A stretch of 58,300 nt of DNA, taken from positions 310,001 to 368,300 of the forward strand of contig QPGO01000084.1 in assembly GCA_008632985.1 (NCBI GenBank), given 5' to 3'. The notes below the pieces were generated by a model, which was not told the origin of the DNA, did no database searches, and saw only the letters and a program-made list of their open reading frames with translations. The translations under genes and the position numbers were made by a program. The stretch comes from Psammoneis japonica (taxonomy: Eukaryota). Positions 1 to 58,300 of the stretch are shown in pieces. Positions within the stretch are counted from its first letter, which is position 1; each line of letters opens with the position of its first letter.

Positions 1-439
1 AAGACACAAAGCTGAGGCGCACTCCAAGAGACACGGCGCATGTCAGTGACGAGAGAAAACTACCCATACGATGTTGCAGGTATCCCGCCTTTCTATGGTG
101 CAGCAATCTTCTCCCGAATAAGTAGGAGTAGTCTCTATTTTATGCAATGTTTTGTTCTATTTTGCCGCATGGAGTTGACGAGTCTTTCCTCCAACCTTGT
201 GATTGCTATATTGCTAAAATAACGCTGCTCCAAAAAGCAATGTCCTACAGCTGTCTTTTGCGAGACGCCTAACAGCAGTGCGGTAGCCCAACCCGTGGGA
301 GTCTTGTGCAGGAGCAATGAGGTTTCGACACACTAAAGAGTGTTCTCCATAAGGCGGTCCACTGCTCGAGTCTGTAATAGAGTGCAAAAGTGCAGCAGTT
401 AGAATGGCAACATTGTGCACAAATCACAACACGCACAAA

Positions 440-735
440 AACAATATTTCAAACACGTCTACACCCCACCAATCGTTAATTGTTCGTCTTGAGAAATTCC
501 ATGTCGGTCCACTTGACACCCGAATAGGATTTTTGCAATAACACCATGCGCTGCTCCGTTTCACGCAATTGCTTCTTGGCAAAGGCTTGCGCTTCGGCAT
601 TCGAATGATAGCGCTTGTAGTATAATGCCGATACCCATCCAACTCTCGATTGATCGTGGGCATTGCCTCCGGCACCAAACTTGTCGCACTTGTAGTATGA
701 TACCCGCAAGCAAGAGTTGGCACCGTGGTCCAATC
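440..735 (-). pseudogene. Ariadne-family RBR E3 ligase C-terminal fragment, degenerate
   Basis: YYKCDKF...YYKRYHSNAEAQAFAKKQLRETEQRMVLLQ...WTDMEFLKTNN*RLVGCRRV resembles the Ariadne domain (W.D..FL..A...L..CRRVLKY); has an in-frame stop and a frameshift. Confidence 0.45.
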
Positions 736-3700
736 ACCAGAACAGATCCAACTAGGTCTAACTTCGTGTCGACATATCTAATCGAAGTCAGTACGAGGTG
801 GTGAGTTGAAATGGCGCTCCTCACGTTCCGTACAGAAGCTCCAAGCTTACCTACCTTCTCCAGGACTGTCTGAGTGGTGACGGAAACGCGTTAATGTTTG
901 TAAATTTGAGTCCAACAACAGCGAGTGGCAATGAAAGTCTCTGTTTCTTGCGATTCATTGAGCTTGGAAAGGCGATCAAGCACATTGAATACTCCAAGTT
1001 GAGAAAGAATTAGTTCCGTTTGGAGAGAGGTAGGGGGGTTATAAGGGAAACCGTTATTCTAAAAGCACGTACCGGTAATATGCAACACAGTTTTTTGTAT
1101 CGTTTTCTTTGAAGTTCCGGCCTATCTCGTTTTTGATTTGTTTCTCTACAGAGAATGCGCCAGAACTTACGATCGAAGGTGATGATTCATAATGGAAATT
1201 GGATACCGTGGAATGCTATAGTACACTCGAGCCCAATCAGTGACGCGACCGATGACGACCGAGCTACCACGCCACAGGACGCTAATGAGCCACAACTCGA
1301 CAACCAACGCATGTGGAGAGGGGAGGTGCTTTGATGCAGTGGCAATGAAGGCATCTACGCACCCAGCGCCACCGTATGTGCTTGACTTGTGAAGAACGCC
1401 ACTCTGTAGATTCGAGCCGACGTCCACTCTGATGGTTCTTCTTCCGCATCTCTTCTCGTCGTTGCTTTCGCTACTGTAGACAAAAAATACTGACGTCTTG
1501 ATTCAGTACATGCTCACAAGGTTGCTGAGTAAAGTGCCTTTCGGGGGGAAAGGCTGGGACTTGTGTCAGCTGAAAACAACGCGTCGTTGAATGCCCGCAA
1601 ATGCTTGACAAGTTGAAGCTCCCTGTCGTCAATTGCATAGCTAGTGCGGCAGTACTGTCTGATGGTGCAGCACTCTCAGATGATGAATGGATACTCTCAC
1701 CTGCATTGGTTCCCCAGATTCGAGCCCCCCCCCCAATAAGCATACGAATACAAATGACACCATTCGAGTCGCATTGTCCAGAAGCGTCAAATTTCCCATC
1801 CACGGTTCCAATAAGCCAATATCAACACGTACATCCGTTCCCAAATACTCATGACTTTGTATTCCGGTTCGTGATATCGTTTTGCATTAATAATAATGAC
1901 ATGGATTCTGAGCGCATAAAGGAATCGAGTACAAGAGACGGAAACTCAGCATCATTCAAAGGTCTTCCCAGCTTGCCACCCTTCTCAATCACAAACAAGA
2001 CATCCTTGCGCAATTAGACCAACAGTTGCCTCAAAAGCAATTGACTATGTTTCATAGCCAGCCTTGAACTCTGCTAACTCATTAGCAGCAGCAATGGGTG
2101 CAGGGACAATGCGTAGCCGCGTTCTTGGCCAAGAGCTTGAAGCTGTCCGGCTCACACGTCCAATCATTTGAATTCAGACAGGATCAGCAAATCATCACGA
2201 GCGCCCAATCTGCCTCGTCGACGCCTGTCGTAGTACTTTGCAATTGGCAATGATATATTTCACACCTGGCTTCTTGTAGCACATGTTCCCGTTGTAATGC
2301 AGACATTTCGGGACTGCCACATCAAGAAAAGTGGAAGCGTCGTCCTTCAACACCGTTCCAGTCGAGTCCGCGAACCACGTACTGAAGAATTGGTCGTGTG
2401 GAATGACACGGCACCGCTTACATTTTATTTAGGGAAAGGCGCTTGGATTGCAAAAGGTAGCAAGGTATCCTAGATCCACAACACATATAGTCCCCGCTTC
2501 TCCCAGCGCCCGTCTCTCGATGCACGGTCCAAACCACGTTTCATCGACAACGCTCCAAACGCCCGCGAGACAACGAAATACTTGTCAAGCCTTGGATCAA
2601 AAGACGGTGATTTGTTTCGGAGACTGATTGTGTCGACGAGGAGTTGCTGTTGCTGCTAGAAGAGTCGGCAGTCGACTGAAAGAAACGAATGACAGAGATC
2701 TTACCATATAACATGCATTGGTTAGGGAAACAACATCCAAAAAATAGACTAATCCCCCTCTCGCTTTAAATCATCAGACCTTATGATAATCCACTTGAGC
2801 AAAAAACACCACATCAATTCGAGGAAGGCTTCTTTTTCTTTTTTCGCTTCTTCTTGAAACATTGTTGGATCCAATGACCAGATATTCCGCACAAATCACA
2901 GACATAGCCGTCCGGTGGAGTAGATACCTTGCGTTTGCTGTTGCTTGCGGTCGCGTCTGCTTCGCTCATGCTCTCATGGTGTCGCTATCGAGTCTCGAGT
3001 CTCGAGTTGCGGTGATGAGCACGTGTGCTGTAGAGTTGCGAGGTCTGAGGTCTTCTGAAAAAACCGTTGGACCTCGCGAAAGAACCGTTGGACCTCGCTG
3101 AAAAGGCATGCAGACCTCGCGCGGATCGCTCATTCGTTCGTATCCATACCCTGGCGCCCAGCGCACACCAGACACCATGACGAGCACCATCGGACGCAAC
3201 GCGTCCTCTCAGGATGGCACAGCATCGGTCTCCACTACTTGTCCATTTCAAGGAGATATGACTCACAATGTGATGAATCATCAGTGGTTAAAAATGGGCT
3301 GGTGGAGATCGTAAGCTAAGAAAAAACAAGACCGAAACTGCGAGGTATCTTTTTTGTCGTGATTTGTAATCCTGCGTCAACATTGAACATTGGTCGTACA
3401 AGTATTGGTGCCGTATGATCATCTTTGTCAATACTAGTTCGAAAGATGATGGATATCTTGTTGGTTAATGCCGTGGAGGTGGTCCGGAGCGTGAAGGCAA
3501 AAAAATCAGTAAGAGGCGCTACCATCGCTTATCATCGCATCATCTGGAGTAGAGAGCCCTATCTTACCGTGAACATTGAACACTCGAGTTCCTACTACTA
3601 CTTTCTACTACTACTGTGTTTATTCACGGCGGCGCAAGTGGGGACTTGTTCGCAAGGAGTGTTGACACGGTGCTTTCCAACAAGTCGCTGATAGACGTCC

Positions 3701-3956
3701 TTGGAAGATTTTTCCGTGGACACAGCAGGTAGAGGTTTGCGCGGTTGCAAAACACGTGGAAGACTTCTTGATCGGAATATTGGTTCTACACTGATCAGAG
3801 CGCCCGAGACTACATCGTGAAGCATCCGAAGCGATTTCTTGATGCTTTCGATGCTTTGGTTCCAGGAGCATACAAGGTATGCACGCTCGTTTGTACCGCT
3901 TCTTCCCCCAAAAATCCCTCGTCGAACATGCTGATGCACGTACGGTTCTCTCAATT

Positions 3957-4260
3957 ATGCAGGCTGACTTTTTCCGATATCTAGTAGGAGTGCTCCGAAG
4001 AGATGGAGTAATTGTCTACGCCGACGTTGACGTGAAACTGGATGCAAATCTTGATACATTCATTACACCGGACATGTCGTTCTTTGCGCCTCTTGACGTA
4101 GTCGCGGAATATGCAGACGCAAAGTTTTGCTTGTGGAGCGGGTTTATGGGTTCGATGCCAGGTCACATATTTTTGGTTCGAATTGTTTAGCGGGTATTGA
4201 CATTTGTTCTGAATCGTGCGGATATGTACGACATTGAACGCGACATCTGCCATTCGCAGC
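3957..4260 (+). pseudogene. DXD-motif glycosyltransferase (GT32-like) fragment
   Basis: ADFFRYLV...GVIVYADVDV...CLWSGFMGSMPGHIFL; stop at 4188-4190, after which the frame continues RVLTFVLNRADMYDIERDIC. Confidence 0.6.
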
Positions 4261-7200
4261 CCCTGGAATGGACGATTCCAACTATCATGGGTGACACACC
4301 GACCCTGTACAGTCTTTTCTCTGCGAATGCGGTTTGACGGGCCATAGACCGACCGAGCTCGGCTGGTCGACGAAGTAAGTTGGAATCGTTGTGTGCTACG
4401 GATAATGAGCTGACTTGGGCAGAGCCAAAGGAGTTGAGAAACATGCTGCAACTACGAAGGCGGAAATCACACACCGGAATGATGAACAATGCCTTCGGAG
4501 GTACGTATCATGACGCGACCTTCGGGTATTCTTGCATTGTTCAAAGTAGATTGTGTGGATGATGAGGACATGCATGACTGCTGAACGCGGTGCTAATAAA
4601 ATTGGAATGCCGCAGTGTAAGTCAAGAATAGAAAGGGTAACCATATTAGTTCGAAACACGCGTCACTGTTGTTGTTTTTTCGGGCTTGGTTGCGTGGCGA
4701 TACTGCATTATCATTACACTCTAGCTTTGAGAGGATAGGGACGACGCGGGGGCGCTAGGCTGACTTTGAGGTTTTGACTTACTCGCAAATAAGAAAGCAC
4801 AACAAAAACATTTCTGAACCGAACAAACAATGTTCAATCCCCCTCCTACTCCACGATATCCGCTTCGCCAGGGCTAGAACCGCCCTCTACGAAAGAAGGC
4901 CAACACACCAAAACTTCCCTGCTACAAAACGATACAGTATTGAATTAAAAGTATGTCAGTGTTTATTGGATGCTACTTGCAAACTAAGACCAAAACGATC
5001 CAAGAGAAGCGACAAGGTTACGCGAGACGGGCTTTCTTCCTAGCTTCACATTGCTTCTGGAGTTCTTGAATCTGCTGGAGGAGGGCACGGTCGCCTTAAT
5101 CGTCGGCGTCATGACCAGAAGGTTCGCCAGCTGCAACTGCAGCAGCGGTATCGACACGACAGCCTTCCACGGAATCTTGAGCAACAGTTTCGTCGTTGGG
5201 GTAAACGGCGGTCTCGAGGCGGGGTCCGAAGTAGCGAATGATGCGATCCTGGAGTCCCCTGCCGGTGCAGAATTTCTTGCCAGGAAAGTCACTTTTCTTT
5301 GCCTTGTTGTTGAGTGTTTCTGTTCTCCTGCTCATCACAGTCCTTTCCACCTTTCGGATCTTCCCTTCACGTCATCATGGTCAAACTGGGCGGTGGTGCA
5401 GACAACTGCAATTTGCAATTTTGTGCATGGTGAAATTCTTTCGATTTGTTCACTGCTGCACGAACATGCTCAATGCCTTTTACAAAACTGCCACACGGCT
5501 GTCTGCAGCCTCATTACATCTTGGCCAAACAAAGAGCTCTTGATCCAATCGAATGTGACAAGGGGACACGATTTCTTGTACGGAACGCCAGAACACAAAA
5601 GAAATACCCCCAGCATGACAAAAGATGTCGGTGTCGCCAATTTGAACCTGAGAGAGAGAGAGAGAGAGCTTGTCCACCGCATTCGAGGGTTTTTGAGGAC
5701 GAAGAACATTGGCTCTGTACCCACGAGTCTATCTCACCTACCTTTTCTGAACGCATCGCTGTCCATACCGTTCCAACAACTTAATCCTTGAACTGCAAAG
5801 AGTGCTGGAGGCGCCAGAGCTTTGATATCCAAGGCGTCATATGCATTTTGCCCAGTTCGGTTTGAACTGAATTGTTTCTCGAGTTCATCACTTGCCTATT
5901 CTTGGGCTCATAATGAAAATTCGGTCGGGTGTCCATGCTTGGGCACGGGTCACTTATAACGATCAGTCTTGGCACCAGCCATGAGCAAAACCGCATTGAT
6001 TCAATGACGTGGGTGGCCGTTTCTAGTTTACATGTCGCAGAGATCGGAGCCTTCATACAAGGTCGATGCCGTGTCTTGTCGTGGAGACGCAGAGACGCAA
6101 ACTGTGCCATGTCATGGTGACTTTAGGGTTGGTACAGAAGAGGGACAAGCCGCTGCCTAGAATTCCCAACGAGTTAACTTTTGTGTGTCAGTAGGAGAGC
6201 TGTAAACTTCTGACTGAAACGACGGGTTGAAAGTTACAAACGTCCTTCTCGATTCATCCATCAGTTGCTATGTTTCCGTAATCGGTGCTGGCGTCACCGA
6301 ACCCGGTTTTGTCGTCAATCTCTTCAAAGGTATGATTTGCTGGTTCAACATTTTGCAATTGGTACTTCAGAGTCAAATAGTGAAGAACGATTCTGCTCTT
6401 GTTTGTGATAATCCTCGTGATCGTATTTGTATTGTCGATATGGATAATGTCCCAAACAACGGAAGAGTCATCCAGAAGCTCATGTTGGATTTCTCTGAGA
6501 ATGATGAGGCCATGACGAGCTCTCTCCAAACAAAAATTGCAATTCTATATACAATGGCGGATAGCATTACATCTCAGCGAGAAGGATCGGGAGGCATGGC
6601 GCCGACATGGTAGCTAGCCGATCCCTGCCAAGGTCCAAGTCAATTTATATCCAGAATCCAGAGGGCGATTTGCCACCCTCGTGGTCAACCAGCAGGAGGT
6701 CGGTTCTTTTCCTCTTTGTGGCAATCTCCACCAAGTGATTCTCTTCCCTTTGTTGCGACATGACATCAATGAGCAGCTTAGATGCTGGAGCGGCCCGAGA
6801 TGCGTGACAAACTCTCCATGAGATTGGTTTCGAAGCTCCGCCATTACCCTGCTCTTTCCGAAGAGCATGATAGAGGTTCCATTCATGAATCGCAGGGTGT
6901 TGGTGTCAAGCTCCGTACGACAATTTTACGTAGCTTTCTACGTCAGTTTGAGTTGTGAAAAACTCCTTCCGACGTCAGTCCCCCGCCCGATTTCGCGGAA
7001 TCCGGAATTGCACAAAGAGCGAATTCGTGTCGCGTGCTGTCGACAGCAGCTGATGGTCGCTCCCGGATGCAGCGGTGCACGATTCAGCTAAAGCGCTGTT
7101 CCAGCTAAAAGCAGGACCATCGCAAACAGTGTGAAAGTTTCAGGAACTCGGTTGTCTGTTCCTTTTCATGAGACAAAGACGTGTTTGTTCACATTGTCTC

Positions 7201-9399
7201 TCTAGAGGAGGTGTGACATTATTTGTGCGGCCTTTTCATGGGAAGTCTGTTGCAAAATTCTTGCTGCAGGTGCTCCATTTTTTCTCTTTTGCCGGTGTCT
7301 CAACAACAAGCTTGGCTTCCAAAGCAAAACATCCCAGCACATGACAGCCTGAATTGGAGTGTGCCAACCCATGAATTCTCTTTCACATCAACGCCACACA
7401 CACTTCCACCCCAGCAACTTTTTCATGTCAGAAAAGGCCTCTGTGTGCCATGCTGCGAGCCTGAGTTCTTGAGCTGCAAAAAAGTGACCCAAGCACTGGA
7501 AGCAGAGACCAAGCTCATTTCTCCAACAGACTGCAACTTTCTAGAACTGACCAAGTTATCAAAACTCCAAGCGACAGCCTTTCAAAGGTCCCAACAAGGT
7601 CCCTGGGTGTTGCACATGTGCCTTTTTGGATTGGCGTGTTGGCGGAAGTTGTGAGAGCATCTGGAGAGTTTTTGCTTCTGATTTGAGAGAAACTGTTGCC
7701 ACACTGAGCAGCCCTGTTGGTCAACCCCACAACTGGTGCAATGCCCCTCTGGACAAGTGCATTGATGGGTGTTGTGCTGCCACCACTTCATGGCTGGCGC
7801 CACTTGCGGCTGATTGTGTCCTGTCCACTGATGCCCCACTGGGCAGCCCCACCCAACATCGTCCAAATTGTTTGTGCAGCAAAATTTGTTCTTTTCCAGA
7901 TTGGCAGACATGCGTGTGAGTTTTTGTGCTGTTGCCTCATGACTGTGCACAGTTGATGAAAGGTTGGTCAAAATCTTCAAATCTTCCCGAGCCCTGCCAG
8001 GTGACCCCGCACATGGAGACATTCCATCCAATGCATGTGTGAACACATGCTTGTGAGCTTGCACCACTGTTTTGCCACTGGATGACTGGCAAGATGCTGC
8101 CTTGGATTGCAGGGCATGTGTGCAATGCCTGCGCATCTCCTGACGAGCAACCCTTCCACCACGTTTGTGCTGCCCCCCCCCCCCCCTGCAGCAAAAGCTG
8201 ACGCATGTCCAGGCACAAGGTTTTGCCGCTGCTTCTTCAGTTGGAACAGCTGACAAGATGCTGTCTCTTGTTTGGAACAGCTGACAAGATTTTGTCTCTT
8301 GTTCCTGTGTTGTCACAAGATCAAGTGTCTCATCTGCCCAGCCTCAGTGGGTGGCTTGTGTTTGCAATCAGTCTGATGTCGAGGTCTCTTCTCCAGCATT
8401 CGTGGGTTTCGGCCCCGCATTTGGAGAGACACAGCTGCACGGAAGATTGCTTCTTCAACAAAGGGCGGCTCACTTTGGTGAAGAAACAGAATTAAAATTT
8501 AGAATTGCATTGGATGGGGTGCTGCAACAAAGAGATGCCAGATGCGAAACACACAAAGAACCTCGCCAATCTAAGTGCCGGTCGACGGAAACTGCCGCTC
8601 ACCACAGACGCGGGAAACCAAGCCTGAGGAGAAGAAACAGAGCCAAAAAATTAGAAATGCATTGCATGGGGTGTGGCAACAAATGAAAGAGACACCAGAG
8701 ATGCACCCTCTCACTTCAGTGCCGGTGCATGTCATGCATGCCACTCCTGCAATGGATGCTGAAAGTCGCTCGGATGGCTTTTTCACGACGCGGCATTTCT
8801 GAAGGAACCGAGTTGCGTTGTCGATTTGGTCGCTTTCACATGAGTTTCTTGCGCATGAGTTTCAATGAGCCGCTGAAAAGAGAAAAAGGAAGACGATTGC
8901 AATGAGGGGCATGGCAAAATTTGATGCATCCAATGCAATGAAATGCAGCAACACAACAAGAGGCGTTCGGCAAATGCTCACACACCACAAGAAGCAACAA
9001 ATTGGAGTGGCAAGAGGAGCACAATTGCATTTTCAAAATGCATTCACTCATGACAAGCGAACAGAGAAGTGAGCGCACCCGCATGTGACCACAAGGGAGA
9101 GCAACAGCAGAATCACGAAGGAGAAAACAGCGGAGTGAAGGTGTGTGGCATCATGTCGGTGTGAGGTGTGAGGTGTGCATGTGCGTTTCAGTTTCCCTCA
9201 CTTTTGGCCTGTCAAAGGGATTGCCCGTGTCAATTTTTAACATCACATGTTTGTTCGTCTGCTTGCATGTGGATGAACCTTAAAATCAACACGAAGGGCC
9301 CATTTTTTTTGCACCGCGTGTCACATCCCGTCTGACTGGACATTCATGTCCCTGACCCGGGCATGTTGTCAAGAATGTGCTTCAAGTGTGGAGGAGGAG

Positions 9400-9537
9400 A
9401 TGCGTTTGCAAAATTGCCTCTTTTTCTGTTGGCGATCATTCATGTGTCCATTGCTCAATGATTTTGCTGCGGAGCTCGCACGCAGAATTCTACGGGCCCA
9501 ATGTCACAAAAAGTCCCACCCAGGGCTGGAACCCGTC
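9400..9537 (+). mobile_element. Right end of a mutated copy of the GACGCGTTCCAG-TIR MITE family
   Basis: gcaaaattgcctc...ttgctgcggagctcgcacgcagaattctacgggcccaatgtcaca...cccacccagggctggaacccgtc matches the right ends of the copies at 40318, 47630 and 55329, with TA>TG/CA changes. Confidence 0.75.
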
Positions 9538-10209
9538 TGTCCATCGCCAGGCGACAGAGGTCAAAATCTGACATTGCTTCTTCGGCAGGTGACTCAATCT
9601 CACTGTCAAGAGCTGTCCTTGGTGAGGAGTGAAATCAGGTCTGCTTCAGCATTGCCCTGACAGCTGCGCTGAACACAGAGAATCTTCTTTCGCAATGCAC
9701 ACACGACAGAACACATGGCTGCACTTGTTGGTGCATGTTGAGAGGCTTTCATCCAAAACAAATGCACACAACCACTCTGGGCGAGCACCAGGGCATGCAA
9801 GCAAGTCACCACCCTCTTTCACAAGAGCAGTTGATGGCGCAAATTCATGAATGCAGTTGGAAATCGGCTCCGGCAGTGCTGCGGCGATGGACTTCCCGCA
9901 CAAGAACCCCACATCAACCGCAGCGCCCGAAAGCATTGAATTGGTTGACGACGACTCGAGCGACAACGAATCATCGATGCCGGAGCGCACTGTGGAAGAA
10001 TGGATCATCCAAGCCTTCACTGAGAACCCCAAGCTCGAAGAGAGTTTGTTTCGTGCAGGCAAGATTTTGGCATTGCACCATCTCTTGGCAACCGACGATC
10101 GTGTTCAACACGTCGTCATGGGACATGCACGTCGTGCCATGACCGCACATTCATCCCCATCGGAGCAACGGGAGCACTGGAGGGCTTTGAGTGCCCCAAT
10201 TTGTTTCAC

Positions 10210-10548
10210 CTGACTCTGACATGTTGGCAGGCTCACACACCACTGCATCCACAAAGGCTGTTGTCATTTCCTTTGTGTCAAGCATGGTCTTGCTGATTGA
10301 CAAGATCTGTGCTTTCAACCAGATTGCCTCAATGACTCTCCTGTCACACTGGACATCACAAGCAATCGCAGCCTTCTTTGAGTGGTGCCACCCAGATGGA
10401 TCCATGATGACGCAGACATTGCACCCTTCTGCAACAAGAGCTTTGAGAAAACCACAGAGCTTGTTCTTGGCATCATGCACAGATGTTGAACTCCAAAGCT
10501 TGAAACACAACCAAGAAAAATCCACACCAACCGCTGGTTTTCCCTGAT
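10210..10548 (-). pseudogene. Possible XPG/Exo1 N-terminal (PIN-like) nuclease fragment, TA-mutated
   Basis: GKPAVGVDFSWL...LVAEGCNVCVIMDPSGWHHSKKA resembles the GK.vavD.s.W / v.vfDG...p..K pattern; weak match. Confidence 0.3.
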
Positions 10549-10949
10549 GGTCAGCAGAGTCAGCAGCAGTGGCTTGCTTGGAGCATGTGCTGAATGAACA
10601 CTTGACCACCTGGCAGTTTCTCAATCTCGTGCACAATTTGTGACCCGCCGTTGATTCCCGCTGCTGCCAATCAAAGCATCTGTGCAACTGTGGCGGAGTT
10701 GACAACAGACTGCCGCAATGCTGCGAGTGATTGAGGCAAAGCACAATCTGCCACTTCCATTCTGACTGCACTTGCATTGTCATCATCATCAGCAACATGT
10801 CATTCCCACGGTTGGTGTGGCATCTGGCATGATTTTTTTGTTTGTTTGAGTCAATGAACTGATGGAAGGACAGGCCAAGTGAAGCCATTTTTTCAGACAG
10901 CCCATGTCACCCAGTGGTGCAGTGTGAAGTGCAGATGGCACAGTGGGAT

Positions 10950-12430
10950 GAAACGGTGTCATGCGGGTGGGGAACAGGAGGGTTCTTGGGGTTGGATTGG
11001 CAAGTTGTGAGGTTGAAGTTTGGTGGAGCGGCAAAGAAGTTGGTCAGCAAGGATTTGGCGCTCATGAGACTGAGACTTTGAAAGGCCCGTTGGCTTTGGG
11101 TGGTGTGGTGGTGTGTGAGGCCAAACCTGGTCAAGGTGATGGTGTTCCAGGCAGTTGTGGCAGTGGGAAGAAGGCCGGTGGGGAGAGTTGGGCATTGGTG
11201 CAGGCGGTGCAAGCAGATGGGTGGTGAGAGGAGGATTCCAAGTTCCAGGGTGGGAGAGGTGGGGGGGGAGTGGATGTTTTTGGGTGTCGCCAAACAGGAG
11301 GTGATGAGTGAAGCATCCAGGCGAGCCAATGTGATCAATGGTGAATGGCACAAGGCAGATGCCAGCATCATTTGAGGGAGTGATGACAGCAGTGCCGTGC
11401 TGAGTCTTGTGGGTCACGCGGAATTTTCATTTTGTGCTTGTGTGGTGTGCCTTGGTCACAGGGTCTTCAATGGGGGCAGGCAAGCCAGGTGCTGGAAGCA
11501 GCAGGGGCTTGGGGGGNGGGGGGGGGGGGGGGGTGGCAACATTGACAGATTGACAGCAAGGCAGGAGTGGGTGGTGGGTGCAGCAGCAGAGGAGGCAGGA
11601 GTGAGCTTGACCTCAATGTTGGCAGGGTGCTTGAGTGGTGAATGTGGGATGAGGTTGGTGGGTTTGTGGTGGACGTCTGAGGAAGGCCATCATGCAGGGA
11701 GTTGGGCTGGGTGACATTGTGGCCAAGAGAGCAGCAGCAAAAGGCATGATCTCCACATGGGTCAGGGGGCAAGCCAACCAGAGGAAATGGCAGCTGTGGC
11801 TCACATTGTGGCATGAGTTGACAGACGGCAGGTGACAGGCACTGGGATGTTTTGGAGCGGGTGAAAGAGGAGTGCACAATGGAAGACTTGCCAGGGGTGA
11901 GAGGATGGATGAGAGTGCAGCGGTGACATGTGGCAGGACATGGCTGTGGAGGTGGTCAAGTTTGTCAGCACAATGTGGGTGACACATGGTGTGAGAGAGG
12001 GTCTTGAGTGGACAACACTCAACTGGAGCAGGGAGTGAGGGGGGTGGGGGGTTTGAGGCATGGCAGCAGAGCATTGCCCCAGTCCCCAGTGACAGAGTGC
12101 TTTGTGCAGACTGAGGGATTGTCTCAATGTGACCCAAGTTTGGAGAGAGCAGGCACAGAAGGGAAGCATGAGTCGGGGGGTTCATCAGTGGAGGAGGTGA
12201 GGCCGTGGGGGTTGCATGGCAGAGGGAGCAGGCCAGTGTTGGGCAGTGAAGAAGAGGGTGGCGCTGGCTGGCTGTTTTTTGCTGATGCACACCTGACACC
12301 AACTGCAGATGCAGGGAGGTGGGAGAGTGGCAATGTGTGTGGTGGAAAAGAGGGCCTGGGTGGGTGGTGAGGTGTTGAAGGAAGGTGTGGCAGTGGCGTT
12401 GGGTGTTTTGTTGGAAAGGTGACATCCACG
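10950..12430 (-). mobile_element. Degenerate non-LTR retrotransposon 3' region (CRE/R2-like, zinc knuckle plus restriction-like endonuclease)
   Basis: Minus-strand remnants SRSKTSQCLSP...LPF...DPCGDHAFCC...NSLHDGL, VDVTFP and LVPFTIDHIGSPGCFTHHLLFG; many frameshifts; both TA and CG depleted. Confidence 0.5.
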
Positions 12431-12989
12431 CGGTGTGTTGTGTGGAGTGAGTCTCAATGCACACGATGGAAGAGACTTCTCTCCCGTGACAGCTTGTGGC
12501 TGCACAGTCATTGAAGAGACGGACCAATGTTTGGCAGAAGACCAGTTCGCACTTAAAATCACATTTTTGTGTGTGAGTTCATGCCATTTGCATTTCCATT
12601 GAATTAGAGAATAAATTCCCTCAACGAAAACAATTCCTGCACTGTCACTGTTTGATTCCTCGCGTGATCTGCACTCGCCCCTCAACGGAAGAATTGTCTC
12701 TCCCACACTTGCACACTCACCTGCCTCGGGTTGCTGAGAAAAAAACCAACATCCGGGTTCAACGACAGCTTCAGAAGCGCAGGCCCCACACAGCAGCGGC
12801 TGGCATGTCTCTGCGTGTGTGCGCAAATTTGTCACGTGCCACATGAGAAGCTTGTGCTTCTCACACGCATGAGGCTACGACCAGCACAAAGGCACCTGTT
12901 GTGCCGGTCAGACATTTTGCATTGGTTTTTTTTTTTGGCCATCAACAAACCAGAATGCGCCACAAAAGTAAAAAAACATTTTTGAAATC

Positions 12990-13830
12990 ATGGACAGTGT
13001 GTCACCCGAAAATGGACTCTTTCCTTGCTGTGTCAAGAACCATCAGGACAAACCTGTCTTTGCCAATCAGAAAATCACGTTTGGGGCCATGGCGGACAGT
13101 TTCTACGAGCACATGCTCAAGGTGTGGTTGCAGGGCGGAAAGGCGGAAACAATGTGCCGCAAAATGTGTGACAAGGCGATCCAGGGCATGCACGATGAAT
13201 TGCCACACACGACACACGCCAACGCCGTCCGGTCTCACCTGCATTGCCGACAAGAACAGTGGTCGTGTTGATCACAAGATGGACCTTTTGGTTTGCTTCA
13301 TGGGAGGCAAGTTTTTCGCTTTTCTCCCGTGATGCTGGTGGTGTTGTTGGTCCTCATTTTCCTTCCCATGGCTTGCTTTCTTGTTTTGCGGTTAGGATTG
13401 CTCGCGCTTGGAGCCTGCACGGACCCGAAAGGCCTTGATTCGGACCGTGCTCAACGCGACCTCAAGACTGGAAAGGCTCTTACCTGCACGTGCTGTCAAA
13501 TGCACGCTCGCATGAACACGGGCATTTCGGCGGAATGGGTTCAGTTCCACCCCGACGAGGACTTTGCGATTGGTCACGGCTCTCCTCATCATCTCTTGAG
13601 ACCGGAAGCGGTCGAGTCCATGTTTGTTCTCAATCAACTCACGGGTGATCCAGCGCACCAAGAATGGGGATGGACCACCACAAGACAAGATGGAATCTTT
13701 CTTCTTGGCAGAGACTCTCAAGTGTTTGCATTTGTTGCAGGATCCAGATGCTGCACACCCGTGGACATTTTAGACAAGCATGTCTTCAATGCGGAAGCAC
13801 ATCCAATGCGAATCTTTCCAGCAATTGACA
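12990..13830 (+). pseudogene. Glycoside hydrolase family 47 alpha-1,2-mannosidase, 3' fragment with one intron (13307-13395)
   Basis: FGAMADSFYEHMLKVWLQGG, DHKMDLLVCFMG|GLLALGA, LLRPEAVES, DKMESFFLAETLKCLHLL, HVFNAEAHP; removing the gcaagt...ttag intron restores the frame; deletion after EWGW; Tyr>Cys/His throughout. Confidence 0.9.
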
Positions 13831-14030
13831 AGGAAGGGAAGCAAGCAAGCAAGCAGGCCCCACTCCATGCTCTAGCAGAGGGCCCTCCACCATTTTGGAG
13901 AGAGAAGATTGGGGCTACGGCAGTGCGACCACGGTGTTTTTTGACGATGTCATGTGTTCAACACAAAGAGTCCGTCGCATCTGTTCTCAATCAATGTCTC
14001 CGGAAATGAAATTGGTGTGAAAGTCTTCTT

Positions 14031-14216
14031 CTTAAAAGCGGAGCTCGTTCAAGCCGACGTCATCCAACGGTCGGCACGGAAAACCGTCAGCCGTTAGCAC
14101 ATGAATCGCCAATCGCCAACGGTTTCCCTGTCTCTCGCCACATTTTTCCTTCCACCACGAGAGAGCAGCTCACAATCTAGACGATCATTCGCTTTTCATG
14201 CCGCTCCACTTTTAAG
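14031..14216 (+). repeat. 5' LTR of gypsy 1
   Basis: Direct repeat of 22670-22855 with 6 substitutions; inverted termini CTTAAAAG...CTTTTAAG. Confidence 0.95.
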
Positions 14217-14231
14217 TGGTGCTTCGACACG
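14217..14231 (+). promoter_or_regulatory. Putative primer-binding site
   Basis: TGGTGCTTCGACACG directly after the 5' LTR; TGG is complementary to tRNA CCA; the tRNA is not assigned. Confidence 0.6.
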
Positions 14232-14259
14232 TCATTCGAACACATCATCTTCGGTCTGC

Positions 14260-16756
14260 ATGACCATGGCCGATCAACCGCCGGCTAAACGCGTTAAAAC
14301 GCAATCCACCGACGAATGTCTCGCCAACCCCCTGTCCAAAACTTTCATCCCGAAACAGCGCATGTCCCACACGCATGGACGAATCACCTTCTCTTCTTGT
14401 CCCCCCCATCACCGCCAAAATGGGCGACGCCGAACGATGCTTGGCATTCAACATCAACAAAAATGCCGTCAACAGCACGTCCGGACTCACCCATGCCAAC
14501 TGTCTCACAATCATGGGCAATCTAACGAACACCATCAGCCTTGTCTAAGTTAAAACCAACGAATTCAAGACAACGGGCAAATCCTCCCTCAAGCAACCGG
14601 CCAACCTGACGGCACTGTCCCACCACAACACAGCAGGCAACCTCATCCAAAATTGCCTTGACGACGAAGGGCAACTCAGACCGATCCAAGACGGACCCGT
14701 GGCAAATTGCCGCCCCGACGGAATCATGTGCGCCAAAATCAGAGGCATCATTGACCTTGCGTCCCTCAGCGAATCAGCCAGGAATCCCACGATCACGTTC
14801 TTTGTTCGTTTGCCTGTGGAGAACGCAAACGTAACCAACGCCGCCAGAAACCAAGTGAATCCACTCACCTCCAATGGCCCAAGCAACTGCATCACATTGG
14901 ACAATCAAGCTTGTCAGGATGTCATCTGTGACAACAACGATGACGCCATCCAAGAGCCACTCGATCTCCAAGCACCCAATTTCACTGACCCCGACGAAGC
15001 AACCATCTCCACCGAAGCAAAAGGCATGAGGATTGATGCTCTCATCACCCAAGCAGGGCACAAGACCATCCTAAATGACGTTTTTACGTCCATCGCGCCC
15101 ACATTCGTGGACGACCCATTCAAAATGCTCAGCCGAGTCCATCAAACCACTGCCCAGTCAGACGGGACAACCATCTCATCGACAGTGCAAGAATGTCGTG
15201 ACAATTGCAATGTCGCACTCAGTGCCCTCCCCAATCACCCAGACTCCGAGTGGCAGTCCAATCCTCTTCGCACATTCGTGGACAATCTCGATCCCCAGAT
15301 TCGTCAAAAGATGGAGTCGGATGGATTCCGACGTCATGTGGAAACGGTGTCACTACGTTGTTCTGACCAAACAAACCTCATCCAGGAGGCGTTCTCAGCC
15401 GCCAAGAAAGCGGAATCAGCTCTTGCGGCGAATCGTCTCTTCATTCAAGGCGAGCTCCATGAGACTCACGGCTTTGCTGCCGTTGTTCAGCAATCCCCGG
15501 CGTCCTCATCCCTTGCATCCATGAACACTCCCACTCACCAGCAAGCTGCAGTCAATCACAGCGCAGCCGAAACTGCTCTCAATCGCTGCAAGACCGCAGG
15601 CAAAGGCTGTTGGGGCTGCGGATCAACCGATCATCTGTGTTGTGACGCCAAAACCAAAACCATCACTTGTCCCAGGGGTGCAGAACCAGAAATCCAGAAG
15701 AACGCAGAAATCGTCCGCAAGGACTTTGTTGAACGCATGAAAAAGTGCCGAAACGGAAACCGTCGCCGTGCCCAAGGACAATCCAACGCAGGCAATCTTC
15801 TGCTGTCAGCCCTGCTTTCCCCTCAATCTCGGACCGGAGGGAACGATGAAATCACGAAGCTCATGCTCAGCTCCATCAAACAGTCGCTGCTCGGAAAGGA
15901 CAACGGCAAGGAGGAGAAGGAAAAAGAAGCATTCACGTTCCACTCCTGCGTCCTCCAATCATCCACTCCGAGCAATCTGCCGCAGCCACCAATCCCGGTC
16001 AACAACACACTTCCCCACATCGTCCTCCAGCTGGGATCACCCGACGCTACGTTCAACCCCGGCATTCATGCCATCGTGGACAGCGCCGCTGCCCCAGTCT
16101 GTGGGAACAGCGACCACTGGATGCCTGTCGCCAAGGCTTGTCCCGAGCTCGTCAAGAGCACCTGTCATGCGAAGGATCATTGTTCGCACATCATCCTCTC
16201 CGGCGTCGTTCAGAAGGACGACAAAACGAAAGTTGATGCATCCACCAACCTTCCCGCAGCTCTAGAATTTTTCATGCCATGCATGACGAAGAATGGTCAC
16301 CCCACGTCACTGAAGATCGCAGTCGGGAAGAGCGTCTCGGCAAACTGCATCATCGGAATGAGCTTCATCTCGACAGCTCAACTCGTCATGGATTTCTCTG
16401 ACAACGTTGTCGAGTCCAAACTTCTGGAATGCGAACCATTTCCAGTCGAATGTCGCACCCCATCATGCTCGACACCGAAGATCATCCCTCGCACGGAACC
16501 GGTGTCCACACCGAGCTTGATTTCGATCAAGCAACAACTTTCCGATGTTGACAAGTTCATCACGAACTGCTCACACGATGACAAACCTCGTGCAGAAATC
16601 CTCACCAACTTGACTTCATCACGAGTCAAGTTCGACCTTGGTCCATCAACGGCCACACTTTCTGGTTGGTGCTGTCCCATGCCCAAACCTCTGTCGCACT
16701 CCATGATGTCAAAATCAACACATCAAGCCAACCAGTTGCATCACGCAAATCACTGA
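14260..16756 (+). pseudogene. gag: gypsy 1 ORF1: Gag (zinc knuckle) plus aspartic protease, frameshifted near the 5' end
   Basis: 685-aa ORF 14699-16756 containing CWGCGSTDH knuckle and AIVDSAA...CIIGMSFI protease motifs. Confidence 0.8.
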
Positions 16757-19700
16757 AATTGCTTGGCTCACTGTTGACGTTTCAAACACCATCTGCAGGT
16801 CATCAAGCACCTGCATCCCGCAAACGTCGTCAAATCATCATCCCCAAACCTCCCTGTCGAGCCAAGAAGCCAAATCTCTTCGAAGGACAGAACCTGCCTG
16901 ACGTCCAGAGTAACTTCCAATTCCTTCATGAATCAAGAGTCAGAAAAGTCATCAGGAAGAATGCACGGCCGGCCAGGGCCGACGACGACATCGATCAGAA
17001 ATTTACATCTCGCGTTTGCGAACACGACAGAGACTGTCAAGAGCTCCAGAAACTAAAATTCGATGACAACATGCCAGAGCGAATCAAAACACGAGTCATC
17101 GAACTGGTCAAGGAATGCTGGTGCTGTTTCTGCCAAGAAAACGTCAAGATTCCAATCCAAGATTATGAGTGCGTCATCGACACAGGGGATTCAAAACCAA
17201 CCGCAGCCAAGAACATCCGATGCGGTCTCCACGAAACCCCGATTGTGAACAAAGCCATCGACGCGCTCCTTGAAAACGGACAGATCGTCCCCAGACACAA
17301 GCAGCGAATGGCTCTCTTGCATCGTTCTCGCTCCCAAACCTCATCAAGAAGACGTTGCGGACATCAACGAGTTCATGTGGCGATTTTGCATCAGCTGCAT
17401 CAACTTGAATCAAGTCACCAAAGTCGTCTCATGCTACATTCCATGCTGCGACGATGCCGTCGAGCATGGTTTTGGATCATCCAAATGCTTTTTCCTTTTG
17501 GACGCATGCAGTGGCTGCCATCAGATCAAAATGGAAGAACTGTCCGCCGCTAAGACAGCCTTCGCCGCCCCTCAAGGCAGAAAATGTCGACACACAGTCA
17601 TGCCCTTTGGAGCAGTCAACGGACCCACCACATGCGTCATCATGGCCTACGACCTCAAGGACAACTGGGACCATGAAGCAAAGCAGATGGGTGCCAAACT
17701 GGACGACAGCAACGGGTCAACCATCATCACAGATGATGACTTCGGATTCACAGAGAGCTGCGAAATCGGCCTCAAACATGTCGAGGCAATTCTTCGCGTC
17801 GCTCGTCGTTGTGACCTCTCATGGAAGCCATCCAAATGCTTGTTCTTCCCGGACTCAGTGGAGTTCGTAGGGCATGACTTAACGCGCCAAGGCAATCTGC
17901 CAGCAGACTCGAAAAGCGGACTCCCAAAACGATGGAAACGACCAACGACTGTCCGCGACGCATCCAGTTTTGTCGGTTTTGGGAACTTCCATCAAAGATG
18001 TGTTCCCTGCTTTTCGGACAGAGTCGAGCACATGCGCAACCTTGTCAAAGACAACGAATTCGATCACAAGATGCTGCCGTCCGAATGGACAAAAGAGCTT
18101 GACGACGAATTCGAGGACATCAAATCTGCCATCCTCTCTAAACCCCTGTTGCGTCGCATCGACCGCAACAAACGGCCGCATCTCCGCACCGATTTCTCAG
18201 GAAAGGGCATGGGCTGTGCACTTCTCCAGCCCGGAGACGACAAAGAATCCCTCGCAGCCATGGAACGGGAAGATGCAGGAGGCAAATGCGAATTTGACAC
18301 CACGTTGAGCGGTCTCCGACTGCTTCCATGCGCCTTCGGATCTAGATTGTGCAAAGGCATCGAACGCTGTCTTCACTCCTGCATGGGAGAGGGTGCAGCC
18401 CTTCGCTGGGCGATCCACAAAAACTCTCATGCAGTGCACGGCCGTCCATTTACGAACATCGGCGACTGCTTCGGTCTCCGATGGATCATGTTTTACGACG
18501 GATGCAACCCAGCGATCACACGCCTCCAAATGGAGCTCGTCTCATGGTGGTTCACAATCGTCCACCACCCCAATCGCATGGTTGTCGACGCCGACTGCTT
18601 TTCCAGATGTGGACAGGAAATTGACCCAGACCCACTGCTCACAAAATGCACGACCATCGTTCAACAACAGCTCATGTCGAATCCTCCGGCAGCCACCGGA
18701 GAAGAAGTGCAAGCTGAGAACATGCCAGGCTGTCGACGAAACACCAAAGCTTCGGCCAATGTTTCGACAGCCATCAAGCCCTGCACTGTCAAGAAAGGCG
18801 AAATCGAAGACTCCATCATGCTCGAAAACATGCCAATCCTTTTCGGAGTTTCGAGTGACACAACACCAAAGTCCACGATCCAATGCAGTGGAGCAACGCA
18901 TGCATCGTTTCAATTGCTCACACGCTGCTGGGCCACACACGGATTCTCCTCTGGACACTTCTTCTCATCTTGCAAGGAACATCAATTTCCGCTCACAGTC
19001 GTGGTCGCCACCGATTGCGACATGCCAGGATGCAACCTCATGCAAGAGATCGGCAAGGTTCCAACTGTCTTGTCGTCAGCGAACCATCTCTTGAACCATG
19101 TCAAGCGAAATGTTGCACAGGACCTTCAAGGGTGCTGCATCACGTCACCGCATCTGCCGGACGCATCATCACAACTGGCGTTCGCAAGAACGCAAGCTGC
19201 CATCACAGCGGAAATGCGGAATCGATGCCAACTCAAGTGCTTTGCATTCCAAACAACGCCATTTTTTAAACGAACTGTCCCATCGCAATTCAAGAAATCG
19301 TGTGCAATGGATGGGTGGCATGTCGAAGAAGACGAGATCCGATTTGCTGAAATGGGCGACACGATCGACGACTCAGCGACATTTCTGTTCGGCTTCCACA
19401 TCGGTGTCACAGGACAGAAAGTTTCAGTTCAAATCGTCCGGCCACCCCCGACCCGTTCGTCCATCTCACAATTTATCCACAAACCCTTCAACTCCAAGAG
19501 CTGCGCGATCACCGCTCTGCCCGACACTGCAACCGATGAAGCCGAGGATGACAGATTCATGCTTGAAAAAGTGGCACCTGCTCAACCACCAAAGCAGTCG
19601 GACGCACTCATCATCAGTCATCTCATCAAAAGAGGACCCAGACCAGCGAATCCACGCGGCACAGCAACATGCGACGTGGATCACCCCGCTCCCCCCATCG

Positions 19701-22401
19701 GTCACTACAACTCCAACCCCTTTGGTCAAGTCTTTGGAATGTTTTTCCAAGATGAAGACTCCAAGACAAGAATCCGCTGCATTTCAGCATACGAATGCAT
19801 GTCGTGTTGGGGGCTGGAAAGAAATCTCACGCACAGGATGTGTGCAGACCCCCGCCAATTGAACCCACTCACAAACGGAGTCCCAGGCAAGACAAGCCAC
19901 GCTGTGCTGCAAACCACACACGACAAACTCACAGATGTCAGACTGTCATCCACGGAACTCATCGACACGTCACAGCAAACGGCTCCTGCAGCAACTGCTC
20001 AAGCATTTCTAAATGGCTCCACAACGACCCGACTGCCCAATCGAGAAACCTGGATCCAAGAGTTCTCACGTGACCAAGAAACAAACCTCATGATCAGAAT
20101 GATCAACAACCCCGCCTTGGTCAACAAAGAGCAATTGCAAAACATCCACCACTGCTGTCGACAACCGATGCAAGCAGGCAACATCCGAGTCGAGGACGAA
20201 ATGCTCGTCATCCGTGAATCGGTCGATTCAATCGGCAGTTTTGCCAAACTGCGCATCGTCCCATCATCTCTTCGCAACATCATCTTTGTTGCTTTTCACA
20301 CGAATCCCATTGGAAGCCACTTTAGCGTGCACTGCACCTTTCACAGGATCCGACTTCGCTTTTTCTGGCCGACCATGTGCAAGCACATCGCCGACCTCAT
20401 CAGCAAATGCCCGGGATGCACCCTCGCGAATGCTCGATGCAGACAAAAATCAGAACTGGCACACTCTTTCCCCGTCGATGAGCCATTCAAGCCAATGCAC
20501 GCGGACGCATGCATGGTCGGACGTCATCAAGGTTTCCAAGGTGAAAAATGCCACATGAACATCGTTGACGGCATGAGCACTTTTGCAGTGTCAGAGGAAA
20601 TCTGCGGCGAAGTCAATGCCGAATCATTCAGCAAAGCCATCATGAAGATTCTCCTCAACCATGGACTGTGTCGTGCAATCGTGATTGACAAAGACTCGAA
20701 ATTCCGTGGAGTGTTCATCCAAGCCATCAACCTGCTCGGACTCAACTTGCACCAAGCATCCGGAGGAAAACACAACCCTGTCCTCACAGAACGACATCAC
20801 GCTTTCTTGAACAAATCTTTGCGCATTTTTTGCAACGAACGCGACTCCGTCCAGACAGCCACAGAAGGTGTTCAATTGTCGGCCTGTGCATGGAACTCAG
20901 CCCCAGTCGCAGGTGCAGATGTCAGCCGATCTCTCGTCGCCATCGGCCGTGAATGCTGATTTCCCATCGATTGCACGGACTCCAGTCATGTCAACCTGCG
21001 GCCAACAACAACATCAGTCGAGAATTGCGCCGAACATCTGCACCGTTTACTTCCCATGTGCCAGGAAGTTTTTTGAGTGCTCATCCAAGAGCACAGAGCA
21101 ATGCACCGCAAACACATCAACAGCAACCGACCAGAACCTTTGGTTTGCTCTGTCGGAGACTTCGTTTTCATTCGAAGAGCAGCAAAATCTGATGCTCAAC
21201 GCGGCCGAGTTGACAAGATCATGTGTCGCCACACAGGCCCATGGAAAACAACTGAGAAGCTTCCAGGAGCTTCCTGCCAAATCTGTCGCTGCAAGACCAA
21301 TGCAGAAGACAAAAAGCATGCTTCGCACACAACCCCATGTCCCACTGAACTGGTTCCATTTCCACCTCTCACAGGACCTGACAATGCATGCGGACAAATC
21401 AATCGACAAATCAAGAAGCACCCATTTTCGGAGGCTGGCATTGACTCCCACACGCCACTCCAACCCTGGAGCGTTCAACGCGATGATGAAACGCAAACAT
21501 CTCAATCACTGCTGTCGACAGCCAACATGGCGTGTGTCGAATCTGCTGTGCATTTTCCCACACTCGCTGAACTCAACGATGAACTCGACGGGGTGCACAC
21601 CGAAGACGGGTTCTTGCCAGCGATGACGGATCATCTTAAACCCTCATCGAACAAAGTGTTCATCGAGGCACTCGAAGGCAGCACATCGAGCACAAACAAC
21701 AGTGCGGACTCGACTGGCCCCCAGTCCAACATCGGAGCGCCCACAGTGCAGCAAAACCACAAACAATCACACTCGGTGCCGAATCTCAATCAGCTCATGG
21801 CCCGCATCATCCAAAGCAACCACAAGTTGTTCTTCATGTCGTGTCGAGCACCAGGCACAACTCGCACCGAATGGAATCTTGTTCAAGTTAACCTTGAGCA
21901 AACTGTGGCGGAGAATCCCAACGCTTTCTCCGACAGCAAAATCTGCGTCGACTTCTGCACACGGCATCCGCATGATGCGCAACTCAATGCCCCAAACCAG
22001 CGACATTGGAAGGAATGTCACGAGCCAAATGGACAATGCATTCTCCACAATGACTTTCATCTGCTCAAACCTTCCCCGAATGAAACCAGTTGCGCACGTG
22101 ACAAACGATTGATCGTTTTCTCCCAGTGGGGCACATCCATCACCCAGACATGTTCCTTCATGGACCGCTCAATTTTGCAACGATCAACGGACGCCAAACA
22201 CGCGATCGCATGTCAGCTCACGACTGGAAAATGTCATCATCGTCATCCGAACACTGCGACAATGAGTCACCAAGCCCCAACCTCTCCCATCCATCGCACT
22301 CACATCACGTGAATGCACAGTTTCACACTGTCCATCAAGACCCTGCCATCGAAGCCCGACTGTCTGCTCTCCTCACATGCGAGTGCACGCGCAACAATTG
22401 A
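16666..22401 (+). pseudogene. pol: gypsy 1 Pol: RT, RNase H, MTase-like insert, integrase, C-terminal unknown domain; frameshifts/stop near 17290, 20959, 21077, 22130
   Basis: RT LLDACSGCHQI / MPFGAVNGP / IITDDD; RNase H LRTDFSGKGMG / GEGAALRWAI; integrase H..H..CPGC, HAD, IDKDSKF, ERHH, HTGPW. Confidence 0.9.
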
Positions 22402-22669
22402 TCCCAGCTGCTGATCAATGTTTGACGGCAATCCCTGCCGCACTGTGCTCAAACCATTCCAAAATGGAGTTGGCGCCAAAGTCAATCTCAGGTTCAAAAC
22501 GAGCCACCTCCTTCTTTTTCTTTTTCTTTTTCCAATGGGGTTTTTGCGTTCAAGCCTTTTTCCCGAATCATCACTCATCTCCCATCACAATCCTCGTGGT
22601 TCCACGTTCCGCTTTCATCCTCATCTTGTCAGAAGCTCAAGATTGGCCTCTGCCATCTTTTCTGGGTGG

Positions 22670-22855
22670 CTTGAAAGCGGAGCTCGTTCAAGCCGACGTC
22701 ATCCAACGGTCGGCACGGAAAACCGTTAGCCGTTAGCACATGAATCGCCAATCGCTAACGGTTTCCCTGTCTCTCGCCACATTTTTCCTTCCACCACGAG
22801 AGAGCAGCTCATAATCTAGACGATCATTCGCTTTTCACGCCGTTCCACTTTTAAG
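22670..22855 (+). repeat. 3' LTR of gypsy 1
   Basis: Direct repeat of the 5' LTR, preceded by a short purine-rich gggtgg and followed by TSD TCTT. Confidence 0.95.
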
Positions 22856-23304
22856 TCTTTCTTGGCAACGTAGAGGATATAATTTATATCCTATTCGCCG
22901 GATAGCATATAAAATCGAATTTGATTAGTCCGACTGAAAAAAATCTTGATGTACCCCCTTTGGAAAATTTCAGTCCATCTAATCAAATGATTTTTATGTG
23001 TTTCAAAGGACATTTATATATATTGTATAGAAAGAGCGCGTATGACTTTAAATAATAAAAACACTCCAGTAACGAATGTTATAGATTTGTCATGATGTGC
23101 GAACACACGCCTACAACCGATAAGATGAACGCGATACATAGTCTCTATTCCAGAAGATTGAAGATCTTAAATCACCAATCACAAAGCACATAGCATCGCA
23201 TTGCTTGCTGTTGCTGTCTTTTGAATGCGGTGAGTTTGTTTGTTTCTATATGCTCCTCTATATGCTCCTCAACGATCGCTTTTGCCGTTAATGTCATCTC
23301 ACTG

Positions 23305-23856
23305 ATGCTCTCTATAAGGTTATTGCTCTCGACTCGATTGATTTGGGGTGTTGCGGCAGCATTCACGTCAAGCAACAAAAGCAGATTTTCACCCTTTGTG
23401 ATTGGCACCGAGACAAACACACTGATTTGCCGTAGCATGTCTGGAACCGATGAAGTAGAAGCCGCCAAGGCTGCCGCTGCATCGTACAAGTCGTCGGATA
23501 AGGATGGCGCTGGACCCGCCACGGTCTTTGACAAGATCTTATCCAAAGAGTGGTCGTCTGACGTTGTGTATGAGGACAACGAGTGTTTGGCCTTTCGAGA
23601 CATTAACCCACAAGCTCCGACACACATTGTGCTCATTCCCAAGGATCGTGACGGTCTCGTGACCTTGTCGAATGCAAAGCCATCTCATAAAGCCATTCTC
23701 GGGCATTTAATGTATGTTGCGGCGCAAGTAGGAGAAAAGGAATGCCCGAATGGATATCGTCTCGTACTCAACAACGGCTCGGATGGTGCTCAGTCGGTTT
23801 ATCACTTGCATTTGCACATTTTTGGAGGACGTCAAATGACTTGGCCGCCGGGATAA
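23305..23856 (+). CDS. HINT: HIT-family (HINT/PKCI-like) nucleotide hydrolase, probably plastid-targeted
   Basis: TVFDKIL...VYEDNECLAFRDINPQAPTHIVLIPK...GAQSVYHLHLHIFGGRQMTWPPG; N-terminal hydrophobic stretch ending in AAAF, then a Ser/Thr-rich transit-like peptide. Confidence 0.92.
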   Translation: MLSIRLLLSTRLIWGVAAAFTSSNKSRFSPFVIGTETNTLICRSMSGTDEVEAAKAAAASYKSSDKDGAGPATVFDKILSKEWSSDVVYEDNECLAFRDINPQAPTHIVLIPKDRDGLVTLSNAKPSHKAILGHLMYVAAQVGEKECPNGYRLVLNNGSDGAQSVYHLHLHIFGGRQMTWPPG

Positions 23857-24899
23857 GAAGTAATAATAGATACGGAGGAATCGTGAAAACAATTCTCAGA
23901 TCTTTTATTACAAAGTCCGAAATGGAATAGTTCTGTAAATCTGTAAGAATATAGTTGCTAGATCTCCTGTACTATACAAACGATTGTCATAAAGTGGTAT
24001 AAACTAGAAGTTGTATACACGGTGAGGCTGTAAAAGCCGCGCCCCATCTTTGTGTGTATATATATTTCGCTTAAATTTGGATTTGCCTTGCTCTTCTGGT
24101 AAAGCAACTCATCAGTGCTTCTTTGTACCCTATTTGTACCGATAGAACAAAATTGAATCTGTGTCTCTATTCTTAGCCCTACATATAGCTTGATACTACC
24201 TTCACCAAATCCCTTTCGTATAGCTTCTCTAATTTTTTGCGCAACGCTTTCTCCTCCTGTTTGTTTTCCCCTAACAGATCGTTAAAGGCTACGACTGCTG
24301 AATACGGCTCCGATCAGCGCAATAACTCGAACTTTCCCTTCACAAAAATACCATGTTCCTTTTTTCTGTTCAAATGTTGGTCTCACAGCTTTTCGACAAG
24401 AGAAGACTTGCCTGTTCCAAAATTTTGATGTTATTGTTGCTGTGGATGTGAAATTCTCGTCTGAACAAGTCGGCTCTCCTTCTTTTGCTTCATTCTAAAA
24501 GTCCAACAATGATGAAACTCGGTTATATTCATCCAATAGAATCGAAAACTCCTCTGATCTCCCGTAGAGCTCGCTTACAGGTTTCAGTTTGCTGAAGTTG
24601 TCCGCCATTTTGCGAAGCTCTGCCTTCCCTCATCACCGCCATTGTGTCTACTTCCGAAACTGGCGACACATGGCATTCGCGGCGACACATCGCACCAAAA
24701 CGGCGAAACAAACACAGACAGAGAGGCACGTAGGCAGGCAGATAGTTCAAATAGATCGTGCCACATAAAGGGATCGCAAATATACTACACTCAGGAAGAA
24801 CGGCAGGAAGAAATGGCAGAGTAGTCTGAGTTTCTTCTAACGCAGGCATACCAACAAGTGTGTGATAATGAGCAGACGTACCAGAAACATAATTGCATC

Positions 24900-25771
24900 A
24901 ACTCTGCTTGTTGGATCCAGAGTGTCCTCTTGCATAGCCCGGATCGGCAACACTTGCTTGCTTGCTTGAATGCCTTGACAAGTTCCGGTGAAAGTGGTTT
25001 GCCCAAAGCCAGCGATTTCAAGTTGGCATTGTAGTGCGAGAGTGAACTTGCCCCCATGACTTTTCCATCATGCTGTGACAATTGAGAGTCGGTTAAAACG
25101 TCGGTTTCCATGGCTGCTTGTATAAGGTCCAATGCCTGGTTGTTGATGCCGATCGCGATATCGTTTTACCCAAAACTCGAGCCGGCGAAACGAGTGTTGG
25201 GTACAATGTCCTTTGCATTGTAAGTGCTACTAGAGTACTTTCCACTAAGCATGCCTCCCGCCAATGGATTGTAGGCATAAAGCTGAATATTGCAATTTCT
25301 CAGATCCGGAAAGAGGGCCTTCTCGACTTGTCTTGTAATGGCGTTGTACATCCCTTGATACACTGCCGTCACAATGTGCCCATCTCGAGACGACATGTAG
25401 AAATGAATATAGACCATTTCCCAATCGGTAAAGTTCGAAAGACCAAAACGACGGAACTTCCCTTCGGTAATTCGAGAGCGACTTTTCGTCCAGAACGTTC
25501 CGAGATTTCTTCTGTATTTCCTCTCTGTTACATGATGGCTGTGTCCTACTCCTACAAATTAGAGCCATATGGTATCGTCGTACTGTATAGGAAAACAGTC
25601 AAATGCGATATGGAAAACGAGATTGACGCTTGACCACTGAGTGTTGTCGCAGAAATCGTCAACCATGGTGGTGGCATCTTTTTCACTCGTTTGTCCCCCA
25701 ATTGTCATGGTCCCCAAAATCATTGCGGGGAGTCGTCCTGAATCCTCTGTCAATGTATCGCTCTTGCTCAT
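24900..25771 (-). pseudogene. Aldo-keto reductase (AKR7/aflatoxin aldehyde reductase-like), with deletions and frameshifts
   Basis: ILGTMTIGGQ, GKFRRFGLSNF, VYQGMYNAITRQVEKALFP.LR...YAYNPLAGGMLSGKY, GASSLSHYNANL are spread over several frames; expected segments are missing. Confidence 0.8.
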
Positions 25772-26489
25772 GGGGCGTTATGTTGGTCATTGACAGCAGA
25801 GTAGCTTTCCCAACAACACTCATTACAATTGGCCGTGGTCTCTCGTAATGGTCTCTCGTCACTGTCATAGAACTGATTTTGCTGCAGCTTGTTTGTCGCG
25901 ATCTGTCATTGCAACTGCAGTTATCTACTGGGTTTCCTTGGTGTCTGCGATGGTTTCATGGACTTGTTCTCAACGTCAAGAATCGGTCCAATGGCAAACT
26001 CATTCTGAGGTCGATGTGGCGTGGGACGGTCGTGGTGTTTGGTGCGCGTTTTCCAGTTTGCCACGACCATCGCGGGCAAACGTATCGGAGGGAAGTTTCG
26101 AGAAATCAAATCTCTGTAGAATTCTACGGCTACTCTCCGTATGCAACTTCTTGTTCAAGTTAAAGTTGCGCCAAAATCGTCGGAATTTTGGATTTCCCCT
26201 CTCGTGGAGTCACTAACCCCCCCAAAATCCTTCGACGAGGGAGGATTAGGAATGGCGCTACGACGACACGGTGCTAATCTCAGCGACATACGTAGCATCG
26301 TAGAAATGTGTTCTTTGTACCAGAAGCACATGTTTATGAATGGCACATTGCGCTGGCAGCGCTGCCGACAGATTTCTCTTTGTTCCCACACTTCACCGTG
26401 ACGAAAAAAATGGTGAGTCGCCGTTGCTTTCGACGATGTCGTTTGCCAGAAGTGATGAGTACGAGTGTGATGTTTTGACGAATTATTGC

Positions 26490-26955
26490 TAATCAACGTC
26501 AATGCTAACGACATTGCTAAAAACATCACACTTGCATTCATCAGGAGACCGTTTTTGGACAATGCTGCTGATGGCACCGCTGCAAAGTAAAGTGGGACGT
26601 GCAGCTGCTGTTGATGATATAGTTTGCCGGAACCAATGTGTGTGAGGACCATGTTTTGATGCAATGTTGCCGTTTAATCTCAGTGCCAATGATGCGTGTA
26701 AAAACATTGCTCTCGCATTCATCAGGAGACCGTTCTTGGACAATGCTGCTGTTGGCACCGTCACAAAGCTAAATGGCACGTGCAGCTGCTGTTGATGATA
26801 TAGTTTGCCGAAAACAACAAGTGTGAGGACCATGTTTTGATGAAACATTGGCGTTCAATGTCAATGCTAACTGCACATGTAAAAACATCGCTCTCGCATT
26901 ATTCAGGAGACCGTTTTGTGACGACCCTGCTGTTGGCTGTTGGCACCGCGGCAAA
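26490..26955. repeat. ~180-bp tandem repeat, about 2.5-3 units
   Basis: catt(c/a)atcaggagaccgtt...gctgttggcaccg recurs near 26535, 26717 and 26897. Confidence 0.85.
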
Positions 26956-27519
26956 AGTTTCAGCATGTTCCCTCGGCGAGTCAAAAGTTAGGAATGCTCG
27001 TTGCTCATTCACTTTGGCTCTTATAGTCAGCTCTCGCGCTGTCTTATAGACATTTTGTGGGAATGGAAAAATGGTGTTCATGAAGTGCATTGTCGTTTGG
27101 TGGTGGCTTTGATGCGCCCAGACCACACCATCTCGTCGTTTTTCACCATGTTCCCTCCACCGAGTCAACAGGTAAGAACACTCGTTGCGCTTTCACTTTA
27201 GCTCACGTAGTCATCACTCACATTGTCTATTAGATACATATGAATGCAAAAACAGTGGTTCAGGGAATGCATTTAGAGGCCCTCTCATGGTTTGTCCAGT
27301 CTCTTCCGTTCGCCGTCGGCATTTTTCGGAAGGTTCGCCACTTCAGTGCGTCATTCCTGTTGCTCTTTTTGTACCTAATTAGCTTAACATTTGCCATAAA
27401 TAACATGACAATGATCTATAAAAAATGACTGTGTTGCACTAGGTTTAGAAGTTCTTCAGACAGGCAGGAGTGACCAGCCACCCCACTGACCTTGACGACC
27501 AAGTGCGCCCAAAAATACC

Positions 27520-28130
27520 AAGTTCCGGCCTCTCCTTGTGCCACCAAGGCCGCAAATTGTAACGGGTCGAACATGTATCTCGTCATCACAATCTAAAGCA
27601 ATGTTGGATGCACTGCCACAATGTTCTGACCGTTTCTAGTCCCACAAGCGACCGGTAACTGCCGACCGAGGACCAAAGCGCGAAACAAAAATGTTGTGTT
27701 CCGGCCTCTTGTTGCACCACCAAGACCGCATATTGCAATGACTCAATCACACATCTCGTCATGACGACCCAAAGCAACACTGGATGCGCTGTTGCAGGTT
27801 TCTACATCGTTTCTAGCCCCACAAGCAACCGGCAACTAGCGAACGGAGAAAACAAAAAGCCGCACCATGTCCATCAAAATGCTAAAGAAACACAAAGCCT
27901 TTAGAAGATGCTGGCAAAACAACAACACCATCATACTCTGCGTATTCGAATCACCTTGTACCAATGCTGTTGACGCCAGAATGTTGTCGCACTGATGGCC
28001 GATTTATGAATAGAGCCAAGTTGCGGAGAAAACAAAAAATCACCCTGTCCGTCTAAATGCCAAAGAAACACAAAACCTTTAGAAGATACCAACAAAAAAC
28101 CAGCACCATCATACTCATTATATTCGAATT
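27520..28130. repeat. Two further ~180-bp dimer repeats
   Basis: ttccggcctc...cccacaagc..ccgg.aact at ~27522 and ~27699; ggagaaaacaaaaa...aaagaaacacaaa.cctttagaagat...caccatcatactc at ~27845 and ~28025. Confidence 0.75.
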
Positions 28131-28479
28131 ACCTTGCATCAATGCTCTTAACCCTGTTACATTTCCCAGTGACGGTGTATTCATGAACGCCGTGCCGCCA
28201 TGGTGTTTTATTCTCGCCTTTTTCACGAGTCGTCCAGACAGTTTTGAGGTTATGGGCTTAAACCACACTACCATACACTGTGTCGCTTCGCGCGTAGAAA
28301 AAATGCACCGTGGCGAGAGCCAATCAGAATTCAGCATTGGGGATTTCTACTTAGGGAAGGTCCTCGGAAAGTCGAGGACTTTCTGACCAATTAATTAACA
28401 TTTTTTCGGAAAATCTGACGCAATCACTTAGGGACGAGGAGGTTGAGACAACGCACCAAAAGCAGACACAAGAATCAGA

Positions 28480-31400
28480 ATGTGCGGAGACCGACTATCT
28501 CTTCCTTTCGCGCCACGGAAAATCACAACAACACAGACTTCTCACGCGATGAGAAAAATTCTCTCACAAAAAAAACCCACGAGAGAGAAAAGTACAATCT
28601 CTACTGGTGCTTCGATGATGACGGACATAACCGAAGAATCTGCTCCAACAAAAGTGGCTGCAGAGCGGCAGCTACATCCTTTCTTTAGCAACATGGGAAT
28701 TCAATCCCAGAAACGCAAAGGCTCCATCAAAACGAGCAAAAGCCAAGCGCACACACGCCAGAAGCGGACGCATCAGAGCGATTTTAGTGGGCGTAAGGTG
28801 CCAAGAGTAGACGACGGAACCAAGACATGCAAGAGATGTGACAAAGGTCCTACATATCATCATGGCCATGATCCCACATGTAAATTTTCAAAGAGGCACT
28901 TGCAAGTGAACGTCACCAAAGCCACCATGGATGCAGAGCGACGTGATAAAGAGCTTCACGAAACAAACAACACGATTCCGGATGCTCCAGAAAAGGGAGT
29001 GTCAACCATACGAGACCATTTTGGAACACAGAAACCTACAGCTCGAGCTGTGTTGCCTCCTCCAGGTGTTTCCAATGTTTGCAAGCCGGTGAATTCGGGG
29101 GTGGCTGATGCTGCAGGCCCCATGGAGCGCGCCGAGAATACCCAGAAGTCGGCCACTGATACTAAATTTTCGGTTGAGACTTTGAAACGAGAGATTCGAG
29201 CACGAGTGAAAAGTATGAGAACTCAGAGGAGAAGACGAAGTGCCCGGCTGCAGTGAGTGCTCTTGTCAGTTATCTGTTGGATTCTGTCAAGCCGAGATTC
29301 GAACAAGGCAGCAACAAGTATCCTGTTGCTACAGCAAAAAGCACTAAACTCAATGAGATTCTGGAGGTCAAGGATGGTGCTTTTCCTCCTGGTACAATAT
29401 CTTTTCAGGTTCCCAAGGATGACTGCACTTCACCGCCTGATTGTTACTACCATCAGCTGCAAGGTATGACAATGTACATCGTTTGTTGGGAGCTGAACTA
29501 TCCCAACATCTATCTCTCCTGCATTGACGGAGAGTGCGACGGGGAAATGATTCATGACCGTATGGACTTTACTCGATATGGTGGAGCGACACCAATGTGT
29601 TGTATCAGCGGGAAGACGCACATGGCGGTGTCAATGTGGTACGAATGCAATAAATGCAAAATTCGATGCAAGGGTAAAGACGGTCGAATGCTACACAAGC
29701 TGCCAAAAAGCCTACAGTCAGCATATCCAACATTGCCTAAGTATGCTAGTGCAAGCAACAAGTGGCATCTCACCAAGGAAACTACAAGACTCCTTGAGTC
29801 CTTTATTGTCACGTACGCAAACGGGGATAAGTTCTCGCACATGCTGCACCAAATGCGAGGCGGCTATTTCGTGGACCTCCAGAAAGAGTACTACGAACGA
29901 GCCACAGACAAAAGCGAAGAGTGGGTGTCTTTTGAGAATTGGATAGGCGGGTACAGCCCATCACCCTCAGCACTTCTTGATCTTTATGACGAATCTGGCG
30001 AATCAAAATTGACGGCTCTTGACACGTCCTCTTATGACAGGTGCACGAGATTGTTGCAGATGGTTGGAGCCGCCGTGAGCGTCGCATCCGACCACACTTT
30101 TCAAATTCTCAAAAACTACTCAAAGAAAGCAGGCGGAGCAGCAGGCCTGTTCACCATGTGCAACGAAAAGGGGCAGGTTGGAACCGCTTGCCTAACCCCA
30201 ACATTGGAAGCAAAAGATTTTGCTCACGCGGCAGAACAGTTTGCCAGGCGAAAGAACGTACGCCCCGAAACTCCACTACAGCGACACCTGGCCGAATAAG
30301 TCTGAGTTGTGGAAGACGATATTCGGAATGAACATAATCTGTCTCCTTGGGCTCTTTCATTGGATGCACCGAATTGTAAGAACGCTCCGAAAAGAACATG
30401 CTGATTATTGGCAAGCTGTCAGTGATCTCAAAGCAACCGTATCATATGCCGAATGGTCCGACCGCCAAGCTGTGATACAAGCCTTGAAGGACAGCACGCT
30501 AAACAACAAGAAGCATTCTGATGAGGAGATACACGATATCATACACTCTTCAAGGTGGAAGCACTACCAGGAATACATTCGTCTCTGGAGGCACCCGCTG
30601 GAGAAAAGGCTCACGTTGCTCGAGGATTGGTTTGCTCGATACAAGTGTACTGCCTCCGATGGAGCCCCCGCTGCTGGAGGGCGTCTAGATCCAGACAGTG
30701 GACTATCGTTATTTACAACCGACACAAAGGATGCAGTTTTGAATGCTAAAGAAACCTCGAAGGGATTGGATACTCCAGTGCCGAAGTCGGAGCAGCACTG
30801 GCCTGTAGCGCCGTCCCTGCGGTCGAAAGCAAAACTGGTGAAGTGGCGAACGCTACTAGGACCCGAATCCAAATTGGAGAAGGCACACGATTCACTGGCA
30901 CATTATGGAAATTGTGGAATGAGACATTCATTGATGGACTTGATTACTTTGGAGGGATTAGTTTTGTACAATGAAACAATTGAAGAGAAGGAGAGAATCG
31001 AGAAAATGGATGCAACGGCGCGAGCCAAGATTCCATATGACTTTCGGGGTGTGGTTACTCATCGGAACGTGCTCAATCTAATCGAAATCAACAAGCTAGC
31101 AACAAAGATGGGGAAGAAAGCGCCCTGTCCAGATGTAAGGGAACTCGAGGCGGACACCGGCGAGCGTTTTCTGTCCAAGTACCTGCGGGAGCAGAATGCC
31201 AGAAATGAAACAATTGCTCCACACCCCGAGACAGATCGATGTATGTGCAATCTCTGTGGGACAAAACCGGTCGTAAATCCATACAAGCGAAAAACAAGAT
31301 CAGAAGCTGGAAACCGTGAAGACGAGGAAACTGCAGCGGCGCCAACCGTTGAACCTACAAGTGGTGTTGTGGAAATTGCGATGGCTCCCGAGGTGACGGT

Positions 31401-31746
31401 TGAACCTGTGTGCATGGATGACACTCCAGTGCTCAATGCAGCTCATGTTCAAGTCGAGAAGCAGTTCAACATGCTGCAAGCCATGAGAAGCACCCTAGCA
31501 CAGCAGCTTGCTTTTGCATCGAGCATGAGTGCAGCCCTCCCATCTGTTCCATATCAAGTGCAACCGGCTCTTTCAATTCTTAATGATCCGATACGGGATC
31601 AAAGGAAGCAGGACATTGATCATTACTGTTGTCCTGTCTTCTTACAATACAAGCTGCAGCAAAGCTACAGTGTGACGGGGTGCCGACCAAGAGGTCGACC
31701 AGCGCATTCTAAGGATTGCCCAAAGAGACAGCAGTCAACAAGGTAG
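28480..31746 (+). mobile_element. Mutator-like / DUF6729-type DDE transposase gene split over three overlapping ORFs (28480-29256, 29253-30299, 30220-31746)
   Basis: SDHTF (D1), YSDTWP (D2), LGLFHWMHRI (xxH motif), ESKLEKAHDSLAH (E), upstream YECNKC; two single frameshifts. Confidence 0.6.
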
Positions 31747-33351
31747 ATATTATCATTACTAGGTATATTTATGTATTACTACTTTTGTTGACATTCTCTT
31801 GAGACAGCTAGAAGCGATCTAGACTCGCGATGCACAGCAGTGATTTCGAAATAGAGCTTGAGTTTCATGAGTTTGAATTCACTATTTTATTTATTTCCTA
31901 CCACACTTCTATTACTATTGGCTGTTGTATCCTCCACATACTTTGTCACAATGACACACCAAACCACCACCTTTCGAGGGCAGGTGAACCCTATCGCAAC
32001 GGAGATTCGGGTCTGCGGCGGTTGAAGGCACTCCCGTCCTTGGAAGTGCCAGTCAACGCCTCACCGGGGAGCAACCCCTTGGCTCTCGTTGGCCGTCTCA
32101 ATATTCAGAGGTGGGGGGCACCGGCATCCCAGGCCACATGAACATTATTGCAGAAAAAAATTACCGAGGCGCAGCTGCAGTCGGCAGCCTCGGCAGTGGC
32201 CCGTGTTATTTAAAGACGAGGGCAACCTCGTCTGCCGCTTATACACGGACTTTTCCAAAAGTGGTAGATTGTAGATTAAAAAACGACACAAACCACACCC
32301 ACAATCAATGTGTGGCCATCAATCCCTTCAACCGCATGCCAATGGCACCTGCGGCAGTTGCCGCAAGCAGCGACATTCCAAAAATCCTGAAACGTCACCA
32401 CGATGACTAGAAAACCCTCATTGACGACTGGTAAAGAGTCGACTGGAGCCACAACGATTGCAATACAAAACAACAGCAAGAGACACACCAAAAATAATCC
32501 AATCTTAAAGGAGGGCTCTTAAATCTGTCAAGAACGAACGGAAATTGTAACGCAAGAGGTGAGTGACGAGTTGTAAAAATGGAAAAAGTACCAATGCATT
32601 TCCTATCCATTTTTTGCCTTTTTCATACCTCTCTTTTCACATATTCATTTATCAGAGAGAATTGTAATGCGTACTTTGTTGGTACAGCAGCAGCACAAGT
32701 GACGGCGACAGCGTCGACTGCCGGCTCTTGCGGCTGTCATGGTCGATTTTTTGTGTTGTGTCGGAACACCTGAAGTGCGTAGAATGTTACGTAGAAATTA
32801 TACTATGAATACTTCAACACCACAATGTCGTTTCAGTGCGAGGCACTGATTTACTTCAACGTGCGAGTCACCCGGAGATCTGACACATCGGGTTGCAAAA
32901 ATGGGGAAAGAAATGAGATTCGCTCTCCAAACCACTTCCACATTTTAGATCAAGCTCGCTGCCCTCGCAACCCCTTCCTCTCTCCCTTTCTTTCTCCCTC
33001 TTCCTCCTTCTTTCTCCCCTCCCCTCCCCCCCTCTCTTGGAGTCACTGACCCCCCCAAAAAAACCAGCTACAGTATGGGTGGCGGGCTGTTTTTTCTCTT
33101 TTTCGATGTACGTATTAGCTGGGTGTTGGCTGTTCTGTTTACCACGTCGTTCACTTGCATCTCAACTTCTTCTGGGAGTACTTTGGGAGAATGATCGAGC
33201 GATATAGATCCATGGAAACGAGCGACGAACGATTCTGATTGATTCGAAACGAAAGACGACAAAGAACGTTGTGTCTTCACCACGAGGGATCGCTTTCAGC
33301 GAGCGTATCGCTCGCGGTGTAGAGAGTTCGACAGAGTGTTTCTAAAGAAAG

Positions 33352-34840
33352 ATGAAGCTCATTTGGTTGCTTGAGCTGCTGTTCGCTGGGGCTTTTACAG
33401 CAGCACGGGGTGAATGCCAGGAACCTAGCTGTGATGCTTTGCCTCAAGTCAATGCCTCCATCGATGTTCAGTCCGTCTGTGCAGAGATAGAATACGCGGT
33501 TTTGGAAGATCTATTTTCTGATGAGATCGAAGAAGACGCTGATCTGTGTAGAGAAGCACAGCAAGTCTACCATAAGTGCTTCTGGTGCGCTGAGAATGTG
33601 ACGGGTGAATTTTGCTTTTCTCACAGTGTAGCCCGCCTGACACACCGGATACAAGTGTCAATGTGACGAAGACGTGCGCCGAGCTTGAGGAGTTGTTCTT
33701 GAGAGACGAATGGCCAGCTACAATTGACTTATGCTACCGTGCGGAGCAAGCCTTGTCGAACTGTCCGGATTATTTAGGTTGCTTTGGCGAATCATATTTG
33801 GGCGCAGACACAACTGCAAAGAAGCGAGCACTCATCTGGCTTTCCCGTTCTGCTGCAATCCTTTCTTTTTTCGGGGCGTCGTACATTATTTTTCATGTGC
33901 TTTCTTCGAAAAAGAACCGCCAAAACACGTATCATGAAATACTTGGATTCATGGCATGCTTTGACTTGTCCACCGCTGTTGCCTGGAGTTTTGCCACGGC
34001 GCCCATTCCGAAGGGCGATGGAGGCGATCATATCTATGGTGTCAGCGGAAGCGAAGCAGCTTGCAAGGCTCAAGCGTTTTTTGTACAACTGGGACTTACA
34101 TCAGTATTCTACAATGTATCTCTATCGGCATACTATGTCCTTGTGATTTGCCGTCGTTGGAGCGAACACGACCTAAAAGAATCAGGATAGTCCTACACGG
34201 AATACCGCTTTGTGTCGGCATTGGCTTGGCGTTAGGAGCTCTTTCTCAATACGATTGGGTCGAATATGGGTGTCACTTCCGACCATACCCAGATGGCAAA
34301 TTCTGGGTATCGTTTGTTTTTTTCGTTCTACCGATTTCACTTTCCATTATAACAATCACGGTGAATATGGTGTTTGTGTATTGCACGGTCCGGGGTCAAG
34401 CACGAGCGACGAGACGTTGGCTTTTCGGTGTGGGTCGCAGCGGAACGTTAGAGCGAGAAGTGTTCTGGCAATGCCTCTGGTATGTCGTGGCGTTTTACAT
34501 CACCTGGCCGATACAATTTGCCGTCTACCTGGGTTCGTTAGATTGGGAAAGTTATGCGGTCGCAGCGATCATGTCTTTTGTTGCTCCGCTACAGAGTTTC
34601 AACAACTTTCTGGTGTATGTTCGTCCGCATGTTCGAAACCACAGAAAGAAAAGGAGACGAGCACGCGGGCAGAGAAGGTCTTCCTCGGAGAGTGGCGAAG
34701 CCTCTCGTTTTTGGAAACGAATGCTGTCGATGGTCACGTCACCACCCACAGAAACATCGTCCAATAGCCTGTCGGAGGCGGGGTCTTCATCTGCATTTCC
34801 TGATGATCCATCTGCACAAGTTGCGATTCAAAATGCATGA
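33352..34840 (+). pseudogene. 7TM GPCR-like membrane protein (Git3/cAMP-receptor-like) with two frameshifts
   Basis: Signal peptide, Cys-rich ectodomain, hydrophobic helices LSFFGASYII, CKAQAFFVQLG..SVFYNVSLSAYY, VFWQCLWYVVAFYITW, PLQSFNNFLVYVRP; frame breaks at ~33630 and ~34185 could be assembly indels. Confidence 0.75.
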
Positions 34841-35129
34841 AGGACCCTAAAGAAAAATGTGCAACGCCGACAGTTTCAGGAGGACTTTCGCGGAGAACGA
34901 CTACCTTCGAGTGCGTTGAAACAGATGCGAAGAAGATGAAATACCAAAGGACCCAGCTTGTCTGAAAAGCAAGGGCGAACAATGACGATCAAATTGACTT
35001 GATCTTTCGAGGCGAGGTCAAGCACATGCAAACTCTGCCTTAGCTAGAACATATCTGACTTCATATATTCTTGAAGACACCGTATGTATGGATGACACCT
35101 CACACTGTCACAACACCTAGCAGTAGGTT

Positions 35130-35700
35130 TTAAGCCTTTAGAGAAGACAAACCCATTGTCTCCTCCAACACGACAACGCGATCCGCTATCGAAGAGTCGG
35201 GCGTGGGAACCAATCCAAGTTCTTTCTCAAAATATTCGATGCGTTCGAAAAGGAAACTTTCTTTGGGAATAGAGAGCCCTGATTCTTTCTCAATACGATC
35301 AAGTCGCTGTTTGATGGAACGCTGAACCGGAGTGACTTTCGGTAACTTAGCTGAGGTAGTATGCTTTTCCTCGACGGCTGATGCCCTATCGACTTTTGAA
35401 TTTGGATTCCTGCCACTCCGTTCAAGAATGCGCTTCACTGTGTGTCCATCTCTTTCAAACTGCTCATACATATCTTTGTAGGAGGTAAACATGTTGACGT
35501 TTACAACTTCATCTTTTTTGGTAACACCTGGGGCACGGTAAACATAGCCATCACCTCGCCTCTGCCACTTCCAACCTGCCGGCTGTAGATCCCCTAACCA
35601 GATGTTGGTTCCTTTTTGCTCTTTTTCGATATCCAACTCTTCCTTTGCGTTCCCCTTTACGTATCCCGGTTGCCAAAGACCAAAACACTCGTTCTTACAC
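35130..35700 (-). CDS. Hypothetical protein C-terminal fragment
   Basis: Protein-like stretch GWKWQ...YVYRAPG and a repeated RLDRIEKESGL / RIEYFEKELGL / RVVVLEETMGL motif; no credible start. Confidence 0.35.
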
Positions 35701-35734
35701 ACTTCCACAAAGTCAGGCTCTGTCGTTTCTCTAT

Positions 35735-36221
35735 TATCCAGTGTTTTTTTTGCATTGACAGGCATGGTACAAAACTTGTCGGCCGATGCCGCCCTGGAAC
35801 GAGCCAAGCAAAACTTTTTGCCCCTCATGCAACATAACTTGCTCTTTTGGATACCCATTCAATTTATACAGTTTAGTTTTATCCAAGAGAGTTTGCAAAT
35901 TCCGTTTCTGTCGGTATGCGGCCTGTGTTGGACTTTTGGCTCTCTGTTCTTGCCGGCTCGACCAAGGAATTCAAAGAGGAAGAACCATACTGTGTCACTG
36001 GAATGGAGGGTGAATGTATTCTTCCCGACGACTTGTTTCCGCACACGACTGCAGAAGAGATTGGCATTGAGTTGAAGCACGAGTTGGAAGAGATTACTCA
36101 CGAGATTGAAGTGATTGGACACGACATTGCCCATTTAGTCTTTTACCAAGATGAAGTAGAGCAAAGTGTGGTAGAGGGGAATGCCGAATCGGAAAAGGAG
36201 GATGAAATGGCTTTCAAGTAG
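35735..36221 (+). pseudogene. Mpv17/PMP22-family membrane protein, 5'-truncated and frameshifted
   Basis: FFALTGMVQ...ALERAKQNFLPLMQHNLLFWIPIQFIQFSFIQESLQIPFLSVCGLCWTF, continuing in another frame as LSVLAGST. Confidence 0.75.
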
Positions 36222-36565
36222 ACTGTTACGCCTCTATCTGTAGCAGTGCACTACAGTTCGAAAAGAACGCAAGGAGCAGTGTTGCCTTTTCCTTTTAGCT
36301 ACAGACGCCTATGCTAGAGTAGTAAACGATGAAAATCTTGCTCTAACTAGTGTTATAGAACGGGCTATCGAAGATAAGAGACTCTCTTCTCTCTAGCTAG
36401 CTAGAGTAGAGAGTAGGCCTAATCAGATTCAACTACCGGTATTATTTAGTCGATGGAGTCAAATAGGTGCTGAGCTGTTCGCAGAACCCACTCATTTTTC
36501 TCCTCACTTTTTCTTTTTTCTCTCGCTCACATTTTTCCATATTCTCTGTCGACGAAACAAACACC

Positions 36566-38734
36566 ATGGCCAAGTACAAGCGCCGCTATCCTCAAAAGAA
36601 GCAGGGCGATGAGAGATATGTTGTAAAATTAGAGCAAGAGATTGAGAGTCTGGAACAGCGGATTGCTGCAGAAGCTCCTGATCGAGGGTATACTCCTCCG
36701 CTTGGTCAGCAGGTTTCGTTTCGAGCGCTGCCCTTGTCGGAAGCAACGTTGCGTGGATTGGATGGAGCTAACTTTGTCACCATGACTGAAATACAAAACG
36801 CTTGTATTCCTCATGCGCTGTGTGGTAGAGACATTTTAGGCGCAGCACGAACGGGCTCGGGAAAAACTCTTGCGTTTCTGGTGCCTGTTATTGAAAAACT
36901 GTTTCGCTCGAAATACACTCCATCCCACGGGCCTGGTGCTCTTGTTCTAAGTCCGACTCGCGAGCTTGCGGTGCAGATCTTTCAAGTTTTGAAAAAGGTG
37001 GGACAGCATCATACATTGTCAGCTGGACTTACTAGTAGTGGGCGGCAAAAAAGAGTATCATGTCGAACAACAGCATGTCGGATCCACAAATATCCTCGTG
37101 GCTACACCGGGACGTTTGTTGCAGCACTTGGAACACACACCAAACTTTGACGCGCTACAAATCTTGGAATATCTACCGAGCGAACGACAAACTTTGTTGT
37201 TTTCTGCAACGCAGACGAAACGAGTTTCTGATTTGGCGGCGTTGTCTTTGAAAAAGCCCGAATACCTTGGTGTACATGATAAGGAGTCAACATCTACTCC
37301 ATCCAATCTGGTTCAGTCTGTCGTTGTGGTTCCTCTCGAGCACAAGCTCAACATGGTATATTCCTTTATCAAGTCACATCTCAAGTCAAAATCGATTATA
37401 TTCTTGGCGTCGTGTTAGTAAGTACGCTTTGCGTGGCAGCTCTTTTGTGCGCTTCAACCCGGTATTCCCGTCATGGCATTGCATGGCAAGCTGGTATAAA
37501 CCAAACGAACCTCTATTTATTTTGACGTTGTCCATCGACCCAACGCCGTCTTGTTTGCGACAGACGTCGTAGCGCGCGGGTTGGACTTTGCAAGTGTCGA
37601 TTGGGTCGTTCAAGTGGATACGCCCGAAGACCAAGACATGTATATTCATCGCGTGGGACGAAAAGCACGGTCCAATCGTGGTGGAAAGTCGTAGTTGTGT
37701 GTCACGCCACAAGAAGAAGCCGGCATGTTGGAATTGCTGAGCAAGTCTCGCGTGCCGTTGAAAAGTTGGCCATGATCCCAACCAAGACGGTTCTTGTTAC
37801 CCAACGTGCAGCCTCGCTTGTCGCGTCAAATCCTAAGCTACAATCGCTTGCGAAGAAAGCGTTTCAGTCCTATCTACGATCGATTCATTTAATGCCAAAT
37901 AAGGAAATATTCAAGTTGGATGACTTGGCCGTGAACGAGTTTGCCACTTCTCTGTGACTACCCTTTACTCCCAACCTTCGATTTCTACCAAAACTCAAGG
38001 ATCGCACGCAGGTGCGCAAATCCAAAAATGTCAATCACAAGCTTCAAAAGCTCAAGGAGCAAATCAAGGCGGAAAAGTTGGCGAAAAAGATTGCTAAACT
38101 CGACAACAAGAAGCGTCCGCTGACAAGTACAAACATGGAAGAGAACGAAGAGGACGACTTGTTGGTTGTTAAGCAACGGCATGACTGGAGCAAGGAGGAT
38201 GTTGACGCAACCGAGGGTGGCATTCATGAAGTTACCAAATCTCGAAAGGCAAAGAGAATCAAGGTCGATGGAGGTTCAGATATCAAGAATAAACGAATCG
38301 TCTTTGATGACGATGGGCAGGAACAGGATCCTACAATGCTTTCCTTGAAAAATATGGACACTATGCATCAGGTACCGGACTCGTTGGCGGATGCAAATCA
38401 ATCCTATGTCGACAAGGTGCGTCAGCAGTTGGAGGATAATATGAAGCAGGATCGTCAACAGGAAAAAGAGCGAGTACGGGAAATGCATTTGCAGAAACGA
38501 ATCAAAGCAAAGGGCGCATTGGATGAGCAGCAGCAGGATACTGGCATGATGGTGACTCTTGGCGGACATAGTGACGACGAGGTGTCTAATAGTAGTAGTA
38601 GCAGCGACGAGGAGGGCGATTCAGAATCGTCGGCATCATCATCAAGTAGTAGCGATGATCGGGATGCTCGTGGCAGCGTAGACGTCAAGGCGCAAGAAGA
38701 CATGGCCCTGGCCATGATTCGAAAAGGCGTGTAG
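36566..38734 (+). pseudogene. DBP4: DEAD-box RNA helicase DBP4/DDX10 pseudogene
   Basis: Q motif, GAARTGSGKTLAF, SPTRELA, ATPGRLLQH, LFSATQ, ARGLDF..VDWVVQ, YIHRVGR, AKKAFQSYLRSIHL; DEAD motif deleted, several in-frame stops and frameshifts. Confidence 0.92.
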
Positions 38735-40317
38735 CTATCGTGTGATGTACGAGAACACGGAAGAACGTCTGATATTCCTCGTGTAAATCTCCGATAGCCA
38801 AATGCGCTCTAGTAGCAGTACTTGATTCATGGCAACTAGAGTAGACTCTTTGGTCGACTAATAGAAATACTTCGTACGCAAGCTTTACACAATATCTGTT
38901 CAGGACAGTAATACAACCACTACACGGTTAAACCTCGGCCCTACTAAATTATCACTAGACGCAACGGAATGCGTGACAGCATTGGAGCCGCTGTCCATGA
39001 CGTCCGATTCCGTTCATGCACAACTCAGCAACAAGTCTTTTTTGCTGTCTTTGTCTCCAGCAAGTGCAGCTTGTGGTCAATTCCCAAGAACCAGAGATGC
39101 TTTGTTGACTCCCAGCAGCAGATGGCAAGCAATTGCCTTGCTTCCAGTGTGGCTGTTCCATGCCCTTTTTGTGATCATGTCAAGCCAAAATTGCTTGTGT
39201 TTTCCACTCCTGCCTGTGCTGTCACATTGATGATTGGGTGAGTTCACACATGCATCAATCTGAACACAGATGAAAAAACAACTGGTTTTAAATTCTGCTG
39301 CACCTTTGCCCAGCATTGCCAGCACCGGCTGACCCACCACACTTCCAGTGCAGCACCAAGTGTGTGCCAGAAAAAAAGAGCTAGCCAGGAGATGGCACCC
39401 AATGAGTGCAGCTGGCAATGGTGCAGGCACCCCAAAGCATGAGCACTTTGTTGCCAATTTTGGGCTCTCACTCAATCGTGGACAAAGTGCTGCAACCCAG
39501 TTCCTGATTTGGGTTGTTGAGTGTGTCTTGCTGCACTCCTCTGCCTGATCCACAATGAGCACCAGCTGGTCTTTGGCCAGGCACTCCTGGCATTTGTTGC
39601 GTGTGGGCTGGCCCTGAAATCTGCCTCAGCCAGTTCTTGTTTTCTGACTGGAACTGTCTCAGCAAGGCCAAGTCACACAACAGTTGAGCCAAGCATTGCG
39701 GGGTGACAAACTGTTGCCAGCCAACCTCAGTGTGCACATCTCAAAGGGCTCAATCATGACACTCTGCCTCAGCATCCAAAAAGCTTCAACGGCCCTCTCT
39801 TTGAGACAAGTGAGTGCCCCAACATTCTAACATCCAAGTCACCAAGACATCGTTGAGGATCCAGAACAGCAGCACATCTGTGCTCAACATTTGCTCAGGT
39901 CTGACAAGGCCAGCCATCTCTGGAAAGACAAAAGATGTCACAGACTTGACTTGTCATTGCAGCTCCACTCCAGATCATGTGGCAGCAGCTGTTCAAGCTC
40001 AAGCCCAGCTGCTTGGTCTGTTGCACCAAAAAGGCAGGGTTCCAAGGCAGCTTTCACACTTTTTGCTTGCAAAGCACTGTCATGCATGGTGAGCCTGTCT
40101 GAAGGTGCCTGTTGCTTCAGCATCAGATTGCTTGCATGTTCCTGGGACATTGAATTGACAAATTTTCCTCAAAGTTCAGTCAACACCTGTGATCTGCTGG
40201 GAGTTTTGACCACTCACCAAAACACCCCACCAACCAATTTGCTGCTGCCTTTCACCCAAGCTGCTCTGTGTTCCTGAGAACATGAGCTGTGCACTAAAAT
40301 GTGTTCATTGTGCAGCT

Positions 40318-40715
40318 GACGCGTTCCAGCCCTAGAGGTGGGAGCTCGTAGCACTGACGTGTGACAACAATAATTTTTGTCATCCGTCGTATGTTTCGTA
40401 CGTAGCTTTCTACGTGTGATATTTAAAAAATATTGTCCAGACTCGCTGTTTTGCGAAGCCCCAGACGTTTTATATAACAAATTTATAGAAACAATAATAC
40501 GCCAGTTACATTCTTCAATGTCTGAAGAATGTAACTGGCTAAGTAAAAAATGATGTACTTCAATCATGTGCGAGTTTGTGCGTTCGCAAAATTGCCTCAT
40601 TTTCTGTTGGCGATCATTGACATTTTAATTACCGTATAATTTTACTACGGAGCGCGCACGTAGAAGTCTACGGGCCCAATGTCACACGGATTCCCACCTA
40701 CGTCTGGAACGCGTC
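40318..40715 (+). mobile_element. MITE copy A (398 bp)
   Basis: TIRs GACGCGTTCCAG / CTGGAACGCGTC, 4-bp TSD AGCT; near-identical to 55329-55725. Confidence 0.92.
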
Positions 40716-40881
40716 AGCTCCACAAAATCAGCAATGCAGTGACAAGCACAGCAGATTGTCTTGAAAATTGTGTGCTCACAGTGTGCCTCATGCACTCTGT
40801 TCATTGGATGGCCATGCCTTCCTCACAGCATCAGATTGTGGCTCACCCTCCACAAAGAGACAACTCACTCTCTGAGCCACT

Positions 40882-41260
40882 TGCAATGTGCGTTGTCATG
40901 CACGCATTGCATGTGTGTGTCTGTGTGTTGAACAAAAGTGTGCTTCAATCGCACGTCAATCGTGGGTTCGTACGAAGTGCAGATCAGTCACACAGAAGTG
41001 ATTGGATGTCGAGAATCGCAAATGCGATCGTGCGATGATGTTGACATCTTGTGTGTCAATGTCAATCACATCCGGACAATCTGTCGTCACGATCACATTC
41101 TCCGAAAGGCCTTTTGTCTGCAGGAGCAGCACAAAAGGTTTGGGCCATTGAGAACCCGTTCGGAGAAACCCAAAATGATTGCGCAGAAACAGGTCTCATA
41201 ATTTTCACTTTTTGAACTTCATTCTACTTTCGTTTGCACTCGTTCTTCGAGCACAGTGCA
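40882..41260 (+). repeat. 5' LTR of gypsy 2
   Basis: Aligns to 45650-46000 with a 28-bp indel and many TG/CA swaps. Confidence 0.92.
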
Positions 41261-41269
41261 TTGTGTGTG

Positions 41270-42422
41270 CACACCACAGAAGGTGACAAGTTCAAGGTGA
41301 AGCTTTCACCTCATGCAACCAACGCCAAAACTTCCTTGAGGCAGGAGAAAATCGTCCCTCAACCGCTGGAATCGAACTCCGAGCCGAAGAGCCTCAAACC
41401 AAGCCAGCACCTCAAGACAGAGCAACGTTTTCATCCCGAGAAGAAGGACAGCCGCACCTGCACCATCAATGTTGAGTGCCACAAGAAACAAGGTGTCCCC
41501 AAGTTCATCGAATTTCTCAAGAGCTACGATCAACTTCCAGTGGGCCAGAACATCAGAAAGCAATCTGACAAATTTTGTCTCATGCGCATGTTGCTCCAAG
41601 GAGACGCCCTGCGTGCTTTCGAGAATGCGGCAGCGAACCTTGAAGACGAATCTGCGGAAGGAAGCTTCGAGAAATGCCCACAACATCTCACGAGGCATGT
41701 GTTTCCCAAGAACGCACTTTCGGTGCAGAAACGTTGTTTGCGTCGTGATCTCAAGAAGCCGGAGTCCATGAAAGTGCGCGAAATTGCTGCTTGGGTCCAG
41801 GAAGTCAACGAAGACCTCAAGTTCTGTCCTCCCTTTGGGAAGGAACAGAAGATCGAGGACGACGAGCTCAAGGACATCCTCTTCAACCTTGCACCTCGAA
41901 AGTGGCAGCGTCAGTCGACCATCCAGGGTTTCGAAATTTTGAAGCATGCCCATGACGAGTTGGTTGAGTTCTTGGAGCACCTGGAGGTCGCAGAAGACAT
42001 GTTTGATGGCATTCATGCCAAGGCTGATGGCAGTGGCGGCACTGCATCAAAAGCCAAGAGTGGTTCCCAACGTGGTTCCAAAAATGGTCACCAACATGGT
42101 GCCGAAAAATCTCAGTCCGAGAAGTGGTGCATTTCATGCGAGAAATCCACTCATGACACGGACAAGTGCTGGTCGATCAAAAGACTTGCGAAAGAAACGG
42201 CGCCGTTCAAATGGCAATCGCACGTGGTCTCGTCGCGACAACGACAACGCCGCTCGCAAAGAAGAGTTGAATGCCATGGCGATCCAAGCAGTTCAAAAAA
42301 TGCTCAAAGCGAGTTCTTCGAACAATGACAAAAAACACAAGAGCAAAGATTGTGATTCTGACACCCTTGACGAGGAAAATTGTCAGTTTGAAAAAATGAC
42401 GCGCAGTGATTCCGAGGAATGA
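41270..42422 (+). pseudogene. gag: gypsy 2 Gag, one frameshift near 42200
   Basis: RMLLQGDALRAF...HVFPKNALSVQKRCLRRDLKKP; knuckle WCISCEKSTHDTDKC; start not defined. Confidence 0.8.
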
Positions 42423-45400
42423 CTTGCACCGCAAGAGGAGTCTTGTGCTCTGCTGGATGTTGGGAAGCCCAGAAAAAGGGCCAAAGCAATTCACACCAGT
42501 CCAGCAGTCGTCGCCTGCATGAATGCTTCATTGGGTGAGGCGAAAAACAAGCCTCTGCGCGTTCTCCTCGACAGCGGAACATCGTCAACCACAATTTTGC
42601 GCAAATTCACGCGGAAACTCAGAACACAAGCATCCGCCACCAAACTCTGGGAAACCAAAGGAGGGCTCTTCACGACTGATGGTCGATGTAAGATCCAATT
42701 CTCCTCACCCGAATTTGACAAACACAAGATGATTGAAACAACGGCACATGTTGATGACTCCCCTTCTTCTTCGAGTCGTCATGATGTGATCATGGGACGC
42801 GACTTAATGTCAAGTCTTGGGATGACATTGGACTTCTCGAATGAAGAAATTAAGTGGGAAGATGCAACTGCTCCTGTGAAGAATGTTGGCACACTCTTCG
42901 ATGCCGATGTTTTTAAGTTGATTGCCGATCACATTGAGGAATCTCATGCAGTGATCAGTCTTAATGACAGGGTCAATCGGATCCTTGACTCAGACTGTCA
43001 CGCTGCAAACCTCAACAATGTGACCGCAGCAGCCACTCATCTAACTCCTGAAGAGCAGAAGCAGTTGAACTTCCTCTTAAAAAGATTTGAAAACCTTTTC
43101 AATGGTTCTCTGGGCAAATGGACCGGGAAACCGGTGGATTTAAAGTTGAAATCGGGCGTGAGTCCGTGTTATGCCAAACCATTTCCCGTGCCACAAGCCT
43201 TGGAGGCGACCACTCGCAAGGAGGTTGAAAGACTGTGCAAGTTGAAAGTCTCAAGAAAAACAAACTGTTCTGAATGGGCGGCTCCAACCTTCATTCAACC
43301 CAAGAAAAATGGCAGAGTTCGGTTCTTGTCCGACTTTCGAGAGCCAAACAAGAGGTTAATTCGCACTCCGTTTCCTCCACCCAACATTCAGGACATGCTG
43401 CAGAAGCTTGAAGGCTTCATGCATGCAACGTCCCTGGATTTAAACATGGGACACTGTCATGTCGAATTGACGCCGCGTGCACGTCGCTTGTGCACGATCG
43501 TCATGCCTTGGGGCAAATGTGAGTGCTGTAGACTCCCGATGGGAATCTGTGGAGCTCCAGATATTTTCCAAGAGCACATGAGTGAGCTCATGGCAGGTCT
43601 GGAGTTCGTCAGAACTCGCATTGACGACATGTTGTGTCTTGCAAAAAGTGATTTTCAAGACCACCTCAAGAAGCTTGAAACGGTGTTCTTACGCCTAGAA
43701 CAAGCCGGATTGAAGGTCAACGCCGAGAAGTCCTTTTTCACTAAACCCGAAGCAGACTATCTAGGCTTTCACATCACCCGCAAGGGCATCAGTCCGATTC
43801 CAAAAAAAATGGAAGCGATTCACGCGATCGCAACTCCCAAAACTCGCAAGGAATTGCGACGCTTTATCGGCATGATCAACTACTGTCGAGACATGTGGCC
43901 TCGACGATCTCATGTTTTAGCTCCTTTAGCCAAACTCACTTCTACCCAAGTAAAGTGGCAATGGACCGAAACAGAACAAAAAGCCTTCGAAAATATGAAG
44001 CGCATCATCTCCAAAGATATACTATTATCATACCCGAATTTTAATATACCCTTTGAGATATATACCGATGCTAGTAAATCTCAATTGGGGGCGGTTATTA
44101 CTCAGAAAAACCGACCAATTGCCTTCTACAGCCGCAAGCTGAATGGAGCGCAGACGCGTTATACTACAACGGAAAAAGAGCTATTGTCCATAGTGGAGAC
44201 GTTAAAAGAGTTCCGAAATATACTGTTTGGCCAACAGATAAATATATATACGGATCACAAAAATCTCACACACAAAAATTTCACAACGGACAGAGTCATG
44301 CGTTGGCGTCTAATAATAGAAGAATACAGTCCCGAAATAATATACCTTGAGGGCAAGGCAAATATTGTCGCAGACGCGATTAGCCGACTTACTATGAAGA
44401 AAATAGAACCTATGGAAACCCTCAGCACAGAAGAGCTAGCTGAAAAGGTCCTACCAAAATCCTACGACAATGTCTTTCCGTTAAATTACAAAGTTCTTGA
44501 TTATGAACAAAAACGGGATAAAGACATTCTCTCCCAATTGTCAAATAAGACGTTTCATACGAAGACTTTTCGTGGAGGCGAGCGAGACCGGTTGCTCATA
44601 TGTCATAAGGATAAAATTGTCGTCCCGAGGACGTTACAAAAGGCAGTGATAGATTGGTGTCATACATACCTTCTTCACCCTGGCATAAATCGAACAGAAG
44701 AAACAATCTCACAACACCTATGGTGGTCCACCTTACGTGAAGACATACGAAAATACGTGTCGAGATGTGAGACGTGCCAAAAATTCAAAAAGAAACACAA
44801 GAAATATGGACATTCACCTCCTGGGTGCGCAGAATCCGTGCCATGGGAACGACTGTGTGTGGACCTCATTGGGCCATACAAAATGCGTCGTAAGGGAAAG
44901 AAAAAACCCCCAGTCCTGAAATGTTTGACTGTGATCGATCCAGCAACCGGATGGTTTGAAGTTGTGGAAATCCCAAACAAGGAGTCCACAACTGTGGCTG
45001 GACCATTAGAACGAACATGGCCAAGCAGATGTCCTTGGCCATCGTTTGTCACATGTGACCGTGGAAGTGAGTTCATCGGACACCAATTTAGAGAAATGGT
45101 GCAAGATGATTGTGGCATTAAAGTCAAGCCTGTGACCACACGAAATCCACAAGCAAACGCAATTGTTGAACGCGTGCATCAAGCGCTGGGGAACATGCTC
45201 CGCACACTTGATTTGCAACATGCATCTCTAGATGCTGAGGATCCTTTCGCTGGAATGCCATCAGCAGCAGCCTTTGCGGCACGTTCTGCGCATCACACCA
45301 CTGCGCAAGCTGCACCAGGACAACTGGTCTTCAATGGAGACATGACATTTGACGTCCAACATGTCGCGGACTGGAAATCAATCCAGCAGCGAAAACAAGA

Positions 45401-45623
45401 AATCACAAATAAAAACAACGCTCGAGAGAATGCTCGACGCACTCCTCACACGCGCAGAGTGGGAGAAAAGACACCACTCGAGAAAGACTCGCAAAAATCA
45501 GAACAGCCCCATGTTGGACCGCATGTGACAACAACGGCACACACTGATCGCACAGTGCAGATCAAACGCGGCAATGTTGTTGACACTGTCAATGTTCGTC
45601 GAACAATGCCGTTTAACGACTGA
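42423..45623 (+). pseudogene. pol: gypsy 2 Pol (protease, RT, RNase H, integrase)
   Basis: VLLDSGTS; SLDLNMGHCH, RLPMG, TRIDD; YTDASKSQLG, EKELLSIVE; LLHPG...CETC, CVDLIGP, CDRGSEF, NPQANAIVER. Confidence 0.95.
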
Positions 45624-45649
45624 CTCCAATGTGCAATTGGGGAGGCGAG

Positions 45650-46000
45650 TGCAACATGCGTTGTCATGTGCGCACCATGTGTGCATGTCCACATGTTAAA
45701 CAAAAGCATGTTTCAATCGCACGTCAATCGTGGGTTCGCACAAAGCACAGATCAGTCACACAGAAGTGATTGGATGTCGAGAATCGCAAACGCGATCGCA
45801 TGATGATGTTGACGGACAATCTGTCGTCACGATCATGTTCTCCGAAAGGCCTTTTGTCTGCAGGAGCAGCACAAAAGGTTTGGGCCATTGAGAACCCGTT
45901 CGGAGAAACCCAAAATGATTGCGCAGAAACAATTCTCACAATTTTCACTTTTTGAACTTCATTCTACTTTCGTTTGCACTCGTTCTTCGAGCACAGTGCA
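45650..46000 (+). repeat. 3' LTR of gypsy 2
   Basis: Follows the PPT; ends in cagtgca and is followed by TSD CACT. Confidence 0.92.
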
Positions 46001-47629
46001 CACTCACTCCAAAGCTTCCCAATCAGAAAAGTGGCTTGCTTTGTTGTGTTGGAACTGTGGCTGCAAGCATCGTTCTAAAAATGTCTGAGGCTGAAAGCAT
46101 CAGTGTCAAAATGTCTTTGAGACGCACTTTCATTCCTTTTCTGTGAGAAAGGCAAAAAAGCCTCTGAAAGATTTTCTCGTCCACAAAGCAAAAATTAAAA
46201 CATCTTCTTGTTTCTCTCCCCCCCCCCCCTTCCCCTGCAATCTTTCCACATGTTGCATCTGCTGACCCATCATGCTGTCCCTGGGCAGCTGCAAAATGCC
46301 ACATCACAAGCAATGGAAAGATCAGCAAATGAAATCTGTGCATTGCTGTCAGAACTCTGTTTTCACATCATGGCCATGTTTGCACCTCAAATGTTGGCAA
46401 CAAGAATGGAGCAAGTTGACGCCCTTGCATTGCATTGCCAGTGGGTAGAAGAGGAGAACACTTGCACCAAACAGAGCCTGAGCCCCAAGAAGCAAAGCTG
46501 CCAACAACTGCAGTTCTCTGCACAGAGTCAGTTGGGCTGTCTGGTGCAAATGAATCACTCAAATTCTGAGAATGATCGTTGAGGGCATTGGAGTTCACAT
46601 GGGAACTGGCACATGGAACTGTTTTTCAGAAGAGCTCAAAACTGCTGAAAATTGGGATTGCTGATGGCGGCATCTTTGAACATTCACCCAGCTTTGCACA
46701 AAGACAATTTGTTGTGAATTGCACATAAAGCACTCACACTGGAAAAGAAATGTTGAACAATGAGTGAGTTTGTGCAGCGCACTTTTTGGCAGCAAACCAG
46801 ACAAAAAAGAGTGTTCGCGAACCTTGCTGCAGCCACAAAAATGGCATGAGCCATCAAACACAATGTGGTTGTCTGCATCACTGGTGGCCCCACCACCCCA
46901 CACACTGCTGGCTGCCACAATGCAGAATTGCCATGCCGCCCCAGCCACAGGGCCCTGTGCACGCATGCGCTGTTTGACAGCAACAACCAAAGCAGGCGCT
47001 GTGGTGCAACAGCACACACCCACACCAACAAAGAAAGACAAGTGGCCAATGCTCCCTGCAGGCCTGGTTAAATCTCGAACTCCATTCTCGCGTCCATTCT
47101 TCGCAGGATGCAAATGGTTTGTTGTGTCCGTTTCTCTTCTGGCTGGAGCTTTTGACTGCTTCGCCACATTGCCTTGAGCATGGAGTCCATCCGCTGGCTC
47201 ACATTGGGGGTTCACCGCCTTCATGGCCCACTTGCAAACTTCATCATCTCTTTGATTTTGAAAATTTCATTTCGTTGTTGCACACAAATTTTGATGTCAT
47301 GATTGGCACCTGGATTGCCTCTGTTGGCGACACTGCTGTCCGTTGGAAATTGGCTCATTTTGGCGTGCCGGCACAGCCTTTCTTTGATTTTGAAACTTTT
47401 GTCTGATTGTTGTGTTCAATGTTTCAATGTTCTGATTGGCACTTGGATCACCTCTGTTGGTGATGCCACCATCCGTTGGAAATCAGCTCATTTCAGCACG
47501 CGTGCCCATTGTTTGGGGCATGCCATCCGCCCGCTGGGATGTCGGTCTGCCACCTTGCATGTGCTGTGCAGCAGGCTAATTTCACTTCCGCACTGCATTG
47601 TTTCACTTGAGTGTCGGGGCAATTTGCAC

Positions 47630-48018
47630 GACGCGTTCCAGGTCTAGGTGGGACCTCGCACTACTGAACTGTGACATCGATAGTTTTTTGAATCTCGTCG
47701 TATGTCGCGCACGTAGAATTCTACGTGATTTTTTGATATTTTGTGTCATTTTACGGTACACTTATTGAGCGATCCGTCCAAAAACTTTTGACATTTTTTG
47801 TTACAGCGCGATTCTATAATGTCTTAAGAATCGCGTAGGGCAGGTGCATTTGCAAAAACGTCGAGTGGTAAGAGGCATAATTGCACCACAAACTTGGCCG
47901 TTTATTTGATGTTGAAGATAAATATATCCATTAATTAAATTCTTGTACTACGGAGCTCGCACGTAGAATTCTACGGGCCAAATGTCACACGGAGTCCCAC
48001 CTAGGGCTGGAACGCGTC
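47630..48018 (+). mobile_element. MITE copy C (389 bp; same ends, different interior)
   Basis: Same 12-bp TIRs, TSD GCAC, subterminal palindrome CACGTAGAATTCTACGTG at 47710-47727. Confidence 0.9.
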
Positions 48019-48316
48019 GCACTGTCCTCAATGTGCAGAAACCTTCAAAACCCGCCCGACGATTGGATGGGTTCACTGATGTCATGGACATTCATGAGGA
48101 TGCACACATCATCACGACCCAATCCGAGTTGCTCAACTGCTCATGACTTTGCGGCAGCAGCATGGGCACGGCCCACCATCTCTTGCAGCTGGGAGTTCCA
48201 GTTCCGGCTTCAATTCTGTTTTTTTCTTTTTTTCTTTTTTTCTGGCTGGCGCTGCTGCCTCCGATGACATGGGCACGCACACTGCACTTTGTGCAGTGTG
48301 TCGGCAGCCAAGATGG

Positions 48317-48541
48317 TCTGTCCACACAGTGTGGGGGAACAAAATGGACGGAATTAGATCTGCAGATTTGTTCCCTGTTTTCCAGCTGCTGTCTCAGCAG
48401 CACCACACACGAACATGTGTGCTCGTGTGTGTTTCCACACATTGGATGTGTTCGTGCATTGATTGTTGCATCCATTCGGCAGCTTGCACTGTGTCATGTC
48501 ATCGGGGTTGCAGCCAAGCTGAGGTGGTGGCAGGGAATCTG
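48317..48541 (+). repeat. TA-mutated duplicate of 49859-50085
   Basis: Collinear ~225-bp direct repeat; 16 of the 17 TAs of the other copy appear here as TG or CA. Confidence 0.95.
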
Positions 48542-48767
48542 GAAGTCGCAGCAAAAGCACGGAAAGTGCATTGAGTGTCGCACTGGGCACGCTTGCACTT
48601 CTCAGCGTAGAATCTACAATGGGGTCACGTGAACAGGACATCTGAATCCACATGTTGCCCTCTCACTTTCAGTTGAAAAAATGCTTGCTGCCCAGTCAAT
48701 TCAAACACATTAAATTGCTGGGTGCAACGATTGTTCAATGCAGCCACAATTCAACGGAAGGCAGTCA

Positions 48768-49590
48768 CATCGTGGAAAGCATTCCACGACTCAATTCTGT
48801 CGTGGAAAGTCTTTGCTTTCTGCGATGCTGTCGTGGAAAGTCATTGAATGTCGTGGAAAATCATTGGTGACTGCTCATCATGGAAAGTCATTTGTCAAAT
48901 GTTGATGACTGGAAACATCGTGGTTTGACGTCACACACTCTAAATGTCAAAGAGGGGTGAGCCACATTCCATCCAACTGGTGTTGCGCAATCACGCACAC
49001 GGCCTCGAAGCATCGTCGATGCTTCTTGATGCCATGGCAAAACGTCTCCGAAAGGCATGCGAAGTTCTTGATGCGTGCATCAAGGCCTCCTGACGAGACC
49101 GAGCCCGGCTCTTGAACTGGTTGTTCCAAAATCATGTTGGAAAATGGCAAGATTTACAGGCATCAAGGCGTTGCGATGAGATCAAAATTTTGTCATATGA
49201 CCCCATTTTACGTACAGGCATTTACACAAGCCTCGAAAGGTGGAAAGTCATCGTGGAAAGTCACATGACTTTCCACGTTACAATCGTGGAAAGTCTTCAC
49301 TTTCCACGATAGCATCGTGGAAAGGCTATTCCACGATGTACCGGTAATTCTATTCTATCGTGGAAAGTCATTGATCAAAAACGGTCATAATGACCCTCTT
49401 TTAATGAACACTTTATCACTATATATAAAACATTATCACTCAACGGTTGCAACCAAAATTACTTAGGTTGTAAGGGCAATATAAAAAGGGAAATATAAGT
49501 TATTAATAACATATTAATAATTTGATATTTTCATATATATGAATATTATTATAATAAAGTGGAAAGTATCCGCGACAGACTTTCCACGCT
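48768..49590. repeat. Array of TCGTGGAAAG / CTTTCCACGA motifs in both orientations
   Basis: Roughly 15 full or partial copies in clusters at 48770-48890, 49240-49370 and 49559-49590. Confidence 0.85.
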
Positions 49591-50203
49591 TTTGCGGCGA
49601 CTTCCTGCGATTCTCGGAGCCAAAACGGTAGGCCCAGCACAAGGAGAGGATATCTCTTGGGTGGCCGTGCTCTTGGAGGAGTCACCGCGCGATAGTAGCG
49701 CGCAGTAGAAGGCAGACAGGCAGACAGACAGACGGACGACGACGAGAGGCCGCCCCAGTTTCCCTCATTGTGTTTGGCGGACTGCCGGTGACGATGGGAT
49801 CAGTTGCGTCGACCCGATATGGGCCGACAACGCTGAAAATTCCCACCCAGCCCAGCCCTCTGTTCACACAGTGTGGGGGAACAAAATGGACGGAATTAGA
49901 TCCGTAGATTTGTTCCCTGTTTTCTAGCTACTATCTCAGCAGCACCACACGAATATATATGCTCGTATATGTTTGAATAGATTAGATATATTCGTGTATT
50001 GATTGTTGCGTCCATTCGGTAGCTTGCACTGTGTCATGTCATCGGGGTTGTAGCCGGCCAAGCCGAGGCGGTGGCAGGGAATCTGCGATTCACTGCGATT
50101 CACACTCAACAAGCAAGAAGTGCCTCCCAATATTCTCTCCTGTGGTAGTCTATCATACAAAGTACGAACGTCCCGAGTTTTCGGTAACATAAAGGACGAC
50201 TCC

Positions 50204-52456
50204 ATGGCATCCAGAGTTACTACTGAGACTATTGATTGCAGCGAACCTTTGACATATGTGAATGGTTTGACATGTCTTAGGCGAATGAGAAATGTAAAGC
50301 TACCCACAAACAAAGAAGCCAAGGCGAGAAAGCAACAGAGTTATAGCCGACCTCGTAACGGGAAACGTAATTCAAGCGTGGATCCAACGCAACGCGAGGA
50401 AAGAGAAAGAAAACGGATTGGCAGTGCCTGTGACGGGCAAGATGGTGACGGAGCTCGTGCCAATCAAGCCAAAGTACAACGTAGCAACAGCCGACCCAAA
50501 CGCTCACGAAAGCATAAAATTCAAATACGCAGAAATGCAAAAGTGTCTCCAAATCTGAAACCGACCTTGACACCGTGCGACCTAATTCTACCGTCAACAT
50601 CAATTCATTTCTTTAGGGTGTACCACTGTCTTGCAAGAGCAAAGGTAGATGCAGGTATGTATCAATCGGCAGTTGAACTTTGCACTGATGCGTTGTTGTC
50701 GGGGTATTCAGAAATTGTCAAGCAAGTCAAACTCATTCAAAATAACCCGAAGTGCTACTCGTATGAGAGATACGAACGAGCGTTAGAATCACTCGATTCA
50801 GCGAGGACGTGTGTGGCAGGAATGTGGTGCTTGTACGCTCAAACCTTGATATCGATAGCTGACAGATTGGGACAAACGGAACAAACGGAGTCTTCCAGCT
50901 CGTCTCCCCAAAACGGGGTTCACTTAAAGACAACGAACGAGGATGTTCCCAAGAAACGACCAACAAGAGGAGCCAAGGACTTGAAAAGCTGCAAGACTGG
51001 CGAAGACAAAGGACACCAAGGCGAAGCATGCGTTGCACCTTCTGAAATTATCAGTCACGCAGTAAAATCCTTGATAAATGCTGGTTGGTGCCCAATCGTT
51101 GGAAACCACCCATGGATTACGATCGCGCTTTCCAGGTCCGTCTTCCAGTCATACTTAACGAACGATAACGAAGAAACGGTGGCATTTGTCAAGAAAAAGA
51201 TTGGAGTGGCGATCGATGTATGCAACGAGGGAATAATAAAGGCGGACGCTGTCTCGCCAGAGGATTTCACCAGGGAAACAAAATCACTGGATTGTGACGA
51301 AATCGTCTCGTTTCTTTGGAAGTATACCAAAATTCAACCTGAATCTGATAAGGACGACAAAGAGCCATTTGACGACCTTCGTGAGTCGCTCTCGAACCTG
51401 TATTCTATAATACCATGTCTTCAGCAAGCTCTTTCTGCGCGGTTCATGTTTCGTGACGAAGGCGGATCGTACATCTTGGACTATGAAGTGAATCGTTTAC
51501 ACGAACTTAAAGATAGCGTGAGCGAGACTGTGTCCTTGTGCTTGGTGAAGGGAGTCGATTACGATCTTACGTACGGATTTGATAATGAACTTGAGCTCAT
51601 GCGCGCTTTGATACTTGATGAGAGCCCAAAGTCACCGGCGGTCGGCAGTGCGTGCTTGGCTATCGAAAAAGTGGTTCCTCGTAAAGGTCTTGACCTTGGG
51701 GTGGCGTACCGTTCTCAGGAAATATCGTGGGTCCCGGTTGCTGTACGTGATAGAAAAGAGAGAGGTTATCTTGCAAAACAGTCGCCACACCATCGCAGTG
51801 GTTCAAAGTGCAATAGATCCTGTTGTCGCGGTGGCACCGGGTCTTTGTGGAATCTTCCAAGTCGTGCCGTCTACTCAAATGTTGAGTACGTCCCTCAAAA
51901 TGAGCTTTCTTCACTATCTCCCTCTTTATGGTGCAGGAAAGACAACGGCGAGTTACTCAGAATGATAGAGACCAAGACTCGTTCCTCGCTCGGTTACACC
52001 ATTGGACAACTTGTCGATCTGCTGGATTACGCGATCGAGTTATTTGAGGTGGATGAGTTCGAACTTCAACGGGCAAGAGGACTCCAACGGCAAGGAGAAA
52101 TGTCTATTGAACCAAGGATTTCTCCAGTAGCTCCACATTTTGTGGGTCAAGTTGGATTGAGGTGCCTGTTTTGCAGTAAATACGACGTCTTTGGCGCTAC
52201 TGGGTCTTTCGTCTTTCCAGAAAATCGAAAGGGGGTGTTGAAAGACGCATGCGATCTGTGCTTCTATCATCTTGATTCTTGTACAATGATGCCCCTGGAC
52301 GCACGCAAGCGGTACGAGGAATACAGGGGGAGAGTATCATTTGCGAGCCAACACGTAAGAGACTTTTGGATCGACACCTGTCGTTCAATGCTGCGATCAA
52401 AGAAAAAGGGGCAAGGAATTTGCTGGAGGAAAGTCAGCAGGATTAGCGGAAAATGA
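50204..52456 (+). CDS. Hypothetical protein with a C-terminal diatom-type GQVGLRC..C / H...C / W Cys-His domain
   Basis: Uninterrupted 750-aa frame, normal Tyr content, GQVGLRCLFC...FVFP...HLDSCTMMP...FW; start codon uncertain. Confidence 0.75.
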   Translation: MASRVTTETIDCSEPLTYVNGLTCLRRMRNVKLPTNKEAKARKQQSYSRPRNGKRNSSVDPTQREERERKRIGSACDGQDGDGARANQAKVQRSNSRPKRSRKHKIQIRRNAKVSPNLKPTLTPCDLILPSTSIHFFRVYHCLARAKVDAGMYQSAVELCTDALLSGYSEIVKQVKLIQNNPKCYSYERYERALESLDSARTCVAGMWCLYAQTLISIADRLGQTEQTESSSSSPQNGVHLKTTNEDVPKKRPTRGAKDLKSCKTGEDKGHQGEACVAPSEIISHAVKSLINAGWCPIVGNHPWITIALSRSVFQSYLTNDNEETVAFVKKKIGVAIDVCNEGIIKADAVSPEDFTRETKSLDCDEIVSFLWKYTKIQPESDKDDKEPFDDLRESLSNLYSIIPCLQQALSARFMFRDEGGSYILDYEVNRLHELKDSVSETVSLCLVKGVDYDLTYGFDNELELMRALILDESPKSPAVGSACLAIEKVVPRKGLDLGVAYRSQEISWVPVAVRDRKERGYLAKQSPHHRSGSKCNRSCCRGGTGSLWNLPSRAVYSNVEYVPQNELSSLSPSLWCRKDNGELLRMIETKTRSSLGYTIGQLVDLLDYAIELFEVDEFELQRARGLQRQGEMSIEPRISPVAPHFVGQVGLRCLFCSKYDVFGATGSFVFPENRKGVLKDACDLCFYHLDSCTMMPLDARKRYEEYRGRVSFASQHVRDFWIDTCRSMLRSKKKGQGICWRKVSRISGK

Positions 52457-52599
52457 GCAGACCCCATCGTCCGCGGCGTCTTGCGTGGGGATGACCTGCA
52501 ACGGGAAATGATGTTACCACTGCTCTAGCACTGTCGTCGGCAAAATACCTGGTCTTCGACCATAATAGTAGAGAGTCTTGCACATGCGTAAAGCCTGAC

Positions 52600-55500
52600 A
52601 CTCACCAACACGTTTTCAGCTGTTGTTTCTGCTACCGCCAACTTCAGGCGAAGTTTTTCCAAGGTCCAGCATGCTGGTGCTGCAAGCTCCAAGCACCCAG
52701 GGCTGATCCTCATCTCTGTGTGAGAGCCACTGTCAAACTTGTTGAACTTTTGCTTGTTTTGCTCTGCACTTTTAAGGCTCAAAACACCGGATTCATGCAG
52801 GGCGGAACTCACTAATTGCAGCTCTGCTTGTTGTGAGAAAAGACATGTTGGCTGTCACCAATGACAAAAGATTAGATCTGCAAAAGTGTGGGCCAAGGCT
52901 GTGTGGTTCAATGGCAAAAAAGAAACAACAAGCCCTCCGCACAGTGACAAAACATGTCTGCCAGGCCAAAAATGCCACAAAAAGAAAATTGGTTTGGGTG
53001 GGGGTTGAAAAAGCTTTTTCTGTGACCTCTGCACCACCAAAAAGACCTGCCAGAGAAACAGGGAGTCCCAAGCAGCATGACCATGAAACACCAAATTTCA
53101 CAATTGTGTGTCTTGTGCAGCTTGTTGCAGCTTGTCAGTGGGGTGGTGCACCAGCCACACACACACACACATCAGCAGTTTTTCTTCTCTGGCCTCAGCT
53201 CCTGCCAGGTGCTTTGTCATGCAACATTGTGTGAAGAAGTGCTCCAAAAGGACCTCAAGCTTGCCACCAAAAGTCAGCCTGTTGGCTGGCTGCCCATCAG
53301 AAGAATGGTTCAAATAACCCACAAAAAGAGGTGGTGTGTCAGCTGCTCACTGAGTGGAAAGCACCAAGGAGACTGGCTCCTGTTTGTGCCATTGCATGCA
53401 AGTGTGGCCAACTGCTGCCCTTTTCTCCCCACAACTTCTTTTGTTTCAAAATGGCAGTGGAAGCCAAAAAGCCACCAGAGAAGCCAAGTGGCCACAGACA
53501 CTCTGTGAAAATGTCTGCACTTTTTCCTGTCTGCTCCTTGCTCTGGGGTTGGAGGGAGCACTTCACAGCTCTGGTGAATCTTTTGTCCACTCCAGATATG
53601 CTCTCAAGATCTGCTTTGCTGGTGCCAAATTTTTTTCTGCTGCCTTCTCTGCTGCTGCGGCCAAATTTGTGGGTGACACTCTGTCAGTTGTGCAAATGCG
53701 GAGGCTCTTTCAAAGCAAAGCAGCACAATCAAGAGGACATTTGGTGACAGAATCTGCACCACACCATGCTTCCCATCCTGCAAGCCTTTTCATGTTTTCA
53801 CCCTCTCTTGTTCATGTCAGCCATTGGCGTCATTGTGCTCACAAGACTCAGAAGCATGGGGAGCTTGATTTGCCACCAAAAAATTCAGGACCAACAACCT
53901 CTCCACTCTTGTCTTTGTGATGTTGCAGCAATCTCTCTCGTGCTCAATTGTCAGAGAGAGGTGCTTTGGGAGAGCCAACGAAGGCACTCATCAACACCCC
54001 ATTGTTGCTGGCTCTGTGCTTTTTCATTCTAAAACATGCAACATCAGAGATTGCTGTGTGCACGCAGCAATGTGTTGGAATGTTGCAAACATTGTGCAAA
54101 CATGATGACTCACTGCCACCAAGCTAAAACACCGCTGATGCAAGACCATGCAGTGGCATTTCTTGATGCATGTGTGCAACCTCTTTTCCTTGATTGGTGG
54201 GACAATGAAGCAATGACAACCAGGGCTCCTGTGGTGACAAGTTGCTGCACTCAGGGAGAAAGCATGAGACGCGACCAGGAGCACTCACTTGTGCTTGAAA
54301 CAATTGCTCTGGGGTGTTGCATTCTGGGCAAGTGATGGATGTGCACTTTTGCTTTCTCACAGGACCGAGCAACCAGTCACCAAACACAAGAACTGTGACA
54401 GAGCAAGAACCCACCCTTTGAGGTGTGTCATCCATGCGGTGTCTGGAGTGTACAGTCGCTGGTCAACCTGTCTGGCAGGAGCTTGCACACAACGCAAACA
54501 TGGGCCAGGGCAGCACAGTGCAAAAAGCCTTGTGGTCACAAATCAAGGACCAGCTTAAAACTGGGACTCTGGTTTGCTGCCACATGTCCGCAGCCAGTGG
54601 GAGCAGCCACAGCGTCCCCTTTTTTTTGTTTGCAACAATCCTGGTCATTGATTGGCTTTCAAGGGAGCACATTTGCTGGTGCAGAGAGCCCAGTTTGTCC
54701 ATGGAGAAGCCTTTGCCCAACCATGCCTTTTTGCACAAGAATTTCACTGTCTGTTCAATGAAGTCAGGGCAAGCCAACAGCCACATGGCCTTTGCATTGT
54801 CGCGGTCATTGGCAGACCACCAGAAAAGCTTGTTGAATTCAATGGATGGATCCACACAAAGCTTTCCACAGAATTCGTGCATTTGGCCTGGGCAATGAGC
54901 AAAGCATGCTTGACAATTGTCTTGGTCTTCATTGTGACGCACACAGTTTGCCCTTCCAATTTGTCAAACAAAGCAAGACCCAGGGCTCTTGTCTGTTTCA
55001 GCTGCCCCACTGAAATGGAGTTTTTGTCTTCAAAGGAGGATTTGGTCTTGCCAGCATGCACATCTTGTGCTCTCCAGGGGTGTGCTGAAAGCAACCCCAA
55101 TCTTCATCTGCCTGTGTGTTCCCCCTGGGAGGGCAGCAATGAAATTTCATGTGATGAAAGTGACTCTTGATGCGTGCTGGGAAGTTTTCAAGGGACATCT
55201 CTTGAAGCTCCCCCTCCTCTGCGTTTTGGACAAATTGTGTTGTGCAGGGCAACACAAGCCTCCTGTTGTCCTTCACAGACCCAACAGAGTTGTCCTTGTT
55301 TTTCATCAAGGGTGGACAATGGCAAAAAGACGCGTTCCAGCCCTAGGTGGGAGCTCGTAGTACTGACGTGTGACAACAATAATTTTTATCATCCGTCGTA
55401 TGTTTCGTACGTAGATTTCTACGTGTGATATTTAAAAAAAAATTGTCCATACTCGCTGTTTTGCGAAGCCCCAGACGTTTTATATAACAAATTTATAGAA

Positions 55501-58050
55501 ACAATAATGCGCCAGTTACATTCTTCAATGTCTGAAGAATGTAACTGGCTAAGTAAAAAATGATGTACTTCAATCATGTGCGAGTTTGTGCGTTCGCAAA
55601 ATTGCCTCATTTTCTGTTGGCGATCATTGACATTTAAATTACCGTATAATTTTACTACGGAGCTCGCACGTAGAAGTCTACGGGCCCAATGTCACACGGA
55701 TTCCCACCTACGTCTGGAACGCGTCAAAAGGCCCACATCCTGCCCTGTTGCCATTGTTCGAATCAACACAACCTGCTGAGAACAAAATGAGCAACTGCAG
55801 TTGGATGGATTTTGAATGCTTGCTTCTGCACATGAAAGATGGAGGGAGAGAGCCACTCTCTTGCATGGCTCCAACAACCACAGCCTCAACAGTGTTGTGC
55901 GGTTGGAGCCACACTTTTGTTTCTTTTTGAGTGGCGCAAAAAATTTGTGTTGAAAAGCATCACCAGCAGGGCAGCTGCAACAAGGTTGGCATGCAACAGA
56001 CTGAAATGGAAATTTTTGCGGCCATCAACATGAGAAGATTTGTGCTCAACTCAAAAATGTTGCTCTGTTGGATGGGCACACACAGACATGCAGGGGTCGT
56101 GCCAATCACCACATGCTGTTTTCCCTCTTTTTTGGGGTCTTTCACACCAATGGAATCTTTCATTCAAGTGCTCTGCATTGTTTTGTGCTGATTGACATGG
56201 GCTGCTTCTGCAGCTTTTGCAACAAGACATGTGTCAAAAACAACACACACATCTGTCAAGACCCCTCAGAAAAATGACAGCCGTTGACCACTTCACCTGT
56301 GGGGTTCCATGTTGCTCCAGCATGTGATGTGCACACCAAACACCAATCACCACGATGAAAAACTTTGTTGCTCGTGTCATCTTGCAGCACCCATTTCAGA
56401 TGCAAGAAAGGCAAGAGAAAAACACACCAACTCAAATGTGCGCGATTTGATTGTGCAATTGGATTTTACATTTGAGATGATTGTTGTGCTTGTTGAGAGT
56501 GCCGTGTGGCCGTCAATGTTGCAATGGCAGTTTTCAATGTTTGTCGGGTGATGGGCGAGCGATGATGAACACTGTTTGTGTGTTGCACGTTCGTCGGTCA
56601 TTTCGCAGACAAGCACAAACAAAATGCCACCACAGCTGCAGCAAAATTGCTGAAACAGGACTCATGTTTTAGCAGATTTTGCTTCAAAGGATCTTTGAGA
56701 TTGCCGTGCATGCCCTCTGCTCTCTGCTCAGCTCCACTGGCCAGCAGGGGCAGAGAGTGAAGAGATTGCCGGCACAGAATGGATGTGGCAGCCAGACAGA
56801 GAGTGGGTGTGCAACAGCGGTTGTTGCCCTCATGGCATGAAGCAGCACAAATGATGAAGGAAGAGGAGGAGGAGGAGGAAAGGACAGGTGCAAAACATGA
56901 GTCACTTGTGTGTCTTTTTCACATGCTCCTCATGAACAAGAGTCTTTGGAGGTTGGCTTTTGTGCACATGCGAGTGCATGCTGTGAAGCACCAAAACACA
57001 TTTTTGACATGTGTGGAAATGGAAAGCATCATTTGAAGGAATTGTCCTTCTCAGTGGCTCTGGCAACTGCTGCAATGGGCAAAAAATGTGCGCTCAAATG
57101 AGTGTGTCCCCGGCAACAAGTGATGCAGCTGCGTGGATGTCTTGAAACAAAACCTGGCAACAAGTGCAGGGTGACACATTGCAGATGAACAAGAAGGAGG
57201 GTCTGTCAAGGACAAAAACACAAGTTTCTCCAGCGGTCATTCTTCTTGGCCCAGCCATCCCTGTTCCTTGGCATGTTGCAAGACAATTTTGGCCAAAACC
57301 TTGAGGAAGGGATCAAGTTCTGCGTGCTTGTCAATGTCAACGACACTTTTCACCAGCACAAGCACTGTTGCAGGCCTTGCAATCCACACCATTGCAACAT
57401 GAGCTTTGTGCAAGACAGTGAAGTTTGTCCAGACCCTTTGCAACCTTGGCCACGTGGCTCAACCATTGGGCTGTGCTCTGAGCTCTTGCAAAAACCGCTT
57501 TCTCCGATCCAACAAGCATGTGGCCAGCTTCAGCTGCCATTGAAACAGTGACACTTGAGATCATCACTGGCATTGTGAACAGCACACAGAAAAAATTTAC
57601 TCCAACTTGTGTCTCTGGAAGCCTCCCGGACCTCGAACGTGCTGCTGTCCATCACAACAAGCGCAGAGCGTGCCGCACCAATGCGTTGTGCATGGCTGGG
57701 CAAAACCCAGTGTGCATCAATCACATTTAAGACGACTCGAAAACGACAAAAGAATGTAAAAGCAACACTCTCATTGTCTCAGTCCTTTGCCATTGTCATG
57801 GAATGTGACAGCTTCGGAGACAAGAAAAATGGTGAGAGCTTGGGTAATGAGCACAAAATTCGCCCGTTCTCGAGAAAACACCCCGCGCGTTGAAACCGCT
57901 GTCGCCACACGCGTGCTGTGCACTGTGCAGCATTGGCGGTGAGTTGACGTGCTAGAAGAAAGCGTGGACAGATGTTCGCTTGGCCGGTTTCCAAGTGGAC
58001 CGAACATCATCGAGACAGGATGCATCGGTTTCTTTAGCAAACAAAAACAA
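52600..58050. other. TpA- and CpG-depleted hypermutated domain 3, content unidentified
   Basis: Almost no TA outside the MITE; many overlapping Cys/His-rich spurious ORFs. Confidence 0.85.
55329..55725 (+). mobile_element. MITE copy B (397 bp)
   Basis: Same TIRs, TSD AAAA, near-identical to copy A. Confidence 0.92.
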
Positions 58051-58300
58051 TTAGTCGATGCGTGGACAAATAGTACAAGCAATAATGTACTAAAAGTTCC
58101 TGGGTTCGATATCTTTCGCTGCTGCTACTAAACGGAAAGGACCATGGCAGTGCGGGGCTCGTGTCCTTTGAGAGCCTCGGAGAGACAAAACAAAAGTAAG
58201 ACTACGTTACAGATACTTTAGTCGCTACGTTCCAAGGAATCATGCAACGTCCACGTTGTTTGGACATCTGCCACCGTTCGAGTACAGTCGTCGGAGACCA

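Follow-up and report, generated by a model that had tools for sequence, protein, structure and literature searches.

Three sharply bounded domains in the 58,300-nucleotide stretch of the Psammoneis japonica genome analysed here (the window) are almost devoid of the dinucleotide TpA, and the polarised changes in them run from TpA to TpG or CpA. We put the probability that this reflects a real, targeted hypermutation within the chromosome, whatever the enzyme, at about 0.88. In the proposed process, nuclear transposon graveyards of the diatom would be targeted at the DNA level, and the A of nearly every TpA, on either strand, would be changed to G in chromosomal tracts with sharp limits. Two Ty3/gypsy elements, a MITE copy of greater age, old repeats that resist classification and a copy of a GH47 gene lying among them would have lost their coding capacity in this way. 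The features are listed in Table 1.

Table 1. Features of the window, by position.
Feature	Coordinates	Strand	Remarks
TpA-depleted domain 1	7100..22871		TpA O/E 0.08; right edge is the exact end of the element A 3' LTR
Unclassifiable old DNA without TpA and CpG	7100..12500		contains the TA-free run 9491-12554
Old hypermutated MITE-family copy	9401..9537	+	compared with three intact copies
GH47 alpha-mannosidase pseudogene, hypermutated	12522..14006	+	in-frame stop; badly aligned stretches
Ty3/gypsy LTR retrotransposon A	14031..22871	+	LTRs 14031-14232 and 22670-22871, 97% identical; pol 17249-20959
TpA-depleted domain 2	38957..49150		broken by three TA-normal islands
Young MITE	40318..40716	+	terminal inverted repeat GACGCGTTCCAG; 4-bp target duplication AGCT; 31 TA; inserted into depleted DNA
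Ty3/gypsy LTR retrotransposon B	40882..46000	+	LTRs 40882-41260 and 45650-46000; pol 42423-45623
Untouched island within pol B	43951..44850	+	69 TA including 28 RTAY; internal control
Third MITE-related copy, TA-normal	47630..48018	+	28 TA
Hypermutated copy of 229-bp repeat	48317..48541	+	TA-normal partner at 49859-50085
TpA-depleted domain 3	52650..58050		almost without CpG (CpG O/E 0.36); approximately single-copy read depth
Young MITE copy	55329..55726	+	97% identical to 40318-40716; target duplication AAAA; 32 TA

With the islands removed, the three domains comprise 29,070 bp and contain 129 TA, corresponding to an observed/expected ratio (O/E) of 0.07, compared with 1783 ± 32 TA expected from mononucleotide shuffles. 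The gene DNA between them (26,302 bp) contains 1106 TA, with a TpA O/E of 0.60. The original prediction had described three domains nearly lacking TpA that are separated by normal gene-bearing DNA, and recalculation at its coordinates bears this out: the TpA O/E is 0.08 for 7100-22900 (72 TA in 15.8 kb), 0.25 for 39000-49150 with three TA-normal islands counted in, and 0.14 for 52600-58050 with one island counted in, versus 0.58, 0.59 and 0.69 for the DNA between. One run of 3063 bp (9491-12554) contains zero TA. Domain boundaries are sharp to approximately 50-200 bp, and the edges of the tracts stop at a transposon end and less than about 200 bp from intact genes. The HIT, aldo-keto reductase, Mpv17 and DDX10 genes in the window are all TA-normal. 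No Pfam match was found for ORFs of at least 90 residues lying wholly within 7100..12500, or for ORFs of this size in domain 3. A 180-bp tandem array is also TA-normal.

Loss of TpA is accompanied by an excess of both predicted products, with a TG O/E of 1.60 in depleted versus 1.19 in normal DNA and a CA O/E of 1.58 versus 1.16. The G+C content is raised from about 41-44% to 49-52%. ApT, ApA and TpT are the same in depleted and normal DNA, which excludes a general drift towards G+C.

The direction of change was read from conserved tyrosines, whose columns were set from homologues (70 of the 120 listed for pol B, 64 for GH47, and 116 of the 150 listed for pol A). Only three of 39 conserved Tyr columns in the depleted DNA of the two pol genes and GH47 are kept; the others read Cys (18), His (11), Arg (3), Phe (3) or stop (1), such that Cys, His or Arg replaces Tyr at 32 of 39 columns. 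The GH47 pseudogene keeps one of 15 (6 Cys, 4 His, 2 Phe, 1 Arg and 1 stop) and element A none of eight. In contrast, the untouched island of pol B keeps eight of nine (Fisher p=3.7e-6 against 3/39). The peptides quoted in the original prediction as examples of such replacement were located at 17510 (SGCHQI), 43443 (NMGHCH) and 13720 (KCLHLL). The other changes in excess in pol B (I>V/T/M, N>D, M>V and L>S/P) match the prediction for TA>TG/CA, and nine of its ten first-position A>G changes are preceded by T. Compared with its own island, pol B has per kb 13 instead of 73 TA, 79 instead of 49 TG (+30) and 96 instead of 72 CA (+24), and Tyr became Cys at eight and His at four positions, indicating that the two strands were hit about equally. 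Tyr codons after a pyrimidine became Cys in 11 and His in four cases (p=0.12), a hint that a pyrimidine on the 3' side makes a hit more likely. Double changes, TA>CG, were seen at three of the 39 Tyr columns and at two of 21 sites in the old MITE, and are unexpected from single TpA-dependent hits.

Repeats within the window allow the same changes to be followed between paralogous copies, which differ at TA versus TG/CA as originally claimed. The 229-bp repeat is present as a normal and a hypermutated copy at a distance of 1.5 kb; the normal partner has 17 TA, of which nine are TG and six are CA in the hypermutated copy (15 of 17 converted), with one kept (TTAG) and one in a gap. At 21 sites where at least two of three intact MITE copies carry TA, the old MITE copy has TG at eight, CA at four, TA at one and another dinucleotide at eight. 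The two young MITEs that are 97% identical show, by eye, three TA<->TG/CA changes among about ten differences, the one hint in the window of newly arising mutations of this type. Word depth of the MITE family is in the tens of thousands, and its three copies within the domains are unmutated. One read contig joins 40312 directly to 40715, indicating that a form without this MITE exists. Later insertions have been left unmutated.

Element B, for which summed read-contig depth indicates about 100 related copies, provides a comparison between its own LTRs. Of 356 ungapped columns, 36 differ, comprising 11 TG<->CA swaps (22 columns), three TA versus TG/CA, four CG versus TG/CA and seven others. TG<->CA swaps make up most of the divergence between the two LTRs, which places the change in the chromosome and later than the insertion. 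About 90% of inferred TA sites were hit, against a background divergence of 2% (7/356 columns), which indirectly indicates a local mutation rate roughly 100 times the background. The pol B island could be an assembly chimera, as read-contig joints end at 44001 and 44852, close to its edges.

The LTRs of element A behave differently. This pair has no TG<->CA swap in 187 columns, and four of six differences are TA versus TG/CA at slow sites. Most of its depletion may predate insertion, the LTR may contain few fast sites, or the LTRs may have been homogenised; a single in-situ mode does not explain everything cleanly.

The surviving TA dinucleotides are not a random sample. Counts in depleted versus normal DNA are 31 versus 39 for TTAA, 35 versus 100 for CTAA+TTAG and 12 versus 41 for CTAG, but 2 versus 77 for GTAC, 2 versus 108 for ATAT and 1 versus 173 for GTAT+ATAC. 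YTAR accounts for 78 of 129 survivors compared with 180 among the 1106 TA of normal DNA (p=1e-25), and the ranking of contexts replicates across two disjoint subsets. RTAY is erased far more completely than YTAY and RTAR, these more than YTAR, and TTAA is nearly immune. Decay of CpG, a distinct process that runs more slowly, overlies the TpA loss in older sub-domains and is absent from element A.

That there was no mutator at all, the sequences being TA-poor from the start (through foreign origin, codon usage or selection against TA or stops) or shaped by ordinary CpG 5-methylcytosine decay, is the least probable of the readings weighed here. Several sub-domains are indeed CpG-poor (CpG O/E 0.08-0.5), which boosts the TG/CA excess. 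However, the conserved Tyr codons, the paralogue pair and the MITE copies show that TA was ancestral; element A combines a CpG O/E of 0.96 with a TpA O/E of 0.07, and its losses do not originate from CpG. The polarised changes begin at TpA. Relatives are rich in Tyr and TA: an unmutated metagenomic relative has a TpA O/E of 0.9-1.0. A separately mutated relative, protein P0366 (Tyr 0%, Cys 5.2%, His 7.4%), carries His or Cys opposite to the Cys or His of the window at positions that are Tyr in the unmutated P0317. An extremely improbable artefact would be a TpA base modification in silent chromatin that is misread as TG or CA by strand, or unpolished repeats; strand-specific miscalls at a palindromic site would likewise give TG or CA only. 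This was assessed with public reads of run X1, in which single-copy words have a depth of about 60-120; contigs were built from them with exact 31-mers. Read-derived contigs match the TA-free stretches 46035-46397, 46780-47193, 54365-55356, 55978-56383 and 56572-57792 with 0-1 differences, two of them spanning 992 and 1221 nt of depleted DNA, and the reads thus carry TG/CA, not TA, at these sites. No library type is recorded for X1, and the window may have been assembled from these very reads, so that X1 confirms the reads and is not an independent sample. Against miscalling, two-strand errors would leave every site with two kinds of read, TG and CA switch within a few bases, and P0366 was found in another data set. 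Additionally, an identical signature occurs in Bigelowiella natans as de novo mutations called from Illumina reads (10.64898/2026.01.13.699255).

Editing of retrotransposon RNA or cDNA before integration, by an ADAR-like activity or by a deaminase during reverse transcription, such that copies arrive already mutated, is very improbable. It would fit the nearly identical LTRs of element A, which lack swaps while the interior has lost at least 93% of its TpA, and the depleted zone that ends exactly at the 3' LTR. It is contradicted by the about equal hits on both strands of pol B, the 11 swaps that arose between the LTR-B copies after insertion, and non-retroelement DNA (the GH47 pseudogene, the MITE copy and the 229-bp repeat) that is equally hit. 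ADAR prefers a 3' G, whereas TAG contexts are among the survivors. These results support the original prediction of a mutator that converts TpA to TpG/CpA on both strands in bounded domains and destroys transposon genes. The three observations named there as refuting it are contradicted by the relatives, the reads and the polarised changes.

For the hypermutation itself, the agent would be a sequence-selective enzyme. Our leading guess, held at somewhat less than even odds, is a DNA adenine deaminase that would convert A to hypoxanthine, read as G, and would be recruited episodically, through chromatin state or small RNA, to DNA that is silenced or foreign. A rival for this enzymatic step only, which we consider unlikely, is thymine chemistry or repair acting in the same process: oxidation of T in TpA to 5-hydroxymethyl- or 5-formyl-uracil by a TET/JBP-type dioxygenase, or error-prone repair synthesis. 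Since TpA is palindromic, T>C and A>G are inseparable from sequence. In dinoflagellates, 5-hydroxymethyluracil occurs preferentially at TpA and TpC, and 5-formyluracil can pair wrongly with G; however, no depletion of TpC accompanies that of TpA (TC O/E 1.15 in depleted versus 1.11 in normal DNA), and nothing in the window speaks directly for thymine modification. The candidate named for B. natans, Bn78255, is of the ADAT2/ADAT3 type (10.64898/2026.01.13.699255); a TadA/ADAT2-type agent would be an HxE-PCxxC deaminase active on TpA in DNA. Enzymes of the ADAT2/ADAT3 type are the only natural ones in eukaryotes for which deamination of A in DNA has been reported. The contexts given for amphioxus BjADAT2/3 (PMC10354150) are GAA for A and TCG for C, in hairpin loops of single-stranded DNA, compared with TpA here. 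The preference of BjADAT2, the one natural DNA A-deaminase of the ADAT2 type considered, for GAA and not TA weakens the ADAT2-type candidate and lends some weight to thymine chemistry. Polymerase-eta-type synthesis (WA>WG), which had been listed as a candidate, was rejected as a misfit because ApA is not depleted (O/E 1.23 in depleted versus 1.14 in normal DNA). Its proposed setting in methylated chromatin fares no better in element A, where CpG is normal while TpA is gone and no link to methylation-driven CpG decay is visible.

Mutation-based genome defence has long been equated with cytosine deamination, by RIP in fungi and APOBEC in animals. A broader interpretation, possible but doubtful, is that TpA hypermutation would be an old dedicated defence common to distant SAR lineages (diatoms and chlorarachniophytes), in which one sequence-selective DNA-editing enzyme with an RTAY-type preference would be directed against mobile DNA that is silenced. 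Transposons of this diatom, and occasionally neighbouring genes, would then be killed and eroded chiefly by this pathway and not by cytosine methylation decay. The occurrence here means that the process is not peculiar to one species or to giant-virus insertions, and makes two hosts comparable in the search for the responsible gene. The motif, with loss of RTAY and survival of TTAA, offers a comparison both with the de novo mutations of B. natans and with the in vitro preferences of candidate enzymes, and base editing would have a use for a natural enzyme that edits A to G sequence-selectively in double-stranded chromosomal DNA. For annotation, such tracts yield too many predicted ORFs, since they have almost no TAA or TAG, conceal transposons from homology searches, raise local GC, and can make pseudogenes of cellular genes lying among transposons.

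Among known systems, fungal RIP resembles the present case in its dense transitions on both strands of mobile or duplicated DNA, its sharp edges and dinucleotide footprint, its inactivation of transposons and the damage it can do to adjacent gene copies. RIP changes C:G to T:A (mostly CpA>TpA), creating TpA and lowering GC, whereas here TpA is destroyed and GC rises, the opposite direction that had been proposed. RIP is triggered by duplications above a threshold of length and identity, and the further proposal that the process is repeat-directed in this sense may or may not hold: element B, with its roughly 100 copies, is mutated, but 400-bp MITEs of far higher depth (three in the domains), the tandem array and one 229-bp copy are untouched, for which length thresholds or timing could account. 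APOBEC3, acting on cDNA, and ADAR, acting on repeat dsRNA, also cripple retroelements by dense strand-wise transitions, and ADAR likewise prefers a 5' U. These act before integration, on one strand and on retroelements only, none of which describes the window, where both strands and non-retroelement DNA were hit after integration; moreover, APOBEC changes C to T. CpG 5-methylcytosine decay also ends in TG/CA, but it begins at CpG and can neither remove TpA nor turn Tyr into Cys or His.

The original statement that no system of this kind had been described no longer holds. In the chlorarachniophyte B. natans, Mettrop et al. (bioRxiv 10.64898/2026.01.13.699255, April 2026) described TpA>TpG/CpA hypermutation that affects integrated DNA of NCLDVs and virophages; this is the one earlier report, and the process here is of the same kind. 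In both, nearly all changes are A:T>G:C at TpA and produce TpG or CpA depending on the strand, are restricted to particular regions of foreign or mobile DNA, and occur there orders of magnitude faster than elsewhere in the genome. Both show long-term TpA-depleted clusters enriched in CpA and TpG, with reverse transcriptase and DDE domains enriched in those of B. natans, where activity appears intermittent, which we count as a likeness. The targets differ, being giant-virus insertions in B. natans and, here, LTR retrotransposons together with a MITE, repeats of old age and a pseudogene of cellular type, and depletion here is near saturation (O/E 0.07 compared with a rho of 0.45 in the B. natans NCLDV region). 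The B. natans process is known from de novo mutations that arise in culture in some lines only, and that of the window from its sequence footprint. The extended motif and the divergence of LTRs after insertion are found here and in neither case in the main text of the preprint. As the host here is a diatom (a stramenopile) and B. natans belongs to the Rhizaria, the window adds a second lineage, in which retrotransposons are hit to saturation and the motif is a wider one.

TpA is nearly absent from three tracts of the window, domains 1, 2 and 3 (7100-22871, 38957-49150 and 52650-58050). In 1-kb windows, the observed/expected ratio (O/E) of TpA is 0.00-0.18 across 7-22 kb; for 39-49 kb and 52.6-58 kb, most values outside the TA-normal islands are 0.03-0.12. 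Gene-bearing DNA has 0.46-0.84. The original prediction of three TpA-poor domains with normal DNA between them was reproduced with the limits first proposed for them (O/E of 0.08, 0.25 and 0.14 versus 0.58, 0.59 and 0.69). The depleted set, which is the domains minus four TA-normal islands, contains 129 TpA in 29,070 bp (shuffled expectation 1783 ± 32), and the normal DNA 1106 in 26,302 bp. A run of 3063 bp (9491-12554) is entirely free of TpA. The sole N of the window also falls in this stretch, in a long poly-G run (11500-11535), and is probably an assembly ambiguity in homopolymer length. TpG and CpA rise jointly in depleted DNA (O/E 1.60 and 1.58, versus 1.19 and 1.16 in normal DNA), while ApT, ApA and TpT are unchanged. 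The domain edges are sharp to within ~50-200 bp; domain 1 ends on the right exactly where the 3' LTR of element A does, and intact genes lie about 200 bp or less from the other tract edges. TAA and TAG triplets are 4-7 times rarer in depleted DNA (2.1 and 1.3 per kb) than in normal DNA (8.5 and 9.1), which results in long spurious open reading frames on both strands, and gene callers can be expected to over-predict in these tracts.

Features of the depleted domains and their flanks (window coordinates)
Feature	Position	Description
GH47 alpha-mannosidase gene copy	about 12.5-14.0 kb	directly upstream of element A
Element A	14031-22871	Ty3/gypsy; LTRs ~200 bp, 97% identical; pol with RT, RNase H and integrase domains
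Element B	40882-46000	second Ty3/gypsy element; LTRs about 85% identical
MITE family		400 bp, four copies; terminal inverted repeat GACGCGTTCCAG; 4-bp target duplications (AGCT, AAAA)
TA-normal MITE copies	40318-40716, 55329-55726, 47630-48018	
Depleted MITE copy	9401-9537	
TA-normal genes		HIT, aldo-keto reductase, Mpv17/PMP22, DDX10-type helicase
Tandem-like repeats	26394-28152	~180 bp, units 70-81% identical; TA-normal, without signs of hypermutation
Three overlapping open frames	28447-31746	269, 373 and 516 aa; no Pfam match; TA-normal
Open frame	50054-52456	800 aa; no Pfam match; TA-normal

Summed read-contig depth suggests that the element B family numbers roughly 100 related copies. A Pfam search of the 83 open reading frames of at least 90 residues in depleted DNA outside the two elements returned nothing beyond two GH47 matches. 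The overlapping frames at 28447-31746 are Cys-rich in places and could be an unrecognized mobile-element gene that was spared mutation. Among the 120 matches listed for the DDX10 exon, the best named relatives are from Fragilaria crotonensis (67%) and Fistulifera solaris (61%), with others from Thalassiosira, Cyclotella, Skeletonema, Amphora, Attheya and further genera; the closest match overall is 72%, and Bigelowiella is absent. The named GH47 relatives are also from diatoms (Odontella aurita and Mayamaea pseudoterrestris). The window is therefore assigned to a diatom nuclear genome.

The direction of change was assessed at conserved Tyr columns, each coding region being compared with its own relatives. 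Pol B's homologues were too noisy a reference for pol A (257 of 378 conserved columns "changed"), and pol A's own relatives were used instead. The TA-normal island within pol B (43951-44850) served as an internal control.

Fate of conserved Tyr columns
Region	Tyr columns	Kept	Replaced by	Relatives
Pol B, depleted part	16	2	8 Cys, 4 His, 2 Arg	70 of 120 listed homologues
Pol B, island	9	8	1 Cys	
GH47	15	1	6 Cys, 4 His, 1 Arg, 1 stop, 2 Phe	64 homologues
Pol A	8	0	4 Cys, 3 His, 1 Phe	116 of 150 listed relatives

The proposed replacement of conserved Tyr by Cys or His is borne out: Tyr is kept at 3 of 39 columns in depleted DNA, and the island retains it at 8 of 9 (Fisher p=3.7e-6). Further over-represented replacements (I>V/T/M, N>D, M>V and L>S/P) match the expectation for TA>TG/CA, and nine of ten first-position A>G changes have a preceding T. 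The Tyr content of the window pols is 0.4%, against medians of 3.9% and 3.5% among their relatives. Relative to its own island, pol B has changed per kb from 73 to 13 TA, from 49 to 79 TG and from 72 to 96 CA, and the GC content is 49% outside the island versus 41% within it. A metagenomic relative of pol B (45% identity; the only relative among 28 pattern matches in a metagenome scan) has a TpA O/E of 0.9-1.0 and was treated as an outgroup rich in TA rather than a copy of the family. P0366, a 230-residue protein in public data that is related to pol A, contains 0% Tyr, 5.2% Cys and 7.4% His. Where the unmutated relative P0317 has Tyr, P0366 and the window show His and Cys swapped; P0366 is an independently hypermutated copy.

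Paralogous copies within the window likewise differ at TA versus TG/CA, as had been noticed originally. A 229-bp repeat is present in both states, depleted at 48317-48541 and TA-normal at 49859-50085. The 17 TpA of the normal copy correspond to nine TG, six CA, one gap and one retained TpA (a TTAG site) in the depleted copy. Twenty-one sites read TA in two or all three of the intact MITE copies; the old copy has TG at eight of them, CA at four, TA at one and other dinucleotides at eight. Double TA>CG changes were found at 3 of the 39 Tyr columns (Tyr>Arg; 43617, 45453 and 12690) and at 2 of the 21 MITE sites (in the 9.4-kb copy); these need both bases to change and are not predicted by single TpA-dependent hits.

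The TG/CA state is present in the reads. X1, a public sequencing run, is the only one of three listed entries (one sample) that covers the stretch, with no RNA run listed for it, and contains 68% of the sampled words from 38.5-48.5 kb. Its read-derived contigs, in which single-copy words have a depth of about 60-120, differ from the TA-free stretches at 0-1 positions over 362, 414, 992, 406 and 1221 nt. Since X1 is perhaps the window's own assembly data, with the library type unrecorded, this agreement vouches for the reads and is not that of an independent sample. Strand-specific misreading of a modified TpA is very unlikely, as it would give two read populations per site and the X1 contigs show no sign of these.

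The LTRs of element B place the changes in time. Thirty-six of their 356 ungapped columns differ, and comprise 11 TG<->CA swaps (22 columns), three TA versus TG/CA differences, four CG versus TG/CA differences and seven others. As the two LTRs were identical at insertion, each swap means that the same ancestral TpA independently became TG in one LTR and CA in the other, and such independent outcomes place the mutation in the chromosome, after integration. The TpA mutation rate in this LTR pair is estimated at roughly 100 times background. Both strands of element B are affected nearly equally. Editing of retrotransposon RNA or cDNA is excluded as a general cause, because mutation also reached sequences other than retroelements, namely the GH47 copy, the 229-bp repeat and one of the MITE copies. 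Changes of Tyr to Cys and to His alternate over short distances; hand-computed runs tests on 10-12 sites gave no significant result and support no claim of processivity.

Across 187 columns, the LTRs of element A lack TG<->CA swaps altogether, and four of their six differences are TA versus TG/CA. Depletion may therefore largely predate the insertion of this element, the LTRs may contain few fast sites, or they may have been homogenized. The sense strand of element A (14232-22670) contains 116 CA versus 62 TG per kb throughout. A milder skew of the same sense is also found in the unmutated island of element B (-0.19) and in its metagenomic relative (-0.14), and that of element A may be at least partly intrinsic composition, or may be due to strand-biased mutation. 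The island itself is wholly unmutated (69 TpA, including 28 RTAY), with sharp edges within a continuous pol reading frame. Two read-contig joints (43260>44852 and 44001>45607) end close to its edges, and the island may have arisen through gene conversion, as a protected tract or as an assembly chimera. Two of the TA-normal MITEs (40318-40716 and 55329-55726) lie inside depleted DNA with clean target duplications, are 97% identical and contain 31-32 TpA each, including eight RTAY. They either inserted later than the mutation episode or escaped targeting. About 10 sites differ between them, three of which are TA versus TG/CA. A read contig that joins 40312 to 40715 suggests that a MITE-less form of 40312-40715 exists, and the summed read-contig depth of the MITEs reaches tens of thousands.

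Loss depends on the bases flanking TpA. Context was read from the surviving sites; gains in NTGN were dropped, as strand-context inference from them depends on how the elements were composed ancestrally and was unreliable.

TpA counts by tetranucleotide context
Context	Depleted DNA	Normal DNA
TTAA	31	39
CTAA + TTAG	35	100
CTAG	12	41
CTAC + GTAG	18	172
TTAC + GTAA	15	123
TTAT + ATAA	12	148
GTAC	2	77
ATAT	2	108
CTAT + ATAG	1	125
GTAT + ATAC	1	173

YTAR accounts for 78 of the 129 surviving TpA versus 180 of the 1106 in normal DNA (p=1e-25), and the ranking was reproduced in two disjoint subsets. In elements A and B, TTAA shows no loss, other YTAR sites ~65% and the remaining contexts 85-99%; the corresponding losses in older, CpG-poor DNA are 49%, 71-82% and 94-100%. 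Residual TpA in the element A LTRs and the island flanks are mostly in refractory contexts. By hand tally, pyrimidine-preceded Tyr codons became Cys in 11 cases and His in four, and purine-preceded codons in a ratio of 7:7, a hint, though not significant (p=0.12), that hits are favored where a pyrimidine lies on the 3' side of the adenine.

Several sub-domains (7.1-8.1, 10.1-12.6, 39.0-40.3, 46.0-47.0 and 52.7-57.7 kb) are nearly free of CpG as well. Their TG+CA density reaches about 115 per 500 bp, which approximates the combined losses of TA and CpG. Element A has a TpA O/E of 0.07 but a CpG O/E of 0.96. The TpA process is thus separate from, and faster than, methyl-cytosine decay, and CpG decay is an overlay on older DNA.

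Taken together, these comparisons show a TpA>TpG/CpA process that is chromosomal, tract-limited, context-selective, two-stranded and post-integration. The central proposal of a targeted mutator working in the direction opposite to RIP holds on the Tyr, paralogue and LTR evidence. Its description as repeat-directed, in the RIP sense of targeting by plain sequence duplication, is unproven: mutation is absent from very high-copy MITEs, from the tandem array at 26.4-28.2 kb and from one of the two 229-bp repeat copies. Mutagenesis at WA by a polymerase of the eta type, one of the mechanisms originally put forward, does not fit because ApA is not depleted. The responsible agent would be an enzyme targeted to silenced or foreign DNA. 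The natural site of TadA is U-A-C. Adenine deamination to hypoxanthine, to which we give a probability of roughly 45%, is the leading candidate and matches the ADAT2-like deaminase proposed by the authors of a preprint on Bigelowiella natans (Mettrop et al., bioRxiv 10.64898/2026.01.13.699255). According to the available text of PMC10354150, the sole ADAT2 shown to be active on DNA prefers GAA, whereas the process in the window acts at TpA. Thymine modification or repair-linked chemistry in place of adenine deamination is an unlikely, though not negligible, alternative.

Diatoms have a RID-related methyltransferase, DNMT4, and the available text of PMC9998398 notes no RIP-like footprint. The earlier statement that no system of this kind had been described is superseded (April 2026) by the B. 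natans preprint, the single description of a TpA>TpG/CpA signature found by full-text literature searches. Mutation-accumulation lines of B. natans yielded 302 nuclear point mutations, of which 231 were located in two regions, one an integrated giant virus and the other a virophage. Of these 231, 230 were A>G or T>C and lay at TpA without exception; the mutations arose at about 6e-7 per site and generation, and were seen in no more than 11 of the 15 lines (10.64898/2026.01.13.699255). The same genome contains 124 clusters depleted in TpA and enriched in CpA and TpG, and its low-TpA coding sequences are enriched in reverse transcriptase and DDE domains; the main text reports no context beyond TpA and covers no diatoms or other species (10.64898/2026.01.13.699255). 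The type of process was thus already known in a host of another phylum than the diatom. Relative to that description, what is new in the window is that the host is a second and distant one, that the saturated targets are ordinary retrotransposons, that action after insertion is proven and that the target motif is extended.

Follow-up and report, generated by a model that had tools for sequence, protein, structure and literature searches.

Long parts of the 58,300-nucleotide stretch of DNA analysed here (the window) are almost free of the dinucleotide 5'-TA-3', which raises the question of what removed it, in which direction and by which rule. Normal DNA, with TA observed/expected ratios of 0.5–0.8, alternates in the window with blocks of transposon DNA that have ratios of 0.1 or less and an excess of CA and TG. 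On balance, the blocks probably result from a DNA-level hypermutation that acts after integration, has targets on both strands, and converts nearly every TA in transposon DNA into TG or CA.

TA-depleted blocks and their contents

Segmentation by a hidden Markov model (HMM) places sharp borders between depleted and normal DNA and assigns 29,205 bp to eight depleted blocks and 29,001 bp to normal DNA (Table 1). The largest block contains older decayed sequence, a mutated copy of a MITE, a glycosyl hydrolase 47 (GH47) pseudogene, and the retrotransposon gypsy 1, and its right end is located approximately 150 bp inside the 3' LTR of this element. The GH47 pseudogene adjoins the gypsy 1 insertion. 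Several tyrosines of the human enzyme (5kk7_A) align to Cys or His of the pseudogene, and its fragment was the only hit when 89 additional frames from the depleted blocks were compared with Pfam. The host genes, HIT and DEAD-box, sit in TA-normal DNA, and their homologues are from diatoms (stramenopiles). Two reading frames of 800 and 516 residues from normal DNA gave one weak MULE-transposase lead (0.90) in the ESM Atlas and otherwise nothing usable. CpG is lost in addition to TA in the older blocks. The window contains a single N, at position 11517.

The two retrotransposons have the organization of Ty3/gypsy elements, with LTRs around pol and the order reverse transcriptase, RNase H, and integrase. 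The LTRs of gypsy 1 are 96.8% identical across 187 bp. Between positions 14031 and 22855, the element retains 43 TAs (observed/expected 0.09), and its observed/expected ratios for AA and CG are 1.16 and 0.98, respectively; it has lost TA and retained CpG. The pol frame of gypsy 2, which encodes reverse transcriptase, RNase H, and integrase, extends from 42423 to 45620. TA depletion affects positions 40705–43685 and the sequence from 44911 to the end of the element, and spares an island between them. With an identity of 23%, the two elements are too distant for either to serve as the ancestral reference of the other. The very long open frames of these dead elements result from the loss of the stop codons TAA and TAG.

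Table 1 Positions of features in the window
Feature	Position	Strand	Basis or remark
Largest TA-depleted block	6944..22715	.	61 TAs / 3065 TA+CA+TG steps; HMM segmentation, per-kb profile
Depleted block	38962..40293	.	3 TAs / 314 steps; also CpG-poor
Depleted block, 3' part of gypsy 2 and downstream sequence	44911..47640	.	14 TAs / 598 steps
Depleted block with mutated copy of 230 bp repeat	48008..49149	.	HMM segmentation
Depleted block	52639..55339	.	9 TAs / 607 steps; CpG observed/expected 0.08-0.23
Depleted block	55715..58024	.	7 TAs / 521 steps
GH47 (ER mannosidase-like) pseudogene fragments	12972..14009	+	Inside depleted block; Pfam PF01532 on 12972-13268 and 13272-14009
Gypsy 1, Ty3/gypsy LTR retrotransposon	14031..22871	+	LTR pair 14031-14232 / 22670-22871
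Gypsy 1 pol reading frame, heavily mutated	17249..20959	+	1236 codons stop to stop; RVT_1, RNase H, Integrase_H2C2
Gypsy 2, second Ty3/gypsy element, unrelated to gypsy 1	40882..46000	+	LTRs 40882-41260 / 45650-46000
Spared island within continuous gypsy 2 pol frame	43690..44892	+	78 TAs / 226 steps
Old MITE copy, mutated relative to two young copies	9375..9537	+	Inside depleted block
Young MITE copy, normal TA	40318..40716	+	Terminal inverted repeats; island within depleted DNA
Second young MITE copy, normal TA	55329..55726	+	97% identity to 40318..40716
Unmutated 230 bp repeat copy, ancestral reference	49859..50085	+	In normal DNA, 1.5 kb from mutated copy
Mutated 230 bp repeat copy	48317-48541		Within depleted block 48008..49149

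Direction and sequence context of the change

The comparisons with homologues and repeat copies support TA as the ancestral state. In gypsy 1 and the depleted parts of gypsy 2, 35 of 45 columns with conserved Tyr are now occupied by Cys or His (22 Y>C and 13 Y>H), and reverse changes are absent. The exchanges I>T (8), L>P (6), V>A (4), and T>A (5) have zero or one reverse change each. A>G changes in AA, CA, and GA contexts are at background level, with Q>R, H>R, K>R, N>D, E>G, and D>G found zero to two times each and their reverses equally often. The pol protein of gypsy 1 contains 0.40% Tyr and 4.77% Cys, compared to 3.0–4.6% and 1.4–2.5% in 14 homologues. Its 31 conserved-Tyr columns (tblastn span 16813-22375) contain 16 Cys, 10 His, three Phe, and two Tyr. 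Conserved Tyr is retained at seven of ten columns in the spared island of gypsy 2 and at none of 14 in its depleted parts (Fisher p = 0.0003), nine of which have Cys or His. Two conserved-Tyr columns of gypsy 2 have the codon CGC, a double change that is outside the prediction of the model described below.

Repeat copies within the window show the same direction. The old MITE copy differs from the young copies at eight TA-type positions, and the young copies have TA every time; differences of TA type make up three of the eight that distinguish the two young copies, which would be an indirect sign of an elevated mutation rate. Transitions account for 23 of the 29 differences between the copies of the 230 bp repeat at 48.3 and 49.9 kb, including 15 of TA type, all with TA in the 49.9 kb copy, and six of CpG type. 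Since only one copy of this repeat is mutated and the other is intact 1.5 kb away, homology alone does not seem to be the trigger. The LTRs of gypsy 2 differ by TG versus CA at eight sites, seven of them in R-YR-Y context (Fisher p = 0.005). These discordances, together with mutations in a DNA transposon (the MITE) and in the GH47 pseudogene, indicate that the process acts on both strands and after integration.

The survival of TA depends on the flanking bases. The 116 TAs left in the eight depleted blocks comprise 70 YTAR, 41 asymmetric (YTAY or RTAR), and five RTAY sites, compared to 220, 685, and 418 of the 1323 TAs in normal DNA, a baseline formed by other DNA rather than by the true ancestors of the mutated elements (χ2 = 133.9, p = 8.6e-30). 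The skew holds when unmutated transposons serve as the baseline (28, 100, and 58 sites; χ2 = 75, p = 5e-17), and at most two RTAY remain in each of the seven blocks that still hold TAs. In gypsy 1, a sequence-only reading had described the survivors as mostly CTAA, TTAA, CTAG, or TTAG and RTAY as almost absent, and the counts bear this out: 26 of the 43 TAs are of these four types, 16 are YTAY or RTAR, and one is RTAY. A similar skew is found in three independent metagenome elements, L025, L007, and L019, whose survivors number 68, 79, and five in the same order of classes, compared to 2206, 5419, and 3030 in the baseline (p = 5e-17). A fourth sequence, L024, is a 98.8% identical copy of L025, in which no LTRs were found. 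Two proteins with 0% Tyr from public libraries carry the same signature.

The survival proxies of 0.32 for YTAR, 0.060 for asymmetric, and 0.012 for RTAY sites obey the product rule for independent strands, because the square root of 0.32 × 0.012 is 0.062. Fitted rates are k(TAY) = 2.24 and k(TAR) = 0.58, and the likelihood ratio test of this Y/R model against a flat one gives χ2 = 129. A model with a separate rate for each base at position +1, which is 2.8 for T, 1.9 for C, 0.94 for G, and 0.31 for A, is better than the Y/R model (p = 5e-6), and its fit to ten collapsed classes has a Pearson X2 of 11.1 (6 df, p = 0.09); no ATAG/CTAT survivors are found where 3.5 are expected. Among TACN sites, TACG accounts for 17 of 36 survivors, whereas normal DNA has 163 TACG among 726 (odds ratio 3.1, p = 0.002); this relative protection may be confounded by CpG methylation.

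The flanks also govern the outcome. Polarised YTAY sites of the window became TG 13 times and CA three times, whereas RTAR sites became TG twice and CA eight times (Fisher p = 0.004). Outcomes agree with the strand rule, by which YTAY changes to YTGY and RTAR to RCAR, at 21 of 26 sites (binomial p = 0.0025), compared to 79% expected from the survival-fitted model. Three further sites from the young pair, the polarity of which is less certain, also fit. Six asymmetric sites of the 230 bp repeat had been read as following the rule. Four of them are clean (cTAc and cTAt to TG, and gTAg twice to CA), the fifth (aTAg to aCAc) is accompanied by a transversion of a flanking base, and the third gTAg, counted as the sixth site, falls within an indel of the alignment and cannot be scored. 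The changes tactac to tgctgc and cgtag to cgcag, cited as agreement of the MITE pairs, are present in the old copy (9465, 9468, and 9483), but the same copy contains a violation, ATAA to ATGA, at 9459. The rates and outcomes partly support the earlier proposal that the A of TAY is preferred on whichever strand carries it and that TAR is slower, with the correction that the preference changes by degrees from base to base instead of switching between Y and R.

Proposed mechanism and its alternatives

Each TA may be viewed as two independent targets, one on each strand, in which the rate of A to G change would be set mainly by the 3' base, with T and C fastest, G intermediate, and A slowest. RTAY would be lost first and give TG or CA at random because it presents a fast target on both strands; YTAY and RTAR, with one fast strand, would become mostly YTGY and RCAR; and YTAR, with two slow targets, would provide most of the survivors. 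In the simplest chemistry, adenine would be deaminated to inosine, which is read as G, making adenine the putative attacked base and a deaminase the candidate enzyme. The blocks are probably selected through silenced, CpG-methylated chromatin. The effect would be an irreversible inactivation of elements through changes of Tyr to Cys or His, Ile to Thr or Met, and Leu to Pro.

It is unlikely that the attacked base is instead the thymine of 5'-R-T-A-3', oxidised, for example, or otherwise modified to pair with G so that T>C changes result and TG reflects events on the other strand. All the sequence results are complement-symmetric, and an A followed by Y is equivalent to a T preceded by R. Thymine-modifying enzymes and 5-hydroxymethyluracil occur in some protists. 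However, no result here points to thymine in particular, and the authors of a study of Bigelowiella natans favour adenine deamination in the main text of their preprint, by analogy only.

A symmetric property of the duplex, which would make RTAY easy and YTAR hard to open or bind, is also a rather improbable cause. It implies no strand rule, and the agreement at 21 of 26 sites would be partly luck or ascertainment. The possibilities of Y at +1 and R at -2 are indistinguishable by survival, and only about 26 sites in the window decide between them. The composition test, which compares YTGY and RCAR with YCAY and RTGR, is flat: depleted DNA has an A-type share of 0.556 and normal DNA one of 0.56, a baseline spoiled by the YCAY-rich composition of gypsy 1, and the expectations of 0.61 under an 80:20 and 0.54 under a 50:50 outcome are only about 0.06 apart. 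Among one-sided codon categories, the anti-rule changes of Leu to Pro or Ser at YCA|Y number four, compared to one rule-consistent V>A at GCA|R, and the cross-codon outcome test gives p = 0.084. Tyr codons in YTAY of L024/L025 became TG twice and CA five times, against the strand rule (heterogeneity relative to the window and L007, p = 0.058). In contrast, those of L007 became TG six times and CA once, and the outcome interaction of the window persists when the outside loci are added (p = 0.02). The observed rule-consistent share of 0.81 matches the 0.79 predicted by survival alone, and the discordant LTR sites of gypsy 2 concentrate in the symmetric class. When L024 and L007 were polarised at the DNA level with the help of relatives, strict criteria left too few sites. 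The TA/TG/CA differences between L024 and L025, apparently anti-rule at 1:5, were dropped, as their polarity is ambiguous and unmutated control pairs are similar.

Error-prone repair synthesis by a polymerase-eta-like enzyme is already disfavoured and very improbable. The signature of polymerase eta is A>G at WA motifs, of which TA is one of two, and the blocks that lose CpG as well could undergo deamination-triggered repair. However, AA contexts are intact, as shown by the AA ratio of gypsy 1 and by the exchanges K>R (2), K>E (0), N>S (0), and N>D (2) with equal reverses. Furthermore, the changes are almost only transitions, with 21 of those in the 230 bp repeat pair being of TA or CpG type, and gypsy 1 lost TA without losing CpG.

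Editing of transcripts by an ADAR-like or tRNA-deaminase-like enzyme, fixed by reverse transcription, is refuted for practical purposes by the two-strand pattern, since it predicts change of the sense strand only and gypsy 1 contains both TG and CA products at its conserved-Tyr columns. ADAR shares with the process described here the A>G change, the aim at repeats, and the preference for an A that is preceded by T or U (bioRxiv 10.64898/2026.01.13.699255, main text), and the best-studied targets in the window are retroelements. However, the LTRs of gypsy 2 diverged after integration, the mutated sequences include a copy of a DNA transposon and a pseudogene of host type, and blocks span the borders of elements. 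The target of ADAR is RNA, and it prefers a 3' G, with 5'-UAG described as the hot spot of ADAR2 (PMC10661471), yet the change here is in DNA and on both strands, TAG is slower than TAY, and the order at +1 is T > C > G > A.

A reversed polarity, with RIP-like CpA>TpA change in the 'normal' DNA, or an artefact of assembly or base calling at modified bases is scarcely credible and already contradicted: although pairs alone give no polarity and the window has its one N, conserved Tyr of distant homologues corresponds to Cys or His in depleted parts only, the HIT and DEAD-box genes lie in TA-normal DNA, and the signature is repeated in independent metagenome contigs and two Tyr-free public proteins.

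Relation to known mutators

The blocks resemble the products of fungal RIP, a genome defence that causes one class of transitions in a dinucleotide context in transposon copies and leaves blocks with a skewed signature. RIP makes TpA out of CpA. The chemistry here is the opposite, as TpA is destroyed and CpA and TpG are made, rather than TpA being created by C>T. RIP causes C>T in duplicated DNA (PMC7296669, PMC3318451). Its mutation of both copies contrasts with the 48.3/49.9 kb pair, which, with only 230 bp, is a weak test. The likeness to APOBEC3 consists of deaminase-type hypermutation, inactivation of retroelements, and context-specific transitions fixed in genomes. The substrate of APOBEC3 is C in minus-strand cDNA that has yet to integrate, and the resulting G>A changes affect one strand (PMC12548423). 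Here, both strands undergo A>G or T>C, the changes follow integration, and a DNA transposon is affected too.

The comparison with TadA/ADAT deaminases is one of sequence context alone, and natural action on chromosomal DNA is not part of the likeness. Their target A follows T or U, and TAC is a fast context here. The natural loop context of TadA is UACG. In the window, the rate at TAT equals or exceeds that at TAC, and the relative protection of TACG is the reverse of what a simple UACG optimum would give. The link to such an enzyme drawn in the sequence-only reading gains no clear support. A TadA-8e variant is described as editing A in 'YAC' (PMC13109818).

TpA-specific hypermutation of foreign DNA has been described in one study, a 2026 preprint on the chlorarachniophyte B. 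natans. According to its main text, 230 of 231 hypermutations in mutation-accumulation lines are A>G or T>C, all 230 at TpA, and the candidate enzyme is an ADAT2 homologue (Mettrop et al., bioRxiv 10.64898/2026.01.13.699255). The mutations in the window are likewise almost exclusively A>G or T>C at TpA, give TpG or CpA, and are confined to blocks of foreign DNA, with TpA depletion and CpA and TpG enrichment clustered in transposon DNA. TpA-poor coding sequences of B. natans are enriched for reverse transcriptase and DDE domains, similar to the transposons of the window. The systems differ in that B. natans is a rhizarian with an integrated virus, whereas the host here is a diatom-like stramenopile and the mutated sequences are LTR retrotransposons, a MITE, and a pseudogene. 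Depletion here is near saturation (TA observed/expected 0.03–0.1, compared to 0.45 for the B. natans virus), and older blocks have lost CpG as well. The main text of the preprint contains no analysis of TA-flanking bases. The process may be the same in both organisms.

No report of TpA hypermutation or RIP-like mutation in diatoms was found in a literature search that was thin in subscription journals. The occurrence of the signature, saturated, in diatom-type transposons and environmental contigs suggests that the defence is widespread among marine protists. We consider it possible, if rather doubtful, that stramenopiles and rhizarians share a chromatin-directed defence enzyme, a natural DNA adenine editor at 5'-TAY-3' in double-stranded chromosomal DNA. 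Such an editor would be a mirror image of fungal RIP, clearing transposons and integrated viruses of Tyr codons and of signals that contain TA, and the flank signature described here would be its fingerprint. The flank rule, with T and C above G above A at +1, RTAY lost first, YTAR surviving, and TACG slowed, provides a quantitative enzyme fingerprint that already speaks against ADAR-like and polymerase-eta-like mechanisms. Gene predictors will call the frames of dead elements as proteins, and public libraries already contain the two Tyr-free 'proteins'.

TA-depleted and TA-normal DNA in the window

The window is eukaryotic and contains a gene of the HIT family, an exon of a DEAD-box helicase, and a fragment of GH47. 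Among named sequences, the best matches to the HIT reading frame come without exception from diatoms (Attheya, Helicotheca, Thalassiosira, Cyclotella, Skeletonema, and others; 57–74% identity), and the host is therefore regarded as a diatom or a near relative of diatoms. The observed/expected ratio of TA is 0.37 in the whole window and 0.09 in the region 14031–22855, with CA and TG at about 1.4. Calculated per kilobase, the ratio is 0.5–0.8 in normal DNA and 0.00–0.12 in the other blocks, where CA and TG reach up to 1.5–2.7. With a two-state HMM of TA, CA, and TG steps, the window separates at sharp borders into eight depleted blocks, which total 29,205 bp and retain 116 TAs, and nine normal stretches, which total 29,001 bp and have 1323 TAs. 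Within the depleted blocks are the two gypsy elements, the GH47 fragments, an old copy of the MITE, and decayed sequence that could not be identified. The TA-normal islands are young MITE copies and a stretch within the pol frame of gypsy 2. Position 11517, inside the largest depleted block, is an N, which represents either an ambiguous base or a gap in the assembly.

The loss of TAA and TAG results in very long stop-free frames. The 11 kb from 13000 to 24000 contain 18 frames of at least 150 codons on the two strands, in several phases, including one of 1236 codons in the dead pol. Frame length does not indicate an intact gene here.

Coordinates of repeats, gene fragments, and TA-depleted environmental elements
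Feature	Coordinates	Strand	Remarks
GH47 (ER mannosidase-like) host-type fragment	12972-14009	+	in depleted block, directly upstream of gypsy 1 insertion
gypsy 1	14031-22871		Ty3/gypsy
gypsy 2	40882-46000		Ty3/gypsy, unrelated to gypsy 1
Spared stretch	43690-44892	+	1.2 kb, mid gypsy 2 pol frame (continuous); 78 TAs, both sides saturated
MITE family	40318-40716, 55329-55726, 47630-48018, 9375-9537		~400 bp, terminal inverted repeats
Environmental depleted blocks	L025:3559-9331; L019:267-1737; L007 whole; L024		gypsy relatives, in normal flanks

Direction and specificity of the changes

Since TA cannot be polarised against TG or CA from sequence pairs alone, homologous proteins were used. The pol of gypsy 1 contains 0.40% Tyr, compared to 3.0–4.6% in fourteen homologues with 35–50% identity, and its Cys content is raised to 4.77%. 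Tyr is shared by at least 60% of the homologues at 31 columns, and gypsy 1 has Cys at 16 of these, His at 10, Phe at 3, and Tyr at 2. Gypsy 2 was compared with 32 of 150 listed homologues, selected at an identity of about 35% or above. Of the 14 conserved-Tyr columns in its depleted parts, 6 hold Cys, 3 His, 3 Phe, 2 Arg, and none Tyr, whereas its spared island retains Tyr in 7 of 10 columns (p=0.0003). The replacement of conserved Tyr by Cys or His indicates that TA is ancestral and that TGY and CAY are derived.

Among 895 conserved columns compared over the two elements, 697 are identical. The directional changes are Y>C 22, Y>H 13, I>T 8, L>P 6, V>A 4, and T>A 5, with 0–1 reverses, and exactly these excesses would follow from TA>TG/CA. 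Changes of A>G in CA, AA, and GA contexts number 0–2 and are offset by reverse changes. Neither a general A>G bias nor the signature of a WA-type polymerase is compatible with this balance outside TA. The 230 bp repeat with a mutated copy at 48317–48541 and an unmutated copy at 49859–50085 has 29 mismatches, of which 23 are transitions: 15 of the TA type, with TA always in the normal copy, 6 of the CpG type, and 2 others. In tandem repeats in TA-normal DNA (26394–28152; period about 180 bp, units 70–81% identical), the transitions are mostly not of the TA type, and other kinds make up the majority (e.g. 31 of 48).

Two conserved-Tyr columns of gypsy 2, at 43617 and 45453 (+ strand), are CGC (Arg), a double change of TA>CG via CAC or TGC. 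Such a change is not predicted by a strictly TA-limited process, and may point to a weak secondary activity at CAC.

Dependence on flanking bases

The claim that the TAs left in gypsy 1 are mostly CTAA, TTAA, CTAG, or TTAG is borne out by 26 of 43 survivors, and RTAY is present once. In all depleted blocks, the survivors are 70 YTAR, 41 asymmetric (YTAY and RTAR), and 5 RTAY, compared to 220/685/418 in normal DNA (chi2 133.9, p=8.6e-30); the counts come from a single window and the baselines from other DNA. The effect holds with the baseline limited to unmutated transposon sequence (28/100/58; chi2 75, p=5e-17). Because a purine stays a purine and a pyrimidine a pyrimidine in a transition, the counts were also expressed relative to all Y-R steps of each skeleton class, which gives the same relative survival of 0.30 for YTAR, 0.061 for the asymmetric class, and 0.012 for RTAY. 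The tally of NTAN survival, suggested as a check by the sequence-only reading, shows flank dependence in every block of the window that retains TAs.

Survival was modelled with the A of each strand as an independent target whose rate is set by its 3' neighbour, so that survival of N1-TA-N2 equals exp(-(k[N2] + k[complement of N1])). The Y/R version (kY = 2.24, kR = 0.58) is better than a flat model (LRT chi2 129). A four-base version with rates of 0.31, 0.94, 1.87, and 2.77 for A, G, C, and T improves on it (p=5e-6), and its agreement with the ten strand-collapsed classes is acceptable (X2 11.1, 6 df, p=0.09). In this model, Y at +1 is faster than R, in line with the proposed preference for TAY, but the rates are graded and there is no clean Y/R switch. 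The product rule is satisfied, as the asymmetric class has an observed survival of 0.060 and sqrt(0.32 x 0.012) = 0.062. TACG is enriched among surviving TACN in depleted blocks (17/36 vs 163/726 in normal DNA, odds ratio 3.1, p=0.002); a CpG directly after TA, perhaps methylated, seems to slow the fast strand.

Survival does not separate a Y at +1 from an R at -2, because each is the complement of the other, and only the outcomes can decide. The rule that YTAY becomes TG and RTAR becomes CA was evaluated at about 26 asymmetric sites, all of them securely polarised and with flanks that had kept their R/Y class. YTAY became TG at 13 sites (48387, 48390, 9452, 9465, and 9468 of repeat pairs, and 8 Tyr codons) and CA at 3, all Tyr codons. 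RTAR became CA at 8 sites (48363, 48480, and 9483 of pairs, and 5 Ile codons ATA followed by R that became ACA) and TG at 2 (9459 and one Ile>Met). Accordingly, 21 of 26 sites in the window conform (binomial p=0.0025; 13:3 vs 2:8, Fisher p=0.004) and five break the rule; the conforming share matches the 0.79 predicted from survival. Of the six sites of the 230 bp pair that had been said to fit without exception, four do so, and 48438 (flank transversion) and one indel site were dropped. The MITE sites 9465, 9468, and 9483 follow the rule as claimed, but 9459 in the same copy does not. Also left out before counting were MITE site 9521 (flank transversion), the misaligned MITE fragment at 47.6 kb, three rule-conforming sites of the young pair with uncertain polarity, and one rule-conforming Tyr>Cys of the spared island. 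Symmetric RTAY Tyr codons of both gypsy elements gave TG 14 : CA 10, as expected. A weaker, one-sided line comes from TA>TG changes across codon borders (8/31 in Y..Y and 2/28 in R..R contexts, p=0.084), and one-sided codon changes are mixed (four Leu>Pro/Ser against the rule, one Val>Ala with it). Base composition shows no clear shift between YTGY+RCAR and YCAY+RTGR (A-type share 0.556 in depleted and 0.56 in normal DNA).

Two of 205 retrieved gypsy homologues (P0310, P0291) lack any Tyr and have Cys or His at 13/15 and 10/11 conserved-Tyr columns; Tyr-free, stop-free frames thus already stand as "proteins" in public protein libraries. A search of metagenome contigs with one Tyr-free protein identified 50 loci, mostly TA-normal. 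Three independent elements have depleted blocks: L025, of which L024 is a 98.8% identical copy, so that the two records represent one element; L019; and the partly depleted L007, which is half-way, with a TA observed/expected ratio of 0.39 and RTAY down to 5/84. Their survivors are YTAR 68, asymmetric 79, and RTAY 5, compared to 2206/5419/3030 in the other 43 loci (p=5e-17), which indicates that RTAY-first loss is reproducible in other genomes and independently made assemblies. The YTAY Tyr codons of L007 fit the strand rule (TG 6 : CA 1), and those of L024/L025 conflict with it (TG 2 : CA 5). With the few outcomes from outside the window included, the interaction is 21:9 vs 4:10 (p=0.02).

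Targeted domains and candidate chemistry

The LTRs of gypsy 2 have eight TG-versus-CA differences, seven of them in the symmetric class. As LTRs are identical at insertion, the hits occurred after integration and independently in each LTR. The gypsy 1 LTRs differ at 6 of 187 positions, including four TA-type and one CpG-type difference. One MITE copy, a DNA transposon, is fully mutated in an old block, and the family is intact where recently inserted: two young copies, 97% identical and TA-rich, lie within old depleted DNA, and three of their eight differences are of the TA type. Of the two copies of the 230 bp repeat, which are 1.5 kb apart, the one in a depleted block is mutated and the other is unaltered. 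Depleted blocks run across element borders, and one stops within an LTR. These observations indicate that the targeted unit is a chromosomal domain and not a transcript, cDNA, or homologous pair. Compared with the human enzyme, the GH47 fragment shows changes of the Tyr>Cys/His type, and the mutator is therefore not confined to sequence encoded by transposons. Its action may extend to adjacent DNA, or the fragment may be a pseudogene that arose by duplication. The spared stretch of gypsy 2 possibly results from patchy, tract-like action or from gene conversion by an intact copy.

The CpG observed/expected ratio is 0.08–0.5 in several TA-depleted blocks (7001–13000, 39001–40000, 46001–47000, 53001–55000, and 56001–58000), and the mutated copy of the 230 bp repeat has CpG>TpG/CpA changes alongside those of TA. 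However, CpG is not depleted in TA-poor gypsy 1 (0.98), and CpG decay is thus a separate, slower process. Two processes that can be separated thus appear to act on these domains, and the one at TA is much faster. CpG decay is consistent with the CpG methylation of diatom transposons described in PMC9998398, and the depleted blocks would represent methylated chromatin.

The literature search for TpA-type hypermutation in diatoms found no report. The closest match is Bigelowiella natans, in which, according to the main text of the preprint (bioRxiv 10.64898/2026.01.13.699255), 231 of 302 de novo mutations were within two integrated viral regions; of these, 230 were A>G or T>C, each of them at TpA. 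RT and DDE domains are over-represented in the TpA-poor genes of B. natans, and the enzyme suggested in the preprint is an ADAT2 homologue. Flank dependence is measured here, whereas that main text is without flank analysis. The chemistry is reversed relative to RIP, and APOBEC3 and ADAR have a different strand pattern, timing, and choice of neighbouring bases.

The most likely mechanism, which we consider probable, is that a putative chromatin-directed enzyme deaminates the adenine of 5'-TA-3' on either strand of integrated DNA. A 3' pyrimidine next to the A would accelerate the reaction three- to nine-fold, possibly because stacking on a 3' purine hinders the A from flipping out. Thymine-directed chemistry at R-T-A, formally equivalent to adenine deamination at TA, is a less likely alternative. 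For adenine deamination, the 5' T and the fast TAC agree with TadA-type enzymes, but TAT is equally fast here and TACG is relatively protected.

Follow-up and report, generated by a model that had tools for sequence, protein, structure and literature searches.

A C5-cytosine methyltransferase-like pseudo-enzyme domain predicted between RNase H and integrase of a diatom-associated gypsy retrotransposon family

A gypsy retrotransposon in the analysed window (the whole stretch of 58,300 nucleotides) encodes, between RNase H and integrase, a domain that is, according to structural modelling, a complete C5-cytosine methyltransferase (C5 MTase) fold of the bacterial type, and that lacks the catalytic motifs of this enzyme class. 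An ancestor of this gypsy lineage very probably captured a whole C5 MTase into Pol and then lost the nucleophile, the catalytic loop, and the base-flipping arginines, the two-lobed fold having been held under purifying selection since. Judged from the fold ranking alone, as identities of 6–12% are too low for a tree, the most likely source is an enzyme of bacterial, phage, or giant-virus type and not a host DNMT3.

The element is bounded by long terminal repeats (LTRs) and shows the order RT-RNase H-integrase, with a target duplication and a primer-binding-site-like sequence; all features described here lie on the + strand. Direct-repeat detection located the 5′ LTR at 14031–14216 (186 bp, termini CTTAA...TTAAG) and its partner, the 3′ LTR, at 22670–22855. 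A 4-bp target duplication, TCTT, flanks the element at 14027–14030 and 22856–22859, and the primer-binding-site-like TGGTGC... (14217–14228) is situated immediately 3′ of the 5′ LTR. The gag-protease ORF (14549–16756, 735 aa from stop to stop) was assigned from its position; it gave no match in a Pfam search, and a protease-like motif, AIVDSAA, was recognised in it by eye. A 5′ piece of pol occupies a different frame (16582–17553), and the main pol ORF (P0001; 17249–20959, 1236 aa) encodes the reverse transcriptase at 17474–17878 (RVT_1, aa 76–210, E 4e-13), RNase H at 18086–18607 (PF17919 and PF17917, aa 280–430), the pseudo-methyltransferase, and the integrase at 20009–20956, which consists of an N-terminal extension, the H2C2 finger (Integrase_H2C2, aa 1004–1062; finger at 20258–20434), and the DDE core. 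This ORF terminates prematurely within the integrase C-terminal region, and the remains of the integrase C-terminal SH3 and a conserved C-terminal domain of ca. 175 aa follow at 21077–22312, interrupted by stops and one frameshift. Since contigs of run X1 lacked one base at 16711 and one at 17289 as compared to the window, the breaks near these positions may be assembly or haplotype differences. The window copy is TpA-hypermutated, with 23 of 28 consensus tyrosines now Cys or His. An Rfam search of the window returned 0 matches.

The original prediction placed about 330 aa of extra in-frame sequence (18920–19930) between RNase H and the integrase finger. Extra sequence was indeed present, since the distance from the RNase H end to H2C2 was 550 aa as compared to 78 aa in the second gypsy element of the window, and its size was larger than proposed: the folded domain, which comprises a large domain, a target-recognition domain, and motifs IX–X, spans ca. 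350 aa (18905–19951, model residues 10–358), and the whole extra stretch with linkers ca. 470 aa. All six peptides quoted in that prediction were located in the main pol frame. GFSSGHF (motif I-like, within 18929–18964) and VVVATDCD (motif II, 18998–19021) belong to the motif I and II region (18929–19033), in which FxxGH replaces FxGxG; Asp46, Gly51, and Arg52 are invariant in intact relatives, while Arg52 is Cys in the window copy. ITSPH, at the motif IV position (19139–19153), lies in a strand followed by a shortened catalytic loop (19130–19183) without Pro-Cys. Motif VI, which had been missed, is LKCFAFQTT (19232–19258), and its position (19232–19270) is without ENV. At the motif VIII position (19340–19399), represented by RFAEMGD..FGFH, GD(S/T)IxD replaces GxPQxRxR. 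The conserved core of the target-recognition domain (19610–19750) contains GxxV, PP, NxF, and FG. Motifs IX and X occupy 19769–19900: the motif IX-like peptide RIRCISAYECMSCWGL (19769–19816) keeps Arg300 and Glu306, and the motif X-like peptide LTNGVPGKTSH (19868–19900) is without GN and includes the invariant Pro336, Thr339, and Ser340. The latter had been compared to GNaVp; the Asn of its NGVP is no family feature (N.[VIL]P in 5/49 alignment rows).

AlphaFold, fold searches, a language-model search, and profile alignment all supported the assignment of the insert to the C5-MTase fold, and the check with AlphaFold and Foldseek that had been suggested recovered this fold completely. The AF2 model of the domain reached a pLDDT of 94.6 and a pTM of 0.91 from an input alignment that contained no methyltransferase, and it showed two lobes with the motif order I–VIII, target-recognition domain, IX, and X. 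Foldseek matched it to M.HhaI with an E value of 4e-16, and the repeated search with the domain of an intact relative, L065, gave 8e-13. The Z score was 25.1 to both M.HhaI and M.MpeI (306–310 of 365 residues, rmsd 3.0–3.5), lower to the eukaryotic types (DNMT2, 20.2–21.1; DNMT1, 20.0; DNMT5, 19.5; DNMT3, 18.4–19.0), and only 10.7 to the first non-C5 fold. A carboxymethyltransferase ranked fourth, and DNMT3-DNMT3L structures were among the matches. In the Atlas language-model search, 29 of 30 matches were PF00145, and the family profile scored 41.4 against real C5 MTases, while none of 20 block-shuffled controls exceeded 19.9. Pfam returned no PF00145 match for the insert, for the 54 scanned of 150 listed relatives, or for seven intact pol ORFs, and NCBIfam returned none for the seven domains scanned. 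Comparison of the family profile with solved structures by sequence found none, one colicin match (E 1.6) being noise. Residue equivalences to real enzymes, as given below, are based on a weak profile alignment (probability 10–62%) combined with secondary structure.

The domain had been thought probably catalytically altered, and the alteration was found to go further than this guess, as intact relatives with tyrosines and unbroken pol ORFs were also devoid of the catalytic motifs and retained neither PC nor ENV. PC was found in 1/77 rows (P0132) and in none of the 13 loci with unbroken ORFs. FxGxG occurred in 0/65 rows, with His at the Gly position of real enzymes, and QxRxR in 0/85 (R.R in three, Q.R in one). 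No ENV was seen in register, a Glu being present in the region in 6/78 rows and two of the 11 intact elements, and the GN of motif X was likewise absent in register. The motif II Asp was present in 53/70 rows and in all 11 intact elements. The catalytic loop measured 18 aa in 73/77 rows versus 29–62 aa in 12 of 13 real enzymes, being ca. 11 residues shorter; Asp165 stood in place of the motif VIII arginines in 10 of the 11 intact elements, and the TL motif of real enzymes aligned with PP. Residues of the old active site (89–93 and 123–127) differed among sub-lineages, and one sub-lineage (L056 and L057) had both Cys at 90 and Glu at 125. Cys92 was considered as a surviving nucleophile and rejected: it appeared in 8/90 rows, like the Arg-to-Cys decay at other Arg columns (10/86, 11/87, and 5/77), and position 92 is Arg in nine of the 11 intact elements. 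Since intact relatives also lack PC, ENV, QxRxR, and FxGxG, the catalytic loss appears to be family-wide and not a decay of the hypermutated window copy. CpG was not depleted in the 11 intact ORFs (O/E 0.80–1.23). An apparent depletion of GATC in these ORFs (O/E 0.59) was discarded because it mostly disappeared under synonymous-codon shuffling (142 observed versus 173.5); the same control gave 19 versus 17.7 in the window.

All 14 metagenome loci spanning RNase H to integrase carried the domain whole, eight of them within unbroken RT-to-integrase ORFs, in a set picked via domain proteins, so that sister lineages without the domain would escape this count. In L082 and L086 the DNA upstream of the integrase was unrelated, and L095 had an internal deletion; none joined RNase H directly to integrase. 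The dN/dS of the domain was 0.13 and 0.08 (frameshifted L058, L061, and L091 left out), with synonymous sites saturated and pN at 0.24–0.38. The domain and integrase trees had seven splits in common and gave no signal of exchange; trees and conservation counts were made without L071 and L072, near copies of L070, and alignment A1 excluded 22 entries of the listed 150 (two long proteins, the others mostly matching the downstream linker). Because the domain is whole in every spanning locus, has a low dN/dS, and agrees with the integrase in its tree, it is, on these sequence comparisons, an ancient, conserved pseudo-enzyme. Its median identity was 25–32% versus 48–50% for RT, RNase H, and integrase, so that it evolves about twice as fast. 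Twenty-nine residues were invariant across the 11 intact elements, including seven in the small lobe (His250, Gly261, Val264, Pro272, Pro273, Asn280, and Gly287; Arg251 was present in 10 of 11) and 11 in motifs I, II, and X (Phe23, Gly26, His27, Asp46, Gly51, Arg52, Phe55, Pro336, Thr339, Ser340, and Leu351); invariant polar positions include His27, Asp46, Arg52, Asp158, Asp161, His250, and Asn280. By net charge (−9 to +5) the family could not be told apart from real enzymes, and K+R was 6.9–10.7% versus 10.4–15.2% in the latter. CpG erosion was seen in 5/40 related loci (O/E 0.16–0.34). Three of the 30 clusters looked up were Cyclotella meneghiniana, in line with the expected diatom association. 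A word-indexed homologue search yielded 0 matches for the window region (0 and 4 with other settings), and neither the locus search from the single protein P0011 nor the viral contigs yielded a relative. Among the sequencing runs listed as containing the sequence there was no RNA run, which carries no information about expression, and the single DNA run may itself be the source sample.

As to its role, we favour, at a probability of about 0.4, an accessory of the reverse-transcription or pre-integration complex that binds nucleic acid without catalysis. The domain would be made within Pol and packaged into the particle, probably attached to integrase or released just ahead of it, and its target-recognition lobe would grip cDNA or target DNA without base flipping or methylation. 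Retention of the small lobe with its seven of 29 invariant residues is consistent with this role, DNA recognition being the known function of that lobe in the part of PMC4802922 available. Against it, the loop that grips the minor groove in real enzymes (PMC4090504, in part) is deleted, the motif VIII arginines and TL are replaced, the charge is unremarkable, the domain evolves at about twice the rate of its neighbours, and a three-domain model, in which linkers of low confidence flank the domain (pTM 0.55), showed no fixed packing onto integrase. The loss of DNA-facing residues and the fast evolution, expected of a host-facing surface, would equally suit a DNMT3L-like, protein-binding pseudo-enzyme that serves as an RT/integrase scaffold or as a decoy that engages a silencing or methylation factor of the host, for instance DNMT5; DNMT3L itself and the DNMT3-DNMT3L structures among the fold matches offer a precedent. 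The silencing of young transposable elements by DNMT5a in Phaeodactylum, described in the accessible text of PMC9998398, fits as well. We nevertheless regard this explanation as unlikely, because the tree follows integrase without exchange, dN/dS is low, the nearest folds are bacterial enzymes and not DNMT3, and CpG erosion together with TpA hypermutation of the window copy indicates that any shielding is not lasting; the same erosion weakens an anti-silencing role in its strong form.

The 11 invariant residues in motifs I, II, and X could instead reflect a remodelled pocket with affinity for SAM, SAH, or a different adenosyl nucleotide, by which Pol processing or integration is tied to host metabolism, the more so as the Asp of motif II binds the ribose of the cofactor in EhMeth (PMC3380923, in the part available). 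Such a sensor seems quite improbable, given that FxGxG is absent from all 65 rows, with His at the Gly position, that GN is lost, and that the invariant pocket residues may be merely structural. A conserved His/Asp active site modifying or de-modifying bases of the element's cDNA or RNA would account for the invariant polar residues, and the carboxymethyltransferase in fourth place illustrates that the fold drifts chemically; Cys90 and Glu125 in the L056/L057 sub-lineage are also in its favour. We think this even less probable, as the old active-site residues vary among sub-lineages and no motif depletion in the element DNA survived the control. Conservation below that of the enzymes is what a neutral relic or spacer, retained because in-frame deletion is rare, would display, but this explanation is largely refuted by the low dN/dS, by saturated synonymous sites at a pN of 0.24–0.38, by the fixed loop length, and by the wholeness of the domain in all 14 spanning loci, and is very improbable. 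Finally, the complete fold, the heavily mutated window copy, and the PC of row P0132 are what a still-active C5 DNA methyltransferase with motifs blurred by hypermutation would predict; the intact elements lack PC, ENV, and QxRxR, and Cys92 fits Arg decay, which makes activity barely credible. A more far-reaching interpretation, rather unlikely, would make the repurposed fold a methylation-state reader or cDNA-coating clamp whose remodelled ligand pocket (His27, Asp46, and Arg52) steers or shields integration in a divergent diatom gypsy lineage having CT...AG LTR ends, an IxDD RT, and a C-terminal domain of its own.

DNMT3L, a host regulator derived from DNMT3, is a catalytically dead partner of DNMT3. 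The diatom-associated domain resembles it in retaining a C5-MTase fold without catalysis and differs in being transposon-borne and in keeping a full target-recognition lobe. With M.HhaI and M.MpeI it shares the whole fold, the motif order I–X, a similar target-recognition lobe, the motif II acid, and the motif IX Arg and Glu, although identity is only 10–12%, PC, ENV, QxRxR, FxGxG, and GN are missing, and the domain is fused into a polyprotein. DNMT2 tRNA methyltransferases ranked lower as fold matches, and their catalytic motifs are absent from the domain. Retrotransposon-borne C5 MTases are known from Klebsormidium nitens (KnitGypsy-Dnmt3) and Symbiodinium (SymbioDIRS-Dnmt3 as well as SymbioLINE-Dnmt), and one of them methylates CG in yeast (PMC5890265, accessible text). 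The present family shares with these elements a C5-MTase domain subject to purifying selection, which in KnitGypsy and SymbioDIRS likewise lies within the Pol ORF; unlike these two, whose enzymes derive from Dnmt3, its fold ranks nearest to bacterial enzymes, and unlike all three, it neither keeps the key catalytic residues nor is detected by PF00145 (PMC5890265). The words 'diatom' and 'stramenopile' do not occur in the accessible text of PMC5890265. EpiLTR/DAM-LTR elements are Ty3/Gypsy elements with captured DNA methyltransferases as well, and in Chloro-Ochrophyta DAM-LTRs the captured domain likewise lies between RT and integrase, but these are adenine MTases whose pocket is preserved, or domains related to DNMT4 together with chromodomains; the available part of that paper mentions no diatom and describes none as dead (bioRxiv 10.64898/2026.05.21.726589). 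GyDi1 and GyDi2 of Thalassiosira pseudonana are diatom Ty3/gypsy elements with the PR-RT-RH-IN order; compared by description only, they have a typical domain order with no extra domain described in the accessible part of PMC2806351. No dead or diatom retrotransposon MTase domain was found in the mostly open-access literature covered.

Retrotransposon DNMTs have so far been active enzymes in a few algae, and the diatom-associated family would represent another, independent capture: its enzyme is dead, yet the fold was kept throughout the history of a widespread plankton lineage. A dead domain of this kind is hidden from Pfam-based surveys such as those in PMC5890265 and PMC9998398. Profile-based counts of captured methyltransferases are thus underestimates, and a non-catalytic use of captured epigenetic domains is implied. 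If the reader or clamp interpretation is true, the domain would become the first pseudo-methyltransferase carried by a transposon for which a role is defined, or even an instance of new DNA-modifying chemistry on this fold. The intact elements (L056, L057, L063, L065, L066, and L070) make hypotheses on the domain directly testable. The domain spans 5062–6162 in L065 and 5392–6468 in L056.

Ty3/gypsy elements usually have LTR termini of TG...CA and an RT motif of YxDD. The present element ends in CTTAA...TTAAG, and I(I/V/M)DD takes the place of YxDD in all nine relatives covering the motif, while the DDE and H2C2 integrase motifs are present in the family. The conserved C-terminal domain yielded only scores under 0.8 in the Atlas language-model search. 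The TTAAG/TGGTGC junction between the LTR end and the primer-binding site was common to relatives L061, L063, L064, L065, L075, and L078.

The insert (18905-19951) lies within an LTR retrotransposon (14031-22855) bounded by two 186-bp LTRs and a 4-bp target duplication. Pfam matches to RT, RNase H and the integrase H2C2 finger were arranged in gypsy order in its main pol ORF (17249-20959), and the motif peptides quoted in the original prediction were all found there in frame. The predicted extra sequence was also confirmed, as the RNase H-to-H2C2 spacing was 550 aa, versus 78 aa in the second gypsy element of the window.

The insert (window 18878-19972) was modelled by AlphaFold2 with 128 relatives, using neither templates nor any methyltransferase in the alignment (pLDDT 94.6, pTM 0.91). 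Foldseek listed only C5 cytosine methyltransferase-family entries, with M.HhaI as the top match (E 4e-16, TM 0.68/0.75, 12% identity). In a wide fold search, M.HhaI (306 residues aligned, rmsd 3.5) and M.MpeI (310, 3.0) both scored Z 25.1; the C5 family filled ranks 1-20, and no other fold scored above Z 10.7. These models bear out the C5 methyltransferase fold proposed from the motifs, and the match was recovered again with an intact element (E 8e-13). The Pfam side of the proposed check was negative: nothing matched the insert up to E 1, and PF00145 matched none of 54 scanned relatives. In a structure-independent Atlas search, PF00145 was found in 29 of 30 matches at 0.95. The family profile was colinear with an alignment of 13 real enzymes over motifs I-X; this alignment was weak (E 7e-5 to 3e-3, probability 10-62%), with a score of 41.4 exceeding all 20 shuffled controls (≤ 19.9). 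Viral C5 methyltransferases headed the BFVD fold search (E 2e-12), and fold rank suggests that the donor may have been of a bacterial, phage or giant-virus type.

C5 enzymes are described as needing the motif IV Cys, the motif VI Glu and the motif VIII arginines (PMC4802922). Among the relatives, a single row of 77 had PC, none of 65 had FxGxG and none of 85 had QxRxR, while ENV never occurred in register. From the motif IV strand to the motif V Phe, 73 of 77 rows span 18 residues, whereas 12 of the 13 real enzymes (one not parsed) span 29-62; the catalytic loop, Cys81-Leu100 in M.HhaI (PMC4090504), has thus been cut by about half. All 13 unbroken-ORF loci showed the identical motif-less state, in agreement with the predicted catalytic alteration, and these sequences indicate that catalysis is lost across the whole lineage. 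Loci L056 and L057 count against a clean verdict: each carries a Cys 2-3 residues ahead of its standard site, together with a Glu where motif VI falls, though both lack the motif VIII arginines and the loop. TpA in the window element was reduced to 0.07 of expectation, versus 0.58-0.59 in the flanking DNA, and Cys or His replaced 23 of 28 consensus tyrosines; the same signature is reported for Bigelowiella natans (bioRxiv 10.64898/2026.01.13.699255). Since the 13 unbroken-ORF loci share the motif-less state, this hypermutation does not explain the missing motifs.

The domain is real, and the insert is shared by a family of proteins rather than arising from noise. In a full phmmer scan, 208 proteins matched at E ≤ 0.001 and 64 at 1e-10; of 54 among the best 150 that were scanned with Pfam, 11 carried RT, RNase H or integrase beside the insert. 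Source look-up of 30 clusters gave three named sources, all Cyclotella meneghiniana, and 27 environmental records. Scanning metagenomes with an integrase-region pattern yielded 40 loci. The whole domain was present in all 14 that span RNase H to integrase, eight of which had an unbroken RT-to-integrase ORF; because L070, L071 and L072 are near copies, the 14 represent about 12 distinct elements. The domain dN/dS was 0.13 for L065/L069 (dS 0.81; integrase 0.03) and 0.08 for L070/L068 (dS 2.2), and other distinct pairs were saturated at synonymous sites (pN 0.24-0.38). Median identity was lowest in the linker (18%), intermediate in the domain (25-32%) and highest in RT, RNase H and integrase (48-50%). 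These values point to a domain that is old and under selection. Domain and integrase trees of 12 elements had seven splits in common, with disagreement confined to one four-member clade; the branch of the window copy was long and unsure. Single capture and vertical descent fit best.

Published retrotransposon DNMTs are, in the available text of the reports, Pfam-detectable (PMC5890265; bioRxiv 10.64898/2026.05.21.726589), and those of PMC5890265 retain key residues, whereas the present domain has neither a Pfam match nor the catalytic motifs. Judged by its sequence, it is the same kind of capture and falls outside the active C5 enzymes. The word 'diatom' is absent from both texts, and our literature search found no description of a dead retrotransposon-borne methyltransferase.

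Beyond the fold, loss of catalysis, selection and position in Pol, we infer a function: the domain may be a non-catalytic nucleic-acid-binding accessory that would travel with the cDNA and integrase (probability ca. 0.4). Most weight was placed on this role since the DNA-recognition lobe is kept whole, and 7 of the 29 residues that never vary among 11 intact elements lie in the core of this lobe. The case is not strong, as the domain lacks a basic character and no longer has the arginines for base flipping, the loop or the TL motif. A further 11 of the 29 belong to motifs I, II and X, which surround the old cofactor pocket; almost none falls in the old active-site loops. A role as a ligand sensor is improbable, and new chemistry slightly more so.

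A protein scaffold or decoy is unlikely, though a better candidate than either of these. A three-domain model (pTM 0.55) placed low-confidence linkers on either side of the domain, and its flanks carry conserved motifs (xPI/V before, APAA...(F/L)xNG after), which we take to resemble putative retropepsin cleavage sites. Since CpG loss was absent from the intact ORFs and 5 of 40 loci were CpG-eroded, the domain appears neither to methylate its own element nor to protect it lastingly. SymbioLINE-Dnmt elements, in contrast, are described as showing CpG loss (PMC5890265).

LTRs usually end in TG...CA and the usual RT motif is YxDD. The window LTRs (14031-14216, 22670-22855) have CTTAA...TTAAG termini followed by TGGTGC, as do L061, L063, L064, L065, L075 and L078, and the integrase of this lineage would join an AG end. 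A T-run plus GGGT, with no clear polypurine tract, lies upstream of the 3' LTR. The RT active site reads ITDD in the window (about 17726-17737) and I(I/V/M)DD, not YxDD, in all nine relatives covering it (L056, L057, L063, L065, L066, L067, L069, L070 and L072). The Pfam match to RNase H is split by a lineage-wide insertion (window about 18230-18320), which contains a helix and has a conserved Cys in a GxCxF motif. Pol closes, after the integrase SH3 region, with a ca. 175-aa domain conserved in all intact elements aligned (window 21790-22300; L065:7873-8403), for which Pfam gave no match and the Atlas search no lead. The frame breaks at 16711 and 17289 may be assembly or haplotype differences, since contigs of sequencing run X1 are one base shorter at each. 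Loose ends at 22855 hint that further insertions carry this LTR.

TpA was nearly erased in repeat DNA (O/E 0.00-0.3; 7500-22700, 39000-43500, 45000-49500, 52500-58300), where CA and TG were raised; gene-bearing flanks had O/E 0.5-0.7. Four of six transitions between the LTRs of the window element fall at TpA. This pattern matches the Bigelowiella hypermutation, in a report whose available text does not mention diatoms (bioRxiv 10.64898/2026.01.13.699255). The second gypsy element (40882-46000) belongs to another lineage, and its linker is 78 aa long; its LTRs differ largely by TA versus CG double changes, and it retains normal TpA in the middle of pol (43500-45000).

A short dispersed repeat family (direct repeats D1-D3, D9 and D10; 9375-9537, 40320-40716, 47630-48018, 55329-55726) possibly represents MITE or TRIM ends. 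Long ORFs at 28447-31746 and 50054-52456 had no Pfam match; the latter sits just past a repeat pair (48305-50096), and Cys/His clusters at 29178-31746 may, by eye, mark a DNA transposon. Judged likewise, a HIT-family protein gene immediately after the 3' LTR (23440-23856) and a DEAD-box helicase gene (36467-38734) are host genes.

Follow-up and report, generated by a model that had tools for sequence, protein, structure and literature searches.

TpA-free repeat tracts in the genome of Psammoneis japonica point to a TpA-specific transition process

The DNA analyzed here is a stretch of 58,300 nucleotides from Psammoneis japonica (assembly GCA_008632985.1, contig QPGO01000084.1, positions 310,001 to 368,300 of the forward strand), hereafter called the window. 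About 26 kb of its 58 kb is nearly devoid of the dinucleotide TpA, with observed/expected (o/e) ratios of 0.02-0.09 versus 0.57-0.65 in the genic background, so that the compositional domain assumed in the original prediction does exist; genes under selection in the window have TA o/e of about 0.6. Affected are two Gypsy elements, both dead, together with a GH47 pseudogene, a fragment of an old MITE and, on its left half, a DNA transposon that lies between two copies, A and B, of a short repeat. The tracts and mobile elements are the following:

7220-14030, no strand: tract D1a, TA-free and CpG-poor (TA o/e 0.05, CpG o/e 0.47), containing the TA-free run 9491-12554, an old MITE fragment depleted in TA (9401-9537) and the GH47 piece
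About 13392-13817, + strand: GH47 pseudogene piece within D1a, with Tyr to Cys or His changes
14031-22856, + strand: Gypsy element G1, bounded by LTRs of 187 bases (14031-14217 and 22670-22856); its 8826 bases contain 43 TpA (o/e 0.09), with a CpG o/e of 0.98
38956-40295, no strand: tract D2, TA-free and CpG-poor (TA o/e 0.05, CpG o/e 0.16), with a very sharp left edge
40882-46000, + strand: Gypsy element G2, bounded by LTRs 40882-41260 and 45650-46000; TA-free in its LTRs and at both interior ends, with a graded TA-normal island at about 43800-44800
47629-48019, no strand: MITE with 26-nt terminal inverted repeats (TIRs) and further copies at 40318-40716 and 55329-55726 (98% similarity, 397 aligned bases)
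48020-49155, no strand: tract D4, containing copy A, with 5 TpA in 1136 bases (TA o/e 0.07, CA 1.82, TG 1.61, CpG 0.68)
52873-57598, no strand: tracts D5 and D6, TA o/e 0.02-0.04 and strongly CpG-poor (CpG o/e 0.15-0.30), split by the MITE copy at 55329-55726

The longest TA-free run extends over 3063 bases (9491-12554), for which log10 P is -54.9 at the background frequency of TpA, and the left edge of D2 separates 35 TpA across 38539-38956 from 333 bases without any. Taking all tracts together, TA o/e ranges from 0.02 to 0.10, while the o/e of CA and TG is raised to 1.58-1.90 in D1a to D6 and to only 1.37-1.60 in the two Gypsy elements. The three MITE copies are TA-normal (o/e 0.90-0.92) and CpG-rich (1.55-1.59) although surrounded by TA-free DNA, and this MITE is the most abundant repeat of the window, with very high summed contig depth. 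We scanned 91 open reading frames (ORFs) spread over the window, each of 110 codons or more, against Pfam; outside the two Gypsy elements, the only hit within the tracts was the GH47 piece, which has Cys or His at three of the five Tyr positions of human ER mannosidase. Since the TA-free tracts lack TAA and TAG, spurious long ORFs are frequent in them; the region 46000-58300 has 48 ORFs of 80 codons or more. A tandem repeat search of the window found no (AC)n arrays of the type reported to be common in Bigelowiella natans.

The repeat pair and its immediate surroundings are organized as follows:

48317-48541, no strand: copy A of a repeat unit of about 231 bases, with one TpA left and a CA+TG fraction of 0.254, within the TA-free tract 48020-49155
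48542-49604, no strand: TIR element of 1063 bases, with 26-nt terminal inverted repeats (GAAGTCGC...GGAAAGT) and clustered subterminal repeats (TCGTGGAAAGTC); it is inserted at the end of copy A
49859-50091, no strand: copy B, with 17 TpA, 11 CpG and ordinary CA+TG content, in the TA-normal island 49156-52872 and immediately upstream of the 778-codon ORF
50120-52456, + strand: ORF of 778 codons, with its first ATG at 50204, in DNA of normal composition just downstream of copy B

Among the self-matches of the window, that between copies A and B (48317-48541 vs 49859-50085) ranks fourth in length (86.9% over 229 columns, E 4e-74), and their global alignment, with two indels of 2 and 4 bases, contains 223 aligned bases at 89.2% identity. 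The last six homologous bases of A (CGATTC) resume at 49608-49613, past the inserted transposon. The present distance of 1.3 kb between the copies was about 0.25 kb before the 1063-base insertion. One contig of a public run joins 48519 to 49605 without the TIR element, which is flanked by CTG on both sides (48539-48541 and 49605-49607). Neither Rfam nor tRNA scans of the whole window gave a match, the 225-base unit being no known RNA gene, and a conserved 23-mer of the repeat had no match in a metagenome scan. As for the neighbouring 778-codon ORF, it belongs to no Pfam family and found no homologue among 8000 scored candidates; diverged paralogous contigs are present in public runs, and a tblastn search near A retrieved no decayed second copy. 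The one host gene of the window that was tested has diatom matches at 64-74% and no identical entry, although MMETSP transcriptomes are among the sources of other entries.

The 16 aligned TpA of copy B correspond in A to nine TG, six CA and a single TA, which is in the context TTAG. The 17th TpA of B falls at the 4-base indel and becomes a seventh TA to CA change under an alternative gap placement of equal score (three mismatches both ways), which reproduces the tally of 16 converted sites out of 17 (nine TG, seven CA, one kept) claimed from inspection of the collinear copies. Six of the 11 aligned CpG of B are unchanged in A, three are TG and two CA; since one of the two CA cases drops into the indel under the other gap placement, the CpG changes amount to 4-5 of 11, in line with the earlier estimate of about four in ten. 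Classified by the position in B, differences affect 15 of 32 bases in TpA, 5 of 22 in CpG and 4 of 169 elsewhere, bearing out the remark that few other sites differ. The alignment and context tests proposed at the outset confirm a TpA-specific change (Fisher tests against other positions, p = 1e-10 for TpA and p = 0.0012 for CpG). Along the pair, TG and CA outcomes form 7 runs against 8.9 expected (p = 0.22, runs test), that is, the two strands are interleaved.

One assumption of the original prediction had to be revised, namely that A and B form a two-copy duplication. The stretch is represented in three runs of one sample, no RNA run being listed. In the contigs of a public run, which do not distinguish alleles from paralogues, both copies are covered at several-fold higher summed depth and additional diverged copies are present, indicating a small repeat family; B is a spared paralogue and not the literal precursor of A. 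The additional copies had been proposed as a check on the direction of change. At 49958-49959 a third genomic copy has CA where A has TG and B has TA, in agreement with TA as the ancestral state, while at 49933 most other copies, among the matches listed, have G as in A, which at first sight is the pattern that the original prediction named as contrary to it. The context of the latter site is CTAT, for which TG is the predicted product, and we read the shared G as convergence of independently hit copies on TG or CA, a single agreeing site not reversing the direction.

The opposite direction would be expected from repeat-induced point mutation (RIP), the classic repeat-directed dinucleotide mutator, if a RIP-like change of C to T at CpA and TpG had enriched B in TA and the TG/CA version of A were ancestral. 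The majority G at 49933 and the TpA fraction of B, which is on the high side (95.5th percentile of background), fit such a scheme. Yet the CA+TG fraction of B (0.155) is ordinary, at the 63rd percentile, whereas that of A (0.254) is higher than in all 1018 background windows, and A is therefore the abnormal copy. Moreover, the tracts to which A belongs have TA o/e of 0.02-0.09, far under the genome baseline of about 0.6, which the mere absence of RIP cannot yield; the CpG differences of the pair would require T to C changes in B, and the third copy has CA where A has TG. Taken with the Tyr replacements described next, these observations render the RIP-like alternative highly improbable.

To compare G2 with outgroups, its pol region (42423-45620) was aligned with 40 homologues and the columns having Tyr (codon TAY) in at least 70% of them were examined. 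At these 30 conserved columns G2 retains Tyr in 10, but has Cys in nine, His in seven, Arg in two, and Ser and Phe in one each, whereas residues whose codons hold no internal TA are conserved at 350 of 401 columns (87%; Fisher p = 1.5e-10 vs the Tyr columns). Cys and His at conserved Tyr columns of a TA-free pol run against the RIP-like scheme. The catalytic motifs of the reverse transcriptase (RT) are destroyed (YY to HC, KYEY to KCEC and YIDD to RIDD). The two LTRs of G2 provide an independent view: at eight aligned sites one LTR has TG and the other CA, as a TA ancestor converted independently in each LTR would explain, while TA is opposed to CA or TG at three sites and only four differences are CpG-related. 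In the LTR pair of G1, four of the six differences are at TpA sites. The direction proposed in the original prediction, from TA to TG or CA, is thus supported by three comparisons within the window (the Tyr columns of pol, the LTR pair and the outlying CA+TG content of A) together with the third copy at one site.

These data also bear upon a process acting at the RNA level, in which A-to-I editing of element transcripts by an ADAR- or ADAT-like enzyme with 5' U preference would be fixed through reverse transcription. Two of the converted elements are indeed retrotransposons, and A-to-I editors typically favour a 5' U according to the main text of a recent preprint (bioRxiv 10.64898/2026.01.13.699255). 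However, the eight discordant sites place the conversion of the G2 LTRs after integration; half of a DNA transposon, the MITE fragment, the pseudogene and copy A have been converted without any RNA copying step; and both strands are converted in interleaved fashion, so that RNA editing is barely credible as the source of the pattern. The independently converted LTRs, with the DNA transposon half and the pseudogene, indicate instead that the change occurred on chromosomal DNA. One-strand editing of the cDNA type was also considered for G1, which contains 1019 CA and 532 TG, and was rejected, since the two dinucleotides have the same o/e (1.37 vs 1.38) and its pol is enriched in Cys (59) as well as in His (49).

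Viruses and phages are known to avoid certain dinucleotides, and selection against TpA, for example to evade a TA-cutting nuclease or insertion of a TA-targeting transposon, might deplete it with no mutational bias. But the TA-free sequences are dead, with catalytic RT motifs destroyed and the GH47 piece broken, and TpA has been lost independently in both LTRs, whereas the selected genes of the window retain TA o/e near 0.6; we accord selection next to no probability.

The distribution of converted DNA is informative with respect to targeting. The left 610 or so bases of the TIR element are TA-free (four TpA), whereas the element is TA-rich from 49155 onward; as only its left part is converted, a tract edge runs through a single element. 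(Its left arm and reverse-complemented right arm align only at the termini and subterminal repeats, too poorly for counting changes). Other edges inside single elements are those of the graded island in G2, while some coincide with element ends, as at the sharp edge at 38956 and at the right end of G1, where the TA-free state ends within about 15 bases; the latter edges would also fit targeting directed at the elements themselves, by homology or small RNA. The edge cutting the TIR transposon and the TpAs kept by the abundant MITE in TA-free DNA lend indirect support to the earlier suggestion that position, and not homology alone, decides what is converted.

It could be argued that timing rather than place distinguishes the spared sequences, any repeat being hit in episodes, with B, the MITEs and the G2 island having arrived later or been restored by conversion from an intact copy. 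The MITEs surrounded by TA-free DNA have stayed intact, with 98% similarity among the copies, the divergence of A and B outside target positions is about 2%, and the process known in B. natans is active in some lines only, as described in the main text of the preprint (bioRxiv 10.64898/2026.01.13.699255). Against this, the TIR element is one insertion of which the left part alone is converted, which defines a spatial edge whatever the age of B, and the TA island within the single pol frame of G2 is graded, with no clean replacement. We consider timing an unlikely explanation, though one that retains some weight, and favour a regional determinant of conversion.

The few TpA left in the tracts reveal a sequence context. 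Their survival is highest in TTAA (0.43), followed by CTAA and TTAG (0.22) and CTAG (0.12), and declines to 0.009 in ATAT, 0.006 in ATAC and GTAT and 0 in ATAG and CTAT. The fitted hazard for A in T-A-X is 2.9 for T, 1.7 for C, 1.0 for G and 0.46 for A (LR 92.6, 3 df), and paired sites offering T-A-Y on one strand only have the predicted outcome in 13 of 15 cases. A check on trinucleotide products, which is confounded by CpG decay and composition, did not reproduce these rates, the observed TGX excess matching neither model. As judged from residual and paired sites, these data indicate a preference for a 3' pyrimidine (T-A-Y). The residual TpAs may include new ones arising by ordinary C to T change.

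Loss of TpA is also separable from the decay of CpG that is familiar from methylated repeats, in which CpG becomes TpG or CpA. The latter is found in copy A (4-5 of 11) and in D1a, D2, D3, D5 and D6 (CpG o/e 0.15-0.47), but it is a second process, present in A and several tracts (CpG o/e 0.15-0.68) and absent from both Gypsy elements, which combine TA o/e of 0.04-0.10 with CpG o/e of 0.93-1.15. The proposal that TpA loss outpaces CpG decay, significant in the pair (15 of 16 TpA changed vs 5 of 11 CpG, Fisher p = 0.009), is borne out even more strongly by these elements. At the coding level, TpA conversion produces missense changes only, removing TAA and TAG and creating no stop codons.

We consider it highly probable that the silent-repeat tract holding A has undergone, on the chromosome itself, a nearly complete TpA-specific transition process, which spared B beyond the tract edge, where DNA of normal composition surrounds the intact 778-codon ORF. 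Its specificity, direction, action in situ on DNA, tract pattern and context preference can be regarded as demonstrated, insofar as composition and alignment of the sequences attest to them. The process would consist of A to G change on either strand, read as TpA to TpG or TpA to CpA, with A in 5'-T-A-Y-3' as the preferred target, and would saturate before CpG decay becomes visible; a second and slower process, most simply deamination of 5-methylcytosine, has converted CpG to TpG or CpA on some tracts, including that of A. The underlying chemistry may be enzymatic deamination of adenine to hypoxanthine in DNA, by analogy with what has been proposed for B. natans, and targeting would follow a regional state, such as silent chromatin or an RNA guide, and not copy number.

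Thymine-modifying enzymes occur in several protist groups, and the same process in situ might attack thymine instead, the T of TpA being oxidised or otherwise modified so as to pair with G, giving T to C change and no deamination of adenine. Because TpA is its own complement, T to C on one strand equals A to G on the other and the context rule can equally be written 5'-R-T-A-3', so that the two routes are indistinguishable from sequence, in which nothing speaks against thymine. All that favours adenine is that enzymes of the TadA/ADAT type, as presented in the main text of the B. natans preprint, are known to act at U-A. We consider the thymine route quite unlikely and adenine deamination the preferred reading.

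The closest known system is that of B. natans, for which the main text of the preprint describes de novo mutations of TpA to TpG or CpA in mutation-accumulation lines, at a rate about 1000-fold over background, affecting integrated viral DNA (Mettrop et al., bioRxiv 10.64898/2026.01.13.699255). Shared with the window are the exclusive change of TpA to TpG or CpA, that is, A to G or T to C on TpA only, the depletion of TpA with gain of CpA and TpG in clusters of several kb, the action in place on the chromosome and the foreign or mobile origin of the targets. In B. natans, following the same main text, an excess of mobile or foreign DNA (RT and DDE domains) is seen, a sequence can be hit without being repeated, and the activity is apparently episodic. 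In comparison, the tracts of the window are saturated (TA o/e 0.02-0.09 vs 0.45 reported there for the NCLDV region; bioRxiv 10.64898/2026.01.13.699255), and what they cover is not giant-virus or virophage inserts but Gypsy elements, a DNA transposon and a pseudogene. The CA/TG o/e of the window's Gypsy elements (1.37-1.60) lies partly below the second cut-off given in the preprint. The preprint names ADAT2-type enzymes as candidates (bioRxiv 10.64898/2026.01.13.699255); flanking-base preference, tract edges with respect to element structure, the LTR test and the relation to CpG do not appear in its main text.

In comparison with other mutators, the process resembles RIP of Neurospora and other fungi: both cause transitions at specific dinucleotides, destroy mobile DNA where it lies and leave a strong signature in base composition. 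RIP, however, makes TpA from CpA and TpG and creates stop codons, whereas the process seen here destroys TpA and cannot create stops; RIP also mutates both duplicate copies and relies on repetition for its targeting, while in the window B is spared 1.3 kb from A, as is the abundant MITE family. Nothing in the window ties the process to meiosis or a DNMT-like enzyme. APOBEC3 likewise produces deaminase-type hypermutation of mobile or viral nucleic acid in a short sequence context, but through C to U change in single-stranded cDNA before integration and in strand-coordinated runs, whereas the changes in the window affect A and T, have accumulated in LTRs after integration and are interleaved between strands. 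ADAR and the TadA-like ADAT2/3 share the A to I chemistry and the 5' U or T preference, but both act on RNA. ADAR prefers a 3' G, unlike the 3' pyrimidine preferred in the window. To our knowledge, all tRNA substrates of ADAT have U33-A34. The window contains no gene of ADAR or ADAT type.

A full-text literature search, in which most subscription journals lay outside coverage, found the signature described for B. natans alone, and for neither diatoms nor other organisms. With its one tested host gene matching diatoms, the window looks like a second lineage with TpA-erasing hypermutation. On a broader level, we propose that a TpA-directed DNA editing defence, a mirror image of RIP, operates in diatoms (stramenopiles) and in the chlorarachniophyte (Rhizaria), reading 5'-T-A-Y-3' on either strand, aimed at regional silent tracts rather than repeats as such and erasing TpA before CpG decay; we regard this proposal as evenly balanced between being right and wrong. 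Local hypermutation from A:T to G:C at one dinucleotide opposes the usual GC to AT bias of spontaneous mutation. For annotation, converted genes lose all Tyr codons and long false open frames arise. The T-A-Y rule, together with tract-wise action in situ on both strands, narrows the search for the enzyme, and a natural DNA adenine deaminase active on chromatin would be relevant to base-editing research. If the proposal is true, the A/B pair, the discordant LTRs and the half-converted transposon would be natural reporters for the enzyme and its targeting signal. Saturated tracts on ordinary transposons in a second lineage would turn the process into a general genome defence, worth seeking in all protist genomes, and the proposal, if true, would mean an old or repeatedly evolved defence system of eukaryotes.

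Two kinds of DNA alternate along the window. Genic DNA, which carries HIT, aldo-keto reductase, Mpv17/PMP22 and DEAD-box helicase pieces, shows observed/expected ratios (o/e) of 0.57–0.65 for TA, about 1.0 for CpG and about 1.2 for CA/TG, whereas TA-free tracts show 0.02–0.09 for TA and 1.4–1.9 for CA/TG. The tracts counted total 26,043 bases with 85 TpA, and the longest TA-free run extends over 3063 bases (log10 P = −54.9 at the background TpA frequency of 0.040). Their identifiable content consists of two Gypsy elements, hereafter G1 and G2, and a GH47 gene fragment, besides unclassifiable DNA; the islands left unaffected consist of gene-bearing DNA plus a few hundred flanking bases at either end.

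TA-free tracts and Gypsy elements
7220–22856, TA-free tract
38956–40295, TA-free tract
40882–42689, TA-free tract
45410–47577, TA-free tract
48020–49155, TA-free tract
52873–55328, TA-free tract
55727–57598, TA-free tract
17270–20959 (+), pol frame of G1; LTRs 14031–14217 and 22670–22856
42519–45623 (+), pol frame of G2; LTRs 40882–41260 and 45650–46000

The TA-free stretch 11001–12000 has G+C 0.567, GC skew +0.48, CpG o/e 0.23 and CA/TG o/e 2.1, and holds the sole N of the window (11517). A 181-base tandem repeat (26470–26937, 2.6 copies, 79% match) lies in normal-composition DNA, with degenerate tandem copies reaching about 28150.

Comparison of the window with itself gave 17 internal matches, among them the pair formed by copy A (48317–48541, inside a TA-free tract) and copy B (49859–50085, in a normal-composition island), at 86.9% over 229 columns (E 4e-74). 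In a global alignment (89.2% identity, 223 aligned bases), the 16 aligned TpA of B appear in A as TG nine times, CA six times and TA once, the survivor being in a TTAG context. The 17th TpA of B falls at a 4-base indel where two gap placements tie with three mismatches each; one of these gives a seventh TA>CA and reproduces the original prediction, namely 16 of 17 TpA converted (nine TG, seven CA, one kept). Six of the 11 CpG of B are kept in A, three being changed to TG and two to CA. The copies differ at 15/32 TpA bases (Fisher versus other positions, p = 1e-10), at 5/22 CpG bases (p = 0.0012) and, matching the earlier description of few other differences, at 4/169 positions elsewhere. That TpA loss outpaces CpG change holds also for whole dinucleotides (15/16 vs. 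5/11, p = 0.009). CpG o/e is about 1 in G1 and G2 and 0.15–0.68 in the other tracts, and TpA loss can be told apart from CpG decay. Along the pair, TG sites and CA sites are intermingled (7 runs vs. 8.9 expected, p = 0.22), which indicates that both strands were hit many times without a strand-coordinated burst. The observation on the pair is thus confirmed, and its reading as position-dependent loss of ancestral TA in one copy only is supported.

The direction of change, from TA to TG/CA as originally proposed, is upheld by agreement among the tyrosine columns of G2 pol, the G2 LTRs, the CA+TG composition and another genomic copy. The region 42423–45620 of G2 was aligned with the first 40 of 120 listed homologues (identity at most 58%). 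At the 30 columns with Tyr in at least 70% of homologues, G2 has Tyr 10, Cys 9, His 7, Arg 2, Ser 1 and Phe 1, whereas residues with codons unable to hold an internal TA are kept at 350/401 columns (Fisher p = 1.5e-10), including Phe at 25/26, Pro at 38/39 and Gly at 34/38. The replacements match TAY>TGY (Cys) and TAY>CAY (His), and the side changes Ile>Thr/Met and Leu>Pro/Ser obey the same rule. Reverse transcriptase motifs are altered accordingly (LDLNMGHCHV for ...GYYH., GKCECCRLPMG for GKYEY.RLPMG, RIDD for YIDD), so that this copy is dead and its TA-free state derived. Arg stands for the catalytic Tyr in the last motif, and 2/30 conserved Tyr columns carry Arg; this implies TA>CG, with both positions of a single TpA altered, through either a double hit or a further change following the initial one.

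The two LTRs of G2 are discordant as TG versus CA at eight sites and differ as TA versus CA/TG at three. A single change in each LTR from ancestral TA accounts for the eight discordant sites; starting from CpG, single CpG losses should be far more numerous than the four differences involving CpG, beside 20 CpG common to both LTRs. The changes therefore postdate integration and occurred on chromosomal DNA; the LTR pair of G1, with 4/6 differences at TpA sites, is consistent with this. The sense strand of G1 (14031–22856) is C- and A-rich (C 2719 vs. G 1870; A 2412 vs. T 1825). Its CA excess over TG (1019 vs. 532) might suggest editing of one strand, but obs/exp is equal for the two dinucleotides; the excess is thus read as composition, and one-strand editing was discarded.

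The CA+TG fraction of A (0.254) exceeds that of all 1018 same-length background windows, while that of B (0.155) lies at their 63rd percentile. Other genomic copies were sought among the 5085 run contigs placed on the window. At least one has C at 49958, hence CA at a site that is TG in A and TA in B. At least five read G at 49933, as does A, apparently contrary to this direction; in the CTAT context of that site only the top strand offers T-A-Y (an A preceded by T and followed by a pyrimidine), so that separate hits should arrive at the same product, TG.

The process indeed prefers T-A-Y, as seen when residual tract TpAs were compared with the background tetranucleotide spectrum after strand symmetrization.

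Survival of residual TpA by context
TTAA, 0.43
CTAA/TTAG, 0.22
CTAG, 0.12
CTAC/GTAG, 0.09
GTAA/TTAC, 0.08
ATAA/TTAT, 0.05
GTAC, 0.03
ATAT, 0.009
ATAC/GTAT, 0.006
ATAG/CTAT, 0

A two-strand multiplicative model, with hazards for A in 5'-T-A-X-3' of 2.9 (X = T), 1.7 (C), 1.0 (G) and 0.46 (A), fits better than a single-rate model (LR 92.6, 3 df). Among 33 paired sites from six repeat pairs in which one copy keeps TA, 15 have T-A-Y on one strand only, and 13 of these gave the predicted product (TG 6/7, CA 7/8). In the TpA that copy A kept, a purine follows the adenine on either strand. Trinucleotide excess among the products, confounded by CpG decay and base composition, matched neither model.

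Copies A and B are separated by an insertion with terminal inverted repeats (TIRs), and a distinct MITE family occurs nearby.

Inserted elements
48542–49604, TIR element of 1063 bases between A and B, with 26-nt TIRs and CTG at either flank (target duplication)
47629–48019, 40318–40716 and 55329–55726, MITE copies of ~395 bases with 26-nt TIRs (CGACGCGTTCCAGG...)

The TIR element carries about 15 TCGTGGAAAGTC subterminal repeats in both orientations; their core motif, at up to one mismatch, has 33 matches in the window, 15 of them in 48771–49588. It is non-autonomous, with an AT-rich core at 49400–49560. Without it, A reads ...GGGAATCTG followed directly by CGATTC..., the same as B for six further bases, and at least one run contig joins 48519 to 49605 with the element absent, so that the distance from A to B was about 0.25 kb until the element inserted. 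Its left ~610 bases hold four TpA, and from 49155 TpAs occur every few bases; the tract edge thus falls inside one inserted element, some 700 bases away from B. Another edge lies within G2, where TpA per 200 bases goes from 0 (41600–42600) through 1–5 (to 43800) and 7–21 (43800–44800) to 3 and then 1 beyond. Some edges coincide with element ends, as at the right end of G1 (TpAs resume at 22871) and at 38956 (35 TpA over the 420 bases up to that point, then 333 bases with none).

All three MITE copies are TA-normal (o/e 0.90–0.92) and CpG-rich though surrounded by TA-free DNA; they either inserted after the last episode or are not a target of the process. The copies at 40318 and 55329 are 98% alike over 397 aligned bases, and the middle part of the 47629 copy is unlike the other two. 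Summed run-contig depth, which does not equal copy number, is 17,000–138,000 in MITE bins versus roughly 60–900 in most others. An old fragment of the family (9401–9537) has TG 4, CA 2, TA 1 and other 2 at nine TpA of the young copy.

Further frames were found in the window.

Other frames
13272–14006 (+), GH47 alpha-mannosidase C-terminal third (match about 13392–13817), a single frame inside a TA-free tract
50120–52456 (+), orphan frame of 778 codons with a Cys-rich C-terminus

At five Tyr positions of human ER mannosidase the GH47 piece has Cys, Val, Asn, His and His. It is a host-type gene fragment that the process has also affected, and its end lies some 200 bases ahead of the Gypsy LTR at 14031; no upstream exons turned up among the ORFs of 110 codons or more. 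This piece, the MITE fragment and copy A were all converted without an RNA copying step. No Pfam family matches the orphan frame, and comparison with 5.8 billion proteins gave no homologue among 8000 scored candidates; paralogous run contigs are about 15% divergent from it over the aligned letters (76/486, 30/214). Under the genetic code, TAA becomes TGA or CAA, TAG becomes TGG or CAG, NTA becomes NTG or NCA, TAY becomes TGY or CAY, and codon-border xxT/Axx becomes xxC/Axx or xxT/Gxx. A sense codon hence never becomes a stop, and saturated tracts retain only TGA stops and many long false frames. With TAA and TAG gone, long ORFs pile up and their length is no evidence of a gene. Over its 12 kb, the interval 46000–58300 has 48 ORFs of 80 codons or more, and long ORFs occur in all six frames, also in other TA-free tracts.

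The process is a TpA-specific transition that affects both strands, follows integration and acts in tracts. It could proceed by enzymatic adenine deamination in DNA or by a thymine-directed route, which would give the same sequence outcome, and its targeting may follow an RNA guide or the silent state of a region. The host is probably a diatom, and so another organism than Bigelowiella natans, judging from one conserved protein: the HIT-domain frame 23194–23853 has a best match 64% identical, none identical among 120 listed matches, and the 12 matches with a visible organism name are all diatoms (Attheya, Helicotheca x2, Thalassiosira x2, Skeletonema x2, Cyclotella x2, Stephanodiscus, Craspedostauros, Chae[toceros]). 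Long intron-free frames and 47% G+C are consistent with a diatom.

A preprint on B. natans mutation-accumulation lines (Mettrop et al., bioRxiv 10.64898/2026.01.13.699255) places 231/302 new single-nucleotide mutations in an integrated giant-virus region and a virophage region, in only some lines; all but one are A>G or T>C, those all on TpA. It also describes 124 TpA-poor, CpA+TpG-rich clusters with RT and DDE domains in excess, a main target that is single-copy, and a proposed ADAT2-like adenine deaminase. The mutational signature is the same as in the window, and the latter differs in that ordinary transposons are affected, to saturation. The earlier contention that repetition alone does not decide targeting finds agreement there, and in the spared B and the TA-normal MITE copies. 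A full-text literature search found no report of the signature in diatoms or elsewhere beyond B. natans. The kind of process is thus already in print for one alga; what is new here is its occurrence at saturation in ordinary transposons of a probable diatom, together with the anatomical detail.
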